Shown: positions 1 through 61,225 of the stretch, in pieces
Layout of the letters: every line of letters begins with the position of its first letter
Position numbering within the stretch: position 1 is the first letter of the stretch
NCBI GenBank assembly: GCA_950096895.1
Contig: CATNBF010000005.1
Span: 1-61,225, forward strand
Length of the DNA stretch: 61,225 nt
Source: an uncultured bacterium
GTDB lineage: Bacteria; Pseudomonadota; Alphaproteobacteria; Rs-D84
Direction: 5' to 3'
Translations under genes and position numbers: made by a program
Notes under the pieces: model-generated
Databases searched by the model: none
The model's input: only the letters and a program-made list of their open reading frames with translations
Told to the model about the DNA's origin: nothing

Positions 1-461
1 ACATTAAACCAAACATTCCAATTTTTATTCTGGCGGATAATATATCGATAGTAATTCATCATCTGGCGAACATCAGCATCCAGATCACGGCCCGCCATGG
101 CCAATCGCATGTGATAGTCGGCACGCCGCCACTTTTTCAAATGCATATAGCATAGGGCCAGTTCAAATCGCACACGGGCCAAATTCGGCTGGGCATCCAG
201 GATTTTATGATAGATTTTTGCGGCACCGTTCCAATCATTATTCTTTTGCGCCATTTGGGCCAATAAAAACCAGCGTTCAATTTCCAGTGCACCCCCCAAG
301 GTTGGTGTCTGGGTTAAAATTTGGGCGGCATGATCAAAATCACCCCGTTCAACCAGATCCCCCGCCAGTTGTATTGCCGCCGTTGGTGTCATGGTGACTG
401 ATTGTGTGGCGGCCAATGCCGATCCACCCAGCCCCAGAAAAATAATAACCCATTTTACCAT
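1..461 (-). CDS. TPR-containing outer membrane protein, Slam/DUF560-like (partial, runs off window start)
   Basis: Manual translation from ATG 461: signal peptide MVKWVIIFLGLGGSALA, then TPR-like helices (FLLAQMA...IYHKILDAQPNLARVRFELALCY) leading into a W-x-V-W-F beta-strand start, as in Slam proteins. Not in the ORF track. Confidence 0.7.
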   Translation of the reverse strand, partial: MVKWVIIFLGLGGSALAATQSVTMTPTAAIQLAGDLVERGDFDHAAQILTQTPTLGGALEIERWFLLAQMAQKNNDWNGAAKIYHKILDAQPNLARVRFELALCYMHLKKWRRADYHMRLAMAGRDLDADVRQMMNYYRYIIRQNKNWNVWFN

Positions 462-632
462 CGCAATGCTTTTGGAATATTGATGACCCTGGGGGCATTA
501 TAGCATAAGCAAAAGCTATGTGAACAGTTTTTTTTCATTTGTATCTGTGGGATAATTTATTCTTTACTTTTTTATTTTTTTATTCATAATAGATGCGGTC
601 AGTCCCACCAGGGATCCAACAGGGAATAAATT

Positions 633-662
633 ATGAATAACATGAAAAAATCGATTTTGTAA
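633..662 (+). CDS. putative leader peptide MNNMKKSIL (tandem Lys codons) of the lysS attenuator
   Basis: AGGGA RBS at 621-625; ATG AAT AAC ATG AAA AAA TCG ATT TTG TAA directly before the antiterminator/terminator. Confidence 0.5.
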   Translation: MNNMKKSIL

Positions 663-663
663 T

Positions 664-717
664 TGTGCGACCATCAAATTTAACGACGGGCGCACATTTT
701 TGCGTCCGTTTTTTTTT
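664..717 (+). promoter_or_regulatory. attenuator: intrinsic terminator with competing antiterminator upstream of lysS
   Basis: Stem ACGGGCGCA (686-694) / TGCGTCCGT (701-709) followed by a T run to 717; TGTGCG (664-669) can pair alternatively with CGCACA (691-696). Confidence 0.6.
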
Positions 718-742
718 AACCGTGTCGATCAAAGGGAAAAAG

Positions 743-2209
743 ATGTCTGAAAACACGAATATATCAACCAATGAATTACAGGCCCGTCTGCAAAAGACGG
801 AAAACATCCGTGCACGTGATGGGGTTGTTTGGAAAGATAAATTTGATCGCACACATACCATTGTGGCGGCGCGTGATCTGGCGGATGGAACATCGGTCAA
901 ATTGGCGGGACGTGTAACGGCGTTGCGTTGGTTGGGAAAATTAATGTTCGGACGCATTTACGATATTGATGGTGAAATTCAATTTTCAATGTCACGCGAA
1001 GAAATGGGCGAAGAAAATTACAAGTTTTTTAAGGCCAATGTCGATTTGGGGGATTTTGTCGGGATTACCGGTGAACTGTATCATACAACGGCCGGTGAAT
1101 TGACTGTACGGGTTTCGGCCTATGAAATTTTGGCCAAGGCGTTGCGTCCTTTGCCGGAAAAGTTCCATGGATTAACCGACACCGAAACCCGTTATCGCCA
1201 GCGGTACCTGGATATCATTTCCAATCCGGATGCCCGTGCGGCATTGTTGGGCCGGTTCAAGATGACGCAATATTGGCGTGATTTTATGAACAAGAACGGA
1301 TTTCTGGAAATTGAAACACCCATTATGCAGAATGTCGCGTCCGGCGCGGCGGCAAAACCCTTTACCACGCATCATAATGCCTTGGATGCCGATTTCCAAT
1401 TGCGGATTTCGCCAGAATTATTCTTGAAACAGGCAATTGGTGCCGGATTTGATCGTGTTTATGAAGTGGCCAAGGATTTCCGTAACGAAGGCATGGATGC
1501 CATGCATCTGCAAGAATTTACCATGGTTGAATGGTATGCGGCGTATTGGGACTTTGAACGCAATATGAAATTTACGTGGGATTTAATCCAAGACCTGTTG
1601 ATGAAAACCCGCGGTACATTGAAAATTGAATACCAAGGAACGCCCCTGGATTTCACATCGTATGAAACAATGGATTATACGGCCAAAATGAATGAATTTT
1701 TCGGATGCAATATTCTGGACTTTGATGACGTTGATGCGTTGCGTGCGCGCCTGGTCGAAAATGGCATGTTCCCGGCGGGTGAATTGGATGACTTGAAATC
1801 CATCCCGACACTGGTTGATTATGTCTATAAACGTAAAATCCGCGGTAATATTATCAATCCGACATTCTTGTACAATTATCCGGCATATATGGTTCCACTG
1901 GCGCGGCGCAACAATGATGACGACCGGCGGATAGATATGTTCCAATTGCTGGTATGCGGGGCAGAATTGTGCAAGGGTTATTCCGAATTGGTGAATCCCA
2001 TTCAACAATTGGCGGCATTCGAAGAACAGGCAAAGAATATCGCCCATGGTGACGAAGAAGCCTTTAACCCCGACAACGATTTCGTGCGTGCGATGGAACA
2101 TGGATTCCCGCCGATTTCCGGCGTTGGTATGGGGGTTGATCGTTTGGCCAGTATTATTTTCGATCAGCCGACCCTGCGCGATGTTATCTTGTTCCCGATT
2201 ATGAAGTAA
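743..2209 (+). CDS. lysS: lysine--tRNA ligase (class II)
   Basis: OB-fold N-terminus, RYRQRYLD, GAAAKPFTTHHNALD, FRNEG (motif 2), GMGVDRL (motif 3); start at ATG 743 after AAAGGG. Confidence 0.97.
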   Translation: MSENTNISTNELQARLQKTENIRARDGVVWKDKFDRTHTIVAARDLADGTSVKLAGRVTALRWLGKLMFGRIYDIDGEIQFSMSREEMGEENYKFFKANVDLGDFVGITGELYHTTAGELTVRVSAYEILAKALRPLPEKFHGLTDTETRYRQRYLDIISNPDARAALLGRFKMTQYWRDFMNKNGFLEIETPIMQNVASGAAAKPFTTHHNALDADFQLRISPELFLKQAIGAGFDRVYEVAKDFRNEGMDAMHLQEFTMVEWYAAYWDFERNMKFTWDLIQDLLMKTRGTLKIEYQGTPLDFTSYETMDYTAKMNEFFGCNILDFDDVDALRARLVENGMFPAGELDDLKSIPTLVDYVYKRKIRGNIINPTFLYNYPAYMVPLARRNNDDDRRIDMFQLLVCGAELCKGYSELVNPIQQLAAFEEQAKNIAHGDEEAFNPDNDFVRAMEHGFPPISGVGMGVDRLASIIFDQPTLRDVILFPIMK

Positions 2210-2222
2210 GGAAATAAAAAAA

Positions 2223-3623
2223 ATGCCAAAAATGACATCCGAAGATTATGTCAGTATAATGACCGCCGATCTCGATCGGAAAAATTTGGATACGATCCGG
2301 CGGGCATGCGCCACGGGGCGTATTAATGACGCGGCGGCAACCTATTTAACCACACTGTATTCCGACAGTATGAAATGGGACCGCGAAATGTTTTATTTCT
2401 TGGGCAAGTGCTTTGGTGCGCCAAAGGCGGCTGTTATGCGTTATGATTACGCCACCGACAGTGCAATTGATGAACCCATAAAAATTTCGGATATAACGCC
2501 GTTGGTCCCTTATATTGTTCAGCATCGTCTGGACGCAGATCCCATGCGGAATCAGTTCTTTGACAGTCATGCCGGGCATCGAATTGACCTGGCGGTGTCA
2601 TCAATTGTGACGGTTATCGTCGGTGCCCAGAAAAGTGTAGAGCGCGCTTTGGATAAAATCACGGGCAAGTATTATAAAAAATATGTGACCGAGGTGACAG
2701 ATACCGTCTATCGCATTATTTCTGGGTATGAATCTGCGGCATTGGCCACAACAATTACCGATCAGGTACGGGAAAAATTATCAGAAAAATATAATTCTTC
2801 GGCGTCCGAATTGGTTTTGCAAATCATCGGTTCTGGGCATGAAAAGATTGCGGTTGAATTGGTGCGGGCGTTGGATCGGATCAAGCGGCCGCGTATGCGT
2901 CTGCAAGACGTCTGGCGGGCCAAGTGTTTGTTTGATTTGGTGCCCCAGGCACGAACTTTTATCGAACGGGTTCGGGATATGATGCCGGAACGTATTTTAT
3001 CAATACGTGACAGCTTTTATGACATTGATAACCCGCGTAATTATCGGGATGCCAAATTTATCATTAATATCGGCACAGATGGCGTGGTGGTGCCGATGGA
3101 AATTATATGCCAGGTTCGAACATTTTTTGATTTTGAACGGCGTACCCATGACACGTATGAAGTGGCCCGGCGTATCGATGACAAAGAAAATATCAATGTT
3201 GAACATGCCGTTGCATTAATGCACGAAGATGGGGTCAAAGAATACAACCTGTTGGTGGTGCGATGCCTTGAAGATTTGTTCGAACGCGTGGGATGGAATA
3301 TTTTATACAGTCATGGATTAAACACACCGTTATTCGATGGTTTTCCCAAAGATTGCACCATGCATTATCCACAAAAAATGGTTGATACCATCATGGATAA
3401 ATTAGACAACGCGACCGAGAACGAGGTCTTTCATGTCACATCTGCCCCGGCGAAATTGACCGTTGCCCAAGAAACAGAAATCTTTCGGTGGTTGGCGCGG
3501 TTTATTCTGGTGACGGCCATGCCGTATGCCGATAAAGACTGGTCGGTACCAACCGATACAATGGCGGGTAAACTATTTAACTTTGTTATGAAAGAAGTGC
3601 AACGTTATTACAACAAAGATTAA
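2223..3623 (+). CDS. RelA/SpoT synthetase-like nucleotidyltransferase domain protein
   Basis: Ordered motifs KSVERALDKI, LQDVWRAK, NYRDAK, MEIICQVRT, HDTYE match the RelA_SpoT SYNTH pattern; no hydrolase, TGS or ACT domains seen. Confidence 0.55.
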   Translation: MPKMTSEDYVSIMTADLDRKNLDTIRRACATGRINDAAATYLTTLYSDSMKWDREMFYFLGKCFGAPKAAVMRYDYATDSAIDEPIKISDITPLVPYIVQHRLDADPMRNQFFDSHAGHRIDLAVSSIVTVIVGAQKSVERALDKITGKYYKKYVTEVTDTVYRIISGYESAALATTITDQVREKLSEKYNSSASELVLQIIGSGHEKIAVELVRALDRIKRPRMRLQDVWRAKCLFDLVPQARTFIERVRDMMPERILSIRDSFYDIDNPRNYRDAKFIINIGTDGVVVPMEIICQVRTFFDFERRTHDTYEVARRIDDKENINVEHAVALMHEDGVKEYNLLVVRCLEDLFERVGWNILYSHGLNTPLFDGFPKDCTMHYPQKMVDTIMDKLDNATENEVFHVTSAPAKLTVAQETEIFRWLARFILVTAMPYADKDWSVPTDTMAGKLFNFVMKEVQRYYNKD

Positions 3624-3773
3624 GATTGATGGCCGCCCCATGCGGCCATTCTTTTTATCCCTAGGAAATCAAACTATTGAAAAACGCTTGATTTTATCAC
3701 GCATTTTCGTCACAATGATCCCAGGTTCTTGTATTGCATGGGAACTGTAACTGCATAACATAAGGACACGATT

Positions 3774-4121
3774 ATGCGTCAAGGTAAAGTAAGATGGTAC
3801 AACGGTAAAAAATGCTTCGGGTTTATTATGCCTGATACACCGAACGAAAATGGAAATACAGATGATGTGTTTGTTCATTCCAGCGCGTTAAAGGCTGCGG
3901 ATATTCGATTCTTGAATGAAAACGACATCGTCGAATTTAATGAAGAAGTGCGTGGTGATGGCAAGTTGTCTGTCACGGAATTAAAGTTGGTACAACGGGA
4001 CGAAGAATCTGCCCGCCGTTTCCAAGAACGTCGTGCACAATATCGTAATCGTCGCGATAATGATGATGCCCCACGTGAAGAACGTCCGGCCCGTCGCGGA
4101 TTCGCATTTTGGAAAAAATAA
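3774..4121 (+). CDS. cspA: cold-shock domain protein with Arg/Glu-rich tail
   Basis: GKVRWYN...FGFI (RNP1), DVFVHSSAL (RNP2). Confidence 0.9.
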   Translation: MRQGKVRWYNGKKCFGFIMPDTPNENGNTDDVFVHSSALKAADIRFLNENDIVEFNEEVRGDGKLSVTELKLVQRDEESARRFQERRAQYRNRRDNDDAPREERPARRGFAFWKK

Positions 4122-4148
4122 AAATTCCCCCGTTTGGGGGATTTTTTT
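4121..4148. terminator. bidirectional intrinsic terminator
   Basis: AAAATTCCCCC-GTTT-GGGGGATTTTTTT between convergent genes; similar hairpins occur at 22867, 36399, 52335 and 52991. Confidence 0.8.
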
Positions 4149-4252
4149 AATCTTGTAATTGCTACGTAACATATGATGGGGCGGGGCGTTTTGGTGTGAT
4201 GCATGCCGGGCAATGTTTTTCTATCGTGACGTTGGCGGATTATACCGCTTTT

Positions 4253-6007
4253 TTATTGCCCGATAAACCCGCAACTTTGCATTTTCCATAACTTGGCATA
4301 GACGCCGCGGTGCCCAATCAATTGCGCGTGCGTGCCGGTTTCAACAATTTTTCCCCCGTCCAACACCACAATCTGGTCCATGTGTTTCAATGTGCTTAGC
4401 CGGTGGGCAATCACCAAACATGTCCGACCATGCGTCAATTGGGTCAATGATTTTTGAATGACGTCTTCGGATTGCGAATCCAGGGCGGATGTCGCCTCGA
4501 CCAGGATTAAAATCGGTGCGTCTTTGACAAAGGCGCGGGCGATGGATATCCGCTGTCGCTGGCCGCCGGACAGTTTGATGCCCCGCGTTCCGACCATGGT
4601 GCGGAATTTGCGGGCGGTTTTGGCAATGAATTCAAATGAATTCGATTGATGCGCGGCGGTGGTAATTTGTTTCATTGTGGCACGGTCGCGGCCATATCCG
4701 ATATTTTCGGCCAATGTCCGGTTGAACATGGTTTCATCCTGGGGGACAAAGGCAATCGCGCGGCGCAGCGAATCCTGGGTCACGTCGCGGATATCAGTGC
4801 TGTCAATTTTAATGGCACCATTTTGGGGGTCGTAAAACCGCATAATCAACCGCGCCAGCGTAGTTTTCCCATTTCCCGACAGGCCGACAATCCCCACCTT
4901 TTCCCCCGGGGCGATGGTCAAATTAAAATTGTGTAATACCCAATCATGCCCATCGTCAAAGCGGAACGACACGTTATCGACGTCAATTTGGCCCGCTGTG
5001 ACGCGCAATGTGTCGGCGTCCGGTTTATCGGCCAGGGCAATAGGCTGGATCAATTCACGCCATGCGCCGCGGGCACTGCTGAATGCCTTGATAATGGTCG
5101 GGATATCCAACAGTGTTTCGAATATATAATCGGACACTGTCTTAAAGGCGACAATTCCAAACACCGCGTCGGGGATGGTAATCGCGCCCGTTGTTGCCAG
5201 ATAAATTGATATGCTAAATCCCACAATAGTGACGCAATCTGACAAATACGAAAACGGTGCCCAGAACCACAGGTCCGCCCGTTCGTTGCGCATCCCGTCG
5301 CGATACAGGCGTCGCCGCAGGGGCATCAATGCCAACCGTTCACGCGTGCGCCCGGCAAACAGTTTGACCGTAATAAAATTCGACAGGGAATCGTTCAATT
5401 TCCCTGATAACTCAGAATCTGTGTCGGCATAGCTTTTGGATGCGCGGACCAATTGGGGGTTCGACAAAAACGCCCAGATGGCCTGAAGTATCGTGGATAC
5501 GACCAAAGCGGCACTTAGCCATATGTTAATCTATAACAATAATCCCGCCGATAATAAGGTGACAACGGTGCTGGTGATAATGGCGGGGATGCCAACCAAA
5601 CAGACCTGGTAAAACCCGGTATGGATATAATCGATATTGCGGGCGATTTTGCCGGGTTCGGTCTGGGCATAGAATTGGATGCTTTGCTGGTTAACATAAT
5701 CTTGCAGTGTTTCGGAAATTTTAATCTTGCTGAACTCTTCGATTTTCCGTTGGTACCAATATCGCGTAATCCACGCCGCCAACACGACCAAGACGACGCC
5801 GGCGAACATCCACAGGTACGGCATCGCATAGCCCATCAAATCGGCCGCCGGGGGATTTTCAATCCATGATATAACATATTTGCTGGCTAACGGGTAGAGG
5901 GTGTATTGCACCACACACGCAAACATCAATGCGCCAAAGAACATAATCAGCCAAAATGGCCGGGCAAACAGATTCTGGCAATAAAAACGGGCCAATGAAT
6001 GCGGCAT
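4253..6007 (-). pseudogene. ABC exporter (TMD+NBD, MsbA/Atm1-like) with in-frame TAG
   Basis: ORFs 5531-6106 and 4253-5506 are in one frame separated by a TAG at 5533-5531 (GLLL*INIWLSAAL); Walker A GLSGNGKT, LSGGQ, Walker B altered to ILILVE. Confidence 0.85.
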
Positions 6008-6102
6008 ATTATTCCACCATTTGTTTAACAAATAGCACAGGAATATATACCACACATATGTTGCCCGGACAATAAAAAAGGCCGCGATGGCGGCCCGATG
6101 TG

Positions 6103-7191
6103 TCATTTGATTTCAATGGGGATAACGGTTTGCGTTTTATCCTTGTCCATGGGATGCACCTGGTATGTAACATTATCCCAATCAATTGTTTTCATGTCGA
6201 TTGATCGGATGACACTGTTGTTCATGGTGCGGTAATAAATTTTGCGCCCGGTCATATCCATAACGGCGGTCCACTGGGTTGCGGATGGCATGTTAACAGG
6301 AACCTGGCCGATGGGGAATTCCACCCCGACCGGAATATCAAAATTGTTCAGGATATGAAACGCCTGCATTACGCCGGCATATGCCGTCTGTTGCGGAACG
6401 GCCGTTGTTTGATAAAACGCCGCACGCACAAATCGCGACGGGGGTGTCACGTCGCCAGGAATCCCCAGCATGCCGGAACCACTGCCAAATGCGGCCAGTT
6501 CAATATTGCCCAATTTTGTCGGCCCCGCCGTCCCAGGATACAGATTGACGTAATTATTCAGATTGGTCATCTGCCATTCAAAGCCGGGCGAATTGGTCAA
6601 TACCCCCAACTTGTTTTCATAAAAATGCGGTACGCCATCAACGATTTCTAAGACCACTTGGCGGCCGGTGGAATCTGTGATGCGCCAATGTACGGTTGAT
6701 GACCGTGGGTCAATTCCAACAACGCGAATATCATCAATGGCATCTTGGATTTGATCAATATCCGAGAAATTAGACAGCATCCACGACACCAATTGGAAAT
6801 CAGATACCGTCCGGTCGGCATATGCCGAATCGTATTCAACATATTGGCCGTATCCCGGAAAATAGAACAGTTCTGCGACCAGGCCGGCTTCGTTCATGCC
6901 TTCGACGACATATTCGGGTTCTTCGACCGCCAGACCGATATAACCGTATGTGGCGGTGAATTCCAATCCATCCTTTTTCCCACCGGGAACAAATGACCGC
7001 TGGGTATATCCATGCGGGATGACGGTATATAGGTTGGTCATCTCGCTGCCGCCCCATTCAATGGTGCGTGCAACAATTAATGAATTATCTTTGGGTTTTA
7101 GGGTGATACCCGTACAGGCATTTGCCCCGTTTATTCCCAGCCCCAGTCCCAGAATCAGTCCCGCGGCGGTTAAAATATTTTTTGTCTTCAT
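6103..7191 (-). CDS. choloylglycine hydrolase / penicillin V acylase family Ntn hydrolase, secreted
   Basis: Signal peptide then catalytic N-terminal Cys (CTGITL), EGMNEAGL, LTNSP, IPGDVTPPSRFVR. Confidence 0.9.
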   Translation of the reverse strand: MKTKNILTAAGLILGLGLGINGANACTGITLKPKDNSLIVARTIEWGGSEMTNLYTVIPHGYTQRSFVPGGKKDGLEFTATYGYIGLAVEEPEYVVEGMNEAGLVAELFYFPGYGQYVEYDSAYADRTVSDFQLVSWMLSNFSDIDQIQDAIDDIRVVGIDPRSSTVHWRITDSTGRQVVLEIVDGVPHFYENKLGVLTNSPGFEWQMTNLNNYVNLYPGTAGPTKLGNIELAAFGSGSGMLGIPGDVTPPSRFVRAAFYQTTAVPQQTAYAGVMQAFHILNNFDIPVGVEFPIGQVPVNMPSATQWTAVMDMTGRKIYYRTMNNSVIRSIDMKTIDWDNVTYQVHPMDKDKTQTVIPIEIK

Positions 7192-7335
7192 AACGATAAT
7201 CATATCAAAATTTGCACGCAATCGCCATAAGAATAATCCCCGTCATCCCCTGTAAAATTTTGTATGATAAAAATCTGCTTTACTTAAAATCCGATATTGA
7301 ATACAATATACCTGTAAAAACAAAGGAAAGGAATT

Positions 7336-7833
7336 ATGGCAACAAAAACAACAAAAAAAGCACCGGCCAAGAAAGCGGCAGCAACCAAAAAAGCAGCCCC
7401 GAAAAAAACGGTTCGTCCGGCCCCGGTTGCCGAAGATATCATTATCATGGATGCCCGTGATATGCATCATGCCCATCATGCGGGCCATGGCGATCATGGA
7501 TGCGGATGTGGTGGAAACTGTGGATGCGGATGCCATGATGGGGCATGCAAATGTGGTGGCGGATGCTGGGGCGTTATCAAGAAAATCTTTTGGTTCTTGG
7601 TTGTCTTTGCATTGGGCTTTGCCGCATGCATGTTCTTGTGCAATGGGTCATATAATGGACGTCGTGGACCGAAAATGCCGGTTGAATTTGTTAATGGATG
7701 TCTGGATGTTGCCCAGATTAAATGCCCTGAATTTGCCAAGCGTGTCATGATGGCCGATGCCAATCGTGATAATTGTATCACCCGTGATGAATATCGCGCT
7801 TTCAAAAAGCAGGCGCGTTCGCCGCGTCAATAA
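7336..7833 (+). CDS. hypothetical membrane protein: KA-rich N-terminus, His/Cys/Gly tract, TM helix, EF-hand
   Basis: KKAPAKKAAATKK; HHAHHAGHGDHGCGCGGNCGCGCH; FWFLVVFALGFAACMFL; DANRDNCITRDE. Confidence 0.75.
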   Translation: MATKTTKKAPAKKAAATKKAAPKKTVRPAPVAEDIIIMDARDMHHAHHAGHGDHGCGCGGNCGCGCHDGACKCGGGCWGVIKKIFWFLVVFALGFAACMFLCNGSYNGRRGPKMPVEFVNGCLDVAQIKCPEFAKRVMMADANRDNCITRDEYRAFKKQARSPRQ

Positions 7834-7900
7834 TTAAACCGCCATTTGGCGGTTTTTTTACAATTGAAAATAAAAAATTCCGGCCGCACCGGAATTTTGT

Positions 7901-8467
7901 TTATCGCATCTTGCCCGTAATTTGTTTTTGAATTAGTTCAAAGAATTCATTGCAACATGTGGTCATTTTTTCTGGTTCGGCACATTGGTCAACAGGCATC
8001 GCGGAATGTTTTTCGCAGACTTGTTTCGCGGTGAATTCTAAATAAATGCGAAATTTCGGGTCATTCAAATTCGATACATGAAACGCCCGCAGCATTTGGA
8101 TTGGACACTGATAAGGATGTTTTGTGTGATTGCTATTGATAAAACGCTGTAATTCAAACGTGTTGCCGGAATGATAGCAATCTTGGGCCAAGAAATGCAC
8201 ATCTATGATCAATTTCAATTGCTTTTGACACTTGTTTGCCGTTAATATATCGCAATTTCCTGGGCATGAATACGGCCGGTTTGGACAGAATTTGGGAAAA
8301 ACATCTTCGTTTAAGTATTTTGTTAAATGATGCAAACATGGGTTAACCATAACACGGTAATGGGACGCGTTCGGAATCATGGACCGGGGGCAAGATAAAG
8401 GCATGTTTCTTATTGTTTCCCGAAAGGTATCCAGCAGTTTTTTTATTTCATAGTACTTTAAGTTCAT
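7901..8467 (-). CDS. hypothetical Cys-rich protein
   Basis: 188-aa ORF with AAGGAAG RBS and downstream terminator; no family recognised. Confidence 0.6.
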   Translation of the reverse strand: MNLKYYEIKKLLDTFRETIRNMPLSCPRSMIPNASHYRVMVNPCLHHLTKYLNEDVFPKFCPNRPYSCPGNCDILTANKCQKQLKLIIDVHFLAQDCYHSGNTFELQRFINSNHTKHPYQCPIQMLRAFHVSNLNDPKFRIYLEFTAKQVCEKHSAMPVDQCAEPEKMTTCCNEFFELIQKQITGKMR

Positions 8468-8516
8468 TATTCTTCCTTTGATTTATATATTTATACATTA
8501 TATAAAATGACATTTA

Positions 8517-9740
8517 TTATGCCACATGCCCCACAAATACATCCCCATCAATATCGGTTAATTTAATGTCACAGACGGTTCGTGGCAGAATTGGGGCCCC
8601 AACAATACGAACCGCGATGTCGTGCGGGTCGCGCGCCATATTATGTGATTCAACCAGGACCTGGGCCGTGGTGCCAATGCGCGTGCGCATATATGCCATG
8701 CGATTTTCATCGGCAATCTGGGTTATTTGGGCCACGCGTGCCTTGGCAATGGGGCGTGGTACCTGGGGCGACATTTGGGCGGCAACTGTGCCGGGGCGGG
8801 GCGAAAAGGGAAAGGCATGAATATGGATCGGCCCCAGTTCCCGCGCCAGATTTATCGTTTCGGCGAATAATTCATCGCTTTCCCCGGGAAAACCACAAAT
8901 GATGTCCCAGCTGAACGTTACGTCCGGGGCGGCCGCAACCAGTTGGCGAACCATTTCGGCCGTGTGTCGACGATGCATTTGGCCCAAAATGGTGTCAGAA
9001 CCCGATTGCATGGACAGATGGATGTGTGGCATCATGCGGGCATCTGTGGCCATTAATTCAAAGATTTTATAAATTTGTGGCGATGCCGGATCCAATGACG
9101 ACAGACGCAGACGCTTTAATCCCCCGATGTCCTGTAACAATCCCCGGCATACATCGGATATCAGCATGCCGTCACGCGCATAACTGGCGGTATCAACCCC
9201 GGTCAGAACAATTTCTGAAAAACCGTTTTCAATGGCCATGTTTGCATCTTGGACGATATCTGGGTAATTAAATGAAATACCCGCACCCCGAACCAGACGC
9301 GTCAGACAATAGGTGCAATCATGATTGCATCCGTTTTGGACCTGGATAAATTGCTTGGATAAACGGGGACTATGATAATCAAAACAATCGATGCATGGCA
9401 ATTGTGTCATAGTGGACATTTTGTTTTGAATTTCCCGAATATAGACGTCGCGATTCAGTTTGTCTTGGTTATGGATAACGATAACATTGGGGATCTTTGA
9501 AAACAGTTCCGGTACACGCGTGGCGGCACATCCAGTAACGAAAATCAGTGCATTTGGGTTTTCGCGGGATACTTTTCGGACGGCCTGGGCGGATTGGCGT
9601 TCGCCTTCGTGGGTGACGGCGCATGTGTTAATGATAATCGCGGCGTCAATGACACCGTGCAGCATGCGGGCAATCTTTTCGCATTCCAGTGCGTTCAGAC
9701 GGCATCCAAAAGATAATGTTTTAATATTTTCTGCTTGCAT
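8517..9740 (-). CDS. mtaB: tRNA methylthiotransferase, MtaB/MiaB-like radical SAM
   Basis: SFGCRLN, INTCAVT, GCNHDCTYC (CxxxCxxC), HLSMQSGS, FSPRPGT. Confidence 0.88.
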   Translation of the reverse strand: MQAENIKTLSFGCRLNALECEKIARMLHGVIDAAIIINTCAVTHEGERQSAQAVRKVSRENPNALIFVTGCAATRVPELFSKIPNVIVIHNQDKLNRDVYIREIQNKMSTMTQLPCIDCFDYHSPRLSKQFIQVQNGCNHDCTYCLTRLVRGAGISFNYPDIVQDANMAIENGFSEIVLTGVDTASYARDGMLISDVCRGLLQDIGGLKRLRLSSLDPASPQIYKIFELMATDARMMPHIHLSMQSGSDTILGQMHRRHTAEMVRQLVAAAPDVTFSWDIICGFPGESDELFAETINLARELGPIHIHAFPFSPRPGTVAAQMSPQVPRPIAKARVAQITQIADENRMAYMRTRIGTTAQVLVESHNMARDPHDIAVRIVGAPILPRTVCDIKLTDIDGDVFVGHVA

Positions 9741-9797
9741 TTTTTTTATCTATGGGGCATTATATCGTGGTTTCAAATGATTTCAACAAAGGAATTA

Positions 9798-10184
9798 ATG
9801 ATGGCCCGTACAACAAATTCAGATACATTACCATTCGTCGATAGTCGTTATGAGCTGGGGATGCTGGCATCTCAACGGGTTCGTGATCTGAACGGTGGGG
9901 CGGAATCTGTCGTGGAAAAAACAAATGACAAGATGACGGTTGTTGCCTTGCGTGAAATCGCCACGGGTAAATTGGATATGACCGGCGTTCGCCATGAATT
10001 TGTCCAATCATATAAAGAATCGCCAGTATTGGAAAGTTCTGACGAAACGTTAGAGGTTGGCAGCGAAGATCCATTACTGCGTGAAATTGATGCAGAACTT
10101 GAAAATGCTTTGGCCGATGAACCTGCTGATGCGGCAGAATTGGTCCAAGAAACAGAAATCGCCGCAGACGAGATTGAAGACTAA
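9798..10184 (+). CDS. rpoZ: RNA polymerase omega subunit
   Basis: MARTT...SRYELGMLASQRVR...NDKMTVVALREIA with an alphaproteobacterial-type acidic tail. Confidence 0.92.
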   Translation: MMARTTNSDTLPFVDSRYELGMLASQRVRDLNGGAESVVEKTNDKMTVVALREIATGKLDMTGVRHEFVQSYKESPVLESSDETLEVGSEDPLLREIDAELENALADEPADAAELVQETEIAADEIED

Positions 10185-10204
10185 AACAATCATCGTTTGC
10201 AAGG

Positions 10205-10295
10205 GGAGACGTCGCATAGTTGGTCTAGTGCGCTACATTGGAAATGTAGTATACCGGCAACGGTATCAAGGGTTCGAATCCCTTCGTCTCCGCCA
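10205..10295 (+). tRNA. tRNA-Ser(GGA)
   Basis: GGAGACG/CGTCTCC acceptor stem, anticodon arm CTACA-TTGGAAA-TGTAG, long variable arm, GGTTCGAATCC, CCA end. Confidence 0.96.
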
Positions 10296-10345
10296 GAATT
10301 TTACCCGCCCAATGGCGGGTTAATTTTTTGGTATAACCATGGCCT

Positions 10346-10573
10346 GTGGATTGTACGCAATTGGTCACAGGCCGGGGTTATTGCCAAAAGAAATGGGTTA
10401 CGTTCGGGGATCGTGATAATGATATCGAAATGTTAAACTATGTTGGGGCCAAGGTTGCGATGGGAAATGCAAATCCGGCGTTGAAAAAAATTTCCAACTT
10501 TGTTACCGCATCATATAATGACAATGGTATCGTCATCGCGTTAAAGCACTTATTTTCAGAAAATAAGTTTTGA
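10346..10573 (+). pseudogene. C-terminal fragment of a Cof-type HAD hydrolase
   Basis: TFGDRDNDIEML...VAMGNA...FVTASYNDNGI is the Cof motif IV region; the N-terminal part is absent; lies just after a tRNA. Confidence 0.8.
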
Positions 10574-10643
10574 AAAAAATACCGAAAGATTAATCGTTAA
10601 TTCTTTTCTAACATGTATCCATCCTTTTGATAAAAAATGTACA

Positions 10644-11514
10644 TTATGCCAGCAAGCGACGCCAATTATTAATGGCCAATTGCTCTATCAGGCCATAGTT
10701 CTGATAGGTACGGCCGAACCAATAAAGTTGCATTTCAAGATAATATAAAACATATATCTCGTTTTTTTCTGCGGCGGCCCGTCCACCTGTTACGTCGGCC
10801 AACTGTTCATCGCATAGAATACGTAATAAGTCAAAATTTGGATCGCCCACCATAACAGATTCGAAATCGATCAGATGAACCTGGCCATCATGTCGGTCAT
10901 AGACGACGTTATGACAACGCAGGTCGCCATGGATGACACATGGGTCGACATCTTTTAGATATGTTTTACATTGATTAAACAGGCCCCAAATGCGATTGCG
11001 TAAATGATCATCCAAGAATTCAGATGGAACCAAATCCATTGATTTTTGTAATTTATATTGAAATAAATCATGCCATGTTTGAAAGTCTTGATGTCCGGGA
11101 TAATCAGAAACATTTGCACGGACGGCATGTAATTTACGGACATTATCCAAAATACCAGAATAAATTTTATGAATTTGGGCGGTATCATAATTGAAATAGG
11201 TGTTTAATGCATCCCCATCAATCCATTCCGAGACCAAAATACCCGCATCAGAATTAAAATAGTGCAATTTTGGCAGTACCCCCCAGTGCAGGTGTATCTT
11301 TCAAAAACTGATAGGCTGCAAATTCGCGATCGGCATTGTCGGGATTTCTAAACAGATTATTCCGCAGCTTGTATTTATTTCCGGTATTTTGATCAATGAC
11401 CAAAAAGCATTTATCTTTGGTTTGTATTTTTTTCAAAACCAAGTCCATATTTTTGAAAAAGTCCAGATTTTCTATACGTCTGTATAAATCTGTTTCGATA
11501 CCATCGTATGCCAT
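10644..11514 (-). pseudogene. aminoglycoside phosphotransferase / choline kinase-like protein, frameshifted
   Basis: IHGDLRCHNV and LIDFE motifs; two ORFs join across a G6 run (11279-11284) to give ...ALGVLPKLHYF... Confidence 0.75.
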
Positions 11515-11555
11515 TTTTTACCCTTTGCGTTTCAATTCATTATGTCGGGATATTT

Positions 11556-11678
11556 ATTATGCGCACAAAAAACCGACGTTTTTCTGGCATAGTACGGGGG
11601 ATAAAAAAGTGGAGAAATCCGGGATTTTTAATGTTCAAAAACTATGCCAGAAAAACGTCCCTTTGGATTAGGCATAGT
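11556..11678 (-). repeat. CTATGCC three-arm palindromic leader element, copy A
   Basis: Reverse complement nearly identical to 47533-47657; perfect 19-bp inverted repeat 11575-11593 / 11641-11659. Confidence 0.9.
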
Positions 11679-11833
11679 GTTTATGTCCAAAAGCCCGCAG
11701 ATTATATGACATAGGGCGTTTTTTTTGCAAGTTAAAATTATGTATTTTTATTCGCCCCCAGATGGCGTCAAAATATCATATAAATACGGGCGTTTATCAA
11801 CGCCCGTATACATCGCGTATGTCGTTATAATTT

Positions 11834-12583
11834 TTAGAACGAATAGCGGGCACCCAACTTTAATTCATGGGCATAGACGAATTCGCCACCCACTGTTGAT
11901 GAATTAAAGCGATATGCCACATCGGCTGCCCAGTTCGGGGTAAAGTGATATGCCGTCCCCAGGGCAACTTGCCATTCGAATTCGGTCTTGTCGTGGGTTA
12001 CGCGGATGGGTTCGGTTGGTAACTGGCTTAGCATTGGGCCAACCAATCCCGCCAGTGCCGGGTTGATGTCCAGATTGATATCGACCTTGGCCTTTTGCTT
12101 GTACGTACCGACACCAATACCGGCCCCGATATAGGGTTGCCATTTGGAACCTGCAATATCAAAATCGTAATAGGCATTGAACATGTACGAGTTATGCTTT
12201 ACCGAAACAGATGTATTCGCGTTCAACGTTGCCATTCCTTCGCGTAATGCCGGGATCAGATGGCTGGCATCGCCATGAAACAGGTTATAATCATCTTCGG
12301 ATGCGCTGCGCAGTGCGAATTCGAATTCCCCGCGCAGGTGGCCATATTTAATCCCGGCGGTAAATTCCCCGGAGATGGCCGTATCAAAATTCATATCACC
12401 GCCAGCATCTTGGACAAAAATGTCGGCCATGCCGGTTGGATTCGGATTGATTCCCATACGTTTGGCCGATGTATTCGCGCTATCGATAACGACCCCCAGA
12501 CCAACGTATGGCGTCAAATCAGCCGCAACGGCACCGGTGGTGGCCATTGTTGCCAACGCAATGATACCAATTGATTTTTTCAT
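11834..12583 (-). CDS. outer membrane beta-barrel protein (OmpA-like / opacity-porin family)
   Basis: Signal peptide, MFNAYYDF, PYIGAGIG, WQVALG, C-terminal GARYSF. Confidence 0.88.
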   Translation of the reverse strand: MKKSIGIIALATMATTGAVAADLTPYVGLGVVIDSANTSAKRMGINPNPTGMADIFVQDAGGDMNFDTAISGEFTAGIKYGHLRGEFEFALRSASEDDYNLFHGDASHLIPALREGMATLNANTSVSVKHNSYMFNAYYDFDIAGSKWQPYIGAGIGVGTYKQKAKVDINLDINPALAGLVGPMLSQLPTEPIRVTHDKTEFEWQVALGTAYHFTPNWAADVAYRFNSSTVGGEFVYAHELKLGARYSF

Positions 12584-12741
12584 ATGTTCTCCTTTCCTTG
12601 AACTTAACAGTACATGGGAAGATTATCCCATGTTGTATCGATGATGTCAAACATAATCGATCATCGCGACACATTTCGATGGGAATAGGTGCCCGTGGCA
12701 ATTTCATCCCCCAGATAATACAATTCAATACAACCAAGGGG

Positions 12742-13218
12742 GAGAAATCAATATTTGTCATTGCATGTGCAATCTGTGGATTTCGCGGCGCAGCTATCGC
12801 TGCGACAGTTACAGGAAACGCATCTGTGATCATCCAGCGGGCCATTACCGCCACCCAGACCCAACAAATGAATTTTGGTATTGTTAATCCGGCGGCAACA
12901 GCCGGGGTGGTCACGTTATCGCCCGCGGGTACCGCATCATCGGCAACGTTGACCACATATGGAACCGCGGCGGCGGGACATTTTGATATTACTGCGGCCC
13001 CATCGACGGCATTAAATATATCTTTTACAAATGGTACGGTGACCAGTGGATCAAACACCATGACGGTTGACACATTTACATCCACCACAACGCCAACCAG
13101 TAATACAACCGACGCATCAGGAAATCTGACATTAAATGTGGGGGCCAATCTGAATGTCGGGGCGAACCAAGCCCCGGGGACATACAATGGGACATATACG
13201 GTGACGGTTAATTATTGA
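12742..13218 (+). pseudogene. DUF4402 / Csu-type pilin subunit, start codon apparently lost
   Basis: MNFG...LNVGANLNVGANQAPGTYNGTYTVTVNY; signal peptide begins GAG-AAA-TCA-ATA-TTT after AAGGGG with no ATG. Confidence 0.65.
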
Positions 13219-14123
13219 TGCGTGTTGTTTGGGGTTTTATTTGCGGTCTTGTGATAATCGGTTCGGCATCTGGGGCAACGTTTACAGCGGTTAAAAACCT
13301 GTCATTCGGAACCTAGGTGCCAACCGCCACATCGGGCAATGCGGTTGTTGCATTGAACGGGAACATTACCCGTACTGGATTAACCGCTGCGCCCAGCGGT
13401 ACATTACATTACGCCGGCCAGGTAAATTTTACAGGCAGTGGTCTGTCCGCTGTTGCAGACGTTGTAAATATGACGTTTTTGAATTCATCTGTCACGTTAA
13501 GTGATGTGACCGGGGGCACGGTAACTGTTAACAATTTTACAATTACACCCAATTTACAAATATCAATCGCCAATCCAACAGCGGTGGCGGCGGTGGGCGG
13601 AACAATGACGTTTACATCTGCATCGACACCCGGCAATTATACCGGCAGTGTTCAGATCCGTGGAAATTCGTTGTTGGGGGGAACGGCCACAGTGACATTA
13701 CCAATAACATTAACGCTGTGGCGGACATTGGGGGTAACCCAGACGCGGGCATTGCATTTTGGCGCACTAGAGGTCACAGGTGGCAATTCCGTTGTGGTCA
13801 TGTCACCTGGGGGTGCACGGCATATTGCGTCGGGAACATCGGGGGTGCGCTTGGTTGCTTCGGTGCCGGGGACATCTGCAATGTTTACAGTCACCGGCAA
13901 TCCCAATACACCTGTTACAATAACATTGCCGGCATCGGCCACATTATCTGGGCCCGGTGCGGCGATGACGGTCAATAATTTTGCGCGGACCCCGGCGGCA
14001 CCAACCCCCAATCTGGATGCATCGGGAAATTTGACATTTAATGTGGGGGCATCGTTGGCGGTCAATGCGTCCCAGGCCACCGGGACATACAACGGAACCT
14101 ATACCGTGACAGTTAATTATTAA
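13218..14123 (+). pseudogene. two-domain DUF4402 pilin/adhesin with in-frame TAG
   Basis: ATG 13218 overlaps the upstream TGA; signal peptide MRVVWGFICGLVIIGSASGA; TAG at 13314-13316 (LSFGT*VPT); ends GTYNGTYTVTVNY. Confidence 0.8.
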
Positions 14124-14149
14124 TAATACACAGGGAAAAAGAGAGATAC

Positions 14150-14917
14150 ATGCGGCATTTCTTGTTTTTGTTTTTTGGATTGATGTTACCCATGACGGCC
14201 ATGGGCAATATTTCATTGACCACATTTTATATGGAATTCGATGCCGACAGTCCGCGTCGCACAGATAACTTGCGTTTTACAAATACATCAGATTCGCCCA
14301 AGACATATGACATTTCTATGGTCAATTTTGCCCAGAATTCTGATGGTGAATATCGCCCCATTGAAACACCAATGATGGGAAATCCCTTTGCAGATTCTTA
14401 TTTAGATTTTGCGCCGCGTCGTGTGACGTTGGCCCCATCCCAATCCCAGGTTGTTCGTGTTGTGCGCCGCCCCATGGCCGGGGCCGAAAATGGGGAATAT
14501 GTATCACATCTAAAAATTCAAGAATTACCCGATCAAACAATGATGAATTCAGGGGCAACGAACAGTAATGGGATAAATATTAATTTGCGCCCCCTGTATG
14601 CTGTAACAATTCCGGTGATGATTGAAAAAGGATCCCCCCGTGCATCGGCGTTAATTCGCAGTGTTGAAATCTATAACGCCAAAACGAATCCAATTGCCGC
14701 CGTAATGGTTGAACGTGGGGGAAATCGATCTTTTTATGGGACATTGGTTGTGACAGATGATGGTGTCGAATTGGGGCGTGTTTCCAACTTTCGTATTTTT
14801 ATGACGACGTCGGCACGCGTGATAAAGATCCCGCTTAATCGACGTCCTTTGCCAGGCAGTATGGTTACCCTTTATGACTAGACAACACATGAAATCGTGG
14901 ATGCGTGGCGCATATAG
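14150..14917 (+). pseudogene. pilus assembly chaperone (PapD/CsuC-like), TAG 12 codons before probable end
   Basis: FAPRRVTLAPSQSQVVRV, GEYVSHL, YAVTIPV; TAG 14879-14881 then TTHEIVDAWRI*. May remain functional. Confidence 0.65.
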
Positions 14918-17414
14918 TCTTTTGTGTGGCGTATTTATTGTGTCACCTGGGGTGGCGGCGGAAATGCTGCTGGAACCGAATATCGGGGGTGTGCCGACCG
15001 GTGATGCGGTGCATGCCATCGATTTATCTGGGATATATATGCTGGATTGGGGGGACATGCTGGGGGCGATGCGTGTTCGTTATGATGATGCCACGCGCCA
15101 GGGTAATGTATCTGAGCATTCGTTTCAATTGGCCCAAGATATGCCGGTACGCACGTTTGATGGTCGTGATTTTTATTCTATTGCGGTTTATGAAAAAATA
15201 TTACCCATCCGCTTAAACGTTGATTTATCAGAAATGCGGTTAAATGTCGCATCAGATATTATCTTGCCAGTGGAATTAGAATCCAGAAATATGGCGCGGC
15301 GGCAATCAATGCCCCGGGCACCAATGTCAGATACATTTGCAGATTATCAATTTGATAATCGCTGGTTTACATTTCCTGTGGTTGACTTTATTTATCGTTA
15401 TAATCATAATTTTCGCCATATTAACCGGGATGATTATGGGCATGTTGGCGGAAATTATTACCAGGCGAACCTGGGGATGATCTTGGCCGGCCAAGATGCC
15501 CGTATTATCCTGTTTGGGGACGATATGGGAAATGCCCATTTGGGTGATATGCGTGCCCGGATAACAGTGGGGCGAACATTGCTGGACGAACCGGGAAATG
15601 CATTAAACTTGGTCCGGTATGCGGCGGGTGATATTACCGGTGTCCAAGGCAATATGTTCTATGATGCGCCAATTGGACGTGGGGCGTTGTTCAGTTCGTT
15701 CAAAGACCTGGTGACATCGGCCGACAAGACCATTGATATCACCGGGCCATTGCCCGCTGGATGGGATGCAGAACTGTATTTGAATAACCAATTGATTGGA
15801 TTTCGTCAATCGTCCATAACAGGGCGGTATGAATTTAAGAATGTACCGGTTAATTATGGGTTGAATGATTTTCGGGTGGTGCTCTATGGACCATACGGCG
15901 AAGTTCGTGATATCCCCCGTCGATTTTATTCTGGAACATCACCTGTGGGGGCGGGACAGCTGGGCTATAACATCGTTGCGATGCAGCCATATCGATATAT
16001 GATTGAAACCAATGAACCGATGCATCATTCGTCGGATCATGTTGCAGGCGACGCGACATTTTATTACGGGTTAACCGATCATATCACATTGATATCTGGT
16101 CTGGTTAATGCATTGGATGTTACAGAACCATTTCATGTTAACCAGTTTGGGACCGTCGGGGCCCAATTGGCGTTAAATGGATTATCGGTTCAATATAATA
16201 CAAATATGAATCTGAACAATGGTCACATCGGTCATCATATCGATGCCCAAGGGGATGTGTACATTGGGACTTTGTTTGGGCGATACGAGTATTATGGTGA
16301 CACCATGTCCCCCATATCCTATTATGCGGGGGGATATTTACGTGATTTATTCGAAGCGCGTCTGACCGGAAATATTCCCTGGATTCAAATGCCGTATTAT
16401 GTTGCCTATACGGCACGGGGCGGACATGATAATCATACCATGCAAGAGATTGTAACGCGCCTATCACCGAATTTTCTGCGTTATTATAATATTACCATCG
16501 AAGATACATGGCGACGTGATCATTTGAATACAGAAAACTATATTGATGTCATGTTCCAGGCAACATATGGACGCATGCGTGGGAATGGCCGTGCCCGCTA
16601 TCAAACGACCCCAGATAGTGTCTTGCGTGATTACGGGGCCTTTGCCGAATATCGTTGGGACAAGAACACTTTTGTTACAGCGACATGGACACATGATTGT
16701 CGATCGAATTATAGCGATGGCCCGGATATCGATACCTTTGGAATGGGGGTGGGGCGGTTGTTTCGTTTTGGGGGAATTAACCTTAGTGCCGCAATCGATA
16801 CCGATCGTAATTTGTCTTTTGGATTGACGTATAACATCAGTATGGGACGTGTCCCTGGGGCGGCGCGTCTGTTTACCAATTCAGAAAACCAGATGATTGA
16901 TTATGGAACGATCTATGCCCGTGTGCGCGATGACACCGGTGCCCCGGTTCCGGGTGTAACATTAATTGTTAATGGCCGCGAGGCCCCATCCCTGACCGAC
17001 ATCAATGGGGATGCCATTATTACCAATTTGGAACCATATCAAAAATCATCCATTATTGTTGATGAACAAAATGTGGCAGATTTATCACTGGTGCCCGAAT
17101 GGACATCAGAAAAGTTGGTCTTGCGCCCAGGGGTGGTGCGGCCTGTGGATGTTATATTTAATCATTTGGGGGCGGTCGAAGGCCAGATTTCGAATCCTGG
17201 GGTTGGATCCGGCTATATGATTTATCTGCGTGATGATCATGGTGAAATCGTGGCAACACGACGTGCCGATTCAAATGGTTGATTTATATTTGATGGGATT
17301 AAGTATGGTGATTACAACCTGTGTGTCGTTAATTCCTGTGGTGTGGTTGTTTCCCGCATGAATATCAAGATTGATCGTGCATTCCAGACCATAAAAACAT
17401 CTGTTGCGTCATAG
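14901..17414 (+). pseudogene. fimbrial usher-like outer membrane protein with in-frame TGA
   Basis: WDAELYLNNQL, YGLNDFRVVLYGPYGE; TGA at 17280-17282 followed in frame by FIFDGIKYGDYNL...SVAS*. Confidence 0.78.
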
Positions 17415-17462
17415 GGGGTAAATCGTGTACAATGTGTTTTATCCAAGGGGGGAAATGACGCC

Positions 17463-18569
17463 GTGGCCATTCGTATTTCTGTTTCAGATCGCACACTGCA
17501 TATCATTGTAACGGGTGATGTGCGTACTGTTCGGGCCGATACATGGCATGCAGCATTATGGCGGGTGACAGATGCCCATGTTGGGGCGGTGGTCGTTGAT
17601 GGAACCGATATCACTATGTGGGATAGTGTGCTGATCGTCTTTCTGCGTCGTGTGATGGCGGTATGCGCCCAGAAAAATATTCGTGTTCAAATTAAAAGTA
17701 TGCCGGCCGGCGTTGGGGCATTGTTAAAAATGTCTGGGACGGCGGCATGCACAATGCCAGATGTTCGGCCCCAATTAACCTGGGTCGAACAGATGGGGGA
17801 TTGGGGATGGCGTCTGTCCGGGGCGGTGCGTCATGGGATTTCTTTTATTGGATCGGTTGGGGCATCGGTTGGACGTATGTTTCGTGGCCGTGCCCAGACC
17901 CGCATGACAGATTGGTGGTTTGCCTTTGATGATGTTGGGCCCCGGGCAATTTTAATTGTATCGTTAATCAGTTTTTTAATCGGCTTGATTTTGGCCTTTG
18001 TTGGCGCGGCCCAGTTAAAATTATTTGGCGCACAGGTATATGTCGCCAGTTTGGTTGCCATTGCGGCAATTCGTATTATGGGGGCGATGATGACCGGCAT
18101 TATTATGGCGGGGCGTACCGGTGCATCTTATGCCGCGACCATCGGGACAATGCAGACCAACGAAGAACTGGATGCCTTGCGCACCATGGGGATCAGCCGG
18201 ATTGACTTTCTGGTGTTACCGCGAATTATCGCCATGGTGGTATCTATGCCGATATTGACGCTATTGGCGGATGCGATGGCCATACTGGGGGGAATGGCGG
18301 TTGGGGTGTTGATGTTTAATATACCCTTGGCGGAATATATGTCATATACGATTGATGCCTTGGGGATCCAGAATTTTATGGTTGGGATCTTTCATGGGTT
18401 CGTTTATGGCGTGATTATTGCGCTGTGTGGATGTTATTACGGGATTAATTGCGGGCGTAATGCCAACGCGGTTGGGTCGGCCACAACACGGGCGGTTGTG
18501 ATGTCAATTGTTTGGATGGTTGTTGCCACTGGGATTATCACTTTTGTATTCGAGGTGCTGGGCATATGA
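17463..18569 (+). CDS. mlaE: MlaE family ABC permease with N-terminal STAS-like domain
   Basis: AGRTGASYAATIGTMQTNEELDALRTMGI, LVLPRI, VGSATTRAVV. Confidence 0.92.
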   Translation: MAIRISVSDRTLHIIVTGDVRTVRADTWHAALWRVTDAHVGAVVVDGTDITMWDSVLIVFLRRVMAVCAQKNIRVQIKSMPAGVGALLKMSGTAACTMPDVRPQLTWVEQMGDWGWRLSGAVRHGISFIGSVGASVGRMFRGRAQTRMTDWWFAFDDVGPRAILIVSLISFLIGLILAFVGAAQLKLFGAQVYVASLVAIAAIRIMGAMMTGIIMAGRTGASYAATIGTMQTNEELDALRTMGISRIDFLVLPRIIAMVVSMPILTLLADAMAILGGMAVGVLMFNIPLAEYMSYTIDALGIQNFMVGIFHGFVYGVIIALCGCYYGINCGRNANAVGSATTRAVVMSIVWMVVATGIITFVFEVLGI

Positions 18570-19321
18570 CGCAAAAGAAACCAATTATTTCTGCGACAAA
18601 TTTAACCATCGGTTATGATGATGTGCCTTTGATGGAAAACATGACCTTTGATGTCAATCGTGGGGATATTTTTGCCATCATGGGTGGCAGTGGTTCCGGC
18701 AAGAGCACTTTGTTGCGTGCCTTGACCGGGTTGGTTCCCCCACTATCGGGGCGAATTATGATGGCGGGTCATGACTTTACCGCGGCGTCGCCGGATCTGC
18801 GGGCACGAATAATGCGTGGTGTTGGCGTCTTGTTTCAATCAGGGGCATTATTCGGATCAATGACGGTTGGGGAAAATATTGCGTTGCCATTGCGTCAGTA
18901 TACAGATTATTCAAACGAAATGATTGATGATATCGTGGCGTTAAAGCTGGATTTGGTCGGATTGAATTCATGTGCTGATTTTTATCCATCGGAATTAAGT
19001 GGCGGTATGAAAAAGCGGGCTGGTTTGGCGCGGGCATTGGCACTGGATCCAGAAATTGTCTTTTTTGATGAACCATCGGCGGGCTTGGACCCGGTATCAT
19101 CGCGGGCACTGGACGATTTGATTTTACAGATTAATCGATCAATGGGGACGACGATTGTCATCGTCTCGCACGAGTTGGAATCAATTTTTACCATTGCCAA
19201 TAATTCAATCTTTATTGATCGGACATCGCGGGGAATCATTGCACATGGAAATCCGCATGATTTACGGCGCAATCCGCCCAACGATATCGTACAACAATTT
19301 TTAACCAGGGGAAAGGCTTGA
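18566..19321 (+). CDS. mlaF: MlaF family ABC ATPase
   Basis: GGSGSGKST, LFQSGALFGSMTVGEN, ELSGGMKKRAGLARAL, DEPSAGLDP. Confidence 0.92.
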   Translation: MTQKKPIISATNLTIGYDDVPLMENMTFDVNRGDIFAIMGGSGSGKSTLLRALTGLVPPLSGRIMMAGHDFTAASPDLRARIMRGVGVLFQSGALFGSMTVGENIALPLRQYTDYSNEMIDDIVALKLDLVGLNSCADFYPSELSGGMKKRAGLARALALDPEIVFFDEPSAGLDPVSSRALDDLILQINRSMGTTIVIVSHELESIFTIANNSIFIDRTSRGIIAHGNPHDLRRNPPNDIVQQFLTRGKA

Positions 19322-19325
19322 AAAA

Positions 19326-20075
19326 ATGAAACGACAACCAAACAAGAAGACAATCGGGGCCTTTATATTGGCCGGTATTATAACGTTCTTGGTCATTGTG
19401 GGCATCGCATTGGGGATCGGATCGCGTGGAACGCGTCATGATTTGTACGTCATGTATTTTCATGAATCGATCAAGGGACTATCGGTTGGATCACCGGTTG
19501 TCTTGAACGGGGTAGAAGTGGGCAAGGTCGTCAAAATCGAAATTGTGCCCAACGTGACCACATATGAATTTACAATTCCGGTCTATGTGACGTTTAATAA
19601 TATATCCAAGAGTATTTCTGCCGCCGCCGATGGTCATCACTGGGATGAAGAGAAAATGGTGACCGCATTAATTGAACGGGGACTGTATGGTCAATTAATT
19701 AACCAGAGCATATTGACCGGCCAATTAATGATTGAATTGAATGTAAATCCATCGCGTGGCAAGACGGTTATTGGCGATGCCCCGGACGGCATTCTGGAAA
19801 TACCGACAGTATTGTCGTCGTTGGGGGAACTGTCGGCGAACGTATCGGATATTCCCATCCGCGAAGTGGTGGATAATTTGAATCAGACATTGATTGAATT
19901 AAAGGATGTCTTGGCCCCCGCCGTCCGGGTCAGCCAGGATTTAGCCGCCAAGTCCACGTCAACATTAAATAACTTTAACGCGGCGGTTGATGATATCAGT
20001 CGTGCCGCCAATGCCATACGAAATCTGGCGGACTATTTAGAACGCCATCCAGAATCTTTGATAAAGGGGAAATAG
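19326..20075 (+). CDS. mlaD: MlaD/MCE family protein
   Basis: N-terminal TM, SIKGLSVGSPVVLNGVEVGKV, C-terminal LADYLERHPESLIKGK. Confidence 0.9.
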   Translation: MKRQPNKKTIGAFILAGIITFLVIVGIALGIGSRGTRHDLYVMYFHESIKGLSVGSPVVLNGVEVGKVVKIEIVPNVTTYEFTIPVYVTFNNISKSISAAADGHHWDEEKMVTALIERGLYGQLINQSILTGQLMIELNVNPSRGKTVIGDAPDGILEIPTVLSSLGELSANVSDIPIREVVDNLNQTLIELKDVLAPAVRVSQDLAAKSTSTLNNFNAAVDDISRAANAIRNLADYLERHPESLIKGK

Positions 20076-20077
20076 AC

Positions 20078-20635
20078 ATGAAGCATGTATTTGGGTTTAT
20101 GACGATCTTGTTACTATCAGGTTGCATAGGGGGACGGACACCAGAAGCGTCTTTTTATACCTTTGCGCCACGTGGGGATGTGGTGCCGGTTTCTGAAATG
20201 AACAGAACCATTGATGTTGCGCGCGTGCGCGTGGCCGAATATATTGACAGACCACAAATGGTGACGGTTGATGGGACGCATGTTAATATCGCCCAGGATC
20301 ATCGCTGGGTTGCGGGTCTGGGGCAAATTACTGGGGGACGTGTGATTTCAAATCTGGCCCAGGTGTTTCCCAACGCTGTGGTGAAAGATTCGAACTTTGG
20401 ATCGGTGGGTGATTGCAATGTGTTGATCGAACTGCGTGAATTGAACGGTAACTTGGGATCTGGTGTGCGTATGGATGCGCTGTATACAATTGCGTGCGGC
20501 GAATACACTAAAACGCGTCGTATTGATTATGTTATGCCGGTCGGGGATAGTTATTCAGACTATGCACGGATTGTTGGGGATATGGTTGACCAGATGTCAG
20601 ATCAGATTGCCCGTGATTTAGTTGCGGCCCAATAA
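20078..20635 (+). CDS. PqiC-like ABC transport auxiliary lipoprotein
   Basis: Lipobox LSGC, EYIDRPQMV, HRW; last gene of the mla operon. Confidence 0.85.
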   Translation: MKHVFGFMTILLLSGCIGGRTPEASFYTFAPRGDVVPVSEMNRTIDVARVRVAEYIDRPQMVTVDGTHVNIAQDHRWVAGLGQITGGRVISNLAQVFPNAVVKDSNFGSVGDCNVLIELRELNGNLGSGVRMDALYTIACGEYTKTRRIDYVMPVGDSYSDYARIVGDMVDQMSDQIARDLVAAQ

Positions 20636-20640
20636 CGCAT

Positions 20641-21570
20641 TTAGATATCGAAAACGATTTCGCAACGATTGATGCGGTCGGCATTTTTGCGGGCCGCATT
20701 TATAAATTCCAAAAAGTCATCCATTACATCGGCATAATTTAATTCCAATAATAATTCATGGCGTGCATCCGGATAGATAAACATAGATGCATTTCGCACC
20801 CGCATGACATATGTTTCATAAATGCGAAACGCATATTTTCCATACCCACCAACCGCGTCTTGGTCCCCAGCCATAACAAGCAATGGAATATCTGGATTCG
20901 CGCAATAGCGCATGGTTATCAAATTCTTGAACAATGATTTATAAAATCCATATGAAAAGTGTTTTGACCGCATGGGATCGCGTTCATGGGCGATAACCTG
21001 GGCCGGGTCACGGGTTAATTTATTGGGCCGGCCGGGTCGTGACCGGATCGGTGAAAACAGTTCCAAGAACCGGGCAGGGGCCTTTTTCCCCATAACCCAG
21101 GTACCGATTGACGCCACCGCATGGGCCATATGTAACGCCATACGGGGATATCGCGCGGTCCCAGACATACAGACACCCGAATGGGCCCGCGTTTGCGAAA
21201 TTACAGATTGGGTGATAAAGCTGCCATAACTATGCCCGAATAAAAACACCGGCACATTAAACCGACCCCGTAAATAGGTCAAAATTTCAAGTTCATCGGA
21301 TACGATGGCGGAAAACAGATCTTCGGATCCCGTTACACGCCCAATATTCTTTGGATCACCGGCGGTTCGACCATGCGCCCGATGATCATCCCCCCAGACG
21401 ATGTAACCGTTTTTGTTCAAAAATCGGGCAAAGCGATCATATCGACCGACATGTTCATCCATGCCATGAATAATCTGAACAACGCCACGTGGGGTACCGG
21501 TGACCCGATCCCACAGACTGCATACTATTTTATGACCGTCAGATGCGGTGAATATTTGCTCTCTCATCAT
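20641..21570 (-). CDS. alpha/beta hydrolase (lysophospholipase-like)
   Basis: IIHGMDEHVGRY, DHRAHGRT, GHSYGS, ARHELLLE. Confidence 0.9.
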   Translation of the reverse strand: MMREQIFTASDGHKIVCSLWDRVTGTPRGVVQIIHGMDEHVGRYDRFARFLNKNGYIVWGDDHRAHGRTAGDPKNIGRVTGSEDLFSAIVSDELEILTYLRGRFNVPVFLFGHSYGSFITQSVISQTRAHSGVCMSGTARYPRMALHMAHAVASIGTWVMGKKAPARFLELFSPIRSRPGRPNKLTRDPAQVIAHERDPMRSKHFSYGFYKSLFKNLITMRYCANPDIPLLVMAGDQDAVGGYGKYAFRIYETYVMRVRNASMFIYPDARHELLLELNYADVMDDFLEFINAARKNADRINRCEIVFDI

Positions 21571-21614
21571 ATGGGGGATTATATGCGTATCACGTGTTCC
21601 CCGCCATAGGTTTA

Positions 21615-22793
21615 TTACCCTATGGTATAATCGGTGGCGGATTGGCCGGCGATGCGTCCGGTGGCCCATGCCCATTGCAAATTAAATCCCCCCAGATCAC
21701 CGGTGATATCCAAGACTTCGCCCGCAAAGAATAATCCTGGGCATCGTTTTGATTCCAGTGTTCGTGGGGATATATCTTGGGTGTCAATGCCACCATATGT
21801 CACTTCGGCGGTGGCAAAAGATCCACGATTTAATTGATCGCCGGTAATTGTGAAATTTTCAATACGATCAACAATGTCTTTGATCTGGATGGTGGATAAA
21901 TCCGCAATACGTACGTCGGCATATGGCCCCGCGATCCATCGGGCCAAACGGGCGGGTATAATCGTCCCCAACCATGTCGATACCGATCGGCGACCATTTT
22001 GTTGACGCGCCGTGGTAATGTGGGCGCGGATATCTGTGCCAGGACAGAAATTAATGCGTATCCCATCCCCCAGATCATGCAACGATGCCCGATATGCCGC
22101 CGGCCCGCCAATCCCATTGTGTGTCATCAGCATGGCATCAGTAATCACATACTGGGCCACAGAAATGGCTACATTTAATGATATGCCCGCCAATTCTGGA
22201 TCCATAACCGGTGTGATTATCGCCCCCAATCCGGGACGCACAGGAATGATTTTATGTCCGAATTGCTTGGCAATTTTATAGCCCAAATCAGACACACCCA
22301 GATTGGCATAGGATACACCACCCGTTGCAACAATTAAACACCGGCCGGTAAAGTTTCCACGTGCCGTGGTAACGGTAAACAGATCATCGGATCTGGAAAC
22401 CGATACGACCATTGTGTTGAAAATAAATTTGGCCTTTTGCGCATCTTGCCACAGTGCATCCACCACCGCCGCCGCCCCGGCATCACAGAAAAAGCGACCC
22501 GGACTGGATTCCCGTGGGGCAAGATTATGTTGGTCTGCCCATGCCAAAATATCCGATGGGGAAACGCGGGCCAAAATACCACGAACAAAGTCCGGATTTA
22601 TACCAAAATATCGATTTCTTGATGCCGCCATGTTTGTGATATTGCATCGACCCCCGCCCGAAATACGAACCTTGCGGGCCGGCGCATCCCCCATATCCAA
22701 CACCAATGTCCGTCGTCCGGCGGTGACGCATTCTGATGTCGCCATTAATCCCGATGCACCGGCACCAATAATAATTACATCAAATATATTCAT
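21615..22793 (-). CDS. HI0933/BaiN family NAD(P)/FAD-dependent oxidoreductase
   Basis: IIGAGASG, SGGGRCNITN, ATGGVSY, AEVTYGGI, GGFNLQWAWATG. Confidence 0.92.
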   Translation of the reverse strand: MNIFDVIIIGAGASGLMATSECVTAGRRTLVLDMGDAPARKVRISGGGRCNITNMAASRNRYFGINPDFVRGILARVSPSDILAWADQHNLAPRESSPGRFFCDAGAAAVVDALWQDAQKAKFIFNTMVVSVSRSDDLFTVTTARGNFTGRCLIVATGGVSYANLGVSDLGYKIAKQFGHKIIPVRPGLGAIITPVMDPELAGISLNVAISVAQYVITDAMLMTHNGIGGPAAYRASLHDLGDGIRINFCPGTDIRAHITTARQQNGRRSVSTWLGTIIPARLARWIAGPYADVRIADLSTIQIKDIVDRIENFTITGDQLNRGSFATAEVTYGGIDTQDISPRTLESKRCPGLFFAGEVLDITGDLGGFNLQWAWATGRIAGQSATDYTIG

Positions 22794-22893
22794 GAATTTA
22801 TTTATAGCATTGGGGGACATAAAAATCCATCAGATTTTCGCCGTGCCAGATGGTAATCGATGCATTAAAATCCCGCCATTTGGCGGGATATTT

Positions 22894-25884
22894 TTACCAC
22901 ATTGCATAGCCTGGGTTACAGATACGTTCACACTTTTTAGTGGCCGGATTCCATTTCATGGTACCTGTTTCGTCCGAATGATTTTCGCAAATCGGGCGGC
23001 ATTCGTTGCCATCTAAAATATACTTTTCGCCACTGTACAGACATGATGCCAATTCACATCCTTGGACATAACTGGATGCCGCCGGTTCACCCAAGATACT
23101 GTAATAATTCCGGCAACGGCCACACGGGGCATTGGGTTCGTCAGATTCGGCCGCAATATCCGTGTAACCCGGATCGCAATAGATCGCAATGCATGGCCCC
23201 CATGTTCCCGATGCCATATCCCATTCGCGCACGCCGACGCCATGTGCCACCGTACAGGATTGTTCGTCTGTGACGCATGCACCGTTCAAGACATGATATC
23301 CAGATTCGCATTCTGTGGCGGTACAATTAGAATAGGTCTTTTTGGCATTATTCCATATGCGAACCGCAGTAATGGTATTCGGCGCGGTGCATTCGATTTC
23401 ATCTGGTTCACACGCCAAACCACCAGTATTGGGGTGATAACCCGCGATACAGTTTGTGATCTTGCAATTGGCATTGGCCATGTATTCCAACGCAAATTCG
23501 CGATCGCATGGTTCACAAACGCCATTGATCAATTCGAAATCCGGCCGGCAGAATTTTTCAACGCACACGCCATCAACGACATCACATGGATTTCCACTGT
23601 CGGATGTTCCGGTAAATGAACATGTGTTTGGATAGAATTCTGTTGAATTAACCGGGTTGGCAATTCCGCCCACAATTGTGTGTCTGTCACAGCGGGCAAA
23701 GCATTCTGTTGGCGCACCGGCATCTTGTGATGATGTCCATTGGCCGTCGCCCAAATCAACGCACGGATTCAAGCCTTGGGTTCCGCCATTGGTTTCAAAA
23801 TCACCACCCGGGCAATAATTGTCGTTCAGACATTGTCTGCATCCCAATCCATCGGCATAATATTGACCAACCGAACATGTTGTTTTTCCTGCGATCCAGT
23901 ACGCATAGATCTTGGTCGATGCGATCCCAGCAAAGGTCAGGGCTTCTTGGCTGAACACAAAATCACCATCTGGGTCGACAATTTGTATACCGGCCCCTTG
24001 GGGTTGGGTATAGTATCCGCCAAAGTCATAACCAATTTTGGTCGGCAATACGGCGATCCCACTGATAGGACTTGTCATTTCAAAATCTTCGTACCAACGT
24101 TTACCATATTCCAGATAAAGGTTTTTGATTCCAGCCGGGGTGCTTGGCTTTTGATCGTCCAATACCACCAGACGGCGTATGTCACGACATACCGGTAAAT
24201 GTGTTTCGATATCGATTTCATCAATATAGCCATTGCGACATGTTACAGTGTATGTACATGTTGGATACGCATCTGGGCTTTCCGCATAAACACGGTCGAC
24301 GTCTGGTTCAACACGAACCGCAAATTCAACATCTTTGACCTGAAGATCACATAATTGATAACATTTACCCAATGAATCACGCGGCACATCGGTTCCGTCG
24401 CCATCCGCCGGGCATTTCACCGGCGCAGCATCTTCACCCGGGCAATACGATCCATCATCACAGATTGGACACGTCAGCCCTTCGACATAATATCCAGGCT
24501 TGGCCCAAACACCAATCAGGTCGGCATAAAAAGTATTTTCATTTGTTGTGCATCCGGATTTGATCACCCCATCACCCGTGCCATAGGCATTGGAAAAGGC
24601 CACGTATTCACAGTCAGTCTTCGGAACTGATGTCCATTGGCCGTCACGGCAATTTTGAGGTATATTTTCAAATATTATTGATCCTGACCATGAGCGTAAT
24701 TTGGTATCACTGAAACAATCTGTAATGGCAATAGAATTTGCCAACGCGTTGGGATACCCTGTGGGGCATACCCGACAGGCCAGCCCATCGGCATAATGTC
24801 CCGCATCTGAAACCACAGAAACCCTGTCTTTGGTACAATCTGTTGGGGTGCAATCCGGACCGACCAAGGTTCCGTTGTATTGCTTTTTATAACTGCATTC
24901 CCCGGGTGTACAGGCCACAGTTGTCTGGTTTATACAACCGGCTGGCAATGCTGGCTCGATCTGATCACCATATTTTTTGAATATCCCAACGCAGCTATCT
25001 TGGGTTGCCAATCCAGTTCCGCCATCACGATAGTCGGCCGGACACGCGTTTAATCCTTTGTCCATAACCGCACTAAAATCCAGATCGCCCCCCGGACAGT
25101 AATTGCCCGCCGTACATGGTTTACATGTCTGTTGTCCCATGGGCAAATATTGACCCGCCGGACAGTGGAATGTATTTAGCTGGCATTCGTTACCGTTCTT
25201 GACGTATCCGTCTGGGCATGTAAAGTCGAGCATCGGGCATAACCCACCGGTATTACAATTTCCGCCATAATACTGGGTTGCGGTATATTGGTATGTGGTG
25301 TTATACGTACATGTTGCATGTTCGGGACATTGTGCGATGTTATTCCCACTGCATGTTACAGAACAAGGTTTAGAGCATGCAGACCCTTGGTTTGCGGTAC
25401 ATTCATTATACGTACCGGTCCAACCGGTACCCAGTGTGTTACACGCCTTGGCCACCTGACAGCATGAACATGTGGATCCGCTGCCCTTGACTTGAAACCC
25501 GGTATTACAGGTGCACGCATAAGACGTTGCAGAACATGAATTCCAGTCAGAACATCCGGTACAGGTTCCTGTGCCGATTTTACCAGTGGAACCATCACTG
25601 CCGTTACCGCCGGTAAATTTACCTTTGCATGATCTTGATCCAGTACCCACACGTTTCCCACCGGTTATTGCGGTTTCTGTGGTACATGTTTCGGTTATGC
25701 TGCTGTTTACCGTGCTGCATAAAATACAGGCATTGCCAACGCCAGCCTTGTTCATATAGTATCCAGAATTACACGCGGTGTATTCTTTATCAGAACATTC
25801 ATACCCCGCGGCATAAAGCGTTGTTGAAAATAACAACAACGCCAAAGTCTTAAAAATATGCAGAAAATGTGGACTTTTTCTCAC
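22894..25884 (-). CDS. large secreted Cys-rich repeat protein (CxxGxYC repeats, InlB B-repeat-like module)
   Basis: Signal peptide; many CPAGQY/CTAGNYCPGG units; LPTKIGYDFGGYYT...IYAYW resembles the Listeria-Bacteroides repeat. Confidence 0.85.
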   Translation of the reverse strand: MRKSPHFLHIFKTLALLLFSTTLYAAGYECSDKEYTACNSGYYMNKAGVGNACILCSTVNSSITETCTTETAITGGKRVGTGSRSCKGKFTGGNGSDGSTGKIGTGTCTGCSDWNSCSATSYACTCNTGFQVKGSGSTCSCCQVAKACNTLGTGWTGTYNECTANQGSACSKPCSVTCSGNNIAQCPEHATCTYNTTYQYTATQYYGGNCNTGGLCPMLDFTCPDGYVKNGNECQLNTFHCPAGQYLPMGQQTCKPCTAGNYCPGGDLDFSAVMDKGLNACPADYRDGGTGLATQDSCVGIFKKYGDQIEPALPAGCINQTTVACTPGECSYKKQYNGTLVGPDCTPTDCTKDRVSVVSDAGHYADGLACRVCPTGYPNALANSIAITDCFSDTKLRSWSGSIIFENIPQNCRDGQWTSVPKTDCEYVAFSNAYGTGDGVIKSGCTTNENTFYADLIGVWAKPGYYVEGLTCPICDDGSYCPGEDAAPVKCPADGDGTDVPRDSLGKCYQLCDLQVKDVEFAVRVEPDVDRVYAESPDAYPTCTYTVTCRNGYIDEIDIETHLPVCRDIRRLVVLDDQKPSTPAGIKNLYLEYGKRWYEDFEMTSPISGIAVLPTKIGYDFGGYYTQPQGAGIQIVDPDGDFVFSQEALTFAGIASTKIYAYWIAGKTTCSVGQYYADGLGCRQCLNDNYCPGGDFETNGGTQGLNPCVDLGDGQWTSSQDAGAPTECFARCDRHTIVGGIANPVNSTEFYPNTCSFTGTSDSGNPCDVVDGVCVEKFCRPDFELINGVCEPCDREFALEYMANANCKITNCIAGYHPNTGGLACEPDEIECTAPNTITAVRIWNNAKKTYSNCTATECESGYHVLNGACVTDEQSCTVAHGVGVREWDMASGTWGPCIAIYCDPGYTDIAAESDEPNAPCGRCRNYYSILGEPAASSYVQGCELASCLYSGEKYILDGNECRPICENHSDETGTMKWNPATKKCERICNPGYAMW
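25252..25434 (-). repeat. 183-bp intragenic cassette shared (inverted) with 47851-48033
   Basis: Manual ungapped alignment gives about 11 mismatches in 183 bp. Confidence 0.92.
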
Positions 25885-25984
25885 TTTCTTCCTCTCTTTT
25901 GTATGTCATTCTAGAAAAAAGCGGCCAATTGATGCAAGAGAAAAATAACCATAAAATAAAAAAAACGCCATACGCGGTATTTTG

Positions 25985-26061
25985 TGGTGGGTTAGGTAGG
26001 ACTTGAACCCACGACCAAAGCGTTATGAGCGCTCCGCTCTAACCAACTGAGCTACTAACCC
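25985..26061 (-). tRNA. tRNA with CAT anticodon, probably tRNA-Ile2 (lysidine)
   Basis: GGGTTAG/CTAACCC acceptor stem, GAGCG-CTCATAA-CGCTT arm, GGTTCAAGTCC, ACCA; paired 1:72 excludes initiator; Ile2 versus elongator Met is inferred. Confidence 0.9.
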
Positions 26062-26150
26062 ACGCGGGCCATTATACATAAATTATGATGTGATTCAAGA
26101 TAAAAATTTTTTGTCTTTTCTTTTGGTGGTGAATATGGCATGATCCCGTC

Positions 26151-27431
26151 ATGACATCAATGGTACCAATTTTGAATGAAACCCAGATGGCGGCATTTAA
26201 TGCCATTGAAAAATCCCATGGGAATATCTTGATCCTGGGCCAGGCGGGAACCGGAAAATCAACATTTGTAAATTTTTTGAAATCCGCATCCAGCAAGCGC
26301 GTTATTTGCGCATGTCCCACCGCGGTTTCGGCATTGAATATTGGTGGACAAACCATTCATTCGATGTTCCAGATCCAGCCGCGGGATTTCATTATGCCAG
26401 AACTTCTGAAACTAAAGGCCAAGACCCGTAATATTTTAACCGCTGCTGATATTCTGATCATTGATGAAATTTCTATGGTGGCCCCAGATTTATTGGATGC
26501 GATGGACATATTGGCCCGCCAGGCCCGGCGAAACGATGCCCCCATGGGCGGATTACAGATCGTGGCCATTGGGGATCTGTTTCAGTTACCACCGGTGATC
26601 ACGCGTGATGCCATTGCATATTATTCTGGTGAATACGGGCATTCCAACGCGTATTTTTTTGATAGCCATGTATATCGTCGTGCCCATTTTGAAAAATATG
26701 ATTTTGATTTGGTTTATCGCCAGAATGATACGGAATTGTTGGATAATTTGATGCGGTTACGCGATAACGATACAGGGGCCTTGGAATTTTTCAATCGGTG
26801 CCAGATCTCTGATCCCGGCCGTCGGTCAAATGCGGTTATTATTACGCCTTTTCGGGCGGTTGCCGAACGAATAAATGCGGATCGATTGGGGCAAATTAAT
26901 GCGCCCATTGTGGTGTATAACGGTGTTTTATCTGGTACATTTCCCGAACGGGATACGCCGGCCCCGCTGGCCCTGGAATTAAAAATTGGGGCATTGGTTG
27001 TTTTTGTGAAAAATGGGGATAAATGGCATAATGGTTCAATGGGAATCGTGCGCCATTTGGGGGCGCGTGAAATTATAATCGATCTGTTGGGGGATGGCCA
27101 AGAAACGGTGACGGTCAAACCGGAAAAGTGGGAGAAAATCGAATACACCCGGGATGAAAACGATCGGTTAATTGAAAACGAAGTCGGCAGTTTTAAGCAG
27201 TTTCCATTAACCTTGGGTTATGCCATGACGATCCACAAGGCCCAAGGCAAAACATTAGATGCCGTTGTGGTGGATATTTCCCGTGGGGCCTTTGCACATG
27301 GGCAAACATATGTGGCCTTGTCCCGAACCAGATCGGCGGCAGATATGCATATAACGGCCCCGCTGCGCCCACGTGATGTTATTTTTGATGGGCGCGTTTT
27401 GGACTTTGTTTCCGGTGACGCAGATCGTTAA
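26151..27431 (+). CDS. PIF1-like SF1B DNA helicase
   Basis: GQAGTGKST, IIDEISMV, GDLFQLPPV, QFPLTLGYAMTIHKAQGKT, YVALSR. Confidence 0.92.
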   Translation: MTSMVPILNETQMAAFNAIEKSHGNILILGQAGTGKSTFVNFLKSASSKRVICACPTAVSALNIGGQTIHSMFQIQPRDFIMPELLKLKAKTRNILTAADILIIDEISMVAPDLLDAMDILARQARRNDAPMGGLQIVAIGDLFQLPPVITRDAIAYYSGEYGHSNAYFFDSHVYRRAHFEKYDFDLVYRQNDTELLDNLMRLRDNDTGALEFFNRCQISDPGRRSNAVIITPFRAVAERINADRLGQINAPIVVYNGVLSGTFPERDTPAPLALELKIGALVVFVKNGDKWHNGSMGIVRHLGAREIIIDLLGDGQETVTVKPEKWEKIEYTRDENDRLIENEVGSFKQFPLTLGYAMTIHKAQGKTLDAVVVDISRGAFAHGQTYVALSRTRSAADMHITAPLRPRDVIFDGRVLDFVSGDADR

Positions 27432-28461
27432 CCATGTGGTCATAAACCGCCTGGCCGGATTGACGCATTTTTTCAAAATCAACCGTTGGACCAGATACCA
27501 ATTCGGCCACCGATGGAATTTCCCCGGCGGTAATGGTGTTGTGTGCTGCGGCAACAATGGCGTTACGTTCGGCATCAAAGACCACGTGACCATTTGGTGT
27601 TAATTGCTTGTCCCAGTTGGGATCGATACGCAATTGACATGTATCATGTTCATCCCCGCCATCGATGATCAAGTTGCTGGCGATGATCAAATTTCCTGAG
27701 GCGACTGACATATACATGGGGGGATAGTTTTTTGTTTTTGTGAAAAACCAATCGGACATATTATTATTCAGATCCATCATATAATCAGATATTGATGCAA
27801 AGCTTAATGTATTAAATCGCACATGATGCAGTGGGGTTATAGGGGCATGCTGGATCACCAAGACATTTTGCTGGATCTGGGTAATTTCTGTGTTTGAAAA
27901 TCCCATGTCGCGCATCTGGTCGGCCATGTAATCTGATACTTGGCGAATAATCGCGGCCCCATGTGAATGTGCCCAAAGGCAAATCCGTCGCATATTTGTC
28001 ACCACAGAATTAATATCACGACGATGCCCGGTGGCGTTAACCAGGCGCGGCTTGAAAATCAAATTAAATGCCCGTTGGACAATATTGGGGATTGGTTCAT
28101 TGGCGTTCATATTGGCCAGCTTGCATTCATTCGCCGCTTTTAGAGTGACGCGATCACCCGCCCGACGAAAGATATTAACGCGGTCTAAAAATGTGTTTCG
28201 ATCCCCAAACATATAATATGCCGAATAAATCTGGACATCATGAATGTTGGCGTTTTTCAAAATGCTTTCCATCATGGATGCATAGTTATTGGCAACACGG
28301 GGAAAATCTGTACAATCGCCACCAAACAAAATCATCGCCGGTTGATTAATCGCGATGCGTGTCACATTTGTCACGCCATAGGGATTGAACGCTGATTTTT
28401 GTACACGACGGATAAGGCGAAGGTGACTGGGGCAATAGGGCTTAGATGGCGTTTCAGACAT
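27379..28461 (-). CDS. hypothetical alpha/beta-hydrolase-like protein, paralog 1
   Basis: LFGGDCT, AHSHGA nucleophile-elbow-like motif, EHD; collinear with the next gene. Confidence 0.7.
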   Translation of the reverse strand: MSETPSKPYCPSHLRLIRRVQKSAFNPYGVTNVTRIAINQPAMILFGGDCTDFPRVANNYASMMESILKNANIHDVQIYSAYYMFGDRNTFLDRVNIFRRAGDRVTLKAANECKLANMNANEPIPNIVQRAFNLIFKPRLVNATGHRRDINSVVTNMRRICLWAHSHGAAIIRQVSDYMADQMRDMGFSNTEITQIQQNVLVIQHAPITPLHHVRFNTLSFASISDYMMDLNNNMSDWFFTKTKNYPPMYMSVASGNLIIASNLIIDGGDEHDTCQLRIDPNWDKQLTPNGHVVFDAERNAIVAAAHNTITAGEIPSVAELVSGPTVDFEKMRQSGQAVYDHMVNDLRHRKQSPKRAHQK

Positions 28462-28463
28462 TT

Positions 28464-29546
28464 TTATTTTCCACGTTTTCTGTTGATGCGAATATCATTT
28501 AACATGATTTGATAAAACCTGGTGCCATTTTTGCGTAACGTGTCAAAGTCCACACTGGGGCCATCCAACATTTCCCGCACCGATGGCAGCTTGGATCCAT
28601 CAATGGCACTTTTGACAGCGGTGATAATGGCATTGCATTCGGTATCGAAAACCAGTTTGCCTTCATCGGTTAATGTTTGATATTCTGCAGAATTCTGGGC
28701 CAAGTATCGGGCATCGTGTTCGCGCGTGTAATCCGGACGAAATTGACCCGTGGTAATCAGGTTTCCCAATCTGTTACCAAAATACATTGGGGTAACATTG
28801 GCGGCATTCGTGGATAGATAATCTGACATATGATTTACATTTTCCATGACGGTATCACTGCACGATGCAAAGTTTATGTGATAAAAGGTATTATAAAACA
28901 TAGGGGCGGTTGGGGCATGGCCGATCACCAACAGATTTTTACACACCAAATCGATTTCGTATTTGGTAAATCCCATCGCAGACATTTCTTGACGCATATA
29001 ATCCCCCATGTAATGGATAACGGCCCCACCATGCGAATGTGTCCATATACGTAACCGGCGCATATATTTCAGAATTGTATCCATATCTCTTAATCGATTA
29101 TCACGGGTGATCAAACGTGGCCGGATAAAGATATTAAATGTACGGATGGCGGTGTGTGGAATGGGTTCATTGACACACATCCGCGCCAGTTTTAATTCCA
29201 GACGATCATTATCTGGGGGATAATAGCTAAGTTTAATCGTATATCCCATCTGGCGAAAAACATTTGCCCGATCCAGTCCTGGGATTCGATCCCCAAAGTT
29301 ATAGTGGGCAGAATATAAATCAAAATCCCGTACGTTATTGGTGTACAGTATTTCTTGGATCAATGATGCGTAATAATTTGCATCGCGTGAACGAACCGTT
29401 GCCCCACCACCCAATAGCAGTAAAGACGGCCGCGTCAATGGGATTCTGGATATAGTTTGTGCACCATGGGGATACGCATCCGAACGGGGAACACGTTTGA
29501 TTATTCTAATTGAACTGGGGCAATAATCGGTATTTGATTGTGTCAT
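28464..29546 (-). CDS. hypothetical alpha/beta-hydrolase-like protein, paralog 2
   Basis: LLGGGAT, THSHGG, EHD; same 360-aa length as its neighbour. Confidence 0.7.
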   Translation of the reverse strand: MTQSNTDYCPSSIRIIKRVPRSDAYPHGAQTISRIPLTRPSLLLLGGGATVRSRDANYYASLIQEILYTNNVRDFDLYSAHYNFGDRIPGLDRANVFRQMGYTIKLSYYPPDNDRLELKLARMCVNEPIPHTAIRTFNIFIRPRLITRDNRLRDMDTILKYMRRLRIWTHSHGGAVIHYMGDYMRQEMSAMGFTKYEIDLVCKNLLVIGHAPTAPMFYNTFYHINFASCSDTVMENVNHMSDYLSTNAANVTPMYFGNRLGNLITTGQFRPDYTREHDARYLAQNSAEYQTLTDEGKLVFDTECNAIITAVKSAIDGSKLPSVREMLDGPSVDFDTLRKNGTRFYQIMLNDIRINRKRGK

Positions 29547-29932
29547 GATAATTTCTTTTCCATCAAAATGGCATCAATACCGTCATAGTATTTTGGCCGT
29601 CGCCCGATTTCACAATATCCATTTTGTTCGTACAGGGCGCGGGCCGGGGTATTGTTTTCGGCCACTTCTAAAAATACTTTTTTTATGCCACCGCGCCGCA
29701 ATTCGTTTTCAACGATTCCCAACATGGCCGCGGCAATACCGGTCCGACGCGCATTGGGCGCAACGCCGATGGTGATAATTTCTGCTTCGTCCAGGACAGG
29801 GCGATAAACGATAAATCCATTATCACTGGCGATGATTTCACAACCACTGTTTTTCAATTCCGCAAATTCATTCGCATCCCATGGGCGATGGGGAAAGCAT
29901 TGGGCGTGCAGATGGGCAATTTTATCGAACAT
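29543..29932 (-). CDS. rimI: RimI-like GNAT acetyltransferase
   Basis: EAEIITIGVAPNARRTGIA, FLEVAENNTPARALY, GRRPKYY; near tsaB. Confidence 0.82.
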   Translation of the reverse strand: MFDKIAHLHAQCFPHRPWDANEFAELKNSGCEIIASDNGFIVYRPVLDEAEIITIGVAPNARRTGIAAAMLGIVENELRRGGIKKVFLEVAENNTPARALYEQNGYCEIGRRPKYYDGIDAILMEKKLS

Positions 29933-29943
29933 GTTTAATCCTT

Positions 29944-30549
29944 TTAATGCACGCGCGTAGATAATGCCGCAATAATCCGTTGGGCAAATGCGTTATCATC
30001 GCTGTTGATGGTGTCATAGTATTTGGGAAAGGGACTGATCCCCAGTTTATTTTTTATCGATGCGCGGCAATATAAATCGTCGATTTGGGCATTGTATTCT
30101 TCGGTGGCAACAATCTGGATCGGCCGTGTAATCAGACGATACGTGTTGATAAAGTTAGGGCCATTTGTTTCACGGGAAAATTTTGCCCCCGCACGCATTT
30201 TATCAATGGCGTTAATAACCAAGTCCTGTTTTTTTTGCGACAACGGCTGGGTTAAATTCATGGCAACCGATGCCTTTTCCATGCAATTAAAAACGGCCTG
30301 GGCAATTTGACCAACATCATAAAAGTGCACTGGCATTGTGCGCAGGATTAGATTCTTGGCAATATTCAAAACATATGTTTCACGCGGGAATAATCCATCT
30401 GTGGGCATATATCGTGTGGCGGTTATGTTTAATCCCCGAATTGTCAACACATGCTGGGTCATAATGTCATCGGCAATCCGCACCGCACGATTAGATGGTG
30501 TTTGATACAGCGCATCCAAATCAGACATGAATTTGGCAAGCGTGCTCAT
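29944..30549 (-). CDS. hypothetical protein with two internal repeats
   Basis: Open 201-aa ORF overlapping the tsaB stop; halves end IAQAVFNCM and FAQRIIAAL. Confidence 0.65.
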   Translation of the reverse strand: MSTLAKFMSDLDALYQTPSNRAVRIADDIMTQHVLTIRGLNITATRYMPTDGLFPRETYVLNIAKNLILRTMPVHFYDVGQIAQAVFNCMEKASVAMNLTQPLSQKKQDLVINAIDKMRAGAKFSRETNGPNFINTYRLITRPIQIVATEEYNAQIDDLYCRASIKNKLGISPFPKYYDTINSDDNAFAQRIIAALSTRVH

Positions 30550-31085
30550 TTCTTATTCTCTTCGGCATAGCTGGGGCGCAGATACATGGGAACCGCCGGT
30601 TCAATGGCGTGGGAATCTAATTTTTTCTGGACAATGTCTGGGCCATATCTTAAATCAAATGGTCGATGGCCAACGGTGCGGGGACATTCCATCTGACGCG
30701 TTTCTAATTCATCAATGGTCATAACGCATGGATCGGTCTTTGGGGATGCAACAAAGAAATCCCCACGTCCAGAATCAATCGCAACAAAGGCATCTGGGGT
30801 CGCGGCCAAATACAGTTCAAATGCATTAATCGGCACAACAGGAATATTCAGCCCCATCCCCAATCCCTTGGCATAGGCGATGCCCAAACGGATTCCGGTA
30901 AAGCTGCCGGGGCCAACAACGACGCCCACCGCGGTCAGATCACAAAATTTGACCCCACATTCATTCATGAATTTTTCGCATTCGATGGGCAATGCCACCG
31001 ATTGCTTTTCCACGGAAATAGATTTGTAATGGTTCCCCAAAACAAATTCTAAACCTGGGCCAGATGTATTAATAATCAGAATCAT
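30546..31085 (-). CDS. tsaB: tRNA threonylcarbamoyladenosine biosynthesis protein TsaB
   Basis: MILIINTS, VVGPGSFTGIRLG, IDSGRG, PMYLRPS. Confidence 0.92.
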   Translation of the reverse strand: MILIINTSGPGLEFVLGNHYKSISVEKQSVALPIECEKFMNECGVKFCDLTAVGVVVGPGSFTGIRLGIAYAKGLGMGLNIPVVPINAFELYLAATPDAFVAIDSGRGDFFVASPKTDPCVMTIDELETRQMECPRTVGHRPFDLRYGPDIVQKKLDSHAIEPAVPMYLRPSYAEENKK

Positions 31086-31376
31086 TTATGAACGCTGTTC
31101 CTGGTTAAGGTAATTGAACACTTGCTGGGCCAACTGTGTATTGTATTCCGTTGCCTCGATATGTTTGGTTAAATCAGACGTTGTCATTTCGTATTCATGT
31201 TCCCGTTTGGCACAAAAATACATCCGCATTGTCCGTTTGACCGAAATGCAATACTTGTCGTTGTTCAAACAAAACTTATACGAAATACCCCCGATATGAA
31301 ACAGGTAAGTGTTCTTGATCCGATGCGGGCCGGATATAATTTCGTTAAAGATTAAGATTTTATCCTTGTTATTCAT
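31086..31376 (-). CDS. small hypothetical protein
   Basis: ATG 31376 just after the upstream stop; ends LAQQVFNYL. Confidence 0.55.
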   Translation of the reverse strand: MNNKDKILIFNEIISGPHRIKNTYLFHIGGISYKFCLNNDKYCISVKRTMRMYFCAKREHEYEMTTSDLTKHIEATEYNTQLAQQVFNYLNQEQRS

Positions 31377-31380
31377 ACTA

Positions 31381-31665
31381 TTAACGTGTTTTATCAACTT
31401 TGAAGGCCTTTTTGCGCATTTGTTCTTGCAAATTATATATTTTTTTCGCCTGGTCTCTGTGTATAGTGACTGTATTGTTTGTCCCCTTATCAAAAATTTT
31501 GGTACGGAATTTATAACGCCGGTTTATATAGATCTCAAAGGATTGAATAATAAATCTGTCTGTCTCAAGTCTATAAACACTGCCAGAAGGTATAAAGGAA
31601 AAACTTGGGGTAACGCCGCATACTTTTATCAGGCAACGAAAAGCATAGTATGTCAATATATTCAT
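31381..31665 (-). CDS. small hypothetical protein
   Basis: 94-aa AT-rich ORF ending QAKKIYNL. Confidence 0.55.
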   Translation of the reverse strand: MNILTYYAFRCLIKVCGVTPSFSFIPSGSVYRLETDRFIIQSFEIYINRRYKFRTKIFDKGTNNTVTIHRDQAKKIYNLQEQMRKKAFKVDKTR

Positions 31666-31728
31666 TTTTTACTCTATTTATATAACATATTAAATTATTA
31701 TTCAAAATCTTTAATTTGTCAATAATTA

Positions 31729-33483
31729 TTATGCCTGTGCCCGAAAGCCGATGCGTTTTGCAATCCCCGCGTTATTGTGGATCGAGAGCAGCTCATCAAT
31801 TTTTTCGATGGTGAATTCCGTTGGCGCATCATCGCAATTATTCGCCAATAATTGGCGACGTAAAATCGCGGTCAGTTCCCGTTGCAGTGTACGAACCCCG
31901 TCTTCGGCCGTATAATTACGAATGATGTGGCGCACGGCATCGTCGGATATTGTGATATGATCCGGATTCCATCCGGTGTCGCGGGCCGCACGGCCGATTA
32001 AATGTTCGCGTGCAATTTTAACCTTGTCTTCTTCACTATAACCCGGGATTTCAATAATTTCCATCCGGTCTTTTAGGGCGGCGGACAAGTTCAAACTGTT
32101 TGCTGTTGCGATAAAGACCACATTCGATAGGTCAAAGTCCACCTCTAGGTAATGATCGCGAAATGTTTTGTTTTGTTCTGGATCCAGAATTTCCAGCAAT
32201 GCAGATTCTGGGTCCCCGCGCCAATCGCGTCCCATCTTGTCAATTTCATCCAAGACAATAACCGGATTATTCGCATGACAGCGTTTTAAGGCATCCATAA
32301 TGCGGCCTGTTTGGGCCCCGATATAGGTCTTGCGGTGACCACGGAAATGCGCTTCGTCGGAAACCCCCCCCAGCGAGATTCGGTGATATTTACGCCCCAG
32401 TGCCGCCGCCACAGATTTCCCCAGTGACGTTTTACCCACACCCGGTGCCCCAACCAAACACAAGATTGTACCATTACGGCCACCGGTCTTTTTCATCACG
32501 GCAATATGTTCCAGAATACGTTCTTTGACCGCGTCCATCCCAGAATGTTGGGAATTTAAGATATCGCGTGCCGCCGTTAAATCAATGGGGGCGGCATCTG
32601 ATTTATCCCATGGCATGGCCAACAATTCATCCAGGTACGCCTTTAACAATGCGCCTTCGTTTGACATGGGTGACATGGATCGCATGCGCTTCCATTCAGA
32701 CAAGGCTTTTTCCTTGGCCTCTGGGGTCATTGCACTGCGCGTAATGCGGCGACGCATGTTTTCTGTATCAACTTCGTCACTGTCGCCCATTTCACGTTGA
32801 ATGGCCCGCATCTTTTCTTGCAAAATCGCTTCGCGGCGGCCAGATTCCATCTGTTGATGAACGCGCCGATTAATAGAATCTTCGATTTTGGCGGTTTCAA
32901 TCATCAAATTAACCTGTTCCAGCAATTGGGTTAATTTATCTTGCCATGTGTTGGCCATTAAAATGCGAACGGATATCTCTGGCTCGATCTCGGTCATTTG
33001 GACAACCGCATCAATAAACGCAGGCAGGGGATAGTTCTGGACAATATTACGTAATTTATCCACCTTTAATCGTCGCATAGTGGCCAGTGATTGCATGTTT
33101 TCGGCAATCTTGTCCCGTAATGACATGTTTTGGTCTGTTTCCATGTCGTCAATGACATCTATCGCATCGACATTGGCGGTAAAGATCCCATCTTCGATTG
33201 CAATCTGGTCCATACGAACCGCCGCGGTTGTGCGGAATATGGCGTGAATGGCCCCGTCGGGCATGCGTAACACCTGGGCAATATCGCCAATGGTGCCGAC
33301 ATTAAAAATATCATCTGGGGCGGTGGGATAGTTCCATGAATGCTGTGGCACCAGGACAATTCGTCCTGTATTTTTTGCCGCTGTTTCAACGCATGATACC
33401 GACACTGGGTTATCCAGATAAATCGGTACGGTTAATCCCGGGTGTACAACCAATTCTCGGACAGGTAAAATATATTCTTTCAT
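31729..33483 (-). CDS. Lon-family AAA+ protein (LON N-domain + AAA+) lacking the protease domain
   Basis: LPVRELVVHPG, LLAMPW, CLVGAPGVGKTSLG, GHRKTYIGA, LDEIDKMG, ALLEILDPEQN; stops after YTAEDGVRTLQREL with no DGPSAG. Confidence 0.85.
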   Translation of the reverse strand: MKEYILPVRELVVHPGLTVPIYLDNPVSVSCVETAAKNTGRIVLVPQHSWNYPTAPDDIFNVGTIGDIAQVLRMPDGAIHAIFRTTAAVRMDQIAIEDGIFTANVDAIDVIDDMETDQNMSLRDKIAENMQSLATMRRLKVDKLRNIVQNYPLPAFIDAVVQMTEIEPEISVRILMANTWQDKLTQLLEQVNLMIETAKIEDSINRRVHQQMESGRREAILQEKMRAIQREMGDSDEVDTENMRRRITRSAMTPEAKEKALSEWKRMRSMSPMSNEGALLKAYLDELLAMPWDKSDAAPIDLTAARDILNSQHSGMDAVKERILEHIAVMKKTGGRNGTILCLVGAPGVGKTSLGKSVAAALGRKYHRISLGGVSDEAHFRGHRKTYIGAQTGRIMDALKRCHANNPVIVLDEIDKMGRDWRGDPESALLEILDPEQNKTFRDHYLEVDFDLSNVVFIATANSLNLSAALKDRMEIIEIPGYSEEDKVKIAREHLIGRAARDTGWNPDHITISDDAVRHIIRNYTAEDGVRTLQRELTAILRRQLLANNCDDAPTEFTIEKIDELLSIHNNAGIAKRIGFRAQA

Positions 33484-33580
33484 AGCCACATTAATATAGG
33501 TTATTTTTTTCATTTTTCAAGGTAAATAAAAATCCCACCCATTGGGCGGGATTTCATCGGTAAAAACCGAAATGTTATCT

Positions 33581-33808
33581 TTAGCGGCGGCGGTTAAAGT
33601 TGCCGTGTTGGGCCGCGCCACTGGACCGTTTTGATAAATAACGGGCCGCAATTAACGCCAACCATTCAAACGCCAGTAATCCCATATAACCAACTTTCAT
33701 GTCAATACCGTTAACCCAACCCAAAATATAAACAATCTGGGCCAAGAACGAGATATACAAAATCCCAAATACGCCGGTAAAGAATACTTTTTTAACTTTT
33801 CCAAACAT
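33581..33808 (-). CDS. small two-TM membrane protein
   Basis: AAAGG RBS then MFGKVKK, two hydrophobic stretches; the longer ORF call overlaps the tmRNA. Confidence 0.6.
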   Translation of the reverse strand: MFGKVKKVFFTGVFGILYISFLAQIVYILGWVNGIDMKVGYMGLLAFEWLALIAARYLSKRSSGAAQHGNFNRRR

Positions 33809-33837
33809 TTTTTTGCCTTTCCATTCATTAATATTCA

Positions 33838-34110
33838 ATGTCCGGTTTCTGGTGCCAGGTACCGGACAAACCCCGCAATCGCTAAAACGAATACAATCAA
33901 CAATTGCCAACTGTATTCAACGCCACATTAGGCAGCCATTGCAAGACGAACATTATCGTTCGCATTCATTTTTTATTTGGTCTTTTACGACACCACGTCG
34001 GATTCAGCCATATACCTTTATTACGCCTGTCGAAACTGTATCATCCCCATGATTTTTTAGTGGTGGAGATGCCGGGTACCGCCCCCGGGTCCAAAACGTC
34101 TATTCCGTAA
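33838..34110 (-). ncRNA. ssrA: circularly permuted two-piece tmRNA, tag reading frame ANDNVRLAMAA
   Basis: Acceptor piece ...GACCCGGGGGCGGTACCCGGCATCTCCACCA ends at 34061, short spacer, coding piece starts GGGGATGA at 34048; tag ORF 33963-33928; outer ends approximate. Confidence 0.92.
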
Positions 34111-34189
34111 AGGGTTCAGAATCATCACCGTTTGCACGGCACATACATTATAATCTTTCCGGTGGAAATTGCAAGTTTTTAAGTTATAA

Positions 34190-35708
<1,519 letters not shown>

Positions 35709-35773
35709 AAATTTTGCTTTTTACTTTCACCTGTGATAGTATTCTGCACAGAAATAACAAAGGAGAAAAAAAT

Positions 35774-36397
35774 ATGCCCGTATCATTAAAAGGCACACAA
35801 ACAGAAAAGAATTTGTTGATGGCATTTGCCGGTGAATCCCAGGCACGTAACCGCTATACCTTTTTTGCGTCCAAGGCCAAAGACGAAGGATATCAGGCAA
35901 TCGCCAAAATCTTTCTGGAAACCGCAGATCATGAAAAAGAACATGCGTCACGCTTGTTCAAGTTCTTAGAAGGTGGCGTTCTGGAAATCACAGCGACATT
36001 CCCGGCGGGAAAAATTGGCACAACGCTGGAAAATCTTCAGGCATCTGCATTTGGTGAAAATGAAGAAAACACAGAAATGTACCCGAAATTCGCGCAAATT
36101 GCCGCCCAAGAAGGTTTTGATGCCATCGCAGATATTTTCAAAAACATCGGCTATGCCGAACGGTATCACGAATCACGGTTCAAGGCCTTGGCCGAAGCCA
36201 TTGAAAACGGCACCTTGTTCAAGTCAGATCGGGTTGTTATGTGGCGGTGCACAAACTGTGGAAACTGGCACATCGGGACCGAAGCCCCATCCGTATGCCC
36301 GGCATGTTTACATGCCCAAGGTTATTTCATCAGCGAAGGTATTGCCGCCCGCTGTGATACGAACGAAGGTTTTTGTGAATACACAACCATTGATTAA
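35774..36397 (+). CDS. rbr: rubrerythrin
   Basis: AFAGESQARNRY, EKEHA, WRCTNCG...CPAC. Confidence 0.93.
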   Translation: MPVSLKGTQTEKNLLMAFAGESQARNRYTFFASKAKDEGYQAIAKIFLETADHEKEHASRLFKFLEGGVLEITATFPAGKIGTTLENLQASAFGENEENTEMYPKFAQIAAQEGFDAIADIFKNIGYAERYHESRFKALAEAIENGTLFKSDRVVMWRCTNCGNWHIGTEAPSVCPACLHAQGYFISEGIAARCDTNEGFCEYTTID

Positions 36398-36442
36398 GAA
36401 AATCCCCCATTTGGGGGATTTTTAATTGGGTATCTTTGAAAT

Positions 36443-37511
36443 TTATTGTTGCAACAGGGCCAACATAAAATCATCCAGATCCCCATCCAAAACCGCATCA
36501 GAATCTGTCTTTTCAACACCCGTGCGTACATCTTTGACCAATTGATATGGATATAAGACATAGTTTCGAATCTGGCTGCCCCATTCGATCTTTTTTTGGG
36601 CCGCCTTGGCCGCGTCTTCTTCGGCCGCGCGTTTTTGCATTTCCAGTTCGTACAGTTTACTGCGCAGCATTTTCATCGCCATTTCGCGGTTTTGAATTTG
36701 GCTGCGTTCATTCTGGCATGTAACAACGGTATTGGTGGGGATGTGCGTGATGCGAACCGCGCTATCGGTTTTATTAACGTGTTGTCCGCCCGCGCCCGAT
36801 GCCCGGTATGTATCAATCCGCAGATCTTTGTCATTGATTTCGATTTCAATTGTATCATCAATGTCTGGCCATACGTCAACGGACGCAAAGCTGGTCTGGC
36901 GTTTTCCATTGGCATTGAACGGTGAAATTCGCACCAGACGATGAACCCCAATTTCATTTTTCAACCATCCATACGCCCGCAGTCCTGATATGCGATAGGT
37001 AATGTTCTTGATGCCGGCGGTGTCGCCTTCGTGTTCTTCAATAATTTCCACAGAAAATCCATGCCGTTCGGCCCAACGGGCATACATACGTGACAGCATT
37101 TGCGCCCAATCTTGGGCCTCGGTCCCGCCGGCACCGGCCTGGATAAATAAAAATGCCCCATTGTTATCCGCCGGATCCCGGAACAAAGTTACAAACTTTG
37201 CCCGATGGGCTGCATCCCGAAGTGTTTCAATCGCCGAAATCACATCCCCATCATCGGGGGCCAATTCATACAATTCAACCAGGTTGTTGTATTCTGATTC
37301 CAGCGCGTTCAGTTCGCCTAGTGATTTTTCCAATGCGGATTTTTTTTGTAAAACTGTTCGCGCCGTATCCGGATTATCCCATAAATTGGGATCATTTACC
37401 GTGATATCCAGATCGGCAATTTCGGATTTTAATTTATCTGGGTCAAAGAAACCCCCTGACGGCAGAAATGTCGTCGTGGATTTGTGTTAAAACGTCGTTT
37501 GGTATAATCAT
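36443..37511 (-). CDS. prfB: peptide chain release factor 2 with programmed +1 frameshift
   Basis: ATG 37511; internal SD AGGGGG then CTT TGA C (37448-37442); SPF and GGQ motifs. Confidence 0.96.
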
Positions 37512-37619
37512 GATTGATTATGGTACCAAGTTATTTGATTAAATCAATAGATAAATGATTGCCTTTTGTTCGCCAATGTGTTAAAATTTATTGTAATTAA
37601 GTAGAGAGGGGATCCAACA

Positions 37620-38849
37620 ATGAAGAATATTGCATTCGCATTTGGTTTAATTGGTGCCTGTTTTACCGCACCGATGGCCATGGGGGTGTCTGTGACGGGT
37701 GATACCATGTCACGCGCCGGAATCACCACGCCAACCAATAATCGCGGATACCAAGGCGCGGCCAACGCCTATCGCGAGAATCAGCGGAACACATACTTTA
37801 TGGTGACCCAGCCCGATGTTGACACCGCATGCCGGGAAAAAATTTACAAGTGTTTGTCGGATTATTGCGGCGATGTGACGGTTGTTCCTGGTCAACGATC
37901 GGGACGTTGCACCTATGCCACAGAGAGCGAGCTGTATAACTACGCCTTACTCTGTCTGCAAAAGGATAACAGCATTTTGTTACCGCAATACGGTGCCAAT
38001 ACCAAGAATTCTGTGGGGGGAATGAATACGGCGGCGCGTCTGTGCCCATCATACGTTCAACAAGAATTAATGTCTTATTTATCCATGGCAAATATGGCTA
38101 ATCAGTTAAGCAAGTCGCATTCTGATCTGTGTTTGAAACGTCGCCAAGAATTAGAAGCGGCAATGTCGTGCCATTCGGTGGCATTAGCATACGGTAACGA
38201 AACGACCAGTATGTTAACAACGCAATTAACCGACGCATGCGGTTCGGGTGTCCCTGGCGGCAGTGCAGAAATGGTCAGCCGCTTTGCCAATGCGGGTAAT
38301 ATCGGTGCCAATGTATGGGGATGGGCCGAACAAATTGTAAACTTGAACCTGAATCAAAAGGGTTCTGGGTGGCAAGCGTCGGTGGATGCCGTCCTGGCCA
38401 GTTATACAAATCGGATGAATTTGGCCTGTGGTGATGATATGCAAATGAATACGGCCAATTATCCCACCGCGTCGGCATCACAACCAACAACATTGCAAAC
38501 TGCGGCCACTTTGGCCCTGGGGGTGGCATTCCCGACGGCAAATGCACCGATTGTTGAAAATCCATACGAAAACTGGTCTGTGTGGCAAGAAATAACCAGT
38601 ATGTCTGAAATCTATGATTTCCCAACCGCGCGCCAGGTTGTCAATGCCGGTCTGTCGAATGCGGCAACAACACAAAATGCGTTCTTAACATCGGCCCAAA
38701 TGGACGCCATGCAAACGGCGTATAAACGGGGTACCAAGGTGTTTATCGTTCGGGACAGTGCACGGTGCTATATCGTACCAGTGGCCCAAATGACGGACAA
38801 GGAAACATCCCAAGTGGCCCAATCTTTTGCCAATTGCATCAGCAAATAA
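37620..38849 (+). CDS. secreted hypothetical protein with paired Cys
   Basis: Signal peptide, RBS GAGGGG, downstream terminator. Confidence 0.75.
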   Translation: MKNIAFAFGLIGACFTAPMAMGVSVTGDTMSRAGITTPTNNRGYQGAANAYRENQRNTYFMVTQPDVDTACREKIYKCLSDYCGDVTVVPGQRSGRCTYATESELYNYALLCLQKDNSILLPQYGANTKNSVGGMNTAARLCPSYVQQELMSYLSMANMANQLSKSHSDLCLKRRQELEAAMSCHSVALAYGNETTSMLTTQLTDACGSGVPGGSAEMVSRFANAGNIGANVWGWAEQIVNLNLNQKGSGWQASVDAVLASYTNRMNLACGDDMQMNTANYPTASASQPTTLQTAATLALGVAFPTANAPIVENPYENWSVWQEITSMSEIYDFPTARQVVNAGLSNAATTQNAFLTSAQMDAMQTAYKRGTKVFIVRDSARCYIVPVAQMTDKETSQVAQSFANCISK

Positions 38850-39421
38850 AATTCCCCGCCGCATGGTGGGATTTTTTTATCATTGCCCAGATGATAATTT
38901 ATGCGCCCCCCGGCATTTTGAATTGGGTGCCGCCCCCCCTTTGTCGCCGCGGCGGTGGCGTTACACCGTCATGGCGGGACAGTGGCCCTTTATTAATAAT
39001 ACCATTATGCTTATACACATTGTTATCGGTTGTGGGGCCTAATACCACCGTATCCTTGCAATGGCACATGCATTTGGGTGTAATCACAACGCAGCGGTCA
39101 TTCCCGAACACTTGGTGTTATTTGTTTACCGCACCAGCCCCAGGCCGGCCCACATGCATCCGGTTTCATGGGATTGATCGCCGGTCTGGGATGATGCGAT
39201 GCCGTCGTCACATCCCGATCATGCCAGACCGCTATGCAATGTGTGATGCGTCATGGACGTCAAGCGGGCGTCAGTTTTTACGATTTGAACGCAGAATCCA
39301 CGCAAAAAAACGCATCAAAACATGGATCGAATGTGATGCAAAAAAATGGCAAACAGCGTGAAAATTCACTTGTAAAAAATCGCGGAACCGGTTATAATTC
39401 CTGGCGTAGAACAAAAAAGAC

Positions 39422-39527
39422 CTATGCCTAATCTAAACCACCCTTTGGATTAGGCATTTTTTTTATTTTCAAAAACACCGGATTTCCGCCATTTCTGAAA
39501 GTGCCTACTATGCCTAATCCAAAGGGT
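39422..39527 (+). repeat. CTATGCC three-arm palindromic leader element, copy B
   Basis: Perfect 18-bp inverted repeat 39440-39457 / 39510-39527; arms match copies A and C; follows TTGTAA-17-TATAAT (39370-39398). Confidence 0.85.
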
Positions 39528-39613
39528 CAGTTTCATCCTGTGAAACCCTTCCTTTTGCATTTGGCACGATGTAATGGAATCTTTACATCATAAATATAAA
39601 GGAGCAGATAATC

Positions 39614-40495
39614 ATGAAAAAAGTTGCGATTCTATACATTGCCTTGGGTCGTTACATTGTATTTTGGCGGGATTTTTATGAATCTTGCGAACGATACTTG
39701 GGGCCTTGTGAAAAACATTATTTTATCTGGACAGATAATCAAGAATTTGATTACTGTGATGCGCCCAATGTGACGGTTATCCCGGCGACACGTCGGGGCT
39801 GGCCGTATGATACATTGATGCGGTTCGAAATGTTTTTGGGCCAAGAAAGCGCATTGAAAAACTATGATTACGTTTATTTCTTTAACGCCAATATGGAATT
39901 TATCGCCCCTGTGGATTTGGCCGAAATTATACCATGCCCGTGGCACGATGGACTGGTTGCGGGATCGCATCCTGGGCGTTGGGGGGCGGGGGATACCTTG
40001 GCACACGAAATCGACAGCTTTCCCTATGAACGTCGTCCAGAATCAACCGCCTATATTCCCTTTGGGGCGGGGCGTTATTATGTCTGTGGGGCGTTTAATG
40101 GGGGAACGTCCGCGGCCTATTTGACGATGTGTAAAACACTGGCCCAGAATATACAAACCGATTTACAGCATGGCATTGTTGCACGTGTTGATGACGAAAG
40201 TCACTTGAATGCGTATTTATTAAATCGAAACTTCCGCTTGTGCGGGCGGGCCTATGGTTTTCCCGAAGGTAAGTTAAAACACATTCCGTCTATTGGGATG
40301 CCGATGGTAAAAATTATCAGTCGTCACAAAGACAGTCCGAAATACGGTGGGGTGTCATGGCTGCGGGGGAAAACAGATAAAAAAATGCCCAACAATTGGT
40401 TTACCCGGAACGTAATGCGGGGATGCGCCCGTGTGGTTGCCGTGTTTATACCGGTGCGTTCTGTGCGTCAACGTGTTCGAACCTATTTTGGGTAA
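39614..40495 (+). CDS. family 6 glycosyltransferase (ABO-like)
   Basis: IALGRY, FFNAN (NXN in place of DXD), GAFNGG, DESHLN. Confidence 0.88.
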   Translation: MKKVAILYIALGRYIVFWRDFYESCERYLGPCEKHYFIWTDNQEFDYCDAPNVTVIPATRRGWPYDTLMRFEMFLGQESALKNYDYVYFFNANMEFIAPVDLAEIIPCPWHDGLVAGSHPGRWGAGDTLAHEIDSFPYERRPESTAYIPFGAGRYYVCGAFNGGTSAAYLTMCKTLAQNIQTDLQHGIVARVDDESHLNAYLLNRNFRLCGRAYGFPEGKLKHIPSIGMPMVKIISRHKDSPKYGGVSWLRGKTDKKMPNNWFTRNVMRGCARVVAVFIPVRSVRQRVRTYFG

Positions 40496-40547
40496 ATGGG
40501 GTATTGTGCGGCTTGCATATGGGGGGAAATTTTGGTATAATTTTCAT

Positions 40548-41693
40548 ATGCAAATATCCAGACGCAGTCTTTTAAGAATAACAGGGATTGGGGTTTTATT
40601 GATTGGCAATTTGCCCCGTGTGGCGTTTGCGGCACGAAATTCACTGAAATCTATGCGCACAGGGGTTCAGCCTGGAAATAAAAGCCGCCTGGTGATTGAA
40701 ACCGCGTTGCGTCCGTCATACACGCTAAGCTATCTGGAAAATCAGCTGGTGGTTAGTATTGCCAATACACCCGCCAATCAATCGGTGCGGGCCAAATTGG
40801 CAGATTCCGCATTGGTAAAATCTGTATCCCAGGTTCAACACGGCGATCGTTTGCAAATTATTGCCAACTTGCGTCAATCAATCGGCCAAATTCCCAAGAA
40901 TCAAATTATGATCTTGGAACCTAATGGGGATAATGATTATCGGTTGGTGTTGGATTTCTCGGTTGGGAATCCCATTACGATTGCCGCTGACACCACAGTG
41001 GCCAAGCCTGCGGCGGAAAAGCATGTGATTGTCATTGATGCCGGCCACGGGGGCAAGGATCCTGGCTGTATCGGCAAAGGGGGAACCAAAGAAAAAACTA
41101 TCGTTTTGGCGGTGGCAAAGAAATTGAAAAAGCAATTAGATGCGGCCGGATTCAAAACATATTTAACACGCAGTACGGATGAATACTTAAAATTGGGTGA
41201 ACGTGCGGCGATTGCCGAACGGCGCAAGGCGGATTTATTCTTGTCGTTGCATGCCAATGCAAACCCCAGCCGTGCGGTCAAGGGCTTTTCAATTTATACA
41301 TTATCAGAAAAGGCATCTGACGAAGAAGCCCGCAAATTGGCAGAGGCAGAAAATGCCGCAGATAAAATCGGGGTCAAGGGATTTGGTGGCTTTGAAAAAG
41401 AAGTGCGTGCGGCATTGTCTTCGTTGCAACAACATGCGGTCGCAGAAATGAGTGAAGAATACGCCACAAGCTGTTCTAAATCTTTCCGCAGTGCCAGTAT
41501 CACCGCGCAACCCGGGCCCGGCGTGCGCCATGCCCCATTTGCGGTCTTGCGGTCAACGGTGCCTGGGGCGTTATTAGAACTGGGGCATTTATCAAATGCC
41601 GCCGAAGAAAAATTATTATCATCCGATGCGCATCAAAACAAACTGGTTAATGCGATTGTGAAATCGGTTAAAAACTATAACTTTGACGTATAA
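40548..41693 (+). CDS. amiC: N-acetylmuramoyl-L-alanine amidase with Tat signal and AMIN domain
   Basis: SRRSLL, IDAGHGGKDPG, SLHANA, LLELGHLSN. Confidence 0.88.
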   Translation: MQISRRSLLRITGIGVLLIGNLPRVAFAARNSLKSMRTGVQPGNKSRLVIETALRPSYTLSYLENQLVVSIANTPANQSVRAKLADSALVKSVSQVQHGDRLQIIANLRQSIGQIPKNQIMILEPNGDNDYRLVLDFSVGNPITIAADTTVAKPAAEKHVIVIDAGHGGKDPGCIGKGGTKEKTIVLAVAKKLKKQLDAAGFKTYLTRSTDEYLKLGERAAIAERRKADLFLSLHANANPSRAVKGFSIYTLSEKASDEEARKLAEAENAADKIGVKGFGGFEKEVRAALSSLQQHAVAEMSEEYATSCSKSFRSASITAQPGPGVRHAPFAVLRSTVPGALLELGHLSNAAEEKLLSSDAHQNKLVNAIVKSVKNYNFDV

Positions 41694-41796
41694 AAGACCG
41701 GGTCAAAATGCCCCGATAATTTTATTCATTCATCCCTATGGCGTGGGTGAATGCTGGTGTGATAGAATAAGGGGTGCAACCAAAAGGAATCATAAA

Positions 41797-41973
41797 ATGC
41801 CATTGATCAAGGGATGTTCGCGCCGCGCCATTTCTGAAAACATTCGAACCGAAACCCGCGCAGGTCGACCCCATAAACAGGCGGTCGCCATCGCATTATC
41901 CATTGCCGACAAAAACGCCGCGAAATGCAAGGCACGTACGCCGAAAACCAAATCCACGAAATCGTCGCGATAA
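41797..41973 (+). CDS. small basic phage-type protein
   Basis: MPLIKGCSRRAISENIRTE...RPHKQAVAIALSIA resembles a small protein seen near phage head genes. Confidence 0.65.
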   Translation: MPLIKGCSRRAISENIRTETRAGRPHKQAVAIALSIADKNAAKCKARTPKTKSTKSSR

Positions 41974-42001
41974 TCCGCGTGTCCGGGCATGTGGACGTTC
42001 C

Positions 42002-42492
42002 TTACATTGTAATGGCACCGCCCGTGTTATTGATATGAAACGTGTTGCCAAATTCAAACTCGTCCGGGCGGCACCATTTGTCACATCCGGATTGAATGGA
42101 TATTTTCATAAGATTTTCGGCGATGTCAAAATTTAATTCACAATCTTCGAATTCGCGACGGTCCATGTTACGCCGCCGATACTCTGCAATGGCAAGACCG
42201 GATGCATGTTTGTCATTATCAATATGTAATTTACCCCACATGATACACACCGAATGAAACGGTTTGCCGTGTTCCATTGTCATTTGAAAAAGCATACGTT
42301 ATCGTGACAACTTGAAATCTTTATTTTGACCGGTTCACAGCCCTCATCAACTATTTCTTGGCGGATGTCATCATAATAATAACATGATTCCCATTTGTTT
42401 TCTTGTAAAAACAGATTATCTTTTGCACTACAAAAATCAGGGAAAACAGTGCAGAATACAAAACAAATTATTAAACCACGTTTATATCGCAT
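42002..42492 (-). pseudogene. secreted hypothetical protein, frameshifted
   Basis: Signal-peptide ORF 42280-42492 and ORF 42002-42295 join if the T5 run (42287-42291) were T6. Confidence 0.6.
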
Positions 42493-42663
42493 TATTGCCC
42501 CCGTTTGATTATATTATAACCCTTGCATAAAATGTTCATATGTCCAAAGATTAGTTGGGCATTATACTTTTTTATTGATTGATTCATGATGCCGCCGCAT
42601 AATTTATCCCATGAAGTTTATTAAAGCGTTATTTGGAAATTTTTTCCTGGGGTAAGTGATAAA

Positions 42664-43038
42664 ATGCTAAAAAAAATTTTTCTTATATTTCTTGTGCTTT
42701 TAAATATTAATCCAGTGGGTGCGGACACGTCCCAAAATATATTACGTCTGCAAACGGATACGTATTTTATAGAGATTCATGGCCGTGCAGATAATGATTT
42801 TACCTATTATTCATGGAAGAAGAAAAGTTACAATAAAGATAAACCGGATTTAATTCTATTAAATGGCGCGATGGATTATGACGGCAGTGGGGGAAATATA
42901 TCATATACGTTCCGGAACGGTACCTATACATACGAAATATATCAACATGTCATAGGTACCGAATTTACACCCCCTTATTCGTTAAGCGTTTATGATAATA
43001 ATAAATTAATTTTGAATCAGCCTGCACACCCCCTTTAA
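42664..43038 (+). CDS. secreted hypothetical protein
   Basis: Signal peptide; YYSW...PDLILLNG...DGSGGN.SYTFRNGTYTY. Confidence 0.7.
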   Translation: MLKKIFLIFLVLLNINPVGADTSQNILRLQTDTYFIEIHGRADNDFTYYSWKKKSYNKDKPDLILLNGAMDYDGSGGNISYTFRNGTYTYEIYQHVIGTEFTPPYSLSVYDNNKLILNQPAHPL

Positions 43039-43040
43039 TA

Positions 43041-43949
43041 TTAATAGAAATAATAATAGTTATTGTTAAACATTTCCCATTCATAGTTTCGGCGATTTAT
43101 TAATCCTGTTGAAACTTTGCCATTGCTGCGATTCCATGCTTTCCAAGCTTTTTCTTGTGTGGGATAAATATTACTAACATAATTTTTATCATTTATATAT
43201 TTTACAATTGTAGAATTTTTGAAATTTCCAGCCCCAATATTGAATGCAAGTGATACCAATGCATCATATTGATTCTGCGATAGGGGGTGCGTAATATTCT
43301 CTTGAACCACACGCTGCGCTTTCGCGATATCATTCATTAATAATTCCGTTGCCTGTTTTTCGGTTAAGCCTTTGGAGAAATCTTCGCCCGGCTTGATTAA
43401 ATGCCCGTATCCGATTGTCGCCCCTTTGGGCAAAGGACCATCGGGCAGAATCGGAAATTTGGTTCTGTCGTCATAAATTATATGTTTGTCGTTTTGCTTA
43501 ACGCATCCTTCTTTGTCTTTTAACCATTCAATACCGCGGTCACTTATTTTCATATCTTTTGCTTCCTTTTCTTGTGGTTCATTTGTTTTTGTCATGTATT
43601 TTTTGCTTTGCAGGGTGCGGCCATCTTCGTCGACAATATCTTGGGTTATATAACATTGACAGTTGGGATGGACCGGCATCTCTGGAATGTCTGCAACATC
43701 AAAAAAGACTGCGCCGTCACGTGCACCGCATTTTTCGCACATGTTGTGGCCATTTTCGGCGTGCCAAATCCACACGCGCATAACTTTGCGAAAGTCGGGC
43801 AGGTCCAAATCATATGTTTCTAAAAATCGCTTTTGAACATAACCGCCTGGTTCCAGAACGTGAACGGGAATGCGTTCATCGGTGACAACAAAATCTTCGA
43901 TATCAAAATCGTACCCTAATATTTCAAAGGATTCCCCGTATTCGTCCAA
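43041..43949 (-). CDS. MuF/minor-head-like domain fused to GH24 phage lysozyme (5' region decayed)
   Basis: CEKCGARDG...PVHPNCQC; then KDKEG, TIGYGH, QYDALVSLAFNIG, GLINRRNYE. Confidence 0.8.
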   Translation of the reverse strand: MDEYGESFEILGYDFDIEDFVVTDERIPVHVLEPGGYVQKRFLETYDLDLPDFRKVMRVWIWHAENGHNMCEKCGARDGAVFFDVADIPEMPVHPNCQCYITQDIVDEDGRTLQSKKYMTKTNEPQEKEAKDMKISDRGIEWLKDKEGCVKQNDKHIIYDDRTKFPILPDGPLPKGATIGYGHLIKPGEDFSKGLTEKQATELLMNDIAKAQRVVQENITHPLSQNQYDALVSLAFNIGAGNFKNSTIVKYINDKNYVSNIYPTQEKAWKAWNRSNGKVSTGLINRRNYEWEMFNNNYYYFY

Positions 43950-44381
43950 GATTTCTTTTCATCCTTGTATTCTTGAAATTTGCTGTCAATTTTGTTTTGG
44001 GCATCGATAAACTGGGGGGGCGGGTCATATCATATTCCGGATCCACCATGCGGCCTGTGGCATCGTATGTTATTTGGCCAGGCTACAGCATCCGCATATA
44101 TTCCTCAACACGTCGGACGATCGTGTCATGGTTGGGGTTCATTTTATTGGCATAGGCGTCTGATTGCATTAATCGCGCCACTAAAGTCTGGGATTTTTGG
44201 CATTGTTTACTCTCCGTCTGGGTGTTAAAAAAAACGCCCACATGGGGCGCATAATAAAAAGGGAAACGGCGGGAAATCCCGCCGTAATCATGAATTTATC
44301 ATAACACAAAACGGCATAAAAATCAATAGAAAACATAAACCCCTTGCAAAAAGAAACAAAACCTGTATAATGCCCATCCGT

Positions 44382-44471
44382 GGAGACGTGGCAGAGTGGT
44401 TGAATGCGCGCGACTCGAAATCGTGTATACGGGCAACCGTATCGGGGGTTCAAATCCCTCCGTCTCCGCCA
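44382..44471 (+). tRNA. tRNA-Ser(CGA)
   Basis: GGAGACG/CGTCTCC, CGCGA-CTCGAAA-TCGTG, long variable arm, CCA; promoter TTGCAA-16-TATAAT at 44344-44371. Confidence 0.96.
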
Positions 44472-44743
44472 TTATTATAAAATGCGCCAACGGTGTATTT
44501 TATAATAATGCTGGCACAGGGGATGCAGAACACCCGATACGGGGGTTCACTATGAGTAATCGAAACCGAGTGATAACGAAGGTTGAGAGCTAACGAATGC
44601 CGCGCATGCACCATGAAATGGTGACAAGTGACTACGACTAGGCGAGACAAGTGAAGCATAGTCGAGCCGTTAGGAGTGCTGCGCAGGAACCATGAAATGG
44701 TGCCCAGCGAAATCCCTCCGTCTCCGCCATTATTATAAAATGC
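44452..44743 (+). mobile_element. 258-bp non-coding tRNA-associated insert bounded by 34-bp direct repeats
   Basis: AAATCCCTCCGTCTCCGCCATTATTATAAAATGC at 44452-44485 and 44710-44743. Confidence 0.75.
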
Positions 44744-44801
44744 CCATGGATATGGCATTTTAATTTTATAATTTATATATTCATTATATCGGTGGTAAAA
44801 A

Positions 44802-45146
44802 ATGAAAACGTTTAACGAACAGGTTTACGATATTGTGGCGCGCATCCCATCCGGGCGCGTGGCGACGTTTGGGCAAATTGCCCGTATGATTGGGCGGCCA
44901 CGGATGGCACGCTTTGTCGGGTACGCATCGAATAACAAGGCGTCATGGCATCTGCCGTGGCATCGCGTGGTGTTCAAGGATGGATCCCTGTGCGGTGCGG
45001 GATTCTTTGAACAACAATTAAAAGCCCTGAAAGCCGAAGGTGTCAAGTTCGACGCGGATCACAAAGTCATCATGGAACAATTTCAATGGGACCCGGACCG
45101 TGACGGCATGCCGATGGACATTCGGGATTTACCGTTGGTGTTTTAA
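44802..45146 (+). CDS. alkyltransferase-like (ATL/YbaZ) MGMT family protein
   Basis: IPSGRVATFGQIA, ARFVG, LPWHRVV (Trp replaces the catalytic Cys). Confidence 0.9.
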   Translation: MKTFNEQVYDIVARIPSGRVATFGQIARMIGRPRMARFVGYASNNKASWHLPWHRVVFKDGSLCGAGFFEQQLKALKAEGVKFDADHKVIMEQFQWDPDRDGMPMDIRDLPLVF

Positions 45147-46296
45147 GAGACGCGAACGCGCCGGTTGACCCGCATGGCAACCAGGGTGGCCCCTAGGTAA
45201 ATCAACACCAGTCCAATGGTATACCACGTTAACCCCAGGGGAATGTTGGGCAAAAACGCAACACCAATCAATCCGACGAACATCACAATGCGCCCCAAAT
45301 CAATCGAAAATTCGCGCAGGGTCAGGAATTCTTTTTCATATGATGGGATAACGCGGAACAACGTATAAGTGATGGGTTCGTACACCAATTTTAATAATTC
45401 ATGACCCAATGTAAAGCAAAGGCAGTAAATCAAGAAGTTTAATTCGGTTAAGTTCATCAAGGCCCATAAACAGATTCCCAACAGAATCAGACCAATCATA
45501 AAAATAGAGCGAAAATGCTTCTGCGACCCAAATCGGCCGAATAAAAATCGAAAGACAATCAATCCGAGCATCAATCCTGAATTAATCAGTCCCAGACTAA
45601 GATCCGTTTTGAATAAATAGACGATTAGCATGGTCTGGACAACGGTCAAAACCATGATAGACCCATATAAAAATTCCCCCAGCAAAAACAGGCTAATCGC
45701 CCGATGATATTTGGACTTTTTATACGCGGCATAAAATTCTCGTATATTAAACACCGGACACTGGATCGGGGTGGGTGGTTCCTGAATCCATGTGGATATC
45801 AACATTATCCCCAGGCATACAATCAAAATGACAATCGCCATCTGGGATACGAATATTGGCCCAGCAAGAATCTGCACAGTGCCGGAAAACATACCTTGAC
45901 CAGTGATCCAAAAATAGTGCGGTAACTGCTGAACTTTATTTGGTTCTTTATCAGGGATGTCTGCATATAGTTAAGTCCCAACGCTATCAACCCGATTGCC
46001 AATCCATAGACGGTACCCATAATCCAAACAAAGTTCAAGGCATCTGTTCCCGTCACGCCAATCACCGCCATCAATCCCATGCAAATAATTAATCCCCACC
46101 GATAAATCCGGGCGATGGATACGGATTTGAAAAAACAACATGCGAAATAGAATGACACAAAAACGAATATAGAAAAAAAGATATTATAGATGGTCACCGA
46201 AATAATAGGATTGGCATAGATACGCATAATATACGATGTCATAAATACGTTAAGAAACGAATCAGGAATCCAGCTTAGGGACTTTAGCGCAACCAA
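45143..46296 (-). pseudogene. MFS-like transporter, frameshifted
   Basis: Two multi-TM ORFs join as ...GQYSYPQMAIV... if the C3 run (45844-45846) were C4. Confidence 0.7.
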
Positions 46297-46357
46297 CGGC
46301 CAAAATTTTTACCAAGTTGTCCAAGTTTCTTCATTTTTATTCTCGTTTGTTTTTTTC

Positions 46358-47374
46358 TTATATTATTCCGGCGCGACTAAGGGCGGCAAATGCCTTTTTC
46401 ATTAATGTTGATGTGGGATACACACCCAAATCGTCGGGCGATACAAAGACACCGTCGATGCCGGGCGCGTCACATTCAATAACATGCAATTCCAAGGTCA
46501 ACTTAAAATGTGTAAAGGTATGCATAACGCAAATGCCGGTGTCTGTTCCCGGTGTGTCAATGACCGGGGTACCGTCGTCGGTCCAGGGGGCTTCGTACAA
46601 TCCGGCCAACAGGCCACGTCCCGTCCGCCGGCGGATAAAGATTTGACCACCATGGTTTTTGATGATGTATGCCCGACCGATTTTTTCTTTCTTTTGTAAT
46701 TTAAGAATAACTGGAATACGGTCAACCGTACCATCCTGGTGCGTCATACAATGATTTCGTAATGGGCATGTATCGCATGATGGATTTTTTGGTGTACATA
46801 CAGTTGCACCAAAGTCCATAATCGCCGATGCATAATCGGCCGGGCGATCCCGACTGGTTAATGTATCTGCGGCGGCACGAATTTGATCCATGATTGTTGC
46901 CACAGGCACATCCCATCCATTCAGACGACATATGACACGCACCACATTCCCATCAACCACAGGTTCAGGTTGGTTGAACGCCAATGACAAAATACTGGCC
47001 GCGGTATACGGACCAATTCCCGGCATGCGGATTAATGCGTCACGTGTGGATGGAAATTGTCCATCCAAATCATGGGCAATCATTTGGGCGGTGCGATGTA
47101 ACGATCGGGCGCGTGAATAATATCCCAATCCAGCCCACAGCGAATAAACATATTCATCCGACGCATTGGCCAAATCTTGTATTGTTGGACACGCATCCAT
47201 AAACCGTGAAAAATACGATTCTACGGTGGCAACTGTTGTCTGTTGCAGCATGAATTCAGAAACCAACACATGATATGGGTTGGGATGCGCACCGCCCCGA
47301 TGTCGCCATGGTAAATCACGGCCACATTTATCGAACCAGTCCAGTAATAATTGTGTTTCTGGGATTAATGACAT
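46358..47374 (-). CDS. mutY: A/G-specific adenine glycosylase
   Basis: RDLPWR, VSEFMLQQT, WAGLGYYSRAR, PGIGPYTA, VDGNVVRV, CTPKNPSCDTCPLRNHC. Confidence 0.95.
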   Translation of the reverse strand: MSLIPETQLLLDWFDKCGRDLPWRHRGGAHPNPYHVLVSEFMLQQTTVATVESYFSRFMDACPTIQDLANASDEYVYSLWAGLGYYSRARSLHRTAQMIAHDLDGQFPSTRDALIRMPGIGPYTAASILSLAFNQPEPVVDGNVVRVICRLNGWDVPVATIMDQIRAAADTLTSRDRPADYASAIMDFGATVCTPKNPSCDTCPLRNHCMTHQDGTVDRIPVILKLQKKEKIGRAYIIKNHGGQIFIRRRTGRGLLAGLYEAPWTDDGTPVIDTPGTDTGICVMHTFTHFKLTLELHVIECDAPGIDGVFVSPDDLGVYPTSTLMKKAFAALSRAGII

Positions 47375-47532
47375 GAATTAAATCATGGGTAAAAGTCGCA
47401 TAAATGTCAATAAAAAATAGAAATAAATCCCCAATCAATAATCCCAAGGAATACAAAAGAATAAAAGCCCAAAATCATGCTTGTAAAAAATTGATGAATA
47501 CTTTATAATCCGTGGTGTTGCGGGAAATTTAC

Positions 47533-47657
47533 CTATGCCTAATCCAAAGGGACGTTTTTCTGGCATAGTTTTTGAACATTAAAAATCCCGGATTTCTGCA
47601 CTTTTTTATCCCCCGTACTATGCCTAATCTAAACGTCGGTTTTTTATGCGCAATAAT
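47533..47657 (+). repeat. CTATGCC three-arm palindromic leader element, copy C
   Basis: Near-identical to the reverse complement of 11556-11678; follows TTGTAA-17-TATAAT (47481-47509); arm 3 contains the ATG at 47620. Confidence 0.9.
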
Positions 47658-49347
47658 CATGACCACGGCATCGGCATATGCCACAGGATACACATGTCTC
47701 ACATCAAAAAGATACACATCATGCAATACCGGTTATTACATGACGGGTGGAACCGGGGCCGGAAACGCATGTACCGCGTGTCCCGCGGGATGCACGTGTT
47801 CTGATAATACAACACCCACGTGTTGCAGCACGTCAAAGTCATGCGCCAGCCTGGGTACCGGTTGGACCGGTACGTATAATGAATGTACTGGAACCCAAGG
47901 ATCTGCATGCTCTAAACCTTGTTCCGTAACATGCAGTGGGAATAACACCGCACAATGTCCCGCAAATGCCAATTGTACGTATAACACCACATACCAATAT
48001 ACCGCAACCCAGTATTATGGCGGAAATTGTAATGCGTCTGGCACATGCCCAATGTCAACATTTACATGCAATTCTGGATTTCACCCAGATGGGAACACCT
48101 GTGTTTCAAATACCAAGCCGTGTTCTGGCAATTTAACCGATGCCACAGGCGGAAACATCGTATGGAATGGATCAAAATGGGATTATTCTGGGTGCACAAA
48201 ATCATGTGACGGGAATGGTATTGCACATGGTCTGGCGTATTTCGATGGTGATGCATGGGGCACATGTCGTCCAGAATCAACAACATACGGATGTCATTGG
48301 GGATATTACAACGACAATGGACAATCATGTAAAACATGCCCCGCAGGATCTTGGTGTTGGAATTATACGCAGCCATGTCCGGCGGGCTATTTCTGTCCAG
48401 TGGGGATATATGATCCCACATACGATGGATATAATGATAAATATAAATGCCCCCCAGGATATACCAGTGATGCCGGCGCAAAAGGTTCTGATAAATGTTA
48501 TAAATCATGTACCCGTTCATGCACACCCCAGACATGTCCCGCCAACGCCACATGTACACACCAAGAAACATCCCCAACATCTGGGATCGAGTATAATGGC
48601 GGTACATGCGATGCCCCGGCGTCGGCATGCCCCATGACATTTACGTGCAATCCCGGCTATTACGGCAGCAGTGCGAACAACGACACATCTTGTGCCGATT
48701 GTGGCCCCGGCAATTATTGTACCGGCGGCACCCATCGCGCCACATGCGAATCAACCATCCCAGATAACGCACCAGAACCACGTAAAATTAGCACCCTATA
48801 TAACGGCAATTGGGATGATCGTGATAAACATGGCACAAAAATCAGTGATTACATCTGTGATTGGTATTTTGACGATGAAACACGTACAGAATATTTACAA
48901 CAGGCCCGATGTTCGGCCGGCCCCGAAGGGTACAAATACACACATTACTATTGGTGCCGCCCGGGATATTATGCATCGGGGCCATTGACATGGGGAAACT
49001 GGTACACGGAATGTCTTGCGTGCACAAATAAACCTGATCATGCACACTTTACCAATTATGGAACCCCGTCTGCCGCAAGTGCAGTCGAAGACAATTGCCC
49101 ATGGGCATGTGATGCGGGATATGGTAAAACATCAAATAATACATGTGCCCAAATGTGTATGTCGGGAATTACATACTTAAAAAGTAATGGAATCAGTGTG
49201 CCGTTATACGCCACCCCACAAACCAGTCCCGCCAACAATGTTCAATTACCGGGTCAAAGTATCTGTTATGGGTCACTGGCAACTGGGGGCGGGGCGGATG
49301 CGATCAATATCCAATTTAATGGCACAATATATCATTCGATACAATAA
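47620..49347 (+). CDS. secreted Cys-rich repeat surface protein
   Basis: MPNLNVGFLCAIIMTTASAYA signal peptide; CPAGSWC/CPAGYFCPVG/CGPGNYCTGG repeats; distinct C-terminal domain. Confidence 0.85.
   Translation: MPNLNVGFLCAIIMTTASAYATGYTCLTSKRYTSCNTGYYMTGGTGAGNACTACPAGCTCSDNTTPTCCSTSKSCASLGTGWTGTYNECTGTQGSACSKPCSVTCSGNNTAQCPANANCTYNTTYQYTATQYYGGNCNASGTCPMSTFTCNSGFHPDGNTCVSNTKPCSGNLTDATGGNIVWNGSKWDYSGCTKSCDGNGIAHGLAYFDGDAWGTCRPESTTYGCHWGYYNDNGQSCKTCPAGSWCWNYTQPCPAGYFCPVGIYDPTYDGYNDKYKCPPGYTSDAGAKGSDKCYKSCTRSCTPQTCPANATCTHQETSPTSGIEYNGGTCDAPASACPMTFTCNPGYYGSSANNDTSCADCGPGNYCTGGTHRATCESTIPDNAPEPRKISTLYNGNWDDRDKHGTKISDYICDWYFDDETRTEYLQQARCSAGPEGYKYTHYYWCRPGYYASGPLTWGNWYTECLACTNKPDHAHFTNYGTPSAASAVEDNCPWACDAGYGKTSNNTCAQMCMSGITYLKSNGISVPLYATPQTSPANNVQLPGQSICYGSLATGGGADAINIQFNGTIYHSIQ
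47851..48033 (+). repeat. 183-bp intragenic cassette shared (inverted) with 25252-25434
   Basis: Encodes LGTGWTGTYNEC...TATQYYGGNCN in both genes. Confidence 0.92.
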
Positions 49348-49372
49348 AAAACCCGGTTAAAACCGGGATCTT

Positions 49373-50161
49373 TTATTTACCAGACTTTTTGGTGCCTTTG
49401 CTTTTCTTGGGTGAATGCGCGTCGGTTGATTTTGAACGAATTTTGTTAAAGATCATATCGGCATCCAGTGCCCGAAACGTCATAAACCATGCCGGGATAT
49501 GCCATTCTGGATTCGTATTGGCGATACGTTCCCGGACACCGGCTGTCGTATTTGGGGCCGCCACCAGGACTTCGTCGCCCGGCACCCAATCGGCCGGCGC
49601 AGAAAACCCAAATGCATCCGTCATCTGTAATGCGATCAGGGCGCGTTTAATTTCTGCAAAGTTTCGTCCCAATGACGGCGGATAATAAATGATCGCCCGT
49701 ATTTTAGATTTCGGATCAATAATAAAGACCGCACGAACAGCGGCATTTGCCATGGCATTGGGGTGTACCATTCCATATTTCTTGGCAATTTCCATGGTTG
49801 GATCGGCAATCACCGGAAATGTGATTTCCATGTTCTTCCAACCACGAAAAACAACCTGGTTCTTGATGGCCTGGATCCATGCCAAGTGCGATGGAATTGT
49901 TCCGACCGACAGTCCCAATAATTCCGTATTCAATTCATTAAATTCAGACTGCATGGCCTGGAACGTCATAAATTCCGATGTGCACACAGATGTAAAGTCA
50001 GATGGGTGCGAAAACAAGATTACCCATTTACCGCGATAATCATCGGGAAATTTAATTGGCCCATTTGTCGTTTCGGCGGTAAATTCCGGGGCCATATCCC
50101 CAATCAGCGGCATTTTTGCCGTCACCACATCATCCCCACATATGTTAAATATATCATCCAT
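49373..50161 (-). CDS. peroxiredoxin (Prx6/AhpC-TSA type)
   Basis: LFSHPSDFTSVCTSEF, VRAVFIIDP, GRNFAEIKR, PADW.PG. Confidence 0.92.
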   Translation of the reverse strand: MDDIFNICGDDVVTAKMPLIGDMAPEFTAETTNGPIKFPDDYRGKWVILFSHPSDFTSVCTSEFMTFQAMQSEFNELNTELLGLSVGTIPSHLAWIQAIKNQVVFRGWKNMEITFPVIADPTMEIAKKYGMVHPNAMANAAVRAVFIIDPKSKIRAIIYYPPSLGRNFAEIKRALIALQMTDAFGFSAPADWVPGDEVLVAAPNTTAGVRERIANTNPEWHIPAWFMTFRALDADMIFNKIRSKSTDAHSPKKSKGTKKSGK

Positions 50162-50310
50162 TTTATCTCTCCGTTAATTTAATTAAATGCGCATATGATA
50201 TTTTATCATGACCATCGACGGCATCGTACAGGATAGACTTCATAAAACTTTGTTCTTGAAAAAATGCGCAATGAATATAAAATAGAGTCGAAACAAGAAA
50301 GGGGAAAACG

Positions 50311-50589
50311 ATGAAACGTTCAGATGTTGTTCGTTCAATTCAGGTTCAATTCAAACATATGCGCACCACGGACGCGGCCGCAATGGTTGATACTGTTATT
50401 GATCACATCATTCAATCCATCGCCGATGGTCATCGTATAGAGGTTCGCGGTTTCGGCACATTTCAACCACGCGTTCGCGCCCCAAAGGTTGGGTATAATC
50501 CATGCACGGGGCAACCAATGCATCTGGATGCAGGCAAAACAATTTTGTTCAAGCCCAGCCGTGAATTAACAAAAAAAATGAATGGATAA
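50311..50589 (+). CDS. ihfB: HU/IHF family DNA-binding protein (IHF beta-like)
   Basis: RIEVRGFGTF, GYNPCTG, FKPSREL. Confidence 0.75.
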   Translation: MKRSDVVRSIQVQFKHMRTTDAAAMVDTVIDHIIQSIADGHRIEVRGFGTFQPRVRAPKVGYNPCTGQPMHLDAGKTILFKPSRELTKKMNG

Positions 50590-50592
50590 CAA

Positions 50593-52335
50593 ATGTTATT
50601 TGGTAAAAAATCTGGGATTAAAAACAAGAATCGCGAACGCTATGAACGCGTGCGCCGCCTGATGTGGTTAAAGTGTGAATCGTGCGGAAAACTGGTCTAT
50701 TACCGGGATTATAAAAATAATCTGTATATTTGCCCGAATTGCAATCGTGCCTTTATCATGACGCCAAAGCAGCGATTTGACCTGTTATTTGATGACAAGA
50801 ATTGGGAACGGTTTACATTACCGACCGTTACCGATGATCCGTTAAATTTTGTTGACCGGGCGGCGTACAAGGATCTCTTGGCCGAAGCACGTGCCGACAC
50901 AGGAACCTTTGATGCGATTTCGACCGCAGATGGCAATATCGGGGGCGTGCCGTCAACCGTATGCGTGTTGAACGGTGAATTTATGATGGGATCTATGGGC
51001 CGTGCCGCCGGGGATGCCATCGTGGCCAGTATGGAACACGCCATCGAAACACGGCGTCCGTTTATCATGGTGACATCCAGTGGCGGTGCCCGTATGCAAG
51101 AAAATATCTTATCATTAATGCAAATGGCCCGCACAACTGTTGCTGTCAATAAATTGCACGCCAATGGTATTCCGTATATCGTTGTCTTAACCGATCCGAC
51201 ATTTGGGGGCGTTACGGCATCGTTTGCCATGTTGGGGGATATCCACATTGCCGAACGGGGCGCGCGCATTGGCTTTGCCGGTCGACGTGTAATCGAACAA
51301 AACATTCGTGAAAAATTACCGGCAAATTTCCAAACCGCAGAATACCTGTACGAACATGGTATGGTGGATATGGTTGTGGCACGAAATGAATTAAAAGGCG
51401 CGTTGGAAAAAATCTTGCATGTTTTAACCAAACAGCCGCGCGACCCAAAACCTATTTCGGTTGTAACCCCAGAATTTGATACATCCAAAAAAATTCGCGG
51501 TATGGGTGAAAATGATGCCTATGACAAAGTTTTGTTGGCCCGTCATGAAAACCGCCCGCATTTCTTGGATTATATTAACGGGATTGTCGATGAATGGACA
51601 TACTTGGCGGGGGATCGCCTGTATGCCGAAGATCCTGCGATGGGCAGTGGTATCGGATATTGGCGTGGCATCCCGGCGGTTATCATTGGGCAAGAACAAG
51701 GGCGCACCATTGAAACCCGCCAAAAGCATCGCTTTGGCATGGCCAATCCCGATGGATATCGCAAGGCACAGCGCATGATGCGCTTGGGCGAAAAATTCGG
51801 ATTGCCGGTGATTTCACTGTTTGATACGGCGGGTGCTTTTGCCGGCCGCGAAGGTGAAGAACGCGGTCAATCCCAGGCGGTTGCCACATCGATTTCAACT
51901 GGATTGGATATCAAGACACCATATGTCGCCGTCAATGTTGGCCAGGGTGGTTCTGGTGGTGCCATTGCCATTGGAACGGGGGACCGGATATTAATGCTGG
52001 AAAATGCGATTTATTCGGTAATCGCCCCGGAATCCTGCGCCAGTATTCGTTGGCGTGATAACAAGTTCAAGGCCGATGCCGCGGCCGCGATGAAGCTGAC
52101 GGCGCGTGATATGGCCGACTTGAACGTCATTGACCAGATCATCAGCGAACCGGCCGGTGGGGCCCATACAGACTGGCAGACCACAATGGAACTGCTGGGG
52201 GCGGCAGTGGCGGATAATATCCGTGATCTGGAAAAAACACCACGAAACGAATTACCGGTCCGTCGTGCAGATAAATTTATCGCCATGACGCGTGATGTAG
52301 AAATCTATGGCCCGGAACACAAAACCGAACAATAA
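50593..52335 (+). CDS. accDA: fused acetyl-CoA carboxylase carboxyltransferase beta-alpha (AccD-AccA)
   Basis: WLKCESC...CPNC zinc finger, SGGARMQE, GFAGRRVIEQ; then ARHENRP, FGMANPDGYRKA, YSVIAPESCA. Confidence 0.93.
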   Translation: MLFGKKSGIKNKNRERYERVRRLMWLKCESCGKLVYYRDYKNNLYICPNCNRAFIMTPKQRFDLLFDDKNWERFTLPTVTDDPLNFVDRAAYKDLLAEARADTGTFDAISTADGNIGGVPSTVCVLNGEFMMGSMGRAAGDAIVASMEHAIETRRPFIMVTSSGGARMQENILSLMQMARTTVAVNKLHANGIPYIVVLTDPTFGGVTASFAMLGDIHIAERGARIGFAGRRVIEQNIREKLPANFQTAEYLYEHGMVDMVVARNELKGALEKILHVLTKQPRDPKPISVVTPEFDTSKKIRGMGENDAYDKVLLARHENRPHFLDYINGIVDEWTYLAGDRLYAEDPAMGSGIGYWRGIPAVIIGQEQGRTIETRQKHRFGMANPDGYRKAQRMMRLGEKFGLPVISLFDTAGAFAGREGEERGQSQAVATSISTGLDIKTPYVAVNVGQGGSGGAIAIGTGDRILMLENAIYSVIAPESCASIRWRDNKFKADAAAAMKLTARDMADLNVIDQIISEPAGGAHTDWQTTMELLGAAVADNIRDLEKTPRNELPVRRADKFIAMTRDVEIYGPEHKTEQ

Positions 52336-52433
52336 AAAATCCCCCAATGGTGGGGGATATTTTATTCAATCTGTAACAAAATGCACCGATTTTTTTTGAA
52401 AATTGGTTTTATTGGGGGTATAATAAAGTCGCT

Positions 52434-52991
52434 ATGAAAAAAGATATGATTATTTTAATGGGTGGCCAGGGCGTTGGCAAAGGCACATTTTCTAAAATGC
52501 TGCGCGAACGTCGTGACTTGGATTATATTGAAACAGGGGCCATGTTGCGCGAATTGCCGTCGGATTCGGTTATTGCACAAATTATGGCACGTGGTGAATT
52601 GGTTCCAGATTCAGAATTATTAAAACTGGTGGAATCAAATATTAGCGGGGATCGGGATCTGTTAATTGACGGATTTCCACGCACACTGGCCCAGGCGCAA
52701 TGGTTGGTGGAAAAATTTGCCGATCAATTTAACGTTCGCGTTATTTATTTGAATGTTCCCGAAGAAATTATGGTGCAACGTATTCAAAAGCGGATGAATG
52801 ATGGCGGCGGCCGGGCCGATGATGCCGATGCTGCGGCGGTTCGGCGGCGTCTGGATACATTCTGGAATGTCACAATGCCGGCGATTGAATGGTTGCGTCA
52901 TGCATCGGGAATTCATTTCTGTGATGTTGATGTTACCAATCCATCCGCAGATGAAAATTTTGTAAAAATATTGGCTGCATTGGCCGAATAA
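52434..52991 (+). CDS. adk: adenylate kinase family
   Basis: GGQGVGKGT, GELVPD, IDGFPRTLAQA, GRADD (short LID). Confidence 0.85.
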   Translation: MKKDMIILMGGQGVGKGTFSKMLRERRDLDYIETGAMLRELPSDSVIAQIMARGELVPDSELLKLVESNISGDRDLLIDGFPRTLAQAQWLVEKFADQFNVRVIYLNVPEEIMVQRIQKRMNDGGGRADDADAAAVRRRLDTFWNVTMPAIEWLRHASGIHFCDVDVTNPSADENFVKILAALAE

Positions 52992-53027
52992 AAAAATCCC
53001 GCCCCGGCGGGATTTTTTTATAAACCT

Positions 53028-53498
53028 TTATCGACCACCACGACATAGTTTATAAATATAATCTTTTATTGCCACATTGGTATATCGATCAATAGATGCC
53101 TTGGGATCTTTATAAACATGGGCCTGGGCCAACTTTATCAATCCATCTTCGGTTATCAGTTTTTGTAACTTAATCCCCCGTGCCCCACATTGATACAATC
53201 CGTTTTGATCATTGCATTTTTCCCGAAAGACCTGGCCAATGGGTTCAATCTCAAACACATATCGAACATGCCCGAACAATCCCCGCCAGAGCAAGGCATC
53301 CAACGCATTATCACAAAAATGAATCACAGGATACGGGGCCTGGATCATACATTCTTGGGATCCAGACATGCATATATTTGTTGCTTCGAAACATCGTCCG
53401 GTCCATAAATCGGACAAGCCCCGAATATGAAATTGATCAACAAAAAATGATGTATTCTGGGCATCTCCAATATAAATAATTTTATAAAAAGTATCCAT
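53028..53498 (-). CDS. hypothetical protein
   Basis: Probable start MDTFYKII; the longer ORF call overlaps the tRNA half and its promoter. Confidence 0.55.
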   Translation of the reverse strand: MDTFYKIIYIGDAQNTSFFVDQFHIRGLSDLWTGRCFEATNICMSGSQECMIQAPYPVIHFCDNALDALLWRGLFGHVRYVFEIEPIGQVFREKCNDQNGLYQCGARGIKLQKLITEDGLIKLAQAHVYKDPKASIDRYTNVAIKDYIYKLCRGGR

Positions 53499-53557
53499 AA
53501 CGGCCCATATCTTAACCCAAAATATCATCAAATCAATTAAAATTCTAAAATTCCGAC

Positions 53558-53586
53558 TTGCAATTAACAAACGCTTTCTATATAAT
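53558..53586 (+). promoter_or_regulatory. sigma70 promoter of the interrupted tRNA-Ser
   Basis: TTGCAA-17-TATAAT. Confidence 0.8.
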
Positions 53587-53598
53587 ACGTTCCGCAGC

Positions 53599-53640
53599 GG
53601 AGCGTTGGCAGAGTGGTAATGCAGCAGATTGCTAATCTGC
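53599..53640 (+). pseudogene. 5' half of tRNA-Ser(GCT), probable att site
   Basis: GGAGCGTTGGCAGAGTGGTAATGCA-GCAGA-TTGCTAA-TCTGC, then an abrupt switch to AT-rich sequence before the integrase. Confidence 0.85.
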
Positions 53641-53915
53641 TTTTTTCTTTTTAAAAACCTCATAAAATCAATAATTTATCAATTATGTGCGCACGCCGTG
53701 GTACACCCATGGTACAAAAATCATCATAATTTACAAAAAAATACCACTAAACACCCCAAATTCTATGGTCGATATTGGTATTATATTATGTTGATGCACA
53801 AAAACTGTACCAACACCGAATTGAACGCACCCAAAAGTGCAGAAATTCAACCGACAAATCGACCTTGGACACAGATTATTTATCTGATGATCCAAAAACA
53901 GACGGGGTGTTAGCA

Positions 53916-55025
53916 ATGGCTACGTACCAAAAAAGAATTGGCCGGGACGGCACGGTATCATACCGCGCCCTGGTGCGTATTATCGGATTCCCGCCCCAGT
54001 CTGCAACATTTAAATCCAAGACCAAGGCCGCCGAATGGGCCATGCGTACAGAAATCGCCCTGCGTGACGGCAAGTATTTGCCGCAAATGGAATCCAAACG
54101 CCGTACCGTCGGCGAATTAATCGACCGGTATCTGAACGAAGAATTGCCCAAGAAACAAAACAAAAGCCGGGACATTCGTGTCCAACTGGGGATATGGCGG
54201 GATTTAATCGGTCAATATTCATTAACCGCGATCAAGACGGATATTTTAACCGCCGCCTTAAACAAAATTCATGATATGCCAACGCCCCGCGGGCGCACCA
54301 AATCGGCCGCAACGATGAACCGCTATATCGCGGCAATATCGGTTGTGTTTTCTTATGGGTACAAAAGTTTGGACTGGCTGTCCCATAATCCAATGGAAAA
54401 GATACGCAAATACACCGAACCCCGCGGCCGCCAGCGTTATTTGTCGGATGATGAACGTGACCGTTTGCTGGCGGCATGCCGGGAATCTAAAAATCTCATG
54501 CTGTACCCGGTGGTGTTGCTCGCGATTACAACCGGTGCCAGAAAGAACGAGATTTTATCCCTTAAATGGTCGGACGTTGATTTATATGTGCGCCCGGACG
54601 CCGGTATTGCGGTATTACAGGATACGAAAAACGGCGAACGTCGCACCATTGCGATTGTAGAGCCTGCGCTGTCCATTCTGCGCGATATGGCGCGGGTGCG
54701 CGGTGCGGCGGAATATTTGTTTCATGCCTCGCGCCCGGATGCCGCAACCGGACACGCAAACATTCATCACGCGTGGTATGCGGCCCTGCGCCGGGCAGGA
54801 ATAAGTGATTTTCGCTTTCATGACCTACGCCACACGGCCGCGTCATACTATATTCAAAATAATACGTCATTGCGCGAACTGGCGGATATTTTGGGGCATA
54901 AAACCATGCAAATGACACAACGATACGCGCACCTGGCGTCGGATCATCAAATTACCGCGGCCCAGCGTGTGATGACCGACCAGATATTTAAGATAAATTC
55001 CGCCACCACAACCCCCCAAAATTAA
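53916..55025 (+). CDS. int: tyrosine recombinase / phage integrase
   Basis: TGARKNEIL, TKNG, FHDLRHTAAS, LGHKTMQMTQRYAH. Confidence 0.95.
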   Translation: MATYQKRIGRDGTVSYRALVRIIGFPPQSATFKSKTKAAEWAMRTEIALRDGKYLPQMESKRRTVGELIDRYLNEELPKKQNKSRDIRVQLGIWRDLIGQYSLTAIKTDILTAALNKIHDMPTPRGRTKSAATMNRYIAAISVVFSYGYKSLDWLSHNPMEKIRKYTEPRGRQRYLSDDERDRLLAACRESKNLMLYPVVLLAITTGARKNEILSLKWSDVDLYVRPDAGIAVLQDTKNGERRTIAIVEPALSILRDMARVRGAAEYLFHASRPDAATGHANIHHAWYAALRRAGISDFRFHDLRHTAASYYIQNNTSLRELADILGHKTMQMTQRYAHLASDHQITAAQRVMTDQIFKINSATTTPQN

Positions 55026-55170
55026 AAAAATTGGGGGATTTTTAATAAAAAATGAAATTTTTTTGCAAAAAAGTGCCGTTACGCACAAAAAACAGGGGGA
55101 GATATTGGTATTATTATAAGGAACGCCAAAAAAGCGATTCCGTAAATTAATACAAATATGGAGCATCATC

Positions 55171-55401
55171 ATGCAACATCAAACTTTGGGGACACCCAAT
55201 TTAAAAACGGTTTCGCAGTTTTGCGAAGCCAATCCGGCCTTTACCCCGGGCAGCATGCGTAACATGCTGTTCTATCGGGATATGAACGGCTTAATTGAAT
55301 GTGGGGCGGTTGTTTGCCTGGGCAAACGGATCTTTATCGATTGCGACCGCTTTTTTACTTGGTTACGGGGTAACCCGTCCATAACCGGCAGGGGGGAATA
55401 G
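55171..55401 (+). CDS. excisionase-like small DNA-binding protein
   Basis: TVSQFCEANPAFTPGSMR...GKRIFIDCDRFFTWL; lies between int and the rep gene. Confidence 0.7.
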   Translation: MQHQTLGTPNLKTVSQFCEANPAFTPGSMRNMLFYRDMNGLIECGAVVCLGKRIFIDCDRFFTWLRGNPSITGRGE

Positions 55402-55403
55402 AT

Positions 55404-56573
55404 ATGACAAACAAAAATAATGTTGTTGCACCTTTTCCTGTAATTGAACCGTGGGACAGTCCTGTTGACGGGGCTGTCCTTGCGGATGAAATTACGGCCG
55501 TTTTGAACCGCTTTATCTACTTGCCGGCCGGCGCGGCGGACGCAATCGCCATGTGGATATTGCACACATATAATGTCAATATGTTCGATTTTACACCGCG
55601 CCTGTGCGTCCTGTCGCCCGAAAAGCGCTGCGGCAAGACGTCGTTGTTGATGCTGATAGAACAGCTGTCGTTTAATGTTTTGAACGTCAGCGGTATTACC
55701 GCGTCCGCGATGTTTCGCAGTATTGATATGTGGCATCCCACCATGCTGGTGGACGAAGTTGATACATTCATCCGCGGCAATGACGAATTTCGGGGGATTA
55801 TCAATAACGGCTATAAAAAGGGTGGCATGGTTATCCGGACCGAGGTGGTTAATAAAACGTTTGTTCCGAAACCGTTCGCGTGCTATGCGCCTGTTGCCTT
55901 GGCTGGTATTGGCAATCTGCCCGACACAATCACAGACCGCGGGGTTATTATAACCATGCGGCGGCAATCAGGTAAAGCACCATTGCCCAAAATCCGCACA
56001 CGTGAAATCGCTCCGCTTATGCTGGAATTACGGCGCAAATGTCTGCGGTTTATTAAAGATCATGCGGATGAAATATCATCGCGGCGCCCCCGTATGCCGG
56101 ACAGCTTTAATGACCGTGCGGCGGATATTTGGGAACCACTTTATGCAATTGCGTCTGTTGTTTCCCCCGAATGGGAACGCCGAATCCGTGCCGCGTCAAT
56201 CGCATTGATACGAGCGAGCAGGGCAGACGACGGAATGTCCGACACGGAACAGCTGTTATCGGATATTCGCAAGATATTCGCGCAAGAAAACACGGATTGG
56301 CTATCATCGGAAAGCCTTATCGCACGACTGAAAGAAATCGAAGACAGTCCGTGGGGCGAATGGAACCGCGTCGGGTTGAATGTTCATTCATTGGCTGGGC
56401 TTTTGAGTAAACACGGAATACGGCCGAACCAATCACGCGTCGGGGGCAATCGGTCGCGGCGTTATAAATTGGAACAATTCCGGGACGTGTTCGAACGTTA
56501 TTTGCCACCCTTTACCCCGCCAGATTGTGCCAGTGTGCCACCTGATGACGAACTGGCACAGTTGCCTTATTGA
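55404..56573 (+). CDS. DUF3631-domain replication-associated P-loop protein
   Basis: EPWDSPVDGA, SPEKRCGKT, LVDEVDT, DRAADIWEPL, C-terminal SPWGEW domain. Confidence 0.8.
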   Translation: MTNKNNVVAPFPVIEPWDSPVDGAVLADEITAVLNRFIYLPAGAADAIAMWILHTYNVNMFDFTPRLCVLSPEKRCGKTSLLMLIEQLSFNVLNVSGITASAMFRSIDMWHPTMLVDEVDTFIRGNDEFRGIINNGYKKGGMVIRTEVVNKTFVPKPFACYAPVALAGIGNLPDTITDRGVIITMRRQSGKAPLPKIRTREIAPLMLELRRKCLRFIKDHADEISSRRPRMPDSFNDRAADIWEPLYAIASVVSPEWERRIRAASIALIRASRADDGMSDTEQLLSDIRKIFAQENTDWLSSESLIARLKEIEDSPWGEWNRVGLNVHSLAGLLSKHGIRPNQSRVGGNRSRRYKLEQFRDVFERYLPPFTPPDCASVPPDDELAQLPY

Positions 56574-56660
56574 TTCTTGTTGCCACTTGTGACGAATTGT
56601 GCCGGATTAATGTGTTGTAATCACTAATAAAAATCCAATCCGGCACAGTGGCACAATTCA
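56525..56660. repeat. putative replication origin (TGTGCC/GGCACA direct and inverted repeats)
   Basis: At least six TGTGCC/GGCACA units at the 3' end of the DUF3631 gene, including the inverted pair TGTGCCGGATT / AATCCGGCACA. Confidence 0.65.
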
Positions 56661-56794
56661 ATTACCTAAGCCCTAAAAGATGCGAGCCAATTTACCCCCA
56701 AACCCGTATTATTTCCCCGCAAGCGAAATCTTCGCAATGAATCGGAAATCCTAATTTTTTACCCCATTTCCCCGATTAGACCTTATTTTTATAA

Positions 56795-58069
56795 CTATTC
56801 CGGATTTCGTAATTCTTTAACCTTTTGAAAGACTTCCGTACCGGGACCACATTGATAATCCAAACCCTTATAAAATCGCCATGCAACAATTTTCTCTAAT
56901 AAATGTTTAATCGTTTTATTCTCTATTTTGGCAAGATCTCGAACGATATCTGTAACGAACCCAGCATAGCATTCGCACATTAATTTATCGGCTTCTTTAT
57001 TGTATTTTGAGGAGTTTTTTGCCCTTTGAATACACCCATTATAAGTTTCATTATATCGATATTGATAACCGTTTTCCGTGAATATACTATATTTAGTTCC
57101 TTGACCTAATATCTTTACGGACTGTCTTTTTCCGTTTACTATAATGTCTAAATTTGTATCAGCGTAATAGATAAAACATTCGTCGTTTGCTGGCAAAAGT
57201 CTTTGTCCAACTTGGATATTCGTAAATGCGTCACCAGGAATAACTACGTATTCACCCAGACAAAAGCCTTGGTCTCCTTCTTTTTGACGGCATATAGCTC
57301 CCATCCAATGATTAAAATCACCTTGTGTTCGTTTAGCTAGCACATGTACGGAATGAATATCTTTTATACATGCCGAGTTTTCGCTATTGTCAGGTTGGAC
57401 CTCGGTAGTCTTTTTGGGGTTGTTTCGGATGACTTTGCGATTGAGCGTCTTTTTAGGTATATTTTGTAAAACATTACTTGGTATTGCCCTACATTTTGCC
57501 ACTGTTTTTGAATAGAAATCAATATCGTCAAGTTTATTATGATTGTTTATGTACATATCGAGAGTTTTTTCCATGAGATCATTTGTTATGCATGTACATA
57601 AATATTTTGTATCAAATTGGGGCTCGTTTGAATATTTTTTCAAACAACTATCATATGCAAAATTATAAAAATAATTATAACCCCTGCGCGTTGTTATGCT
57701 GTATTTTGACGTAATATCTACCAACGGCCAAAAGTTTTCTATTTTGCCAACAAGTGTCGTTTTTGTTGGCATTTTATTGAGTGAAAAATCAAAGTAAAAG
57801 CACTCGTCTTTCGGGATTTTTATTATTTGACCGATTTTTATATCTGGCATTTGTACCATTGAAATAACAACCCTGCCACCGATACATTTATTTGTATCAA
57901 CATTTTTCACATTGCACGTAGAAGCCCAAGCATATTTTCCGTCTGTATATTCTTTAATGTCATAGACTTGAACCGCGTCAACATTTTCTATACACCATGG
58001 ATCAATATCAGATTCGCGCTCACACGCCGCACACAGTAACGCGGGCAATATCAGTAATGCTTTTTTCAT
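56795..58069 (-). CDS. lipoprotein with internally duplicated Cys-containing domain
   Basis: Lipobox LCAC; two repeats CI.....V.V...W...C...C.G..V.I...DECF...KYSI.T..GY.Y.YN..Y..C...C.C. Confidence 0.8.
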   Translation of the reverse strand: MKKALLILPALLCAACERESDIDPWCIENVDAVQVYDIKEYTDGKYAWASTCNVKNVDTNKCIGGRVVISMVQMPDIKIGQIIKIPKDECFYFDFSLNKMPTKTTLVGKIENFWPLVDITSKYSITTRRGYNYFYNFAYDSCLKKYSNEPQFDTKYLCTCITNDLMEKTLDMYINNHNKLDDIDFYSKTVAKCRAIPSNVLQNIPKKTLNRKVIRNNPKKTTEVQPDNSENSACIKDIHSVHVLAKRTQGDFNHWMGAICRQKEGDQGFCLGEYVVIPGDAFTNIQVGQRLLPANDECFIYYADTNLDIIVNGKRQSVKILGQGTKYSIFTENGYQYRYNETYNGCIQRAKNSSKYNKEADKLMCECYAGFVTDIVRDLAKIENKTIKHLLEKIVAWRFYKGLDYQCGPGTEVFQKVKELRNPE

Positions 58070-58103
58070 TGTTTTTTCCTTCTAGTTTTACATTTTAAAC
58101 TGA

Positions 58104-58403
58104 TTAAATAGTGCCTTCCATGAACTTTTGTTTTAATATATCTTGTTTTATTTGTTCTTTTTCTGTGGCTATAATTTCTCTTTCTTTATAGTCGCCAGGC
58201 TTAATCATTTTTTGTTGCCGTTCACTCCAATACCAACAACCAGAAAGTACATTATAATGTGTTTCCGTCCCGGGATACTTTTTTAGGCATTCAATTTTTT
58301 CATTTTTGTATCTGCCACTGAGAAACCAGCCACCATAAATAAAGGGTAAAACAATCAATATTCCATAGCCTATCATAGTAACATATTCGAAATACTTTTT
58401 CAT
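58104..58403 (-). CDS. small membrane protein
   Basis: Single N-terminal TM; overlaps the upstream stop. Confidence 0.65.
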   Translation of the reverse strand: MKKYFEYVTMIGYGILIVLPFIYGGWFLSGRYKNEKIECLKKYPGTETHYNVLSGCWYWSERQQKMIKPGDYKEREIIATEKEQIKQDILKQKFMEGTI

Positions 58404-59227
58404 TTTTTCACCCCTTTGTCTTGAATATAACCGTCACGAACAAATTTAAATGGCAGTACGACTAAAAATGGAAAATAGAACCAAAATATAATCCATAAAT
58501 AATTCAGCATAGAACAGGGCGGATTCGCATTTAATACCAACCCGCTTATCAGCGCACAGATCGCCCCTAAGATTAACAATAATCTAATATTGCCAGTTTT
58601 TTGTATATAATTAAAATAAATACTAGCCAATAATCTATTTAAGGTAAGTTTATTTTTATTCGTTTTGTGTTTTAATGTTACGACATTTGGTACTTTCCCA
58701 TATTTATTTGTAAAGGGATCTGATGCCCTAAATACAACCCAAGCCGAAACAGCCATACAAATTAATCCTGCAAGACCAAACCACAATACCCAACCCCCTA
58801 TAAAATTAGCTTTACCGATAAATTCTATTATGGGTCTAGCAATATAAATAATAATTGCAAATGTAGGGTTCAAGCCCACATCTCGAAAACGTCGTGCAAA
58901 CAATGCCATAGACGGCAGAAAAAGCAATATCCACAAAATTAGCCCGGCCCATTCGTATACCTGCATTATTATAGCGACAGGAATCATAATACAAACGGCC
59001 GCCCACCAGTATTCTGATAGGGAAGAACGAGTCGAAAAATCAAAATAACCCGAAAAGTAACGACGAAGTGCTACTCTGCATGAAACTTGTTCTTGTCGCA
59101 AACCCTTTTTTGCAAGAATCGCTGCTGTTTTTTTCAAAGTTTTTTTGTTATATCGAACAAGCAAATAAAAGCCCAGTAAAAATATCCCCAAAAATATACC
59201 AAAAATTAAAAATTCCCATGCCGGCAT
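58400..59227 (-). CDS. DUF805 domain membrane protein
   Basis: YFDFSTRSSLSEYWW, LPSMALFARRFRDVG, NKYG. Confidence 0.85.
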   Translation of the reverse strand: MPAWEFLIFGIFLGIFLLGFYLLVRYNKKTLKKTAAILAKKGLRQEQVSCRVALRRYFSGYFDFSTRSSLSEYWWAAVCIMIPVAIIMQVYEWAGLILWILLFLPSMALFARRFRDVGLNPTFAIIIYIARPIIEFIGKANFIGGWVLWFGLAGLICMAVSAWVVFRASDPFTNKYGKVPNVVTLKHKTNKNKLTLNRLLASIYFNYIQKTGNIRLLLILGAICALISGLVLNANPPCSMLNYLWIIFWFYFPFLVVLPFKFVRDGYIQDKGVKK

Positions 59228-59268
59228 TTTTTCTCCTTTTGTTTATCGTAAAAAATGTTTAACAGGCT

Positions 59269-59588
59269 TTATTCAAGCGGAATCCCGTAGACATAATTGC
59301 GTTGAACCAATGCAAACGGGTAAACAATCCATTGGGTATTTACCCCTGTAATGGTCTTGAATTGTCGATACTTGGCACGTTCATCGGGGAGCACCCGTGA
59401 TTTAACTTAAATATGCCAAATAAATAGACGCACGACCCATAATCGCCCCTTTGTAAAATACTCGGGGCATAATAAGTTGGCGCGGTTCCTATATTATCCG
59501 CCGTATAATTCCATGGAATATATTTATCGCTTATTGTGCAACCTGTCATAAATAAAAGACATATAAATAAACAAATTCGTTTTTTCAT
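59269..59588 (-). pseudogene. TRL-like lipoprotein, frameshifted
   Basis: Lipobox MTGC; after CSPMNV another frame continues AKYRQFKTITGVNTQWIVYPFALVQRNYVYGIPLE*. Confidence 0.6.
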
Positions 59589-59606
59589 TTCAACTCCATA
59601 ACGCAA

Positions 59607-59833
59607 TAAAAATAAGACCGTCAGGAAATTGACGGTCGGGGAGTTTGCAAATCAATTTATCAGTGATTCCGCCAGCCTTCCGGATAAACCGTATTTTATA
59701 ACTGGCAGCTCCCCGGCACGAAGTCGGGGGGAATTTTGTAACGACGCAATGTATCGGAATTAATAGATTACGATACCACCGCACCGGATAAATTAGGCTT
59801 GCAACAGCCCCGAACCCAATTCCCATTGGATTC
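59607..59833 (-). ncRNA. structured leader with a P4 CI / P1 C4-like antisense RNA core (59635-59717) and terminator
   Basis: Promoter TTGCTT-17-TAAAAT (59868-59840); closing stem GCCGGGGAG/CTCCCCGAC with two inner hairpins; terminator GACCGTCA/TGACGGTC plus T-rich tail. Confidence 0.6.
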
Positions 59834-59904
59834 AAAATTATTTTACAATGACGTTTCTTGAAAAGCAAATAAAAATAAGCATATATTCAAAAAAGGATTT
59901 TCTA

Positions 59905-60378
59905 ATGAAAACAGCTTTATTTATAATTGGTCTTTTGTCCTCAGTCCTATTTGTTATGCTTCTTTTATTTAAAAGATTCTATCTTGCCAGAGATAATGCC
60001 GCACGATCAAAAATCCAATATTTGGATCCCATCACATCTAATTTGGCAATTATAACATTTATAGCTCTGGGCTTTGTTTTCTTTGGCCAACATACATACA
60101 AAATTGCCACATTACTTTTTGGATTATTTATATATCTTGGTGCAAAAGAAATCTCCGGTACAAAATTAACGCGTTGGAGTGGGACAACACAATTTGATGT
60201 CAATCCGAATAAATGTATATTTTTTCGTGGTCGACTTCAACCCGAAGCCATTAAACTATATTTTACTAGATCTGGTTTAGCTCAAAGTGGCACACAATAT
60301 TTTGTTATTGGTTGGCTTAAATGTTGGGGGACTATACTCATGACAGGTGTTATTCCAGAATTGCTTTATTCAATATAA
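59905..60378 (+). CDS. hypothetical membrane protein
   Basis: AAAGGA RBS, 3-4 hydrophobic segments. Confidence 0.65.
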   Translation: MKTALFIIGLLSSVLFVMLLLFKRFYLARDNAARSKIQYLDPITSNLAIITFIALGFVFFGQHTYKIATLLFGLFIYLGAKEISGTKLTRWSGTTQFDVNPNKCIFFRGRLQPEAIKLYFTRSGLAQSGTQYFVIGWLKCWGTILMTGVIPELLYSI

Positions 60379-60406
60379 AAAAAGCCCAAATACGGGCTTT
60401 AAATTC

Positions 60407-60495
60407 TGGCGGAGCGTATAGGACTCGAACCTATGCATGAGTTTAACCCCATGACGGATTAGCAATCCGCTCCATTACCACTCTGGCAACGCTCC
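60407..60495 (-). tRNA. tRNA-Ser(GCT)
   Basis: GCGGA-TTGCTAA-TCCGT arm, long variable arm, GGTTCGAGTCC, GCCA; own promoter TTGCTT-17-TATACT (60601-60573). Confidence 0.92.
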
Positions 60496-60694
60496 GAATA
60501 ACGATTTTAAGGGGAATTTTTAGCAAACTTGCTATCGTTCGCCTATGGCTCGCTACGCCAATTACAAATATGAGTATACATTACCGCAAAACAAAAAGCA
60601 AGATATAAATTATAGTTTAGCACTTTTGTATTGAAAAAACTGATTAATTTATGCTAAAGCTATAAAGCTCTTAATCAAAAAGGAAGGATTTGTT

Positions 60695-61225
60695 ATGACG
60701 ACAAATAATGCAATTGCATCTATGGCTTTATTTAGTCAACTATATGATAATAATAAAAATATTTATTCCCTGATTTATGAATTTATTAAAATTGCTATAG
60801 CCGTGCAGCGTGTTCATTCGGCGAACACTGCAGAAATTGTTCGTTATGTAAAAGAATATTATGGGTTTGATATGCCAGAATCGCTTTTTAAGACAGCTCT
60901 TGCCCAGGCCATACGAGACACAACAGAAGTAAAATATGATAAACTAAGAAAGCTGTATTTATTTGATCTAGGGGCTATTAATATTGCAGATAAACTGCAA
61001 GAACATGAAGAATTGAAGCAAAGTTATAACTATATATTTATAGAACTTACCAAATTTATTGAAGAACAAACAAAACTTAGTGCTGATATAAATACGGTTG
61101 CTGGCGAATTAGCAGATGTTTTGTTAGATAGGCCTAATGCTGGAATGTATACAGAATTTATATTAAAATATATCGTAGATTTAGAATCTCAAAAAAAAGA
61201 GCAATTAAATAATATTTTAGCAGGT
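60695..61225 (+). CDS. AT-rich hypothetical protein (partial, runs off window end)
   Basis: AAGGA RBS; MTTNNAIASMALFSQLYDNNKNIYSLIYEFIK... open to the end of the window. Confidence 0.7.
   Translation, partial: MTTNNAIASMALFSQLYDNNKNIYSLIYEFIKIAIAVQRVHSANTAEIVRYVKEYYGFDMPESLFKTALAQAIRDTTEVKYDKLRKLYLFDLGAINIADKLQEHEELKQSYNYIFIELTKFIEEQTKLSADINTVAGELADVLLDRPNAGMYTEFILKYIVDLESQKKEQLNNILAG

Follow-up and report, generated by a model that had tools for sequence, protein, structure and literature searches.

The DNA preceding lysS, the gene encoding lysine--tRNA ligase, in an uncultured alphaproteobacterium of the order Rs-D84 raises the question whether transcription of this gene is tuned to the supply of charged tRNA-Lys by a short leader peptide. 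The locus lies at one end of a window of 61,225 nucleotides (i.e. the whole stretch of DNA that was analysed, contig CATNBF010000005.1 of assembly GCA_950096895.1; all positions refer to it), which belongs to a genome of ~1.0 Mb in 41 contigs with an estimated completeness of 93%. The lysS product scored above the cut-off of two NCBIfam models, TIGR00499 (464 bits, cut-off 427.6) and NF001756 (521 bits, cut-off 468). As a class I LysRS found no above-cut-off match in the source genome (at the 93% completeness given above), lysS is the sole LysRS gene seen in it; the genes for tRNA-Lys carry the anticodons TTT and CTT. The gene on the 5' side of the leader is divergent, with its start at 461 on the minus strand. 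The genus Enterousia is placed in the order Rs-D84 in a 2025 paper (PMC12306168), which reports genomes of less than 1 Mb that miss amino-acid biosynthesis and suggests a dependent lifestyle. For such a cell, the adjustment of each synthetase to how far the cognate tRNA is charged would be among the few amino-acid responses that it could still regulate.

We consider it probable, at roughly three chances in four, that the lysS leader acts as a ribosome-mediated (leader-peptide) transcription attenuator by which expression of lysS is adjusted to how much charged tRNA-Lys is available, an interpretation that appears well supported by the comparison with relatives. The features concerned are collected in Table 1.

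Table 1. Features of the lysS locus and their positions in the window
Feature	Position	Strand	Basis and remarks
Promoter-like site TTTACT - 16 nt - CATAAT	563..590	+	consensus scan, 9/12 matches
Shine-Dalgarno-like AGGGA	621..625	+	sequence; 7 nt 5' of the leader ATG
Leader peptide frame MNNMKKSIL (ATG633 to stop TAA662)	633..662	+	sequence; equivalent frame in 100/102 leaders
Candidate regulatory Lys codons AAA AAA	645..650	+	first codon is the conserved one, 20 nt 5' of G665
Antiterminator hairpin (predicted)	664..696	+	P1 665-669/691-695 (plus 664/696), P2 671-672/688-689, P3 674-675/685-686
Terminator stem-loop	685..710	+	stem 685-694/701-710, 10 pairs, 6 of them G-C; loop 695-700
Terminator T-run, 9 T	709..717	+	sequence
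lysS Shine-Dalgarno AAGGGA	732..737	+	sequence
lysS, class II lysine--tRNA ligase, 488 aa	743..2209	+	NCBIfam matches; the proposed regulated gene

An earlier note, made from the letters of this stretch, had pointed to a ribosome binding site, the frame MNNMKKSIL with its two adjacent AAA codons, an intrinsic terminator and an alternative pairing of TGTGCG with CGCACA, and all of these elements were indeed present as described, TGTGCG (664-669) being the exact complement of CGCACA (691-696). Transcription probably starts upstream of the leader frame, as judged from the promoter-like site, and a layout CTTTACTTTT...TAnAAT was seen by eye to recur 5' of the leader in many relatives. The same note had named a promoter downstream of the terminator as an observation that would speak against attenuation; this objection did not hold, since the consensus scan found no promoter-like site between the terminator and lysS (700-742) and the gap between the T-run and the lysS ATG is only ~25 nt in the window (about 25-35 nt overall). 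Within the window alone, terminator-like sites were not above chance (3 found vs 2.8 expected in shuffles) and the fold of the whole leader was unremarkable (z = -1.14). By themselves, the features seen in the window would thus seem not to go beyond chance, and their reality rests on conservation.

We collected the lysS loci of relatives and took every leader that had the conserved boxes, which yielded 102 distinct sequences from Candidatus Enterousia and genera close to it. Of the 102, 100 had an ATG frame 8-11 codons in length (the two exceptions having an ATG further upstream and a GTG start, respectively), and in all 100 frames the stop codon (TAA 67, TGA 30, TAG 3) lay 2-7 nt and a Lys codon 17-22 nt 5' of an invariant GTGCG, which is the classical geometry that had been proposed and that the argument of a ribosome covering this segment needs. 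The short frame and its Lys codon thus withstood the comparison with relatives that had been put forward as a check, in spite of drift at most positions of the peptide (75 distinct versions among the 100 frames). The genes upstream vary by species (divergent genes, a tRNA-Gly gene and others), and because these neighbours differ the leader element must travel with lysS. The trivial explanation, an ordinary terminator of a neighbouring unit that happens to lie beside a meaningless short frame, draws on the unexceptional count of terminator-like sites in the window and on the tRNA gene found just upstream in some relatives, but it conflicts with the divergent orientation of the upstream gene in the window and with the retention of the frame, its Lys codon, the spacing and both hairpins in 100/102 leaders despite differing upstream neighbours; it is hardly credible any more, since conservation refutes it for practical purposes.

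A covariance model, R1, was built on the 102 leaders and run over 151 genomes of the order. It matched 105 of them, with a single match in each save for one genome that had two. The matches comprised 100 of the 107 genomes within the genus, plus the window's own genome, and one genome in each of four other genera of the family, and there were none in the 29 genomes of the five other families of the order. In the 16 cases that were cross-checked by eye against lysS loci, the match was located directly 5' of lysS on the same strand (16/16), and a pattern search recovered one copy of the leader in the window's own genome. These figures also bear on the idea that the terminated leader serves mainly as a small RNA, or that its peptide acts in trans, the cis control of lysS being a side effect. 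The peptides do resemble each other beyond the Lys (a hydrophobic residue, K, K or R, then F, L or S), and there is a precedent in another alphaproteobacterium, Sinorhizobium, for which the trp attenuator RNA rnTrpL and its peptide peTrpL are reported to act in trans (PMC10117765). The element is nevertheless attached to lysS, in one copy per genome (one genome with two), and its peptides, which have a length of just 8-11 residues, exist in 75 versions, which makes a function in trans very improbable.

Some relatives have no full device: one locus had no leader (L076), one had a degenerate leader (L099), and two (L091 and L123) kept the terminator alone, behind a tRNA gene. The device would therefore seem to be dispensable in some relatives. 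Inspection by eye of loci in other families (L024, L026-L030, L117-L123, L125, L127 and L128) gave no comparable lysS leader, L027 having a doubtful frame with one Lys. Conversely, two LysRS types of ~40% identity (L124 and L126) were preceded by the same leader sequence. In G029, a genome of another family of the order, lysS was found behind a leader of different sequence and the same design, with the peptide MSLKRKQLKKFFAA ending at a stop codon and holding 4 Lys in 14 codons; the stop adjoins a predicted antiterminator of -12.7 kcal/mol, which is followed by a terminator of -11.2 kcal/mol and a run of eight U. The family of G029 comprises 3 genomes, one of them with lysS, so this variant leader was sampled once.

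The predicted energies in the window are -11.6 kcal/mol for the antiterminator (664-696) and -16.0 kcal/mol for the terminator. The segment 685-694 is common to both hairpins, which makes the two predicted folds mutually exclusive: GTGCGACC (665-672) is predicted to pair with the 5' arm of the terminator, and the fold predicted for growing transcripts is the antiterminator when the 3' end lies at 696-705 and the terminator from 710 on. The six pairs between TGTGCG and CGCACA that had been noticed before are thus part of the structure, but the hairpin is longer and consists of P1 (GTGCG/CGCAC), P2 (CC/GG) and a variable, loop-proximal helix P3. P1 and P2 were paired in 100% of 100 aligned sequences, and P3 in 67%, in a model-fitted alignment that leans towards the structure of the model. 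The observed pairing and covariation of the antiterminator were reached by 0/500 shuffles, and slid partners paired in 20-47% of the cells. The covariation of stems that had been suggested as a check was found in P3, which has clade-specific sequences (TCA/TGA, CAG/CTG, GTA/TAC and others), and in the outer pair, with one G-C to A-U double change (next to four G-U), but not in the core, which hardly varies. Because the core pairs are invariant, the antiterminator gave no signal on a plain MAFFT alignment of 22 sequences (82.5% paired vs 82.4% in shuffles, with 266/500 shuffles as high), an alignment in which the loop-proximal helix is moreover misaligned, with two clades using different registers, something that the model-fitted alignment mends in part. 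Independent support for P3 is suggested by the folding energies of the antiterminator interiors, with a mean of -11.7 kcal/mol for the natural ones vs -9.2 kcal/mol for interior-only shuffles. The terminator was paired in 92.3% of the cells in 22 relatives and had a mean of -14.3 kcal/mol over the 102 leaders, of which 98 had six or more T among the 9 nt of the tail and 4 had a weak T-run. In the folds of the window's leader no prominent 1:2 anti-antiterminator or pause hairpin was found; a GGGTGCAC box near the Shine-Dalgarno sequence could pair with GTGCGACC, as seen by eye in one clade only.

The near-invariance of the shared segment is to be expected for a stretch with two alternative partners. 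It could also be read as the mark of a protein-operated switch, in which LysRS or another RNA-binding protein would recognize the near-invariant GTGCGACCA/CGGRCGCAC and the short frame would be secondary, as in E. coli, where ThrRS acts on the thrS operator. Both arms show an unusual degree of primary-sequence conservation across LysRS proteins that are only 74% identical, ACCA resembles a tRNA 3' end, and two LysRS types share one leader sequence. A segment that pairs with two partners should however stay invariant even if no protein binds it, the design is retained in G029 although the sequence differs, neither the T-box nor any other Rfam family was matched, and a protein would explain neither the Lys codon nor the conservation of the frame and its constant distance from GTGCG. 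We therefore regard a protein-operated switch as quite improbable, and return to the leader-peptide attenuator.

Its operation can be pictured as follows. Transcription would start ~35 nt 5' of the 9-codon leader frame. With plentiful Lys-tRNA(Lys), the ribosome would reach the stop codon (660-662) and cover or unwind GTGCGACC (665-672), a ribosome at a stop codon shielding about a dozen downstream bases; the segment 685-694 would then be freed to pair with 701-710, the terminator would form and most transcripts would stop at the T-run 5' of lysS. With scarce Lys-tRNA(Lys), the ribosome would wait with the conserved Lys codon (within 645-650) in its A site, and with the A site at 645 or 648 its front edge would extend only to ~657-661, short of 665. 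GTGCGACC would then be free to pair with GGGCGCAC as soon as the latter is transcribed, the 5' arm of the terminator would be locked in the antiterminator and RNA polymerase would enter lysS. The terminator is predicted to be more stable than the antiterminator, and read-through would rest on kinetics. Since no 1:2 hairpin was seen, an untranslated leader should default to read-through; the antiterminator should win in the absence of a ribosome as well, and the element would act as a brake that depends on translation and that a stalled ribosome releases. Such a default would secure a basal level of lysS, an essential gene, and could account for the modest Shine-Dalgarno sequence of the leader, which is poor or distant in many species: its duplex had a mean energy of -4.2 kcal/mol over 100 leaders, vs -3.06 kcal/mol in shuffles and -5.24 kcal/mol for the Shine-Dalgarno sequence of lysS itself, and reached -4 kcal/mol or lower in 56% of the leaders vs 27% of the shuffles (86% for lysS, in 22 relatives).

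The putative sensor needs a more precise description than the tandem Lys-Lys that had been proposed. One Lys codon is invariant (AAA in 97 frames, AAG in 3 and a non-Lys codon in none of the 100), but the tandem is not kept, the next residue being Arg (63 frames), Lys (31), Phe (5) or Ala (1). Codon 2 is Lys as well in most frames, and the number of Lys per frame is 1 in 8, 2 in 70, 3 in 18 and 4 in 4 of them. Lys thus takes up 218 of the 928 leader codons (23.5%) vs 5.1% of the residues in the genome's reading frames, an enrichment for which the nominal binomial value is not a true probability, the leader sequences being related. The conserved feature therefore appears to be one Lys codon plus a usually basic residue. 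Classical attenuator leaders usually have more regulatory codons. With so few of them the lysine response may be shallow, and its specificity for lysine modest.

This leads to the alternative of a translation-coupled attenuator that is not lysine-specific, in which the frame would report how closely the ribosome follows the polymerase (i.e. translation capacity or starvation of any kind) and the Lys codon would be kept for other reasons, for instance because AAA is an efficient codon or part of an A/U-rich RNA motif. The Lys codon is indeed single and mostly followed by Arg, the second residue past it is F, L, S or I in 98 of the 100 frames, so that U-rich codons follow and AAA..UUU could form a small hairpin, and a leader with three segments should allow read-through whenever the ribosome stalls at any codon or the frame is not translated. 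Yet the invariant residue is the one that is cognate to lysS, it is retained where AAG replaces AAA (3/100), the leader of unrelated sequence in G029 again has its 4 Lys in 14 codons, and before four other synthetase genes the codon runs are those for the cognate amino acid, with hardly any for another. We thus consider a response without specificity for lysine unlikely, and keep to an attenuator that senses Lys-tRNA(Lys).

The four other synthetase genes emerged from a whole-genome screen for terminators in 5' leaders, with the synthetase genes located by means of Pfam models. In the window's genome, ileS is preceded by a frame encoding MNQVTIIIR, after which comes a strong terminator, and metG by one encoding MELNKMMRMQN, again followed by a terminator; the frames before thrS (MKMFGFYFTTTTTTTPAGV, ending in TTTTTTTPAGV with seven T) and cysS (MHINVFNFYCCCR, ending in YCCCR) are associated with conserved hairpins, and no U-rich terminator was seen there. 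All four peptides end at a stop codon. A frame with matching codons was found within the genus in 18/18 cases for ileS, 16/16 for thrS, 14/16 for cysS and 7/17 for metG, and in other families of the order in 0/9, 5/11, 0/12 and 0/11 cases, respectively. When the codon runs were tabulated against the genes, K[KR] occurred 5' of lysS in 21/21 loci and the off-diagonal counts were 0-2. Each codon run being almost restricted to its own gene, it would be hard to argue that the Lys codon before lysS is accidental, and these leaders provide independent support for the interpretation given in the earlier note. They matched no leader family in Rfam (ileS, metG, thrS and cysS). No convincing matching-codon leader was found in the window's genome before pheS, trpS, tyrS, alaS, aspS, gltX and argS, nor before two PF00133 genes other than ileS or five PF00587 genes; the leaders of pheS and trpS have hairpins, and their frames are ambiguous. 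A relaxed genome-wide screen for a short frame plus hairpin was discarded, as its hits were largely noise and in the main came from the ends of genes lying upstream.

A basic residue adjoins the regulatory codons in four of the leaders (K-R/K, IIII-K/R, CC-R and M-R-M), and this recurrence hints at a nascent-chain or release-slowing trick that would let 1-3 regulatory codons suffice. Possibly, the lysS leader belongs to a system that extends across the lineage, in which at least five synthetase genes (lysS, ileS, thrS, cysS and metG) would be under the control of matching-codon leader peptides in a genome-reduced gut alphaproteobacterium that is unable to make amino acids; we put this forward tentatively, rating it a little below an even chance. 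More interesting than lysS alone is that the same principle apparently serves five synthetase genes in a genome this small. A bacterium that imports all its amino acids would gain a direct and protein-free means of fitting each synthetase to the charging state of the cognate tRNA. In practical terms, the covariance model together with the cross-gene pattern constitutes a ready marker for such regulation in uncultured gut Alphaproteobacteria, and an attenuator as small as this one (three RNA segments, 8-11 codons, often a single regulatory codon) could serve to test with how few elements the mechanism can work.

How does the lysS leader relate to known systems? Judged by sequence, it seems to have the features by which leader-peptide attenuators are defined, with the exception of the 1:2 hairpin. 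The best matches of the leader in Rfam had E-values of 0.29 or worse and scores far below the gathering scores. A T-box was rejected, the region 400-900 giving no match up to an E-value of 10, and so was a lysine (L-box) riboswitch, with no Rfam match and a stretch between stop codon and terminator that is also far too short, the aptamer of the lysine riboswitch measuring ~180 nt. No description of a lysS leader peptide was found in searches of the open-access literature. To our knowledge, pheST is the only synthetase locus for which leader-peptide attenuation is established, and for a few trpS and leuS genes it is predicted. Most likely, the lysS leader is a new case of classical leader-peptide attenuation, with lysine as the sensed amino acid.

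The closest parallel is E. coli pheST, where a leader peptide with cognate codons (pheM) and a terminator with an alternative antiterminator likewise precede the synthetase gene. The pheST leader has five Phe codons in 14 and is built of four segments; it thus differs from the lysS leader in the amino acid (Phe vs Lys), in the number of regulatory codons (five Phe vs one invariant Lys) and in the segments (four vs no 1:2 hairpin seen), and it belongs to the gamma-proteobacteria, whereas the lysS leader belongs to the alphaproteobacterial order Rs-D84. In the E. coli trpL leader, two regulatory codons lie near the end of the frame, ~20 nt 5' of the antiterminator arm, and the stop is a few nt before that arm; the spacing in the lysS leader resembles this geometry, and in both the antiterminator is weaker than the terminator, but trpL controls a biosynthetic operon, has a 1:2 pause hairpin and senses Trp. 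A comparative-genomic survey (Seliverstov et al. 2005, PMC1262725) gives pheST as the gamma-proteobacterial example of a synthetase-gene attenuator, lists candidate attenuators before trpS and leuS in Streptomyces and states that no RNA structure is conserved before lysine operons in Actinobacteria. The Streptomyces candidates are likewise predicted leader-peptide attenuators before synthetase genes outside the enterobacteria, for other amino acids and in another phylum. Tsubouchi et al. are said to have described, in J Biol Chem in 2005, leader-peptide attenuation of the lysine biosynthesis cluster of Thermus thermophilus, which likewise would use Lys codons in a leader peptide as sensor; it controls genes for lysine synthesis rather than lysS and belongs to an unrelated phylum. 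T-box and L-box elements are likewise terminator/antiterminator switches on lysine genes, as in the class I lysK of Bacillus cereus with its T-box leader, but there the RNA itself detects uncharged tRNA or free lysine, and no ribosome is involved. The five-gene system, if true, would be the ribosome-based counterpart of the T-box regulon of the Firmicutes.

The lysS leader of G029, a genome from another family of the order Rs-D84, has a sequence that is unlike that of the Enterousia type and follows the same design: its short frame, encoding MSLKRKQLKKFFAA, is followed by an antiterminator (-12.7 kcal/mol) that begins 2 nt past the stop codon, and further downstream by a terminator (-11.2 kcal/mol) with a run of eight U. 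The covariance model R1, built on 102 distinct Enterousia-type lysS leaders, gives no match to this leader. At two loci (L124 and L126) of genus g19, which belongs to the same family as the genome of the window, an Enterousia-type leader sequence stands in front of a G029-type LysRS; this enzyme shares about 53% identity with the LysRS of G029 and about 40% with that of the window. Either the two LysRS types diverged when the leader already existed, or the gene downstream of the leader was swapped. A partial form occurs at two further loci (L091 and L123), where a tRNA-Gly gene is followed by the terminator of the attenuator alone, about 25 nt 5' of lysS, and where the short frame and the antiterminator are both absent before lysS. 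Within the window, lysS is followed by a gene for a protein of 466 aa, which has zero NCBIfam matches and is probably located on the same attenuated transcript; at least one relative (L023) also has a similar frame 3' of lysS. The coordinates of these and the following features are collected in the table.

Location of the features (G000, the genome of the window; C numbers, its contigs; L numbers, individual extracted loci; every peptide is followed directly by a stop codon)
Feature	Location	Strand	Peptide or remark
lysS leader of G029	L025:1251-1368		MSLKRKQLKKFFAA
Gene for 466 aa	window 2223-3623	+	start 14 nt past lysS
ileS leader	L147:144-260 = G000:C2 about 61448-61564	+	MNQVTIIIR
metG leader	L148:152-260 = G000:C34	+	MELNKMMRMQN
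thrS leader	G000:C7 about 47499-47558, within L165/L170	minus	MKMFGFYFTTTTTTTPAGV
cysS leader	G000:C32 about 2122-2163, within L166/L259	+	MHINVFNFYCCCR
Repeated cassette, copies	G000:C1 about 21.07 kb, 34.52 kb; C4 about 50.12 kb; also C9, C14, C21, C22
Recurrent structured leader	G000:C2 before 47353; C12 before 7558; also C20, C11, C3, C8

Leaders with matching codons were also recovered before other synthetase genes of G000. The frame before ileS, with 3-5 Ile codons and a final K or R, is kept in all 18 same-genus loci, and 3' of it lie an alternative pairing (GTGCGC...GCGCA) and a terminator (GGGCGC-ATT-GCGCCC) with a T-run. Before metG the minimal conserved peptide is M-R-M-x-N/K, directly followed by the stop codon (7 of 17 same-genus loci); 3' of the frame lie an alternative pairing (ACGGG/CCCGT) and a terminator. 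The thrS frame contains seven Thr codons in a row and its end is overlapped by a CCCC..GGGG hairpin; no U-rich terminator was seen in this leader, and a conserved TATAAT lies between it and thrS. Thr runs before thrS are kept in 16/16 same-genus loci and in five of the 11 loci from other families. The cysS leader peptide is well conserved (MTIRFINFYCC, the next residue being C or R; 14 of 16 same-genus loci), and the hairpin 3' of its frame (GCAAAC..GTTTGC) has no T-run.

Two other repeated elements were found in G000. The first is a cassette present in at least seven copies, which combines a promoter-like box (CACTTG[CT]G[TA]AAAA..GCGCAA..TA[GT]AAT) in its 5' part with a hairpin (CTATGCCTAATC...) and T-run in its 3' part, ahead of small genes; two of the cassette loci (L161 and L162) show no match to any Rfam family. 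The second is a recurrent structured leader that combines TCGGGGGGC ... ACTCCCCGACC with a hairpin and a T-run and precedes unrelated genes, one of which encodes a DNA-methyltransferase-like protein. Its sole match in Rfam is sRNA-Xcc1, at a score below the threshold (43.6 bits vs 53).

What the first reader, a model, noticed from the sequence alone, without database searches (positions are those of the whole stretch)
11556..47657. Three-armed CTATGCC palindromic leader at a fixed distance from promoters of probable surface genes, with shuffled arms
Seen: three copies (11556-11678 minus, 39422-39527, 47533-47657) with layout arm1 > <arm2, a 47-52 bp spacer carrying AAAAA(TC/CA)CCGGATTTC, then arm3 >. 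Each begins 23-24 nt after the TATAAT of a near-consensus sigma70 promoter (TTGCAA or TTGTAA, 17-18 spacer) and faces its downstream gene. Three arm variants (ATGCCTAATCCAAAGGG, ATGCCAGAAAAACGTC, ATGCCTAATCTAAAC) are permuted among positions: arm2:arm3 is a perfect 19-bp IR in A, a different perfect 18-bp IR in B, and broken in C. Arm2 can pair with arm1 or arm3 but not both. Downstream genes are a choline/aminoglycoside-kinase-like gene, a GT6 glycosyltransferase and a Cys-rich surface protein. Inference: a dispersed cis-regulatory RNA switch or recombination-tuned phase-variation cassette for cell-surface genes. The fixed promoter spacing argues against a randomly inserted REP/MITE.
Basis: partly seen in the sequence, partly recalled or inferred. 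Interest (0 to 1): 0.85.

Follow-up and report, generated by a model that had tools for sequence, protein, structure and literature searches.

The report
Miniature DNA-inversion switches before surface genes
The three "palindromic leaders" are copies of a roughly 195-bp promoter-plus-switch cassette, repeated about 30 times in a 1-Mb mouse-gut bacterium, in which an 85-bp piece of DNA between two invertase-type sites appears to flip and so turn surface and glycan genes on or off.

Summary
All three copies sit at the stated places, each 23 nt after a near-consensus promoter.

They belong to a family of 30 copies in this 1-Mb genome. All 30 carry the same promoter, so the promoter is part of the repeat.

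The "shuffled arms" are half-sites of two recombination sites: arm1|arm2, and arm3|downstream T-tract. Both sites fit the Hin/Gin crossover-site pattern (AAA-NN-[2 bp]-NN-TTT), and their core dinucleotides are reverse-complementary. The cores lie 83-86 bp apart in 82 of the 83 copies that fit the model (90 examined, five genomes).

The block arm2-spacer-arm3 occurs in both orientations among paralogues and across species. At copy B it is inverted in a contig from another mouse-gut sample.

The genome encodes two Mpi-family serine DNA invertases.

Flipping moves a Shine-Dalgarno sequence plus start codon into frame with the gene. In copy B's class it also removes the T-run that makes the arm1:arm2 hairpin a terminator.

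Best reading (confidence 0.7): a dispersed set of miniature invertons giving phase variation of secreted proteins and glycosyltransferases. This is a new variant of a known kind. Switching within one population and the enzyme responsible remain unproven.

The parts
11701..11730 (-). Copy A promoter (-35 TTGCAA at 11730-11725, -10 TATAAT at 11706-11701)
   Evidence: 10 of 12 matches. The same block lies upstream of all 30 copies.
11642..11677 (-). Copy A site 1: arm1 half-site (11677-11660), core GA (11659-11658), arm2 half-site (11657-11642)
11593..11641 (-). Copy A spacer, 49 nt, forward (F) orientation. It carries the reverse complement of a Shine-Dalgarno sequence plus start codon.
11565..11592 (-). 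Copy A site 2: arm3 half-site (11592-11577), core TC (11576-11575), downstream GG-T-tract half-site (11574-11565)
   Evidence: The cores are 83 bp apart.
10644..11514 (-). Gene served by copy A: APH/choline-kinase-like, read as two ORFs that overlap at a G6 run
39370..39398 (+). Copy B promoter (TTGTAA-17-TATAAT)
39422..39457 (+). Copy B site 1: arm1 (39422-39439), core AC (39440-39441), arm2 (39442-39457). As RNA it forms a 14-pair hairpin.
39458..39507 (+). Copy B spacer, 50 nt, F orientation. Its first 8 bases are T and complete a terminator-like site with the arm1:arm2 hairpin.
39508..39537 (+). Copy B site 2: arm3 (39508-39525), core GT (39526-39527), downstream half-site (39528-39537)
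   Evidence: The block 39440-39527 is inverted in a contig of run X2 that continues into 39528-40576.
39614..40495 (+). Gene served by copy B: family 6 glycosyltransferase
47481..47509 (+). Copy C promoter (TTGTAA-17-TATAAT)
47533..47568 (+). Copy C site 1: arm1 (47533-47550), core GA (47551-47552), arm2 (47553-47568)
47569..47617 (+). Copy C spacer, 49 nt, F orientation
47618..47647 (+). Copy C site 2: arm3 (47618-47635, holding the in-frame ATG at 47620), core TC (47636-47637), GG-T-tract half-site (47638-47647, which also encodes G-F-L)
   Evidence: The cores are 85 bp apart.
47620..49347 (+). Gene served by copy C: Cys-rich secreted protein whose start codon and first 6 codons lie inside arm3

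Best explanation
Each copy is a promoter-plus-inverton cassette of about 195 bp.

Layout. A fixed sigma-70-type promoter fires into a leader that holds two serine-invertase crossover sites in inverted orientation. Site 1 is arm1|2-bp core|arm2. Site 2 is arm3|2-bp core|the GG-T-tract that follows. A small serine DNA invertase of the Mpi family (two are encoded elsewhere in the genome) would cut at the two cores and flip the 83-86 bp between them, which is arm2, spacer and arm3.

R orientation. The spacer presents a Shine-Dalgarno sequence (GGGGGA or GGAGG) and an ATG, GTG or TTG in frame with the gene. This often supplies the charged start of the signal peptide. I infer that the gene is then ON.

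F orientation (A, B and C in this assembly). These signals lie on the wrong strand. The only start left is the SD-less ATG inside arm3, which the arm2:arm3 helix can bury. A T-run from the spacer end now follows the arm1:arm2 hairpin and makes a terminator, clearly so in copy B's class. I infer that the gene is then OFF or low.

Shown: the anatomy, both orientations, the site pattern, the invertase genes, and the inversion of B in another sample.

Inferred: which enzyme acts, which orientation is ON, and that switching happens within a population.
For: 1. Family. There are 30 copies in 998,742 bases. All 30 have the promoter block and face a downstream ORF.

2. Both orientations. Alignment scoring of 90 promoter-anchored copies gave, in the own genome, 17 F, 10 R and 3 unclear of 30. 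It gave 14 F, 6 R, 1 unclear of 21 in CASCZI01; 18 F, 1 R, 3 unclear of 22 in JAAVBR01; 14 F, 0 R, 3 unclear of 17 in CAXHMP01. My reading by eye of the 30 copies found and printed gives 18 F, 11 R, 1 unclear. One paralogue pair in CASCZI01 (L061 at +3087, F, and at +4680, R) has the same downstream gene.

3. The same locus in another sample. Run X2 holds a 1146-nt contig that joins 39440 to 39528 on opposite strands, with 18 shared letters. It continues through 39528-40576 with 2 differences. These are exactly the predicted cores of copy B.

4. Site model. It fits 83 of 90 anchored copies. Core pairs are GA/TC in 60, AC/GT in 15, GT/AC in 6 and AA/TT in 2. Core-to-core distances are 85 bp (46 copies), 84 (20), 86 (11), 83 (5) and 74 (1). 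The downstream half-site lies outside the inverted repeat, yet it reads GG in 78-79 of 83 copies and then T-rich, as in hix and gix (hix and gix cores from Table 1 of PMC3985619, passages read).

5. Enzyme. C1:42631-43275 scores 298.7 bits on NCBIfam NF009949, "master DNA invertase Mpi family" (cut-off 272). C10:9015-9617 scores 232.9 bits, below the cut-off. Both carry the Resolvase domain.

6. Co-occurrence. Of 80 congeners, 14 have 5 or more arm motifs, and 13 of those 14 have a close orthologue of the invertase (E<=1e-95). Among the other 66, 15 do. I chose the thresholds after seeing the data, and related genomes are not independent.

7. Virtual inversion. In F copies fused to their ORF, the actual start is an SD-less ATG in arm3. 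After in-silico inversion an in-frame start with an SD appears: in all 19 JAAVBR01 copies scored F, and in own copies at C4:54608, C6:9648 and C21:14650. Real R copies at C16:14634, C17:3686, C22:6382, C4:6436 and C4:3179 have an SD plus start in frame.

8. Terminator logic. In class AC/GT, F copies have 4-7 T in the 8 nt after arm2 (8 copies) and R copies have 1-2 (6 copies). Copy B is flagged terminator-like.

9. Cargo, read by eye. Of 27 evaluable downstream genes, 21 start with a signal-peptide-like segment. The rest are GT6, GT2, an MptE-like protein, a kinase, an ABC exporter and an HNH protein.
Against: - Only one direct observation of an inverted orthologous locus exists. It is a contig at about 6x depth from another sample, so it shows a difference between strains or samples, not switching within a population.
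- No inversion joint was reported for copy C in the 4 runs laid.
- An 83-86-bp segment is far shorter than the invertible segments I know for Hin, Gin or Mpi (recalled, not checked). Synapsis would need strong bending, and no enhancer or bending-protein site was identified.
- In JAAVBR01 and CAXHMP01 nearly all copies are F, and arm2 and arm3 share only 8-11 bp there. These copies could be locked.
- F copies often keep an in-frame ATG, so F may not be fully OFF.
- One genome with real-looking elements (G052, 6 motifs, 92% complete) showed no Mpi-like gene at E<=1e-20.
- Complementarity of the two cores was a condition of my site search, so it is not independent evidence. The distances and the outer half-site consensus were not imposed.
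- Whether these sites resemble the sites Mpi uses in Bacteroides could not be checked. The paper was not held, and a motif I recalled was found in no held paper.
Confidence: 0.7

Rival explanations
1. A purely RNA-level switch. Arm2 pairs either with arm1 or with arm3, and this controls termination or access to the arm3 AUG in response to a factor, temperature or translation. DNA inversion plays no regulatory part.
For: The arms can form both helices. In MFE folds of the full leader, arm2 pairs with arm3 and buries the AUG. The arm1:arm2 hairpin alone is -19 to -22 kcal/mol in copy B's class and -10 to -12 in the class of A and C. In B it is followed by a U-run. Arm changes are compensated across species (G017 and G015; L029).
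Against: This reading does not explain several things:
- The spacer, and the whole arm2-spacer-arm3 block, occur in both orientations.
- The downstream half-site outside any helix is conserved.
- The reverse complement of an SD plus start codon is kept in frame in F copies.

No Rfam family matches these places at gathering thresholds. The compensated changes are equally expected for inverted repeats kept for recombination.
Confidence: 0.12
2. The inversions are real but not programmed. Short inverted repeats occasionally flip their spacer through replication template switching or homologous recombination. The two orientations are then evolutionary relics of a duplicated promoter/leader/signal-peptide module.
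For: Most copies with long perfect repeats could flip without an enzyme. The direct evidence is one difference between samples. Cassettes are gained and lost between species: the orthologue of the own ABC transporter in CASCZI01 (90% amino-acid identity) has no cassette.
Against: - The boundaries of inverted blocks coincide with a fixed 2-bp core even where arm2 and arm3 are different half-sites sharing only 7-8 bp. Own C4:3179 compared with the JAAVBR01 majority shows this, as does own C20:16635 compared with copy C.
- The sites match the hix/gix pattern, including a half-site outside the repeat.
- The distance between cores is held at 83-86 bp.
- Both orientations keep working signals.
- Mpi-family invertases co-occur with the elements.
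Confidence: 0.12
3. A mobile repeat (MITE, REP/BIME or REPIN-like) that carries an outward promoter and lands upstream of genes. On this reading the palindromes are transposition ends.
For: The repeat is dispersed and present or absent at orthologous genes. It is palindromic, ends in CTAT/ATAG, and shows shuffled modules reminiscent of BIMEs (that resemblance is recalled, not tested).
Against: No Y1 transposase/RAYT gene was found (PF01797, 0 matches, genome 93% complete). All 30 of 30 copies have the same orientation relative to a downstream gene, and many are translationally fused to it. The two ends of the unit (promoter side and T-tract side) are not inverted repeats of each other, as read. 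Target-site duplications were not examined.
Confidence: 0.06

Closest known systems
Mpi, the master serine invertase of Bacteroides fragilis, with its dispersed invertible promoters of capsular polysaccharide loci (cited as Coyne et al. 2003 in PMC12632263 and PMC7641763, passages read; the paper itself was not held)
   Same: A small serine invertase encoded away from its targets. Many dispersed invertible regions in one genome. Targets are surface-architecture genes of a gut commensal. The own protein passes NCBIfam's Mpi-family cut-off.
   Different: The promoter lies outside the flipped DNA, and what flips is the leader. The segment is 83-86 bp. The host is a 1-Mb alphaproteobacterium. Site similarity to Mpi's own sites was not testable here.
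Hin/hix and Gin/gix inversion systems
   Same: The crossover-site pattern N4-AAA-NN-[2 bp]-NN-TTT-N4 and matched 2-bp cores in inverted orientation (against Table 1 of PMC3985619).
   Different: Hin and Gin flip one large segment (about 1 and 3 kb, recalled) with a Fis-bound enhancer (PMC3798978, abstract seen in the search listing). Here there are about 30 segments of 85 bp and no enhancer was identified. The base pairs next to the core differ: GG/CG here, CC/GG in hix and gix.
cwpV and flgB switches of Clostridioides difficile
   Same: The invertible element lies between a fixed promoter and the gene, and one orientation terminates transcription.
   Different: Those use the tyrosine recombinase RecV and segments of roughly 150-200 bp. 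Here the terminator hairpin is the recombination site itself, only the U-run is brought in by the flip, and an SD plus start codon is flipped as well.
Partial intergenic and intragenic invertons (PhaVa survey, PMC10028968, passages read)
   Same: One repeat lies in the intergenic DNA and the other in the 5' end of the gene. The flip recodes the N-terminus.
   Different: In that survey the partial intergenic class is described as mostly long, shufflon-like elements. I saw no multi-copy family of 85-bp elements with a fixed promoter in the passages read. Supplementary tables were closed and could hold such cases.
Mycoplasma penetrans mpl promoter inversions
   Same: Dozens of surface-protein genes in a small genome, each with its own small invertible element.
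   Different: There the promoter itself inverts (about 135 bp, 12-bp repeats, recalled).

Membership tests
Serine-invertase inverton (Hin/Gin/Mpi type) | A small serine recombinase of the invertase type is encoded in the genome | tested here: met
   PF00239 finds two genes. NF009949 (Mpi family) scores 298.7 bits (cut-off 272) and 232.9 bits. Both have the Resolvase domain, and the 200-aa protein also has a C-terminal HTH.
Serine-invertase inverton (Hin/Gin/Mpi type) | Two pseudo-palindromic crossover sites in inverted orientation with the same 2-bp core | tested here: met
   83 of 90 copies fit, and the A-tracts and T-tracts are placed as in hix and gix. Core complementarity was a search condition. 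The spacing and the outer half-site consensus were not.
Serine-invertase inverton (Hin/Gin/Mpi type) | The DNA between the sites exists in both orientations | tested here: met
   Seen among paralogues and across species, and at locus B between two samples.
Serine-invertase inverton (Hin/Gin/Mpi type) | Both orientations coexist within one clonal population (reversible switching) | not testable with these tools
   Only assembled contigs of public runs at about 5x depth could be laid.
Serine-invertase inverton (Hin/Gin/Mpi type) | The recombinase binds and recombines these sites; enhancer or accessory factor | not testable with these tools
   Needs biochemistry or a heterologous assay.
Invertible promoter (fimS, Bacteroides PS promoters) | The promoter lies inside the invertible segment | tested here: not met
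   The -35 and -10 boxes lie 23-52 nt upstream of site 1 in A, B and C and in all 30 copies.
Invertible-terminator leader (cwpV type) | One orientation creates an intrinsic terminator between promoter and gene | tested here: inconclusive
   By pattern only. Copy B is flagged. In class AC/GT, F copies have 4-7 T of 8 after the hairpin and R copies have 1-2. No transcript data.
REP/BIME/REPIN | A RAYT (Y1 transposase) is present; the elements lie at 3' ends or between genes in either orientation | tested here: not met
   PF01797 gives 0 matches. All 30 copies lie 5' of a gene in one orientation.
Known cis-regulatory RNA family (Rfam) | A match to a curated covariance model | tested here: not met
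   At gathering thresholds the window gives only tmRNA and 4 tRNAs.

The most novel reading that the evidence does not exclude
A master serine invertase drives about 30 miniature invertons (85 bp between crossover points, perhaps the shortest programmed inversions known) in a 1-Mb genome. On this reading the recombination site doubles as the terminator hairpin. The flipped piece swaps the U-run, the Shine-Dalgarno sequence, the start codon and the start of the signal peptide. Separate core-dinucleotide classes (GA/TC, AC/GT, AA/TT) keep sub-regulons from recombining with each other, possibly one class per invertase paralogue.
Probability: 0.45. Interest if true: 0.85.

Novelty: new variant of a known kind. 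Interest (0 to 1): 0.72.

Why it matters
If this reading is right, an uncultured gut alphaproteobacterium with a reduced genome devotes roughly 30 promoters to stochastic ON/OFF control of its secreted Cys-rich proteins, LRR-like surface proteins and glycan-modifying enzymes. By my estimate that is a few percent of its operons.

The switch design differs from the classical invertible promoter. It acts after initiation, on termination and on translation start, and it packs the whole device into about 120 bp.

It would also test how short a DNA segment a serine invertase can flip.

Finally, it offers a compact natural part (fixed promoter plus an 85-bp flip) and a ready marker for tracking phase states of these bacteria in mouse-gut metagenomes.

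Tried and rejected
- Rfam scan of the window: nothing at the three places.
- RAYT/Y1 transposase: none found.
- Tyrosine recombinases: 5 found. Two are XerC/XerD-like and the rest are integrase-like. I did not pursue them, because the sites look like serine-invertase sites.
- Metagenome-contig scans. A 25-mer gave 0 hits. The 19-mer arm gave 10 loci, all chance matches with no cassette; nine lie in one conserved coding gene. A few genome-contig hits in Bacillales, Prevotella and Hyphomicrobiales records yielded no promoter-anchored cassette.
- Read laying. No inversion joint was reported at copy C. The joints 39422|47617 and 39384|47504, and several loose ends, match paralogous copies and were not used. 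Parts of the stretch without cover say nothing.
- The Mpi paper (PMC193581) was not held. A repeat consensus that I recalled for Mpi sites occurs in no held paper, so it is not used.
- Literature searches for an inverton carrying an RBS, start codon or signal peptide, and for phase variation in mouse-gut RF32-type Alphaproteobacteria, listed nothing relevant. I have not established the organism's order name.
- My first idea, that arm3 plus the T-run is a terminator, was dropped. The T-run is the outer half-site and encodes G-F-L of the signal peptide.
- An IHF-site or REP/BIME analogy and a uORF-attenuation model were considered and set aside for lack of support.


Full report
**What is there**

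Each has a CTATGCC-headed arm1, an inverted arm2 directly after it, a 49-50-nt spacer with the AAAAA..CCGGATTTC motif, and a third arm in the direction of arm1. All of this begins 23 nt after the TATAAT of a promoter that matches 10 of 12 consensus positions. The pattern is far from chance: 2 matches in the window against 0 in 100 shuffles, and 56 arm motifs in the genome against 1 for the reversed control. Pfam confirms the genes behind them: APH/choline-kinase-like for A, Glyco_transf_6 for B, and a Cys-rich protein without a Pfam match for C.

**The family**

The window is contig C5 of a 998,742-base, 41-contig, 93%-complete genome with an alpha-type tmRNA. Public runs that hold the stretch are mouse-gut metagenomes.

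A genome-wide search finds 30 copies. Every one is preceded by the same conserved block (A-rich stretch, CTTGyAAAAAA, 17-18 nt, TATAAT, about 23 nt). Every one faces an ORF on the same strand where the contig allows a check. So the "fixed distance to a promoter" arises because the promoter is part of the repeated unit.

The exact 19-mer of one arm recurs in several other uncultured gut Alphaproteobacteria MAGs. After anchoring on the promoter I collected 90 copies: 30 own, 22 from JAAVBR01, 21 from CASCZI01, 17 from CAXHMP01, and 1 from CALXWX01, minus a few truncated ones. More distant congeners carry diverged versions in which arm1, arm2 and arm3 have changed together.

**The key observation**

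Among these copies the spacer occurs in both orientations. More precisely, the whole block arm2-spacer-arm3 does. Where arm2 and arm3 are perfect repeats, as in A and B, only the spacer appears flipped. Where they are different arm types, the arms change places as predicted:
- The JAAVBR01 majority form and own copy C4:3179 are exact inversions of each other about an 8-bp repeat.
- Own copy C20:16635 has the arm2 expected if copy C's block were inverted.

This explains the "shuffled arms".

**The sites**

I aligned the sequences around the inversion boundaries. Arm1|arm2 and arm3|downstream each form a 20-bp unit N4-AAA-NN-[2 bp]-NN-TTT-N4. This is the layout of the Gin and Hin crossover cores listed in Table 1 of PMC3985619.

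For A and C, site 1 reads ATCC AAA GG GA CG TTT TTCT, and site 2 reads (AGAA or ATCT) AAA CG TC GG TTT TTT(G or A). For B, site 1 reads ATCT AAA CC AC CC TTT GGAT and site 2 reads ATCC AAA GG GT CA GTT TCAT.

Of the 90 copies, 83 fit. Core pairs are GA/TC (60), AC/GT (15), GT/AC (6) and AA/TT (2). Core-to-core distances are 85 bp (46), 84 (20), 86 (11), 83 (5) and 74 (1). Seven did not fit: own C6:20153, C10:6022 and C20:9637, CASCZI01 L023, L033 and L069, and CAXHMP01 L030. Some of these are spurious anchors.

I required the two cores to be complementary, so that feature is built in. The narrow spacing was not imposed. Nor was the consensus of the outer downstream half-site, GG then T-rich in 78-83 of 83 copies, and that half-site lies outside any inverted repeat. 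In A and B the perfect repeat ends exactly at the core dinucleotide.

**The enzyme**

The genome has two small serine recombinases. One passes NCBIfam's equivalog cut-off for the "master DNA invertase Mpi family" (298.7 against 272 bits). The other scores 232.9. Both have the Resolvase catalytic domain. No Y1 transposase was found. The five tyrosine recombinases look like XerC, XerD and integrases.

Across 80 congeners, 13 of the 14 genomes with 5 or more arm motifs have a close orthologue of the first invertase, against 15 of the other 66. The exception is G052. The thresholds are post hoc and related genomes are not independent, so this is supportive only.

**Direct evidence**

Contigs of four public mouse-gut runs were laid on 39000-48000. 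In run X2, a 1146-nt contig joins 39440 to 39528 on opposite strands with 18 ambiguous letters, then runs through the GT6 gene to 40576 with two differences. That is copy B with the block between its two cores inverted.

It is one contig at about 6x depth from a different sample. It therefore shows that the orthologous locus exists in both states in nature, not that one population switches.

**What the flip does (inference from sequence)**

The spacer carries, on one strand, GGGGGA or GGAGG followed 6-8 nt later by ATG, GTG or TTG.

In real R-state copies (own C16:14634, C17:3686, C22:6382, C4:6436, C4:3179, C1:35742) this start is in frame with the long ORF. It supplies an N-terminus such as MQKSGIF.. 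or MRKSGIF.. ahead of the hydrophobic core.

In F-state copies the only in-frame start is the ATG inside arm3, with C-rich sequence rather than an SD before it. Some have no start at all (own C4:54608; ACG in C1:34525 and C21:14650). Inverting the block in silico creates an in-frame SD plus start in every one of the 19 JAAVBR01 copies scored F, and in several others. Three different arm-length combinations all keep the frame in both states.

Second, the F spacer begins with a T-run directly after arm2. In B's class the arm1:arm2 hairpin (14-16 pairs, -19 to -22 kcal/mol) plus this T-run is flagged as terminator-like. F copies there have 4-7 T in 8, and R copies have 1-2. Some spacers of that class also hold a GC hairpin that is followed by T6-7 only in F.

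Third, MFE folds pair arm2 with arm3 in both states. This buries the arm3 AUG but leaves the spacer's SD and start in the loop.

I therefore read R as ON and F as OFF or low. A, B and C are all F in this assembly. This assignment is the least secure part.

**Cargo**

Of 27 downstream genes that can be judged, 21 begin with a signal-peptide-like segment, judged by eye. Fourteen of these are Cys-rich proteins. Seven belong to a paralogous family with repeats that look LRR-like to me and have no Pfam match. The rest are GT6, GT2, an MptE-like protein, the kinase, an ABC exporter and an HNH protein.

Cassettes are gained, lost and exchanged between species. The ABC exporter's orthologue in CASCZI01 (90% identity) has no cassette. 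The GT2 orthologue there carries a cassette of the other core class.

**Comparison and novelty**

The system works like Mpi-controlled phase variation in Bacteroides (a master serine invertase, dispersed targets, surface genes) and like hix/gix recombination at the level of the site.

It is not an invertible promoter, because the promoter is outside the flipped DNA. Functionally it is nearest to leader switches such as cwpV (recalled). It differs in recombinase class and in size, in using the recombination-site palindrome as the terminator stem, and in flipping translation signals.

Surveys of invertons describe partial intergenic and intragenic classes (PMC10028968, passages read). In what I could read I saw no multi-copy 85-bp family like this one, and supplements were closed. 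Two further searches listed nothing relevant.

I rate it a new variant of a known kind.

**Weak points**

- There is a single direct inversion observation.
- There is no within-population data.
- It is physically uncertain whether 85 bp can be flipped.
- The ON/OFF assignment is unproven.
- Some lineages (JAAVBR01, CAXHMP01) may carry mostly locked copies.

Noticed in passing
window 10644-11514 (minus strand), G6 run at about 11278-11283: The kinase-like gene behind copy A is read as two overlapping ORFs that change frame around a run of six G. This could be a frameshift, an assembly error or slipped-strand phase variation of a licA-like gene.
   Followed up: partly
own genome C1:34525 and C21:14650 (not in the window): In these two F-state copies the arm3 ATG is ACG, so the fused ORFs have no nearby in-frame ATG in this orientation.
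   Followed up: no
own genome C8:42626, C9:27023, C14:11153, C17:17313, C21:6536, C36:681, C40:4371: These copies serve a paralogous family of secreted proteins. The members share the N-terminal domain AEMVNVEYIHNAIKQKWDITVPYN.. and repeats of the form IPENLF..G.P..MF..TF..C..LTG, and have no Pfam match. Several contigs end inside these genes or their cassettes.
   Followed up: partly
L061:960-1260 (CASCZI01) compared with own C3:56899: The 90%-identical orthologue of the cassette-driven ABC exporter has an unrelated upstream region without a cassette. Cassettes therefore move or are replaced between species. How they spread is unexplained.
   Followed up: partly
window 33837-34178 (minus strand): A permuted alpha-type tmRNA (173 bits). 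Four tRNAs lie in the window at 10205-10292, 25988-26061, 44382-44468 and 60410-60495.
   Followed up: no
window 53775-55025 (plus strand): A 416-aa phage-type tyrosine integrase gene lies about 5.4 kb from the tRNA at 60410-60495. This may mark an integrated element.
   Followed up: no
spacers of all copies, e.g. window 47582-47594: A conserved near-palindrome AAATCC(C)GGATTT lies about 5 bp off the centre of the invertible block. In R it encodes K-S-G-I-F. It might also be a protein-binding or bending site.
   Followed up: no
L096-L104 (metagenome contigs): The 19-mer arm sequence also occurs by chance inside one conserved coding gene of unrelated contigs. Exact 19-mer scans therefore give false positives.
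   Followed up: yes

Follow-up and report, generated by a model that had tools for sequence, protein, structure and literature searches.

Within the 61,225 nucleotides of DNA analysed here (the window), which come from an uncultured gut alphaproteobacterium of the order Rs-D84, two genes for exported Cys-rich proteins, gene A and gene B, lie in opposite orientation and share a cassette of 183 bp (Table 1). This raises the question of how the same cassette came to be in both genes, and whether it acts as a switch that inverts the DNA between them or belongs to an antigenic-variation repertoire, as a sequence-only reading of the window had proposed. The genome is a short-read MAG of 1.0 Mb in 41 contigs, 93% complete and with many contig ends in repeats; further copies of the cassette may therefore be unassembled. 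Public sequences came from 22 sequencing runs, all as Logan contigs, and four public samples (X1 to X4) were compared. In this region their contigs reach at most 2.8 kb, which is too short for the 22-kb interval between the cassettes, and X2 and X3 have no cover at 42-44 kb.

Table 1. Positions of the two genes, the cassette copies and the neighbouring signals in the window
Feature	Position	Strand	Remarks
Gene A	22894..25884	-	996 aa; exported, Cys-rich (8.2% Cys), modular; ORF and translation
Cassette copy, gene A	25252..25434	-	codons 151-211, frame 0
tRNA-Met	25985-26061	-	directly upstream of gene A
tRNA-Met promoter-like site TTGAAT-16-TATAAT	26098-26071	-	within feature 25985..26098
Gene B promoter-like site TTGTAA-17-TATAAT	47481..47509	+	conserved promoter of genome-wide leader units
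CTATGCC leader, gene B	47533..47640	+	seg1, inverted arm, core, seg3
Gene B	47572..49347	+	ORF of 591 aa from TTG 47572; exported, Cys-rich (9.0% Cys), modular
Cassette copy, gene B	47851..48033	+	codons 94-154, frame 0

Read from the sequence, gene A has the SD GAGAGGAAG and a GTG start, and its product opens with the signal MRKSPHFLHIFKTLALLLFSTTLYA, then AGYEC...YTACNSGYYM. Residues 668-996 (about 330 aa) form a widely conserved C-terminal domain, called type A. Gene B ends in a different domain of about 70 aa, called type B (...PLY...CYG...YHSIQ). The cassette is the centre of a module of about 97 aa in gene B (aa 84-180). This module is missing from P0005, the closest full-length homologue, so that gene B has the architecture of P0005 plus one module. 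Among outside proteins, the nearest to that of gene B has 61% identity.

A repeat search of the window found three inverted pairs of at least 40 nt. One of them, 25216-25449/47836-48069, has arms of 234 nt that are 86% complementary and 22,386 nt between them, in agreement with the earlier estimate of inverted copies about 22 kb apart. In its core, the cassette, 172 of 183 nucleotides are identical (94.0%), with a perfect run of 60 nt at the 3' end. That this identity includes synonymous sites, as had been claimed, is borne out by the codons: where the amino acid is the same and the codon degenerate, 50 of 54 codons are the same in the cassette, compared with 22.9 of 54 predicted from codon usage alone and with 15 of 29 where the flanks can be aligned (Fisher p = 3.6e-5). 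The NG86 estimates between A and B are dS 0.118 and dN 0.047 for the tract, and the flanks with pS 0.84 are saturated. The tract boundaries are sharp. Beyond them the homology of the module continues ungapped (A135-237/B78-180), and outside the tract a convincing alignment is obtained only for the start pattern (signal, AGYxC, YTxCNxGYYM, GxGNAC), which is what the sequence-only reading had seen. Five of the 11 differences fall within 12 nt (codons 188-191), a clustering that could mean a patchy or a third-party donor. The self-comparison of the genome that had been suggested (blastn, all 41 contigs) found the tract at these two loci and no further copies.

How recent this identity is can be judged from other species. 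The exchange appears recent relative to speciation, which is shown here by a tract dS of 0.12 against dS values of 1.15-1.9 for four pairs of housekeeping orthologues between this genome (G000) and G104, the closest species scored. In two other species the module (L055, L056) has 41-45 of 61 residues and 123-129 of 183 nucleotides in common with the cassette (67-70% DNA identity), with 17-24 same codons among 40-44. Because these modules keep the residues but not the nucleotides or codons, selection on the protein does not account for how alike the tract is in DNA. The flanks of the module in gene B resemble those of L056 and P0016; both modules are therefore older than the exchange.

The sister species G104 has an orthologue of gene A at the same locus. 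The two proteins have the start and the last 424 aa in common (51% identity), and the middle of the G104 protein is unrelated and has no cassette module. Gene B is missing in G104, where a gap of 237 bp separates MutY and Prx. In five relatives we found no third copy of the cassette; four gave no match at all and G017 weak matches. These comparisons show a turnover of modules between species, and the best reading is that the Cys-rich family gains and loses them quickly. MutY was considered as an island marker, as it was not found at E<=1e-20 in the five relatives, yet it is present in G104 and is thus no such marker.

We consider the 183-bp cassette to be a recent tract of ectopic (non-allelic) gene conversion between the homologous modules of genes A and B, with a probability of about three in four. 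Ectopic gene conversion as a mechanism is textbook biology. In this case homologous recombination would have copied the central 61 codons of a Cys-rich module of about 95 residues onto the diverged homologous module of the other gene, by a probably RecA-mediated and non-reciprocal mechanism; RecA is encoded in the genome. Both products are predicted to be Sec-exported, disulfide-rich and modular, presumably located at the surface, and may serve immune or partner evasion. Members of the family have the N-terminal handle in common and end in either of two C-terminal domains, and the modules in the middle are exchanged, gained and lost quickly. The opposite orientation of genes A and B would then be a by-product of the landing site of gene B and not a switch. 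Three large family members are found in the assembly, the third of which (C4:7222-10056) is complete, and there is a single such tract among them, which argues for one event and not for a demonstrated ongoing process. Silent or truncated donor copies were not found in the genome by blastn or tblastn (MAG 93% complete). Of the gene-conversion repertoire proposed earlier, the recent conversion or module exchange is thus well founded, given the sharp edges and the dS of 0.12 next to saturated flanks, but the repertoire itself is weak with three large members and no silent donors.

Alternatively, both genes could have obtained the same segment separately from an outside donor, be it a different strain or species or a paralogue missing from the assembly. 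This would fit the modular and patchy make-up of the family across species, the lineage-specific arrival of gene B itself, the clustering of the 11 differences and the breaks of the assembly at repeats of the family. Nevertheless we regard such a double acquisition as unlikely, as neither the genome nor the five relatives hold a third copy (apart from the weak matches in G017), and the nearest outside sequences found reach 67-70% DNA identity for the module and 61% protein identity for gene B. Selection at the nucleotide level might also hold two copies together if the tract contained an RNA, a regulatory site or a second, overlapping gene, and its 5' edge indeed has a perfect palindrome of 8 bp around a loop of 3 nt (47855-47873). 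This is highly improbable, however, for the tract folds no better than its shuffled versions (z-score 0.03, equalled or surpassed by 91 of 200 shuffles), no Rfam match to it reaches the gathering score, and its DNA is not conserved in other species.

That a single real copy was written into two genes by the assembly is hardly credible, even for a short-read MAG of 41 contigs with many ends in repeats. The copies differ at 11 sites, and they lie in frame inside diverged homologous modules. Moreover, A-type and B-type letters are both present in contigs of independent studies, and the occurrence of both cassette versions as distinct sequences in independent samples argues against an artefact. 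X1 and X4 keep the five diagnostic B-type letters at 47889-47925; at the same positions X2 holds both types, with the A type at a depth of 7.5 of 14, and X3 has A-type letters only. At 47973 the A-type letter (T>A) was found in X2, X3 and X4, among the differences listed. These A-type letters on cassette B in X2 and X3 were considered as traces of conversion, but the simplest explanation is that contigs of gene A were placed there at >=90% likeness. A query of the metagenome contigs with gene B gave 18 pattern matches, one of which is a distant locus.

A different role for the cassette had been suggested by its geometry. As an inversion switch, a reciprocal crossover would flip the interval of 22.4 kb and swap the C-terminal regions between the promoters of the leader-controlled gene B and the plain gene A. 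The inverted repeats that such a switch needs do bound the interval, with arms of 234 nt at 86% and a core of 183 nt at 94%. Since the copies face in opposite directions, are both read in frame 0 and share a perfect run of 60 nt, an in-frame reciprocal crossover is geometrically allowed; RecA is present, and because genes A and B carry different C-terminal domains the chimeras would be new proteins. Against this, the interval carries about 20 housekeeping genes, including tmRNA, lon, obg, a prfB-like gene and tsaB, and neither cassette has a recombinase gene beside it, the nearest one (53775-55025) lying in a seemingly integrated element. In the proposed synteny check, HI0933, PIF1 and Prx were ordered and oriented as in the window in four of four relatives (for all three genes in G013 and G002, for PIF1 versus Prx in G003 and G006; G017 was left out), a weak test as these relatives may lack a gene B beside Prx. 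Similarly, none of the six joints and 24 loose ends listed for the four samples lies at 47851 or 48033, which is weak with contigs of at most 2.8 kb. The inversion switch thus finds no support and is very improbable.

A wider version, in which the cassette is a working recombination handle, is also quite unlikely. In this case RecA exchange, either reciprocal (the 22-kb flip) or repeatedly non-reciprocal, would move modules and C-terminal domains between the constitutive gene A and the leader-controlled gene B. If true, the handle would give a gut bacterium of about 1 Mb, which is probably partner-dependent, antigenic variation without silent cassettes on top of phase variation at many loci.

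The preferred reading, a conversion tract between two complete genes, can be compared with known systems. Ectopic conversion among paralogous surface or outer-membrane genes with their own promoters is known from the neisserial opa and the Borrelia erp/vsp genes. As in those, a short tract appears homogenised between complete, separately expressed paralogues, with sharp edges and including synonymous sites, and the proteins are exported and fast-evolving products of a host-associated bacterium. Genes A and B differ in that they belong to an unnamed Cys-rich modular family of an uncultured alphaproteobacterium with a reduced genome, and in that there is a single tract, which covers an internal module and not a 5' or 3' handle.

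Anaplasma msp2/p44, Borrelia vlsE and Neisseria pilE/pilS are examples of antigenic variation by segmental gene conversion. There, too, homologous recombination moves pieces between members of a surface-protein family. However, these systems have one expression site and many silent truncated donors, whereas genes A and B are both complete and have their own upstream signals; and where msp2, vlsE and pilE have conserved flanks and a hypervariable centre, the situation here is reversed, with a centre that is 94% identical and saturated flanks. In Campylobacter fetus the sap system inverts DNA in a RecA-dependent manner between regions that are conserved in S-layer gene homologues of opposite orientation, with about 600 bp of homology at the 5' ends and one promoter on an invertible piece that holds sap genes only. 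Genes A and B are likewise inverted paralogous surface genes with a homologous stretch, between which a crossover would invert the interval and change the coding region behind a promoter. In contrast to sap, the homology is 183 bp long and internal, each gene has its own promoter-like signals, 22 kb of housekeeping genes lie between them, and the inverted form was not seen in contigs of at most 2.8 kb. As a class, programmed antigenic variation by segmental gene conversion was named by Vink et al. 2012, as cited in an excerpt of PMC11868660.

The CTATGCC leader, which had been assigned to one gene of the two, is indeed found at gene B and not at gene A, where CTATGCC motifs are absent upstream and a degenerate remnant of the leader core is present. 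In gene B the leader consists of seg1 (CTATGCCTAATCCAAAGGGACG), a short inverted arm (..CTGGCATAG), the core AAAAATCCCGGATTTCTGCACTTTTTTATCCCCC in 'forward' orientation and with no SD, and seg3 (CTATGCCTAATCTAAACGTCGG) followed by a T-run. ATG 47620 lies inside seg3 and opens MPNLNVGFLCAIIMTTASAYA; this start, which gives 575 aa, is favoured as more likely than TTG 47572. Over 92 nt the leader is 99% identical to that at 11586-11677. Invertons, short DNA switches that can invert and lie close to surface genes, are known from gut bacteria. Literature on such inversions includes 'Intragenic DNA inversions expand bacterial coding capacity' (10.1101/2023.03.11.532203) and an excerpt of PMC11892184. 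The leader of gene B, not the cassette, resembles such invertons of the PhaseFinder type: the unit is flanked by inverted repeats and placed between promoter and gene, both orientations occur among paralogous loci of the genome, the controlled genes concern the cell surface, and candidate recombinases are encoded, with five matches to the Phage_integrase family and two to the Resolvase family above the cut-off. One recombinase-family match (C17:4626-5123), a candidate only, lies about 1 kb from a leader unit. Unlike invertons, the unit is very small, about 85 bp (84-88 nt site to site), occurs at at least 27 loci in a genome of 1 Mb, and holds, in place of a promoter, either an SD with a start codon or a terminator hairpin. 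In a single contig of X2 (1146 nt, depth 5.94) the unit at 39440-39527, in front of the GT6 gene of the window, is inverted; for the leader of gene B itself (47549-47618) no inverted contig is among those listed for the four public samples. Two apparent joints, 39422->47617 and 39384->47504, were discarded as artefacts of 31-mer repeats between leader copies (side 31 and 24). Glycosyltransferase and choline-kinase-like genes are among the leader-controlled genes in the window.

Taken as a conversion tract, the cassette would be a dated and clean example of module-level gene conversion in large Cys-rich exported proteins. Surface-protein families are known to reshuffle by such copying, and genes A and B add one case from a bacterium of the mouse gut with a tiny genome. 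The fast turnover of modules, the pairing of a plain gene with one under a putative switch and the leader-controlled surface genes suggest that the cell surface is under strong pressure. Lineages of the order Rs-D84, gut Alphaproteobacteria with reduced genomes, have been suggested to live off partner cells (excerpt of PMC12306168).

Genes A and B are members of a large, unnamed, modular family of Cys-rich exported proteins in uncultured gut Alphaproteobacteria with reduced genomes. With gene A as query, 920 library representatives were found at E<=1e-3, most of which match aa 668-996 and some of which exceed 4000 aa; the family is thus large, yet it is unnamed and has neither a solved relative nor a Pfam model. 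A search confined to the literature under 'Enterousia' and to the excerpt of PMC12306168 found no description of it there. The Pfam search with the two proteins (P0001, P0002) gave no family at E<=1, and the PDB sequence search nothing at E<=0.1. Eight homologues reached at best 27.4 bits for PF23091 (TNFR_ELAPOR1_6th, cut-off 33.2) and 17.8 bits for PF07699 (Ephrin_rec_like, formerly GCC2_GCC3, cut-off 23.1). Of the likeness to GCC2/GCC3 and VSP-like antigens noted earlier, a weak resemblance below threshold is left. As in the TNFR and ephrin-receptor-like repeats, there appear to be small beta-rich, disulfide-laddered units with CxxGxY/CxxC spacing in long extracellular proteins, but no curated threshold is reached by the gene A and B proteins or the eight homologues. 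Giardia VSPs likewise consist of small disulfide-laddered repeat units in long extracellular proteins.

The AlphaFold model of gene B, made with 20 homologues, has a pLDDT of 61 and a pTM of 0.30, with values of 41-59 in the cassette region. Foldseek against PDB gave no match at E<=1e-3 (best E-value 2.3e-3), and a wide VIA search with the whole low-confidence model no Z>=5 and no listed match to residues 510-591. Using VIA on the same pLDDT-61 model, Z scores of 4.9 with the OX40 CRD and 4.6 with the EphB2 CRD were obtained over about 50 residues outside the cassette. ESM Atlas scores are 0.75-0.77, the best one (0.77) for the C-terminal domain of gene A, which we take as a lead only. The sole confidently modelled part of gene B is its C-terminal domain (residues 510-591), with pLDDT values of 83-92.

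The window is one entire contig, C5. A repeat search of it revealed just three inverted pairs of at least 40 nt, one of them at 25216-25449 and 47836-48069 (234 nt, 86% complementary, arms 22,386 nt apart). Within this pair lies a 183-bp tract, or cassette, shared by two genes for Cys-rich exported proteins, gene A and gene B, with 172 of 183 nucleotides identical and a perfect run of 60 nt at the end. In blastn against the whole genome (998,742 bp, 41 contigs) the tract has these two copies only. Both proteins begin with a signal peptide, followed by AGYxC..(K)xYTxCNxGYYM and GxGNAC. Thus the repeat search, the alignments and this self-comparison uphold what the sequence-only reading said of the cassette: its coordinates, its identity of about 94% with synonymous sites included, the inverted copies about 22 kb apart and the shared start pattern.

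Coordinates and properties of the two genes, their shared cassette, their C-terminal domains and the GT6 leader unit
Feature	Position	Strand	Description
Gene A	22894-25884	minus	ORF, 996 aa
Cassette copy in gene A	25252-25434	minus	codons 151-211, frame 0
Gene B	47572-49347	plus	ORF, 591 aa
Cassette copy in gene B	47851-48033	plus	codons 94-154, frame 0
Gene A C-terminal domain			about 330 aa, finishes in CNPGYAMW
Gene B C-terminal domain			about 70 aa, 'PLY...CYG...YH..Q' end
GT6 leader unit	39370-39527		gene 39614-40495, Pfam Glyco_transf_6, E 2.6e-22

Among the 54 degenerate codons of the tract that specify the same amino acid, 50 are the same codon in both genes, compared to 15 of 29 in the alignable flanks (Fisher p = 3.6e-5) and to 22.9 of 54 expected from codon usage alone. 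The Nei-Gojobori estimates for the tract are dS 0.118 and dN 0.047, while pS is 0.84 (saturated) in the alignable flanks; four housekeeping orthologues compared between this genome and the sister species G104 give dS values of 1.15-1.9. As a control for protein constraint, 185,579 species genomes were scanned for DNA coding the core peptide motif of the module. Two other Alphaproteobacteria MAGs were found, whose modules match in 41-45 of 61 residues but in only 123-129 of 183 nt, with the same codon in 17-24 of 40-44 cases. The homology of the two modules continues without gaps past the tract (A135-237 / B78-180), and the module flanks of gene B are closer to L056, a locus of another species, and to the homologous protein P0016 than to gene A. 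Therefore the central 183 bp have been homogenised between two old, diverged module copies. The event itself is genuine and recent, and its borders are clean. RecA is encoded in the genome. Folded as RNA, the tract does not stand out (z = 0.03), and Rfam has no match in it. At its 5' edge an 8-bp perfect palindrome with a 3-nt loop, GTACCGGT-TGG-ACCGGTAC, is found at 47855-47873 and at the matching place in gene A; it codes GTGWTGT and lies outside the minimum-energy RNA fold.

The homologues of both genes, when read as sequences, form a modular family with a common N-terminal handle, a middle of Cys-rich module strings (type C.K.C...C.....CP..A.C.......GTQYYGG.C) and, at the C-terminus, either of two domains unrelated to each other. 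The cassette forms the central part of one of these Cys-rich modules. Cysteine makes up 8-9% of the gene A and gene B proteins. For gene A there are 920 library representatives at E<=1e-3 (240 at 1e-30 or better); many have 2000-4500 aa, and in most the match is to the final ~330 residues of gene A. Gene B has 34 relatives in a set of 5.8 billion proteins, the few named ones being hypothetical proteins of 'MAG: Alphaproteobacteria bacterium' or 'bacterium'. The genome contains one further large member, C4:7222-10056, while its small Cys-rich exported proteins make up a family of their own. Little is known of this protein family and its carriers. We infer a surface location and disulfide bonds for both proteins, and likewise a function for each C-terminal domain.

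Modules have been gained and lost between this genome, G104 and P0005, the closest full-length homologue of gene B (56% identity). Gene B has the make-up of P0005 with a single module added (aa 84-180), and this module carries the cassette. At the A locus of G104 (HI0933-like to tRNA-Met/PIF1) a gene of 1380 aa keeps the start of gene A (VRKS.RFLH.F) and its last 424 aa at 51% identity, with a middle that is unrelated and without the cassette module; at the B locus 237 bp separate MutY from peroxiredoxin, with neither gene B nor leader. A search for the module found none in G104 and in the relatives G013, G015 and G006, and only a weak match in G017. Given this turnover, the proposed 'module shuffling' is apt for what happens over evolutionary time.

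For the suggested likeness to eukaryotic GCC2/GCC3 proteins several weak lines of evidence point the same way, all of them sub-threshold. Searches of Pfam (E<=1) and of PDB sequences (E<=0.1) gave no match for either protein. Matches of the homologues to PF23091 and PF07699 stay below the cut-off and do not reach the curated thresholds for membership. Atlas feature scores are 0.75-0.77, the best Foldseek E-value is 2.3e-3, and VIA Z scores of 4.9 (OX40) and 4.6 (EphB2 cysteine-rich domain) cover ~50 residues within aa 253-390 at a model pLDDT of 61.

The event works like ectopic gene conversion of the ordinary kind, with paralogous surface-protein genes as partners. It does not belong to the expression-site/silent-cassette systems, two defining features of which, silent donors with an expression site and conserved flanks around a hypervariable centre, were looked for in this 93% complete genome and neither was found. 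Of the proposal of an antigenic-variation repertoire built by gene conversion, the conversion is supported; the repertoire is doubtful, as the assembly has three large family members and neither silent nor truncated donors. The other proposal was a switch in which a reciprocal crossover at the cassettes inverts the interval. The geometry is right, as such a crossover would stay in frame and exchange the two kinds of C-terminal domain. However, the interval contains a PIF1-like helicase, two unknown paralogues, GNAT, TsaB-like, Lon, tmRNA, Obg, rubrerythrin, an RF-like gene, a GT6 glycosyltransferase, amidase, lysozyme, tRNA-Ser and MutY. Furthermore, four of five same-genus genomes were informative for synteny (G017 was left out): G013 and G002 have the HI0933-PIF1 adjacency and the orientation of PIF1 versus peroxiredoxin as in the window, G003 and G006 the latter orientation. 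The window order is therefore ancestral, although the test is weak because gene B beside peroxiredoxin is not established in these relatives. We consider an inversion switch very improbable for this gene pair.

Contigs from four public samples (X1-X4, four studies) were mapped on 29401-49400, and no cassette-edge junction occurs among the 6 joints and 24 loose ends listed (92 more loose ends exist), the contigs being at most 2.8 kb long in the region. At five diagnostic sites (47889-47925) X1 and X4 have the gene B letters unchanged, X2 has the letters of both genes, and X3 those of gene A only, which are best attributed to the contig of gene A itself. The A-type letter 47973 T>A is present in X2, X3 and X4. 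At 48273 the sole covering contig of X2 (depth 5.5) is without 14 nt inside gene B, where there is no repeat and the frame would shift; possible causes are a disrupted gene B in that strain and an error in the contig. The low-GC (37.5%) stretch 42074-44074, with a phage-type lysozyme gene (43041-43949) adjoining tRNA-Ser 44382-44471, is covered by contigs in X1 and X4 but hardly at all in X2 and X3, and may be a strain-variable island. Two adjacent 360-aa paralogues on the minus strand (27379-28461 and 28464-29546) have similar starts (…YCPSS.R.I.RV..S...P.G…) and no Pfam family at E<=1e-5.

As had been noticed, the CTATGCC leader precedes gene B and not gene A. The unit has 27 promoter-linked sites in this genome. 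Among 121 genomes searched, the motif occurs 51 times here and 49 times in G104, the only one of the 120 others with it in bulk; 15 have 1-5 each and 104 have none. The unit consists of a strong promoter (TTGTAA-17-TATAAT, 47481-47509 at gene B), a 15-6-15 palindromic site (TATGCCTAATCYAAA / spacer / inverted arm) and a second site, with a spacer complementary to that of the first, at a distance of 84-88 nt (this distance in 23 of 24 units by pattern; the 24th has 85 nt by coordinates). The ~50-nt core between the sites is found in both orientations at different loci. Reversed cores (four 'type G' units and, by eye, C1+35743) provide the start codon together with an N-terminus that is conserved as (V/M)(Q/R)K(S/M)GIF and runs in frame into the signal peptide; by eye, four of five have a clear SD (GGGGGAT or GGAGG) ahead of the start, and the nine forward cores, including that of gene B, lack an SD and conserved reading frames. 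In 'type C' units one orientation puts a GC hairpin ahead of a T-run. The element may be an invertible switch, or else a structured RNA leader, as in every fold the inverted repeats form a long stem with a U-run after it. That leader cores may flip as DNA at one and the same locus is suggested by one X2 contig (1146 nt, depth 5.94) on 39528-40576, which bears the 88-bp segment 39440-39527 on the opposite strand; this segment is the leader core in front of the GT6 glycosyltransferase gene. Among the matches listed, the leader of gene B itself is not found inverted. Five tyrosine and two serine recombinases are encoded in the genome.

A third leader unit (11586-11730, within 10644-11730 on the minus strand) matches that of gene B at 99% identity over 92 nt and precedes a choline/aminoglycoside-kinase-like gene (Pfam APH, Choline_kinase), split into ORFs of 86 and 207 aa just after a G6 run (~11279-11284); one G fewer would join the frames. 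Slipped-strand phase variation of a licA-like gene might explain the split, as might a pseudogene or a sequencing error. Mosaic sharing is also seen in a multi-copy exported family with the mature start AEMVNVEYIHNAIKQKWDI (genome-wide, for example C8:42564-43081, C9:26566-27085, C21:6474-6976, C36:241-743 and the contig ends of C17 and C40), whose loci have the leader and 300-500 nt of 5' coding sequence in common at 82-91% identity. Many contigs end in repeats of this family, which is probably under-assembled.

The genome is a single MAG broken at family repeats, with a size of 1.0 Mb and 93% completeness, and all 30 relatives from the genus and order have 0.6-1.1 Mb. For Rs-D84, reduced genomes and a probable partner-dependent life have been described (PMC12306168). 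Of the public runs, 19 from 12 studies contain DNA of gene B, and almost all of these carry the label mouse gut metagenome. The tmRNA in the window is of the alpha-type permuted form. At 53775-60495 a tyrosine recombinase gene (Phage_integrase match 54438-54941) is followed by a low-GC block (36-40%) ending at tRNA-Ser 60407-60495, which looks like an integrated element.
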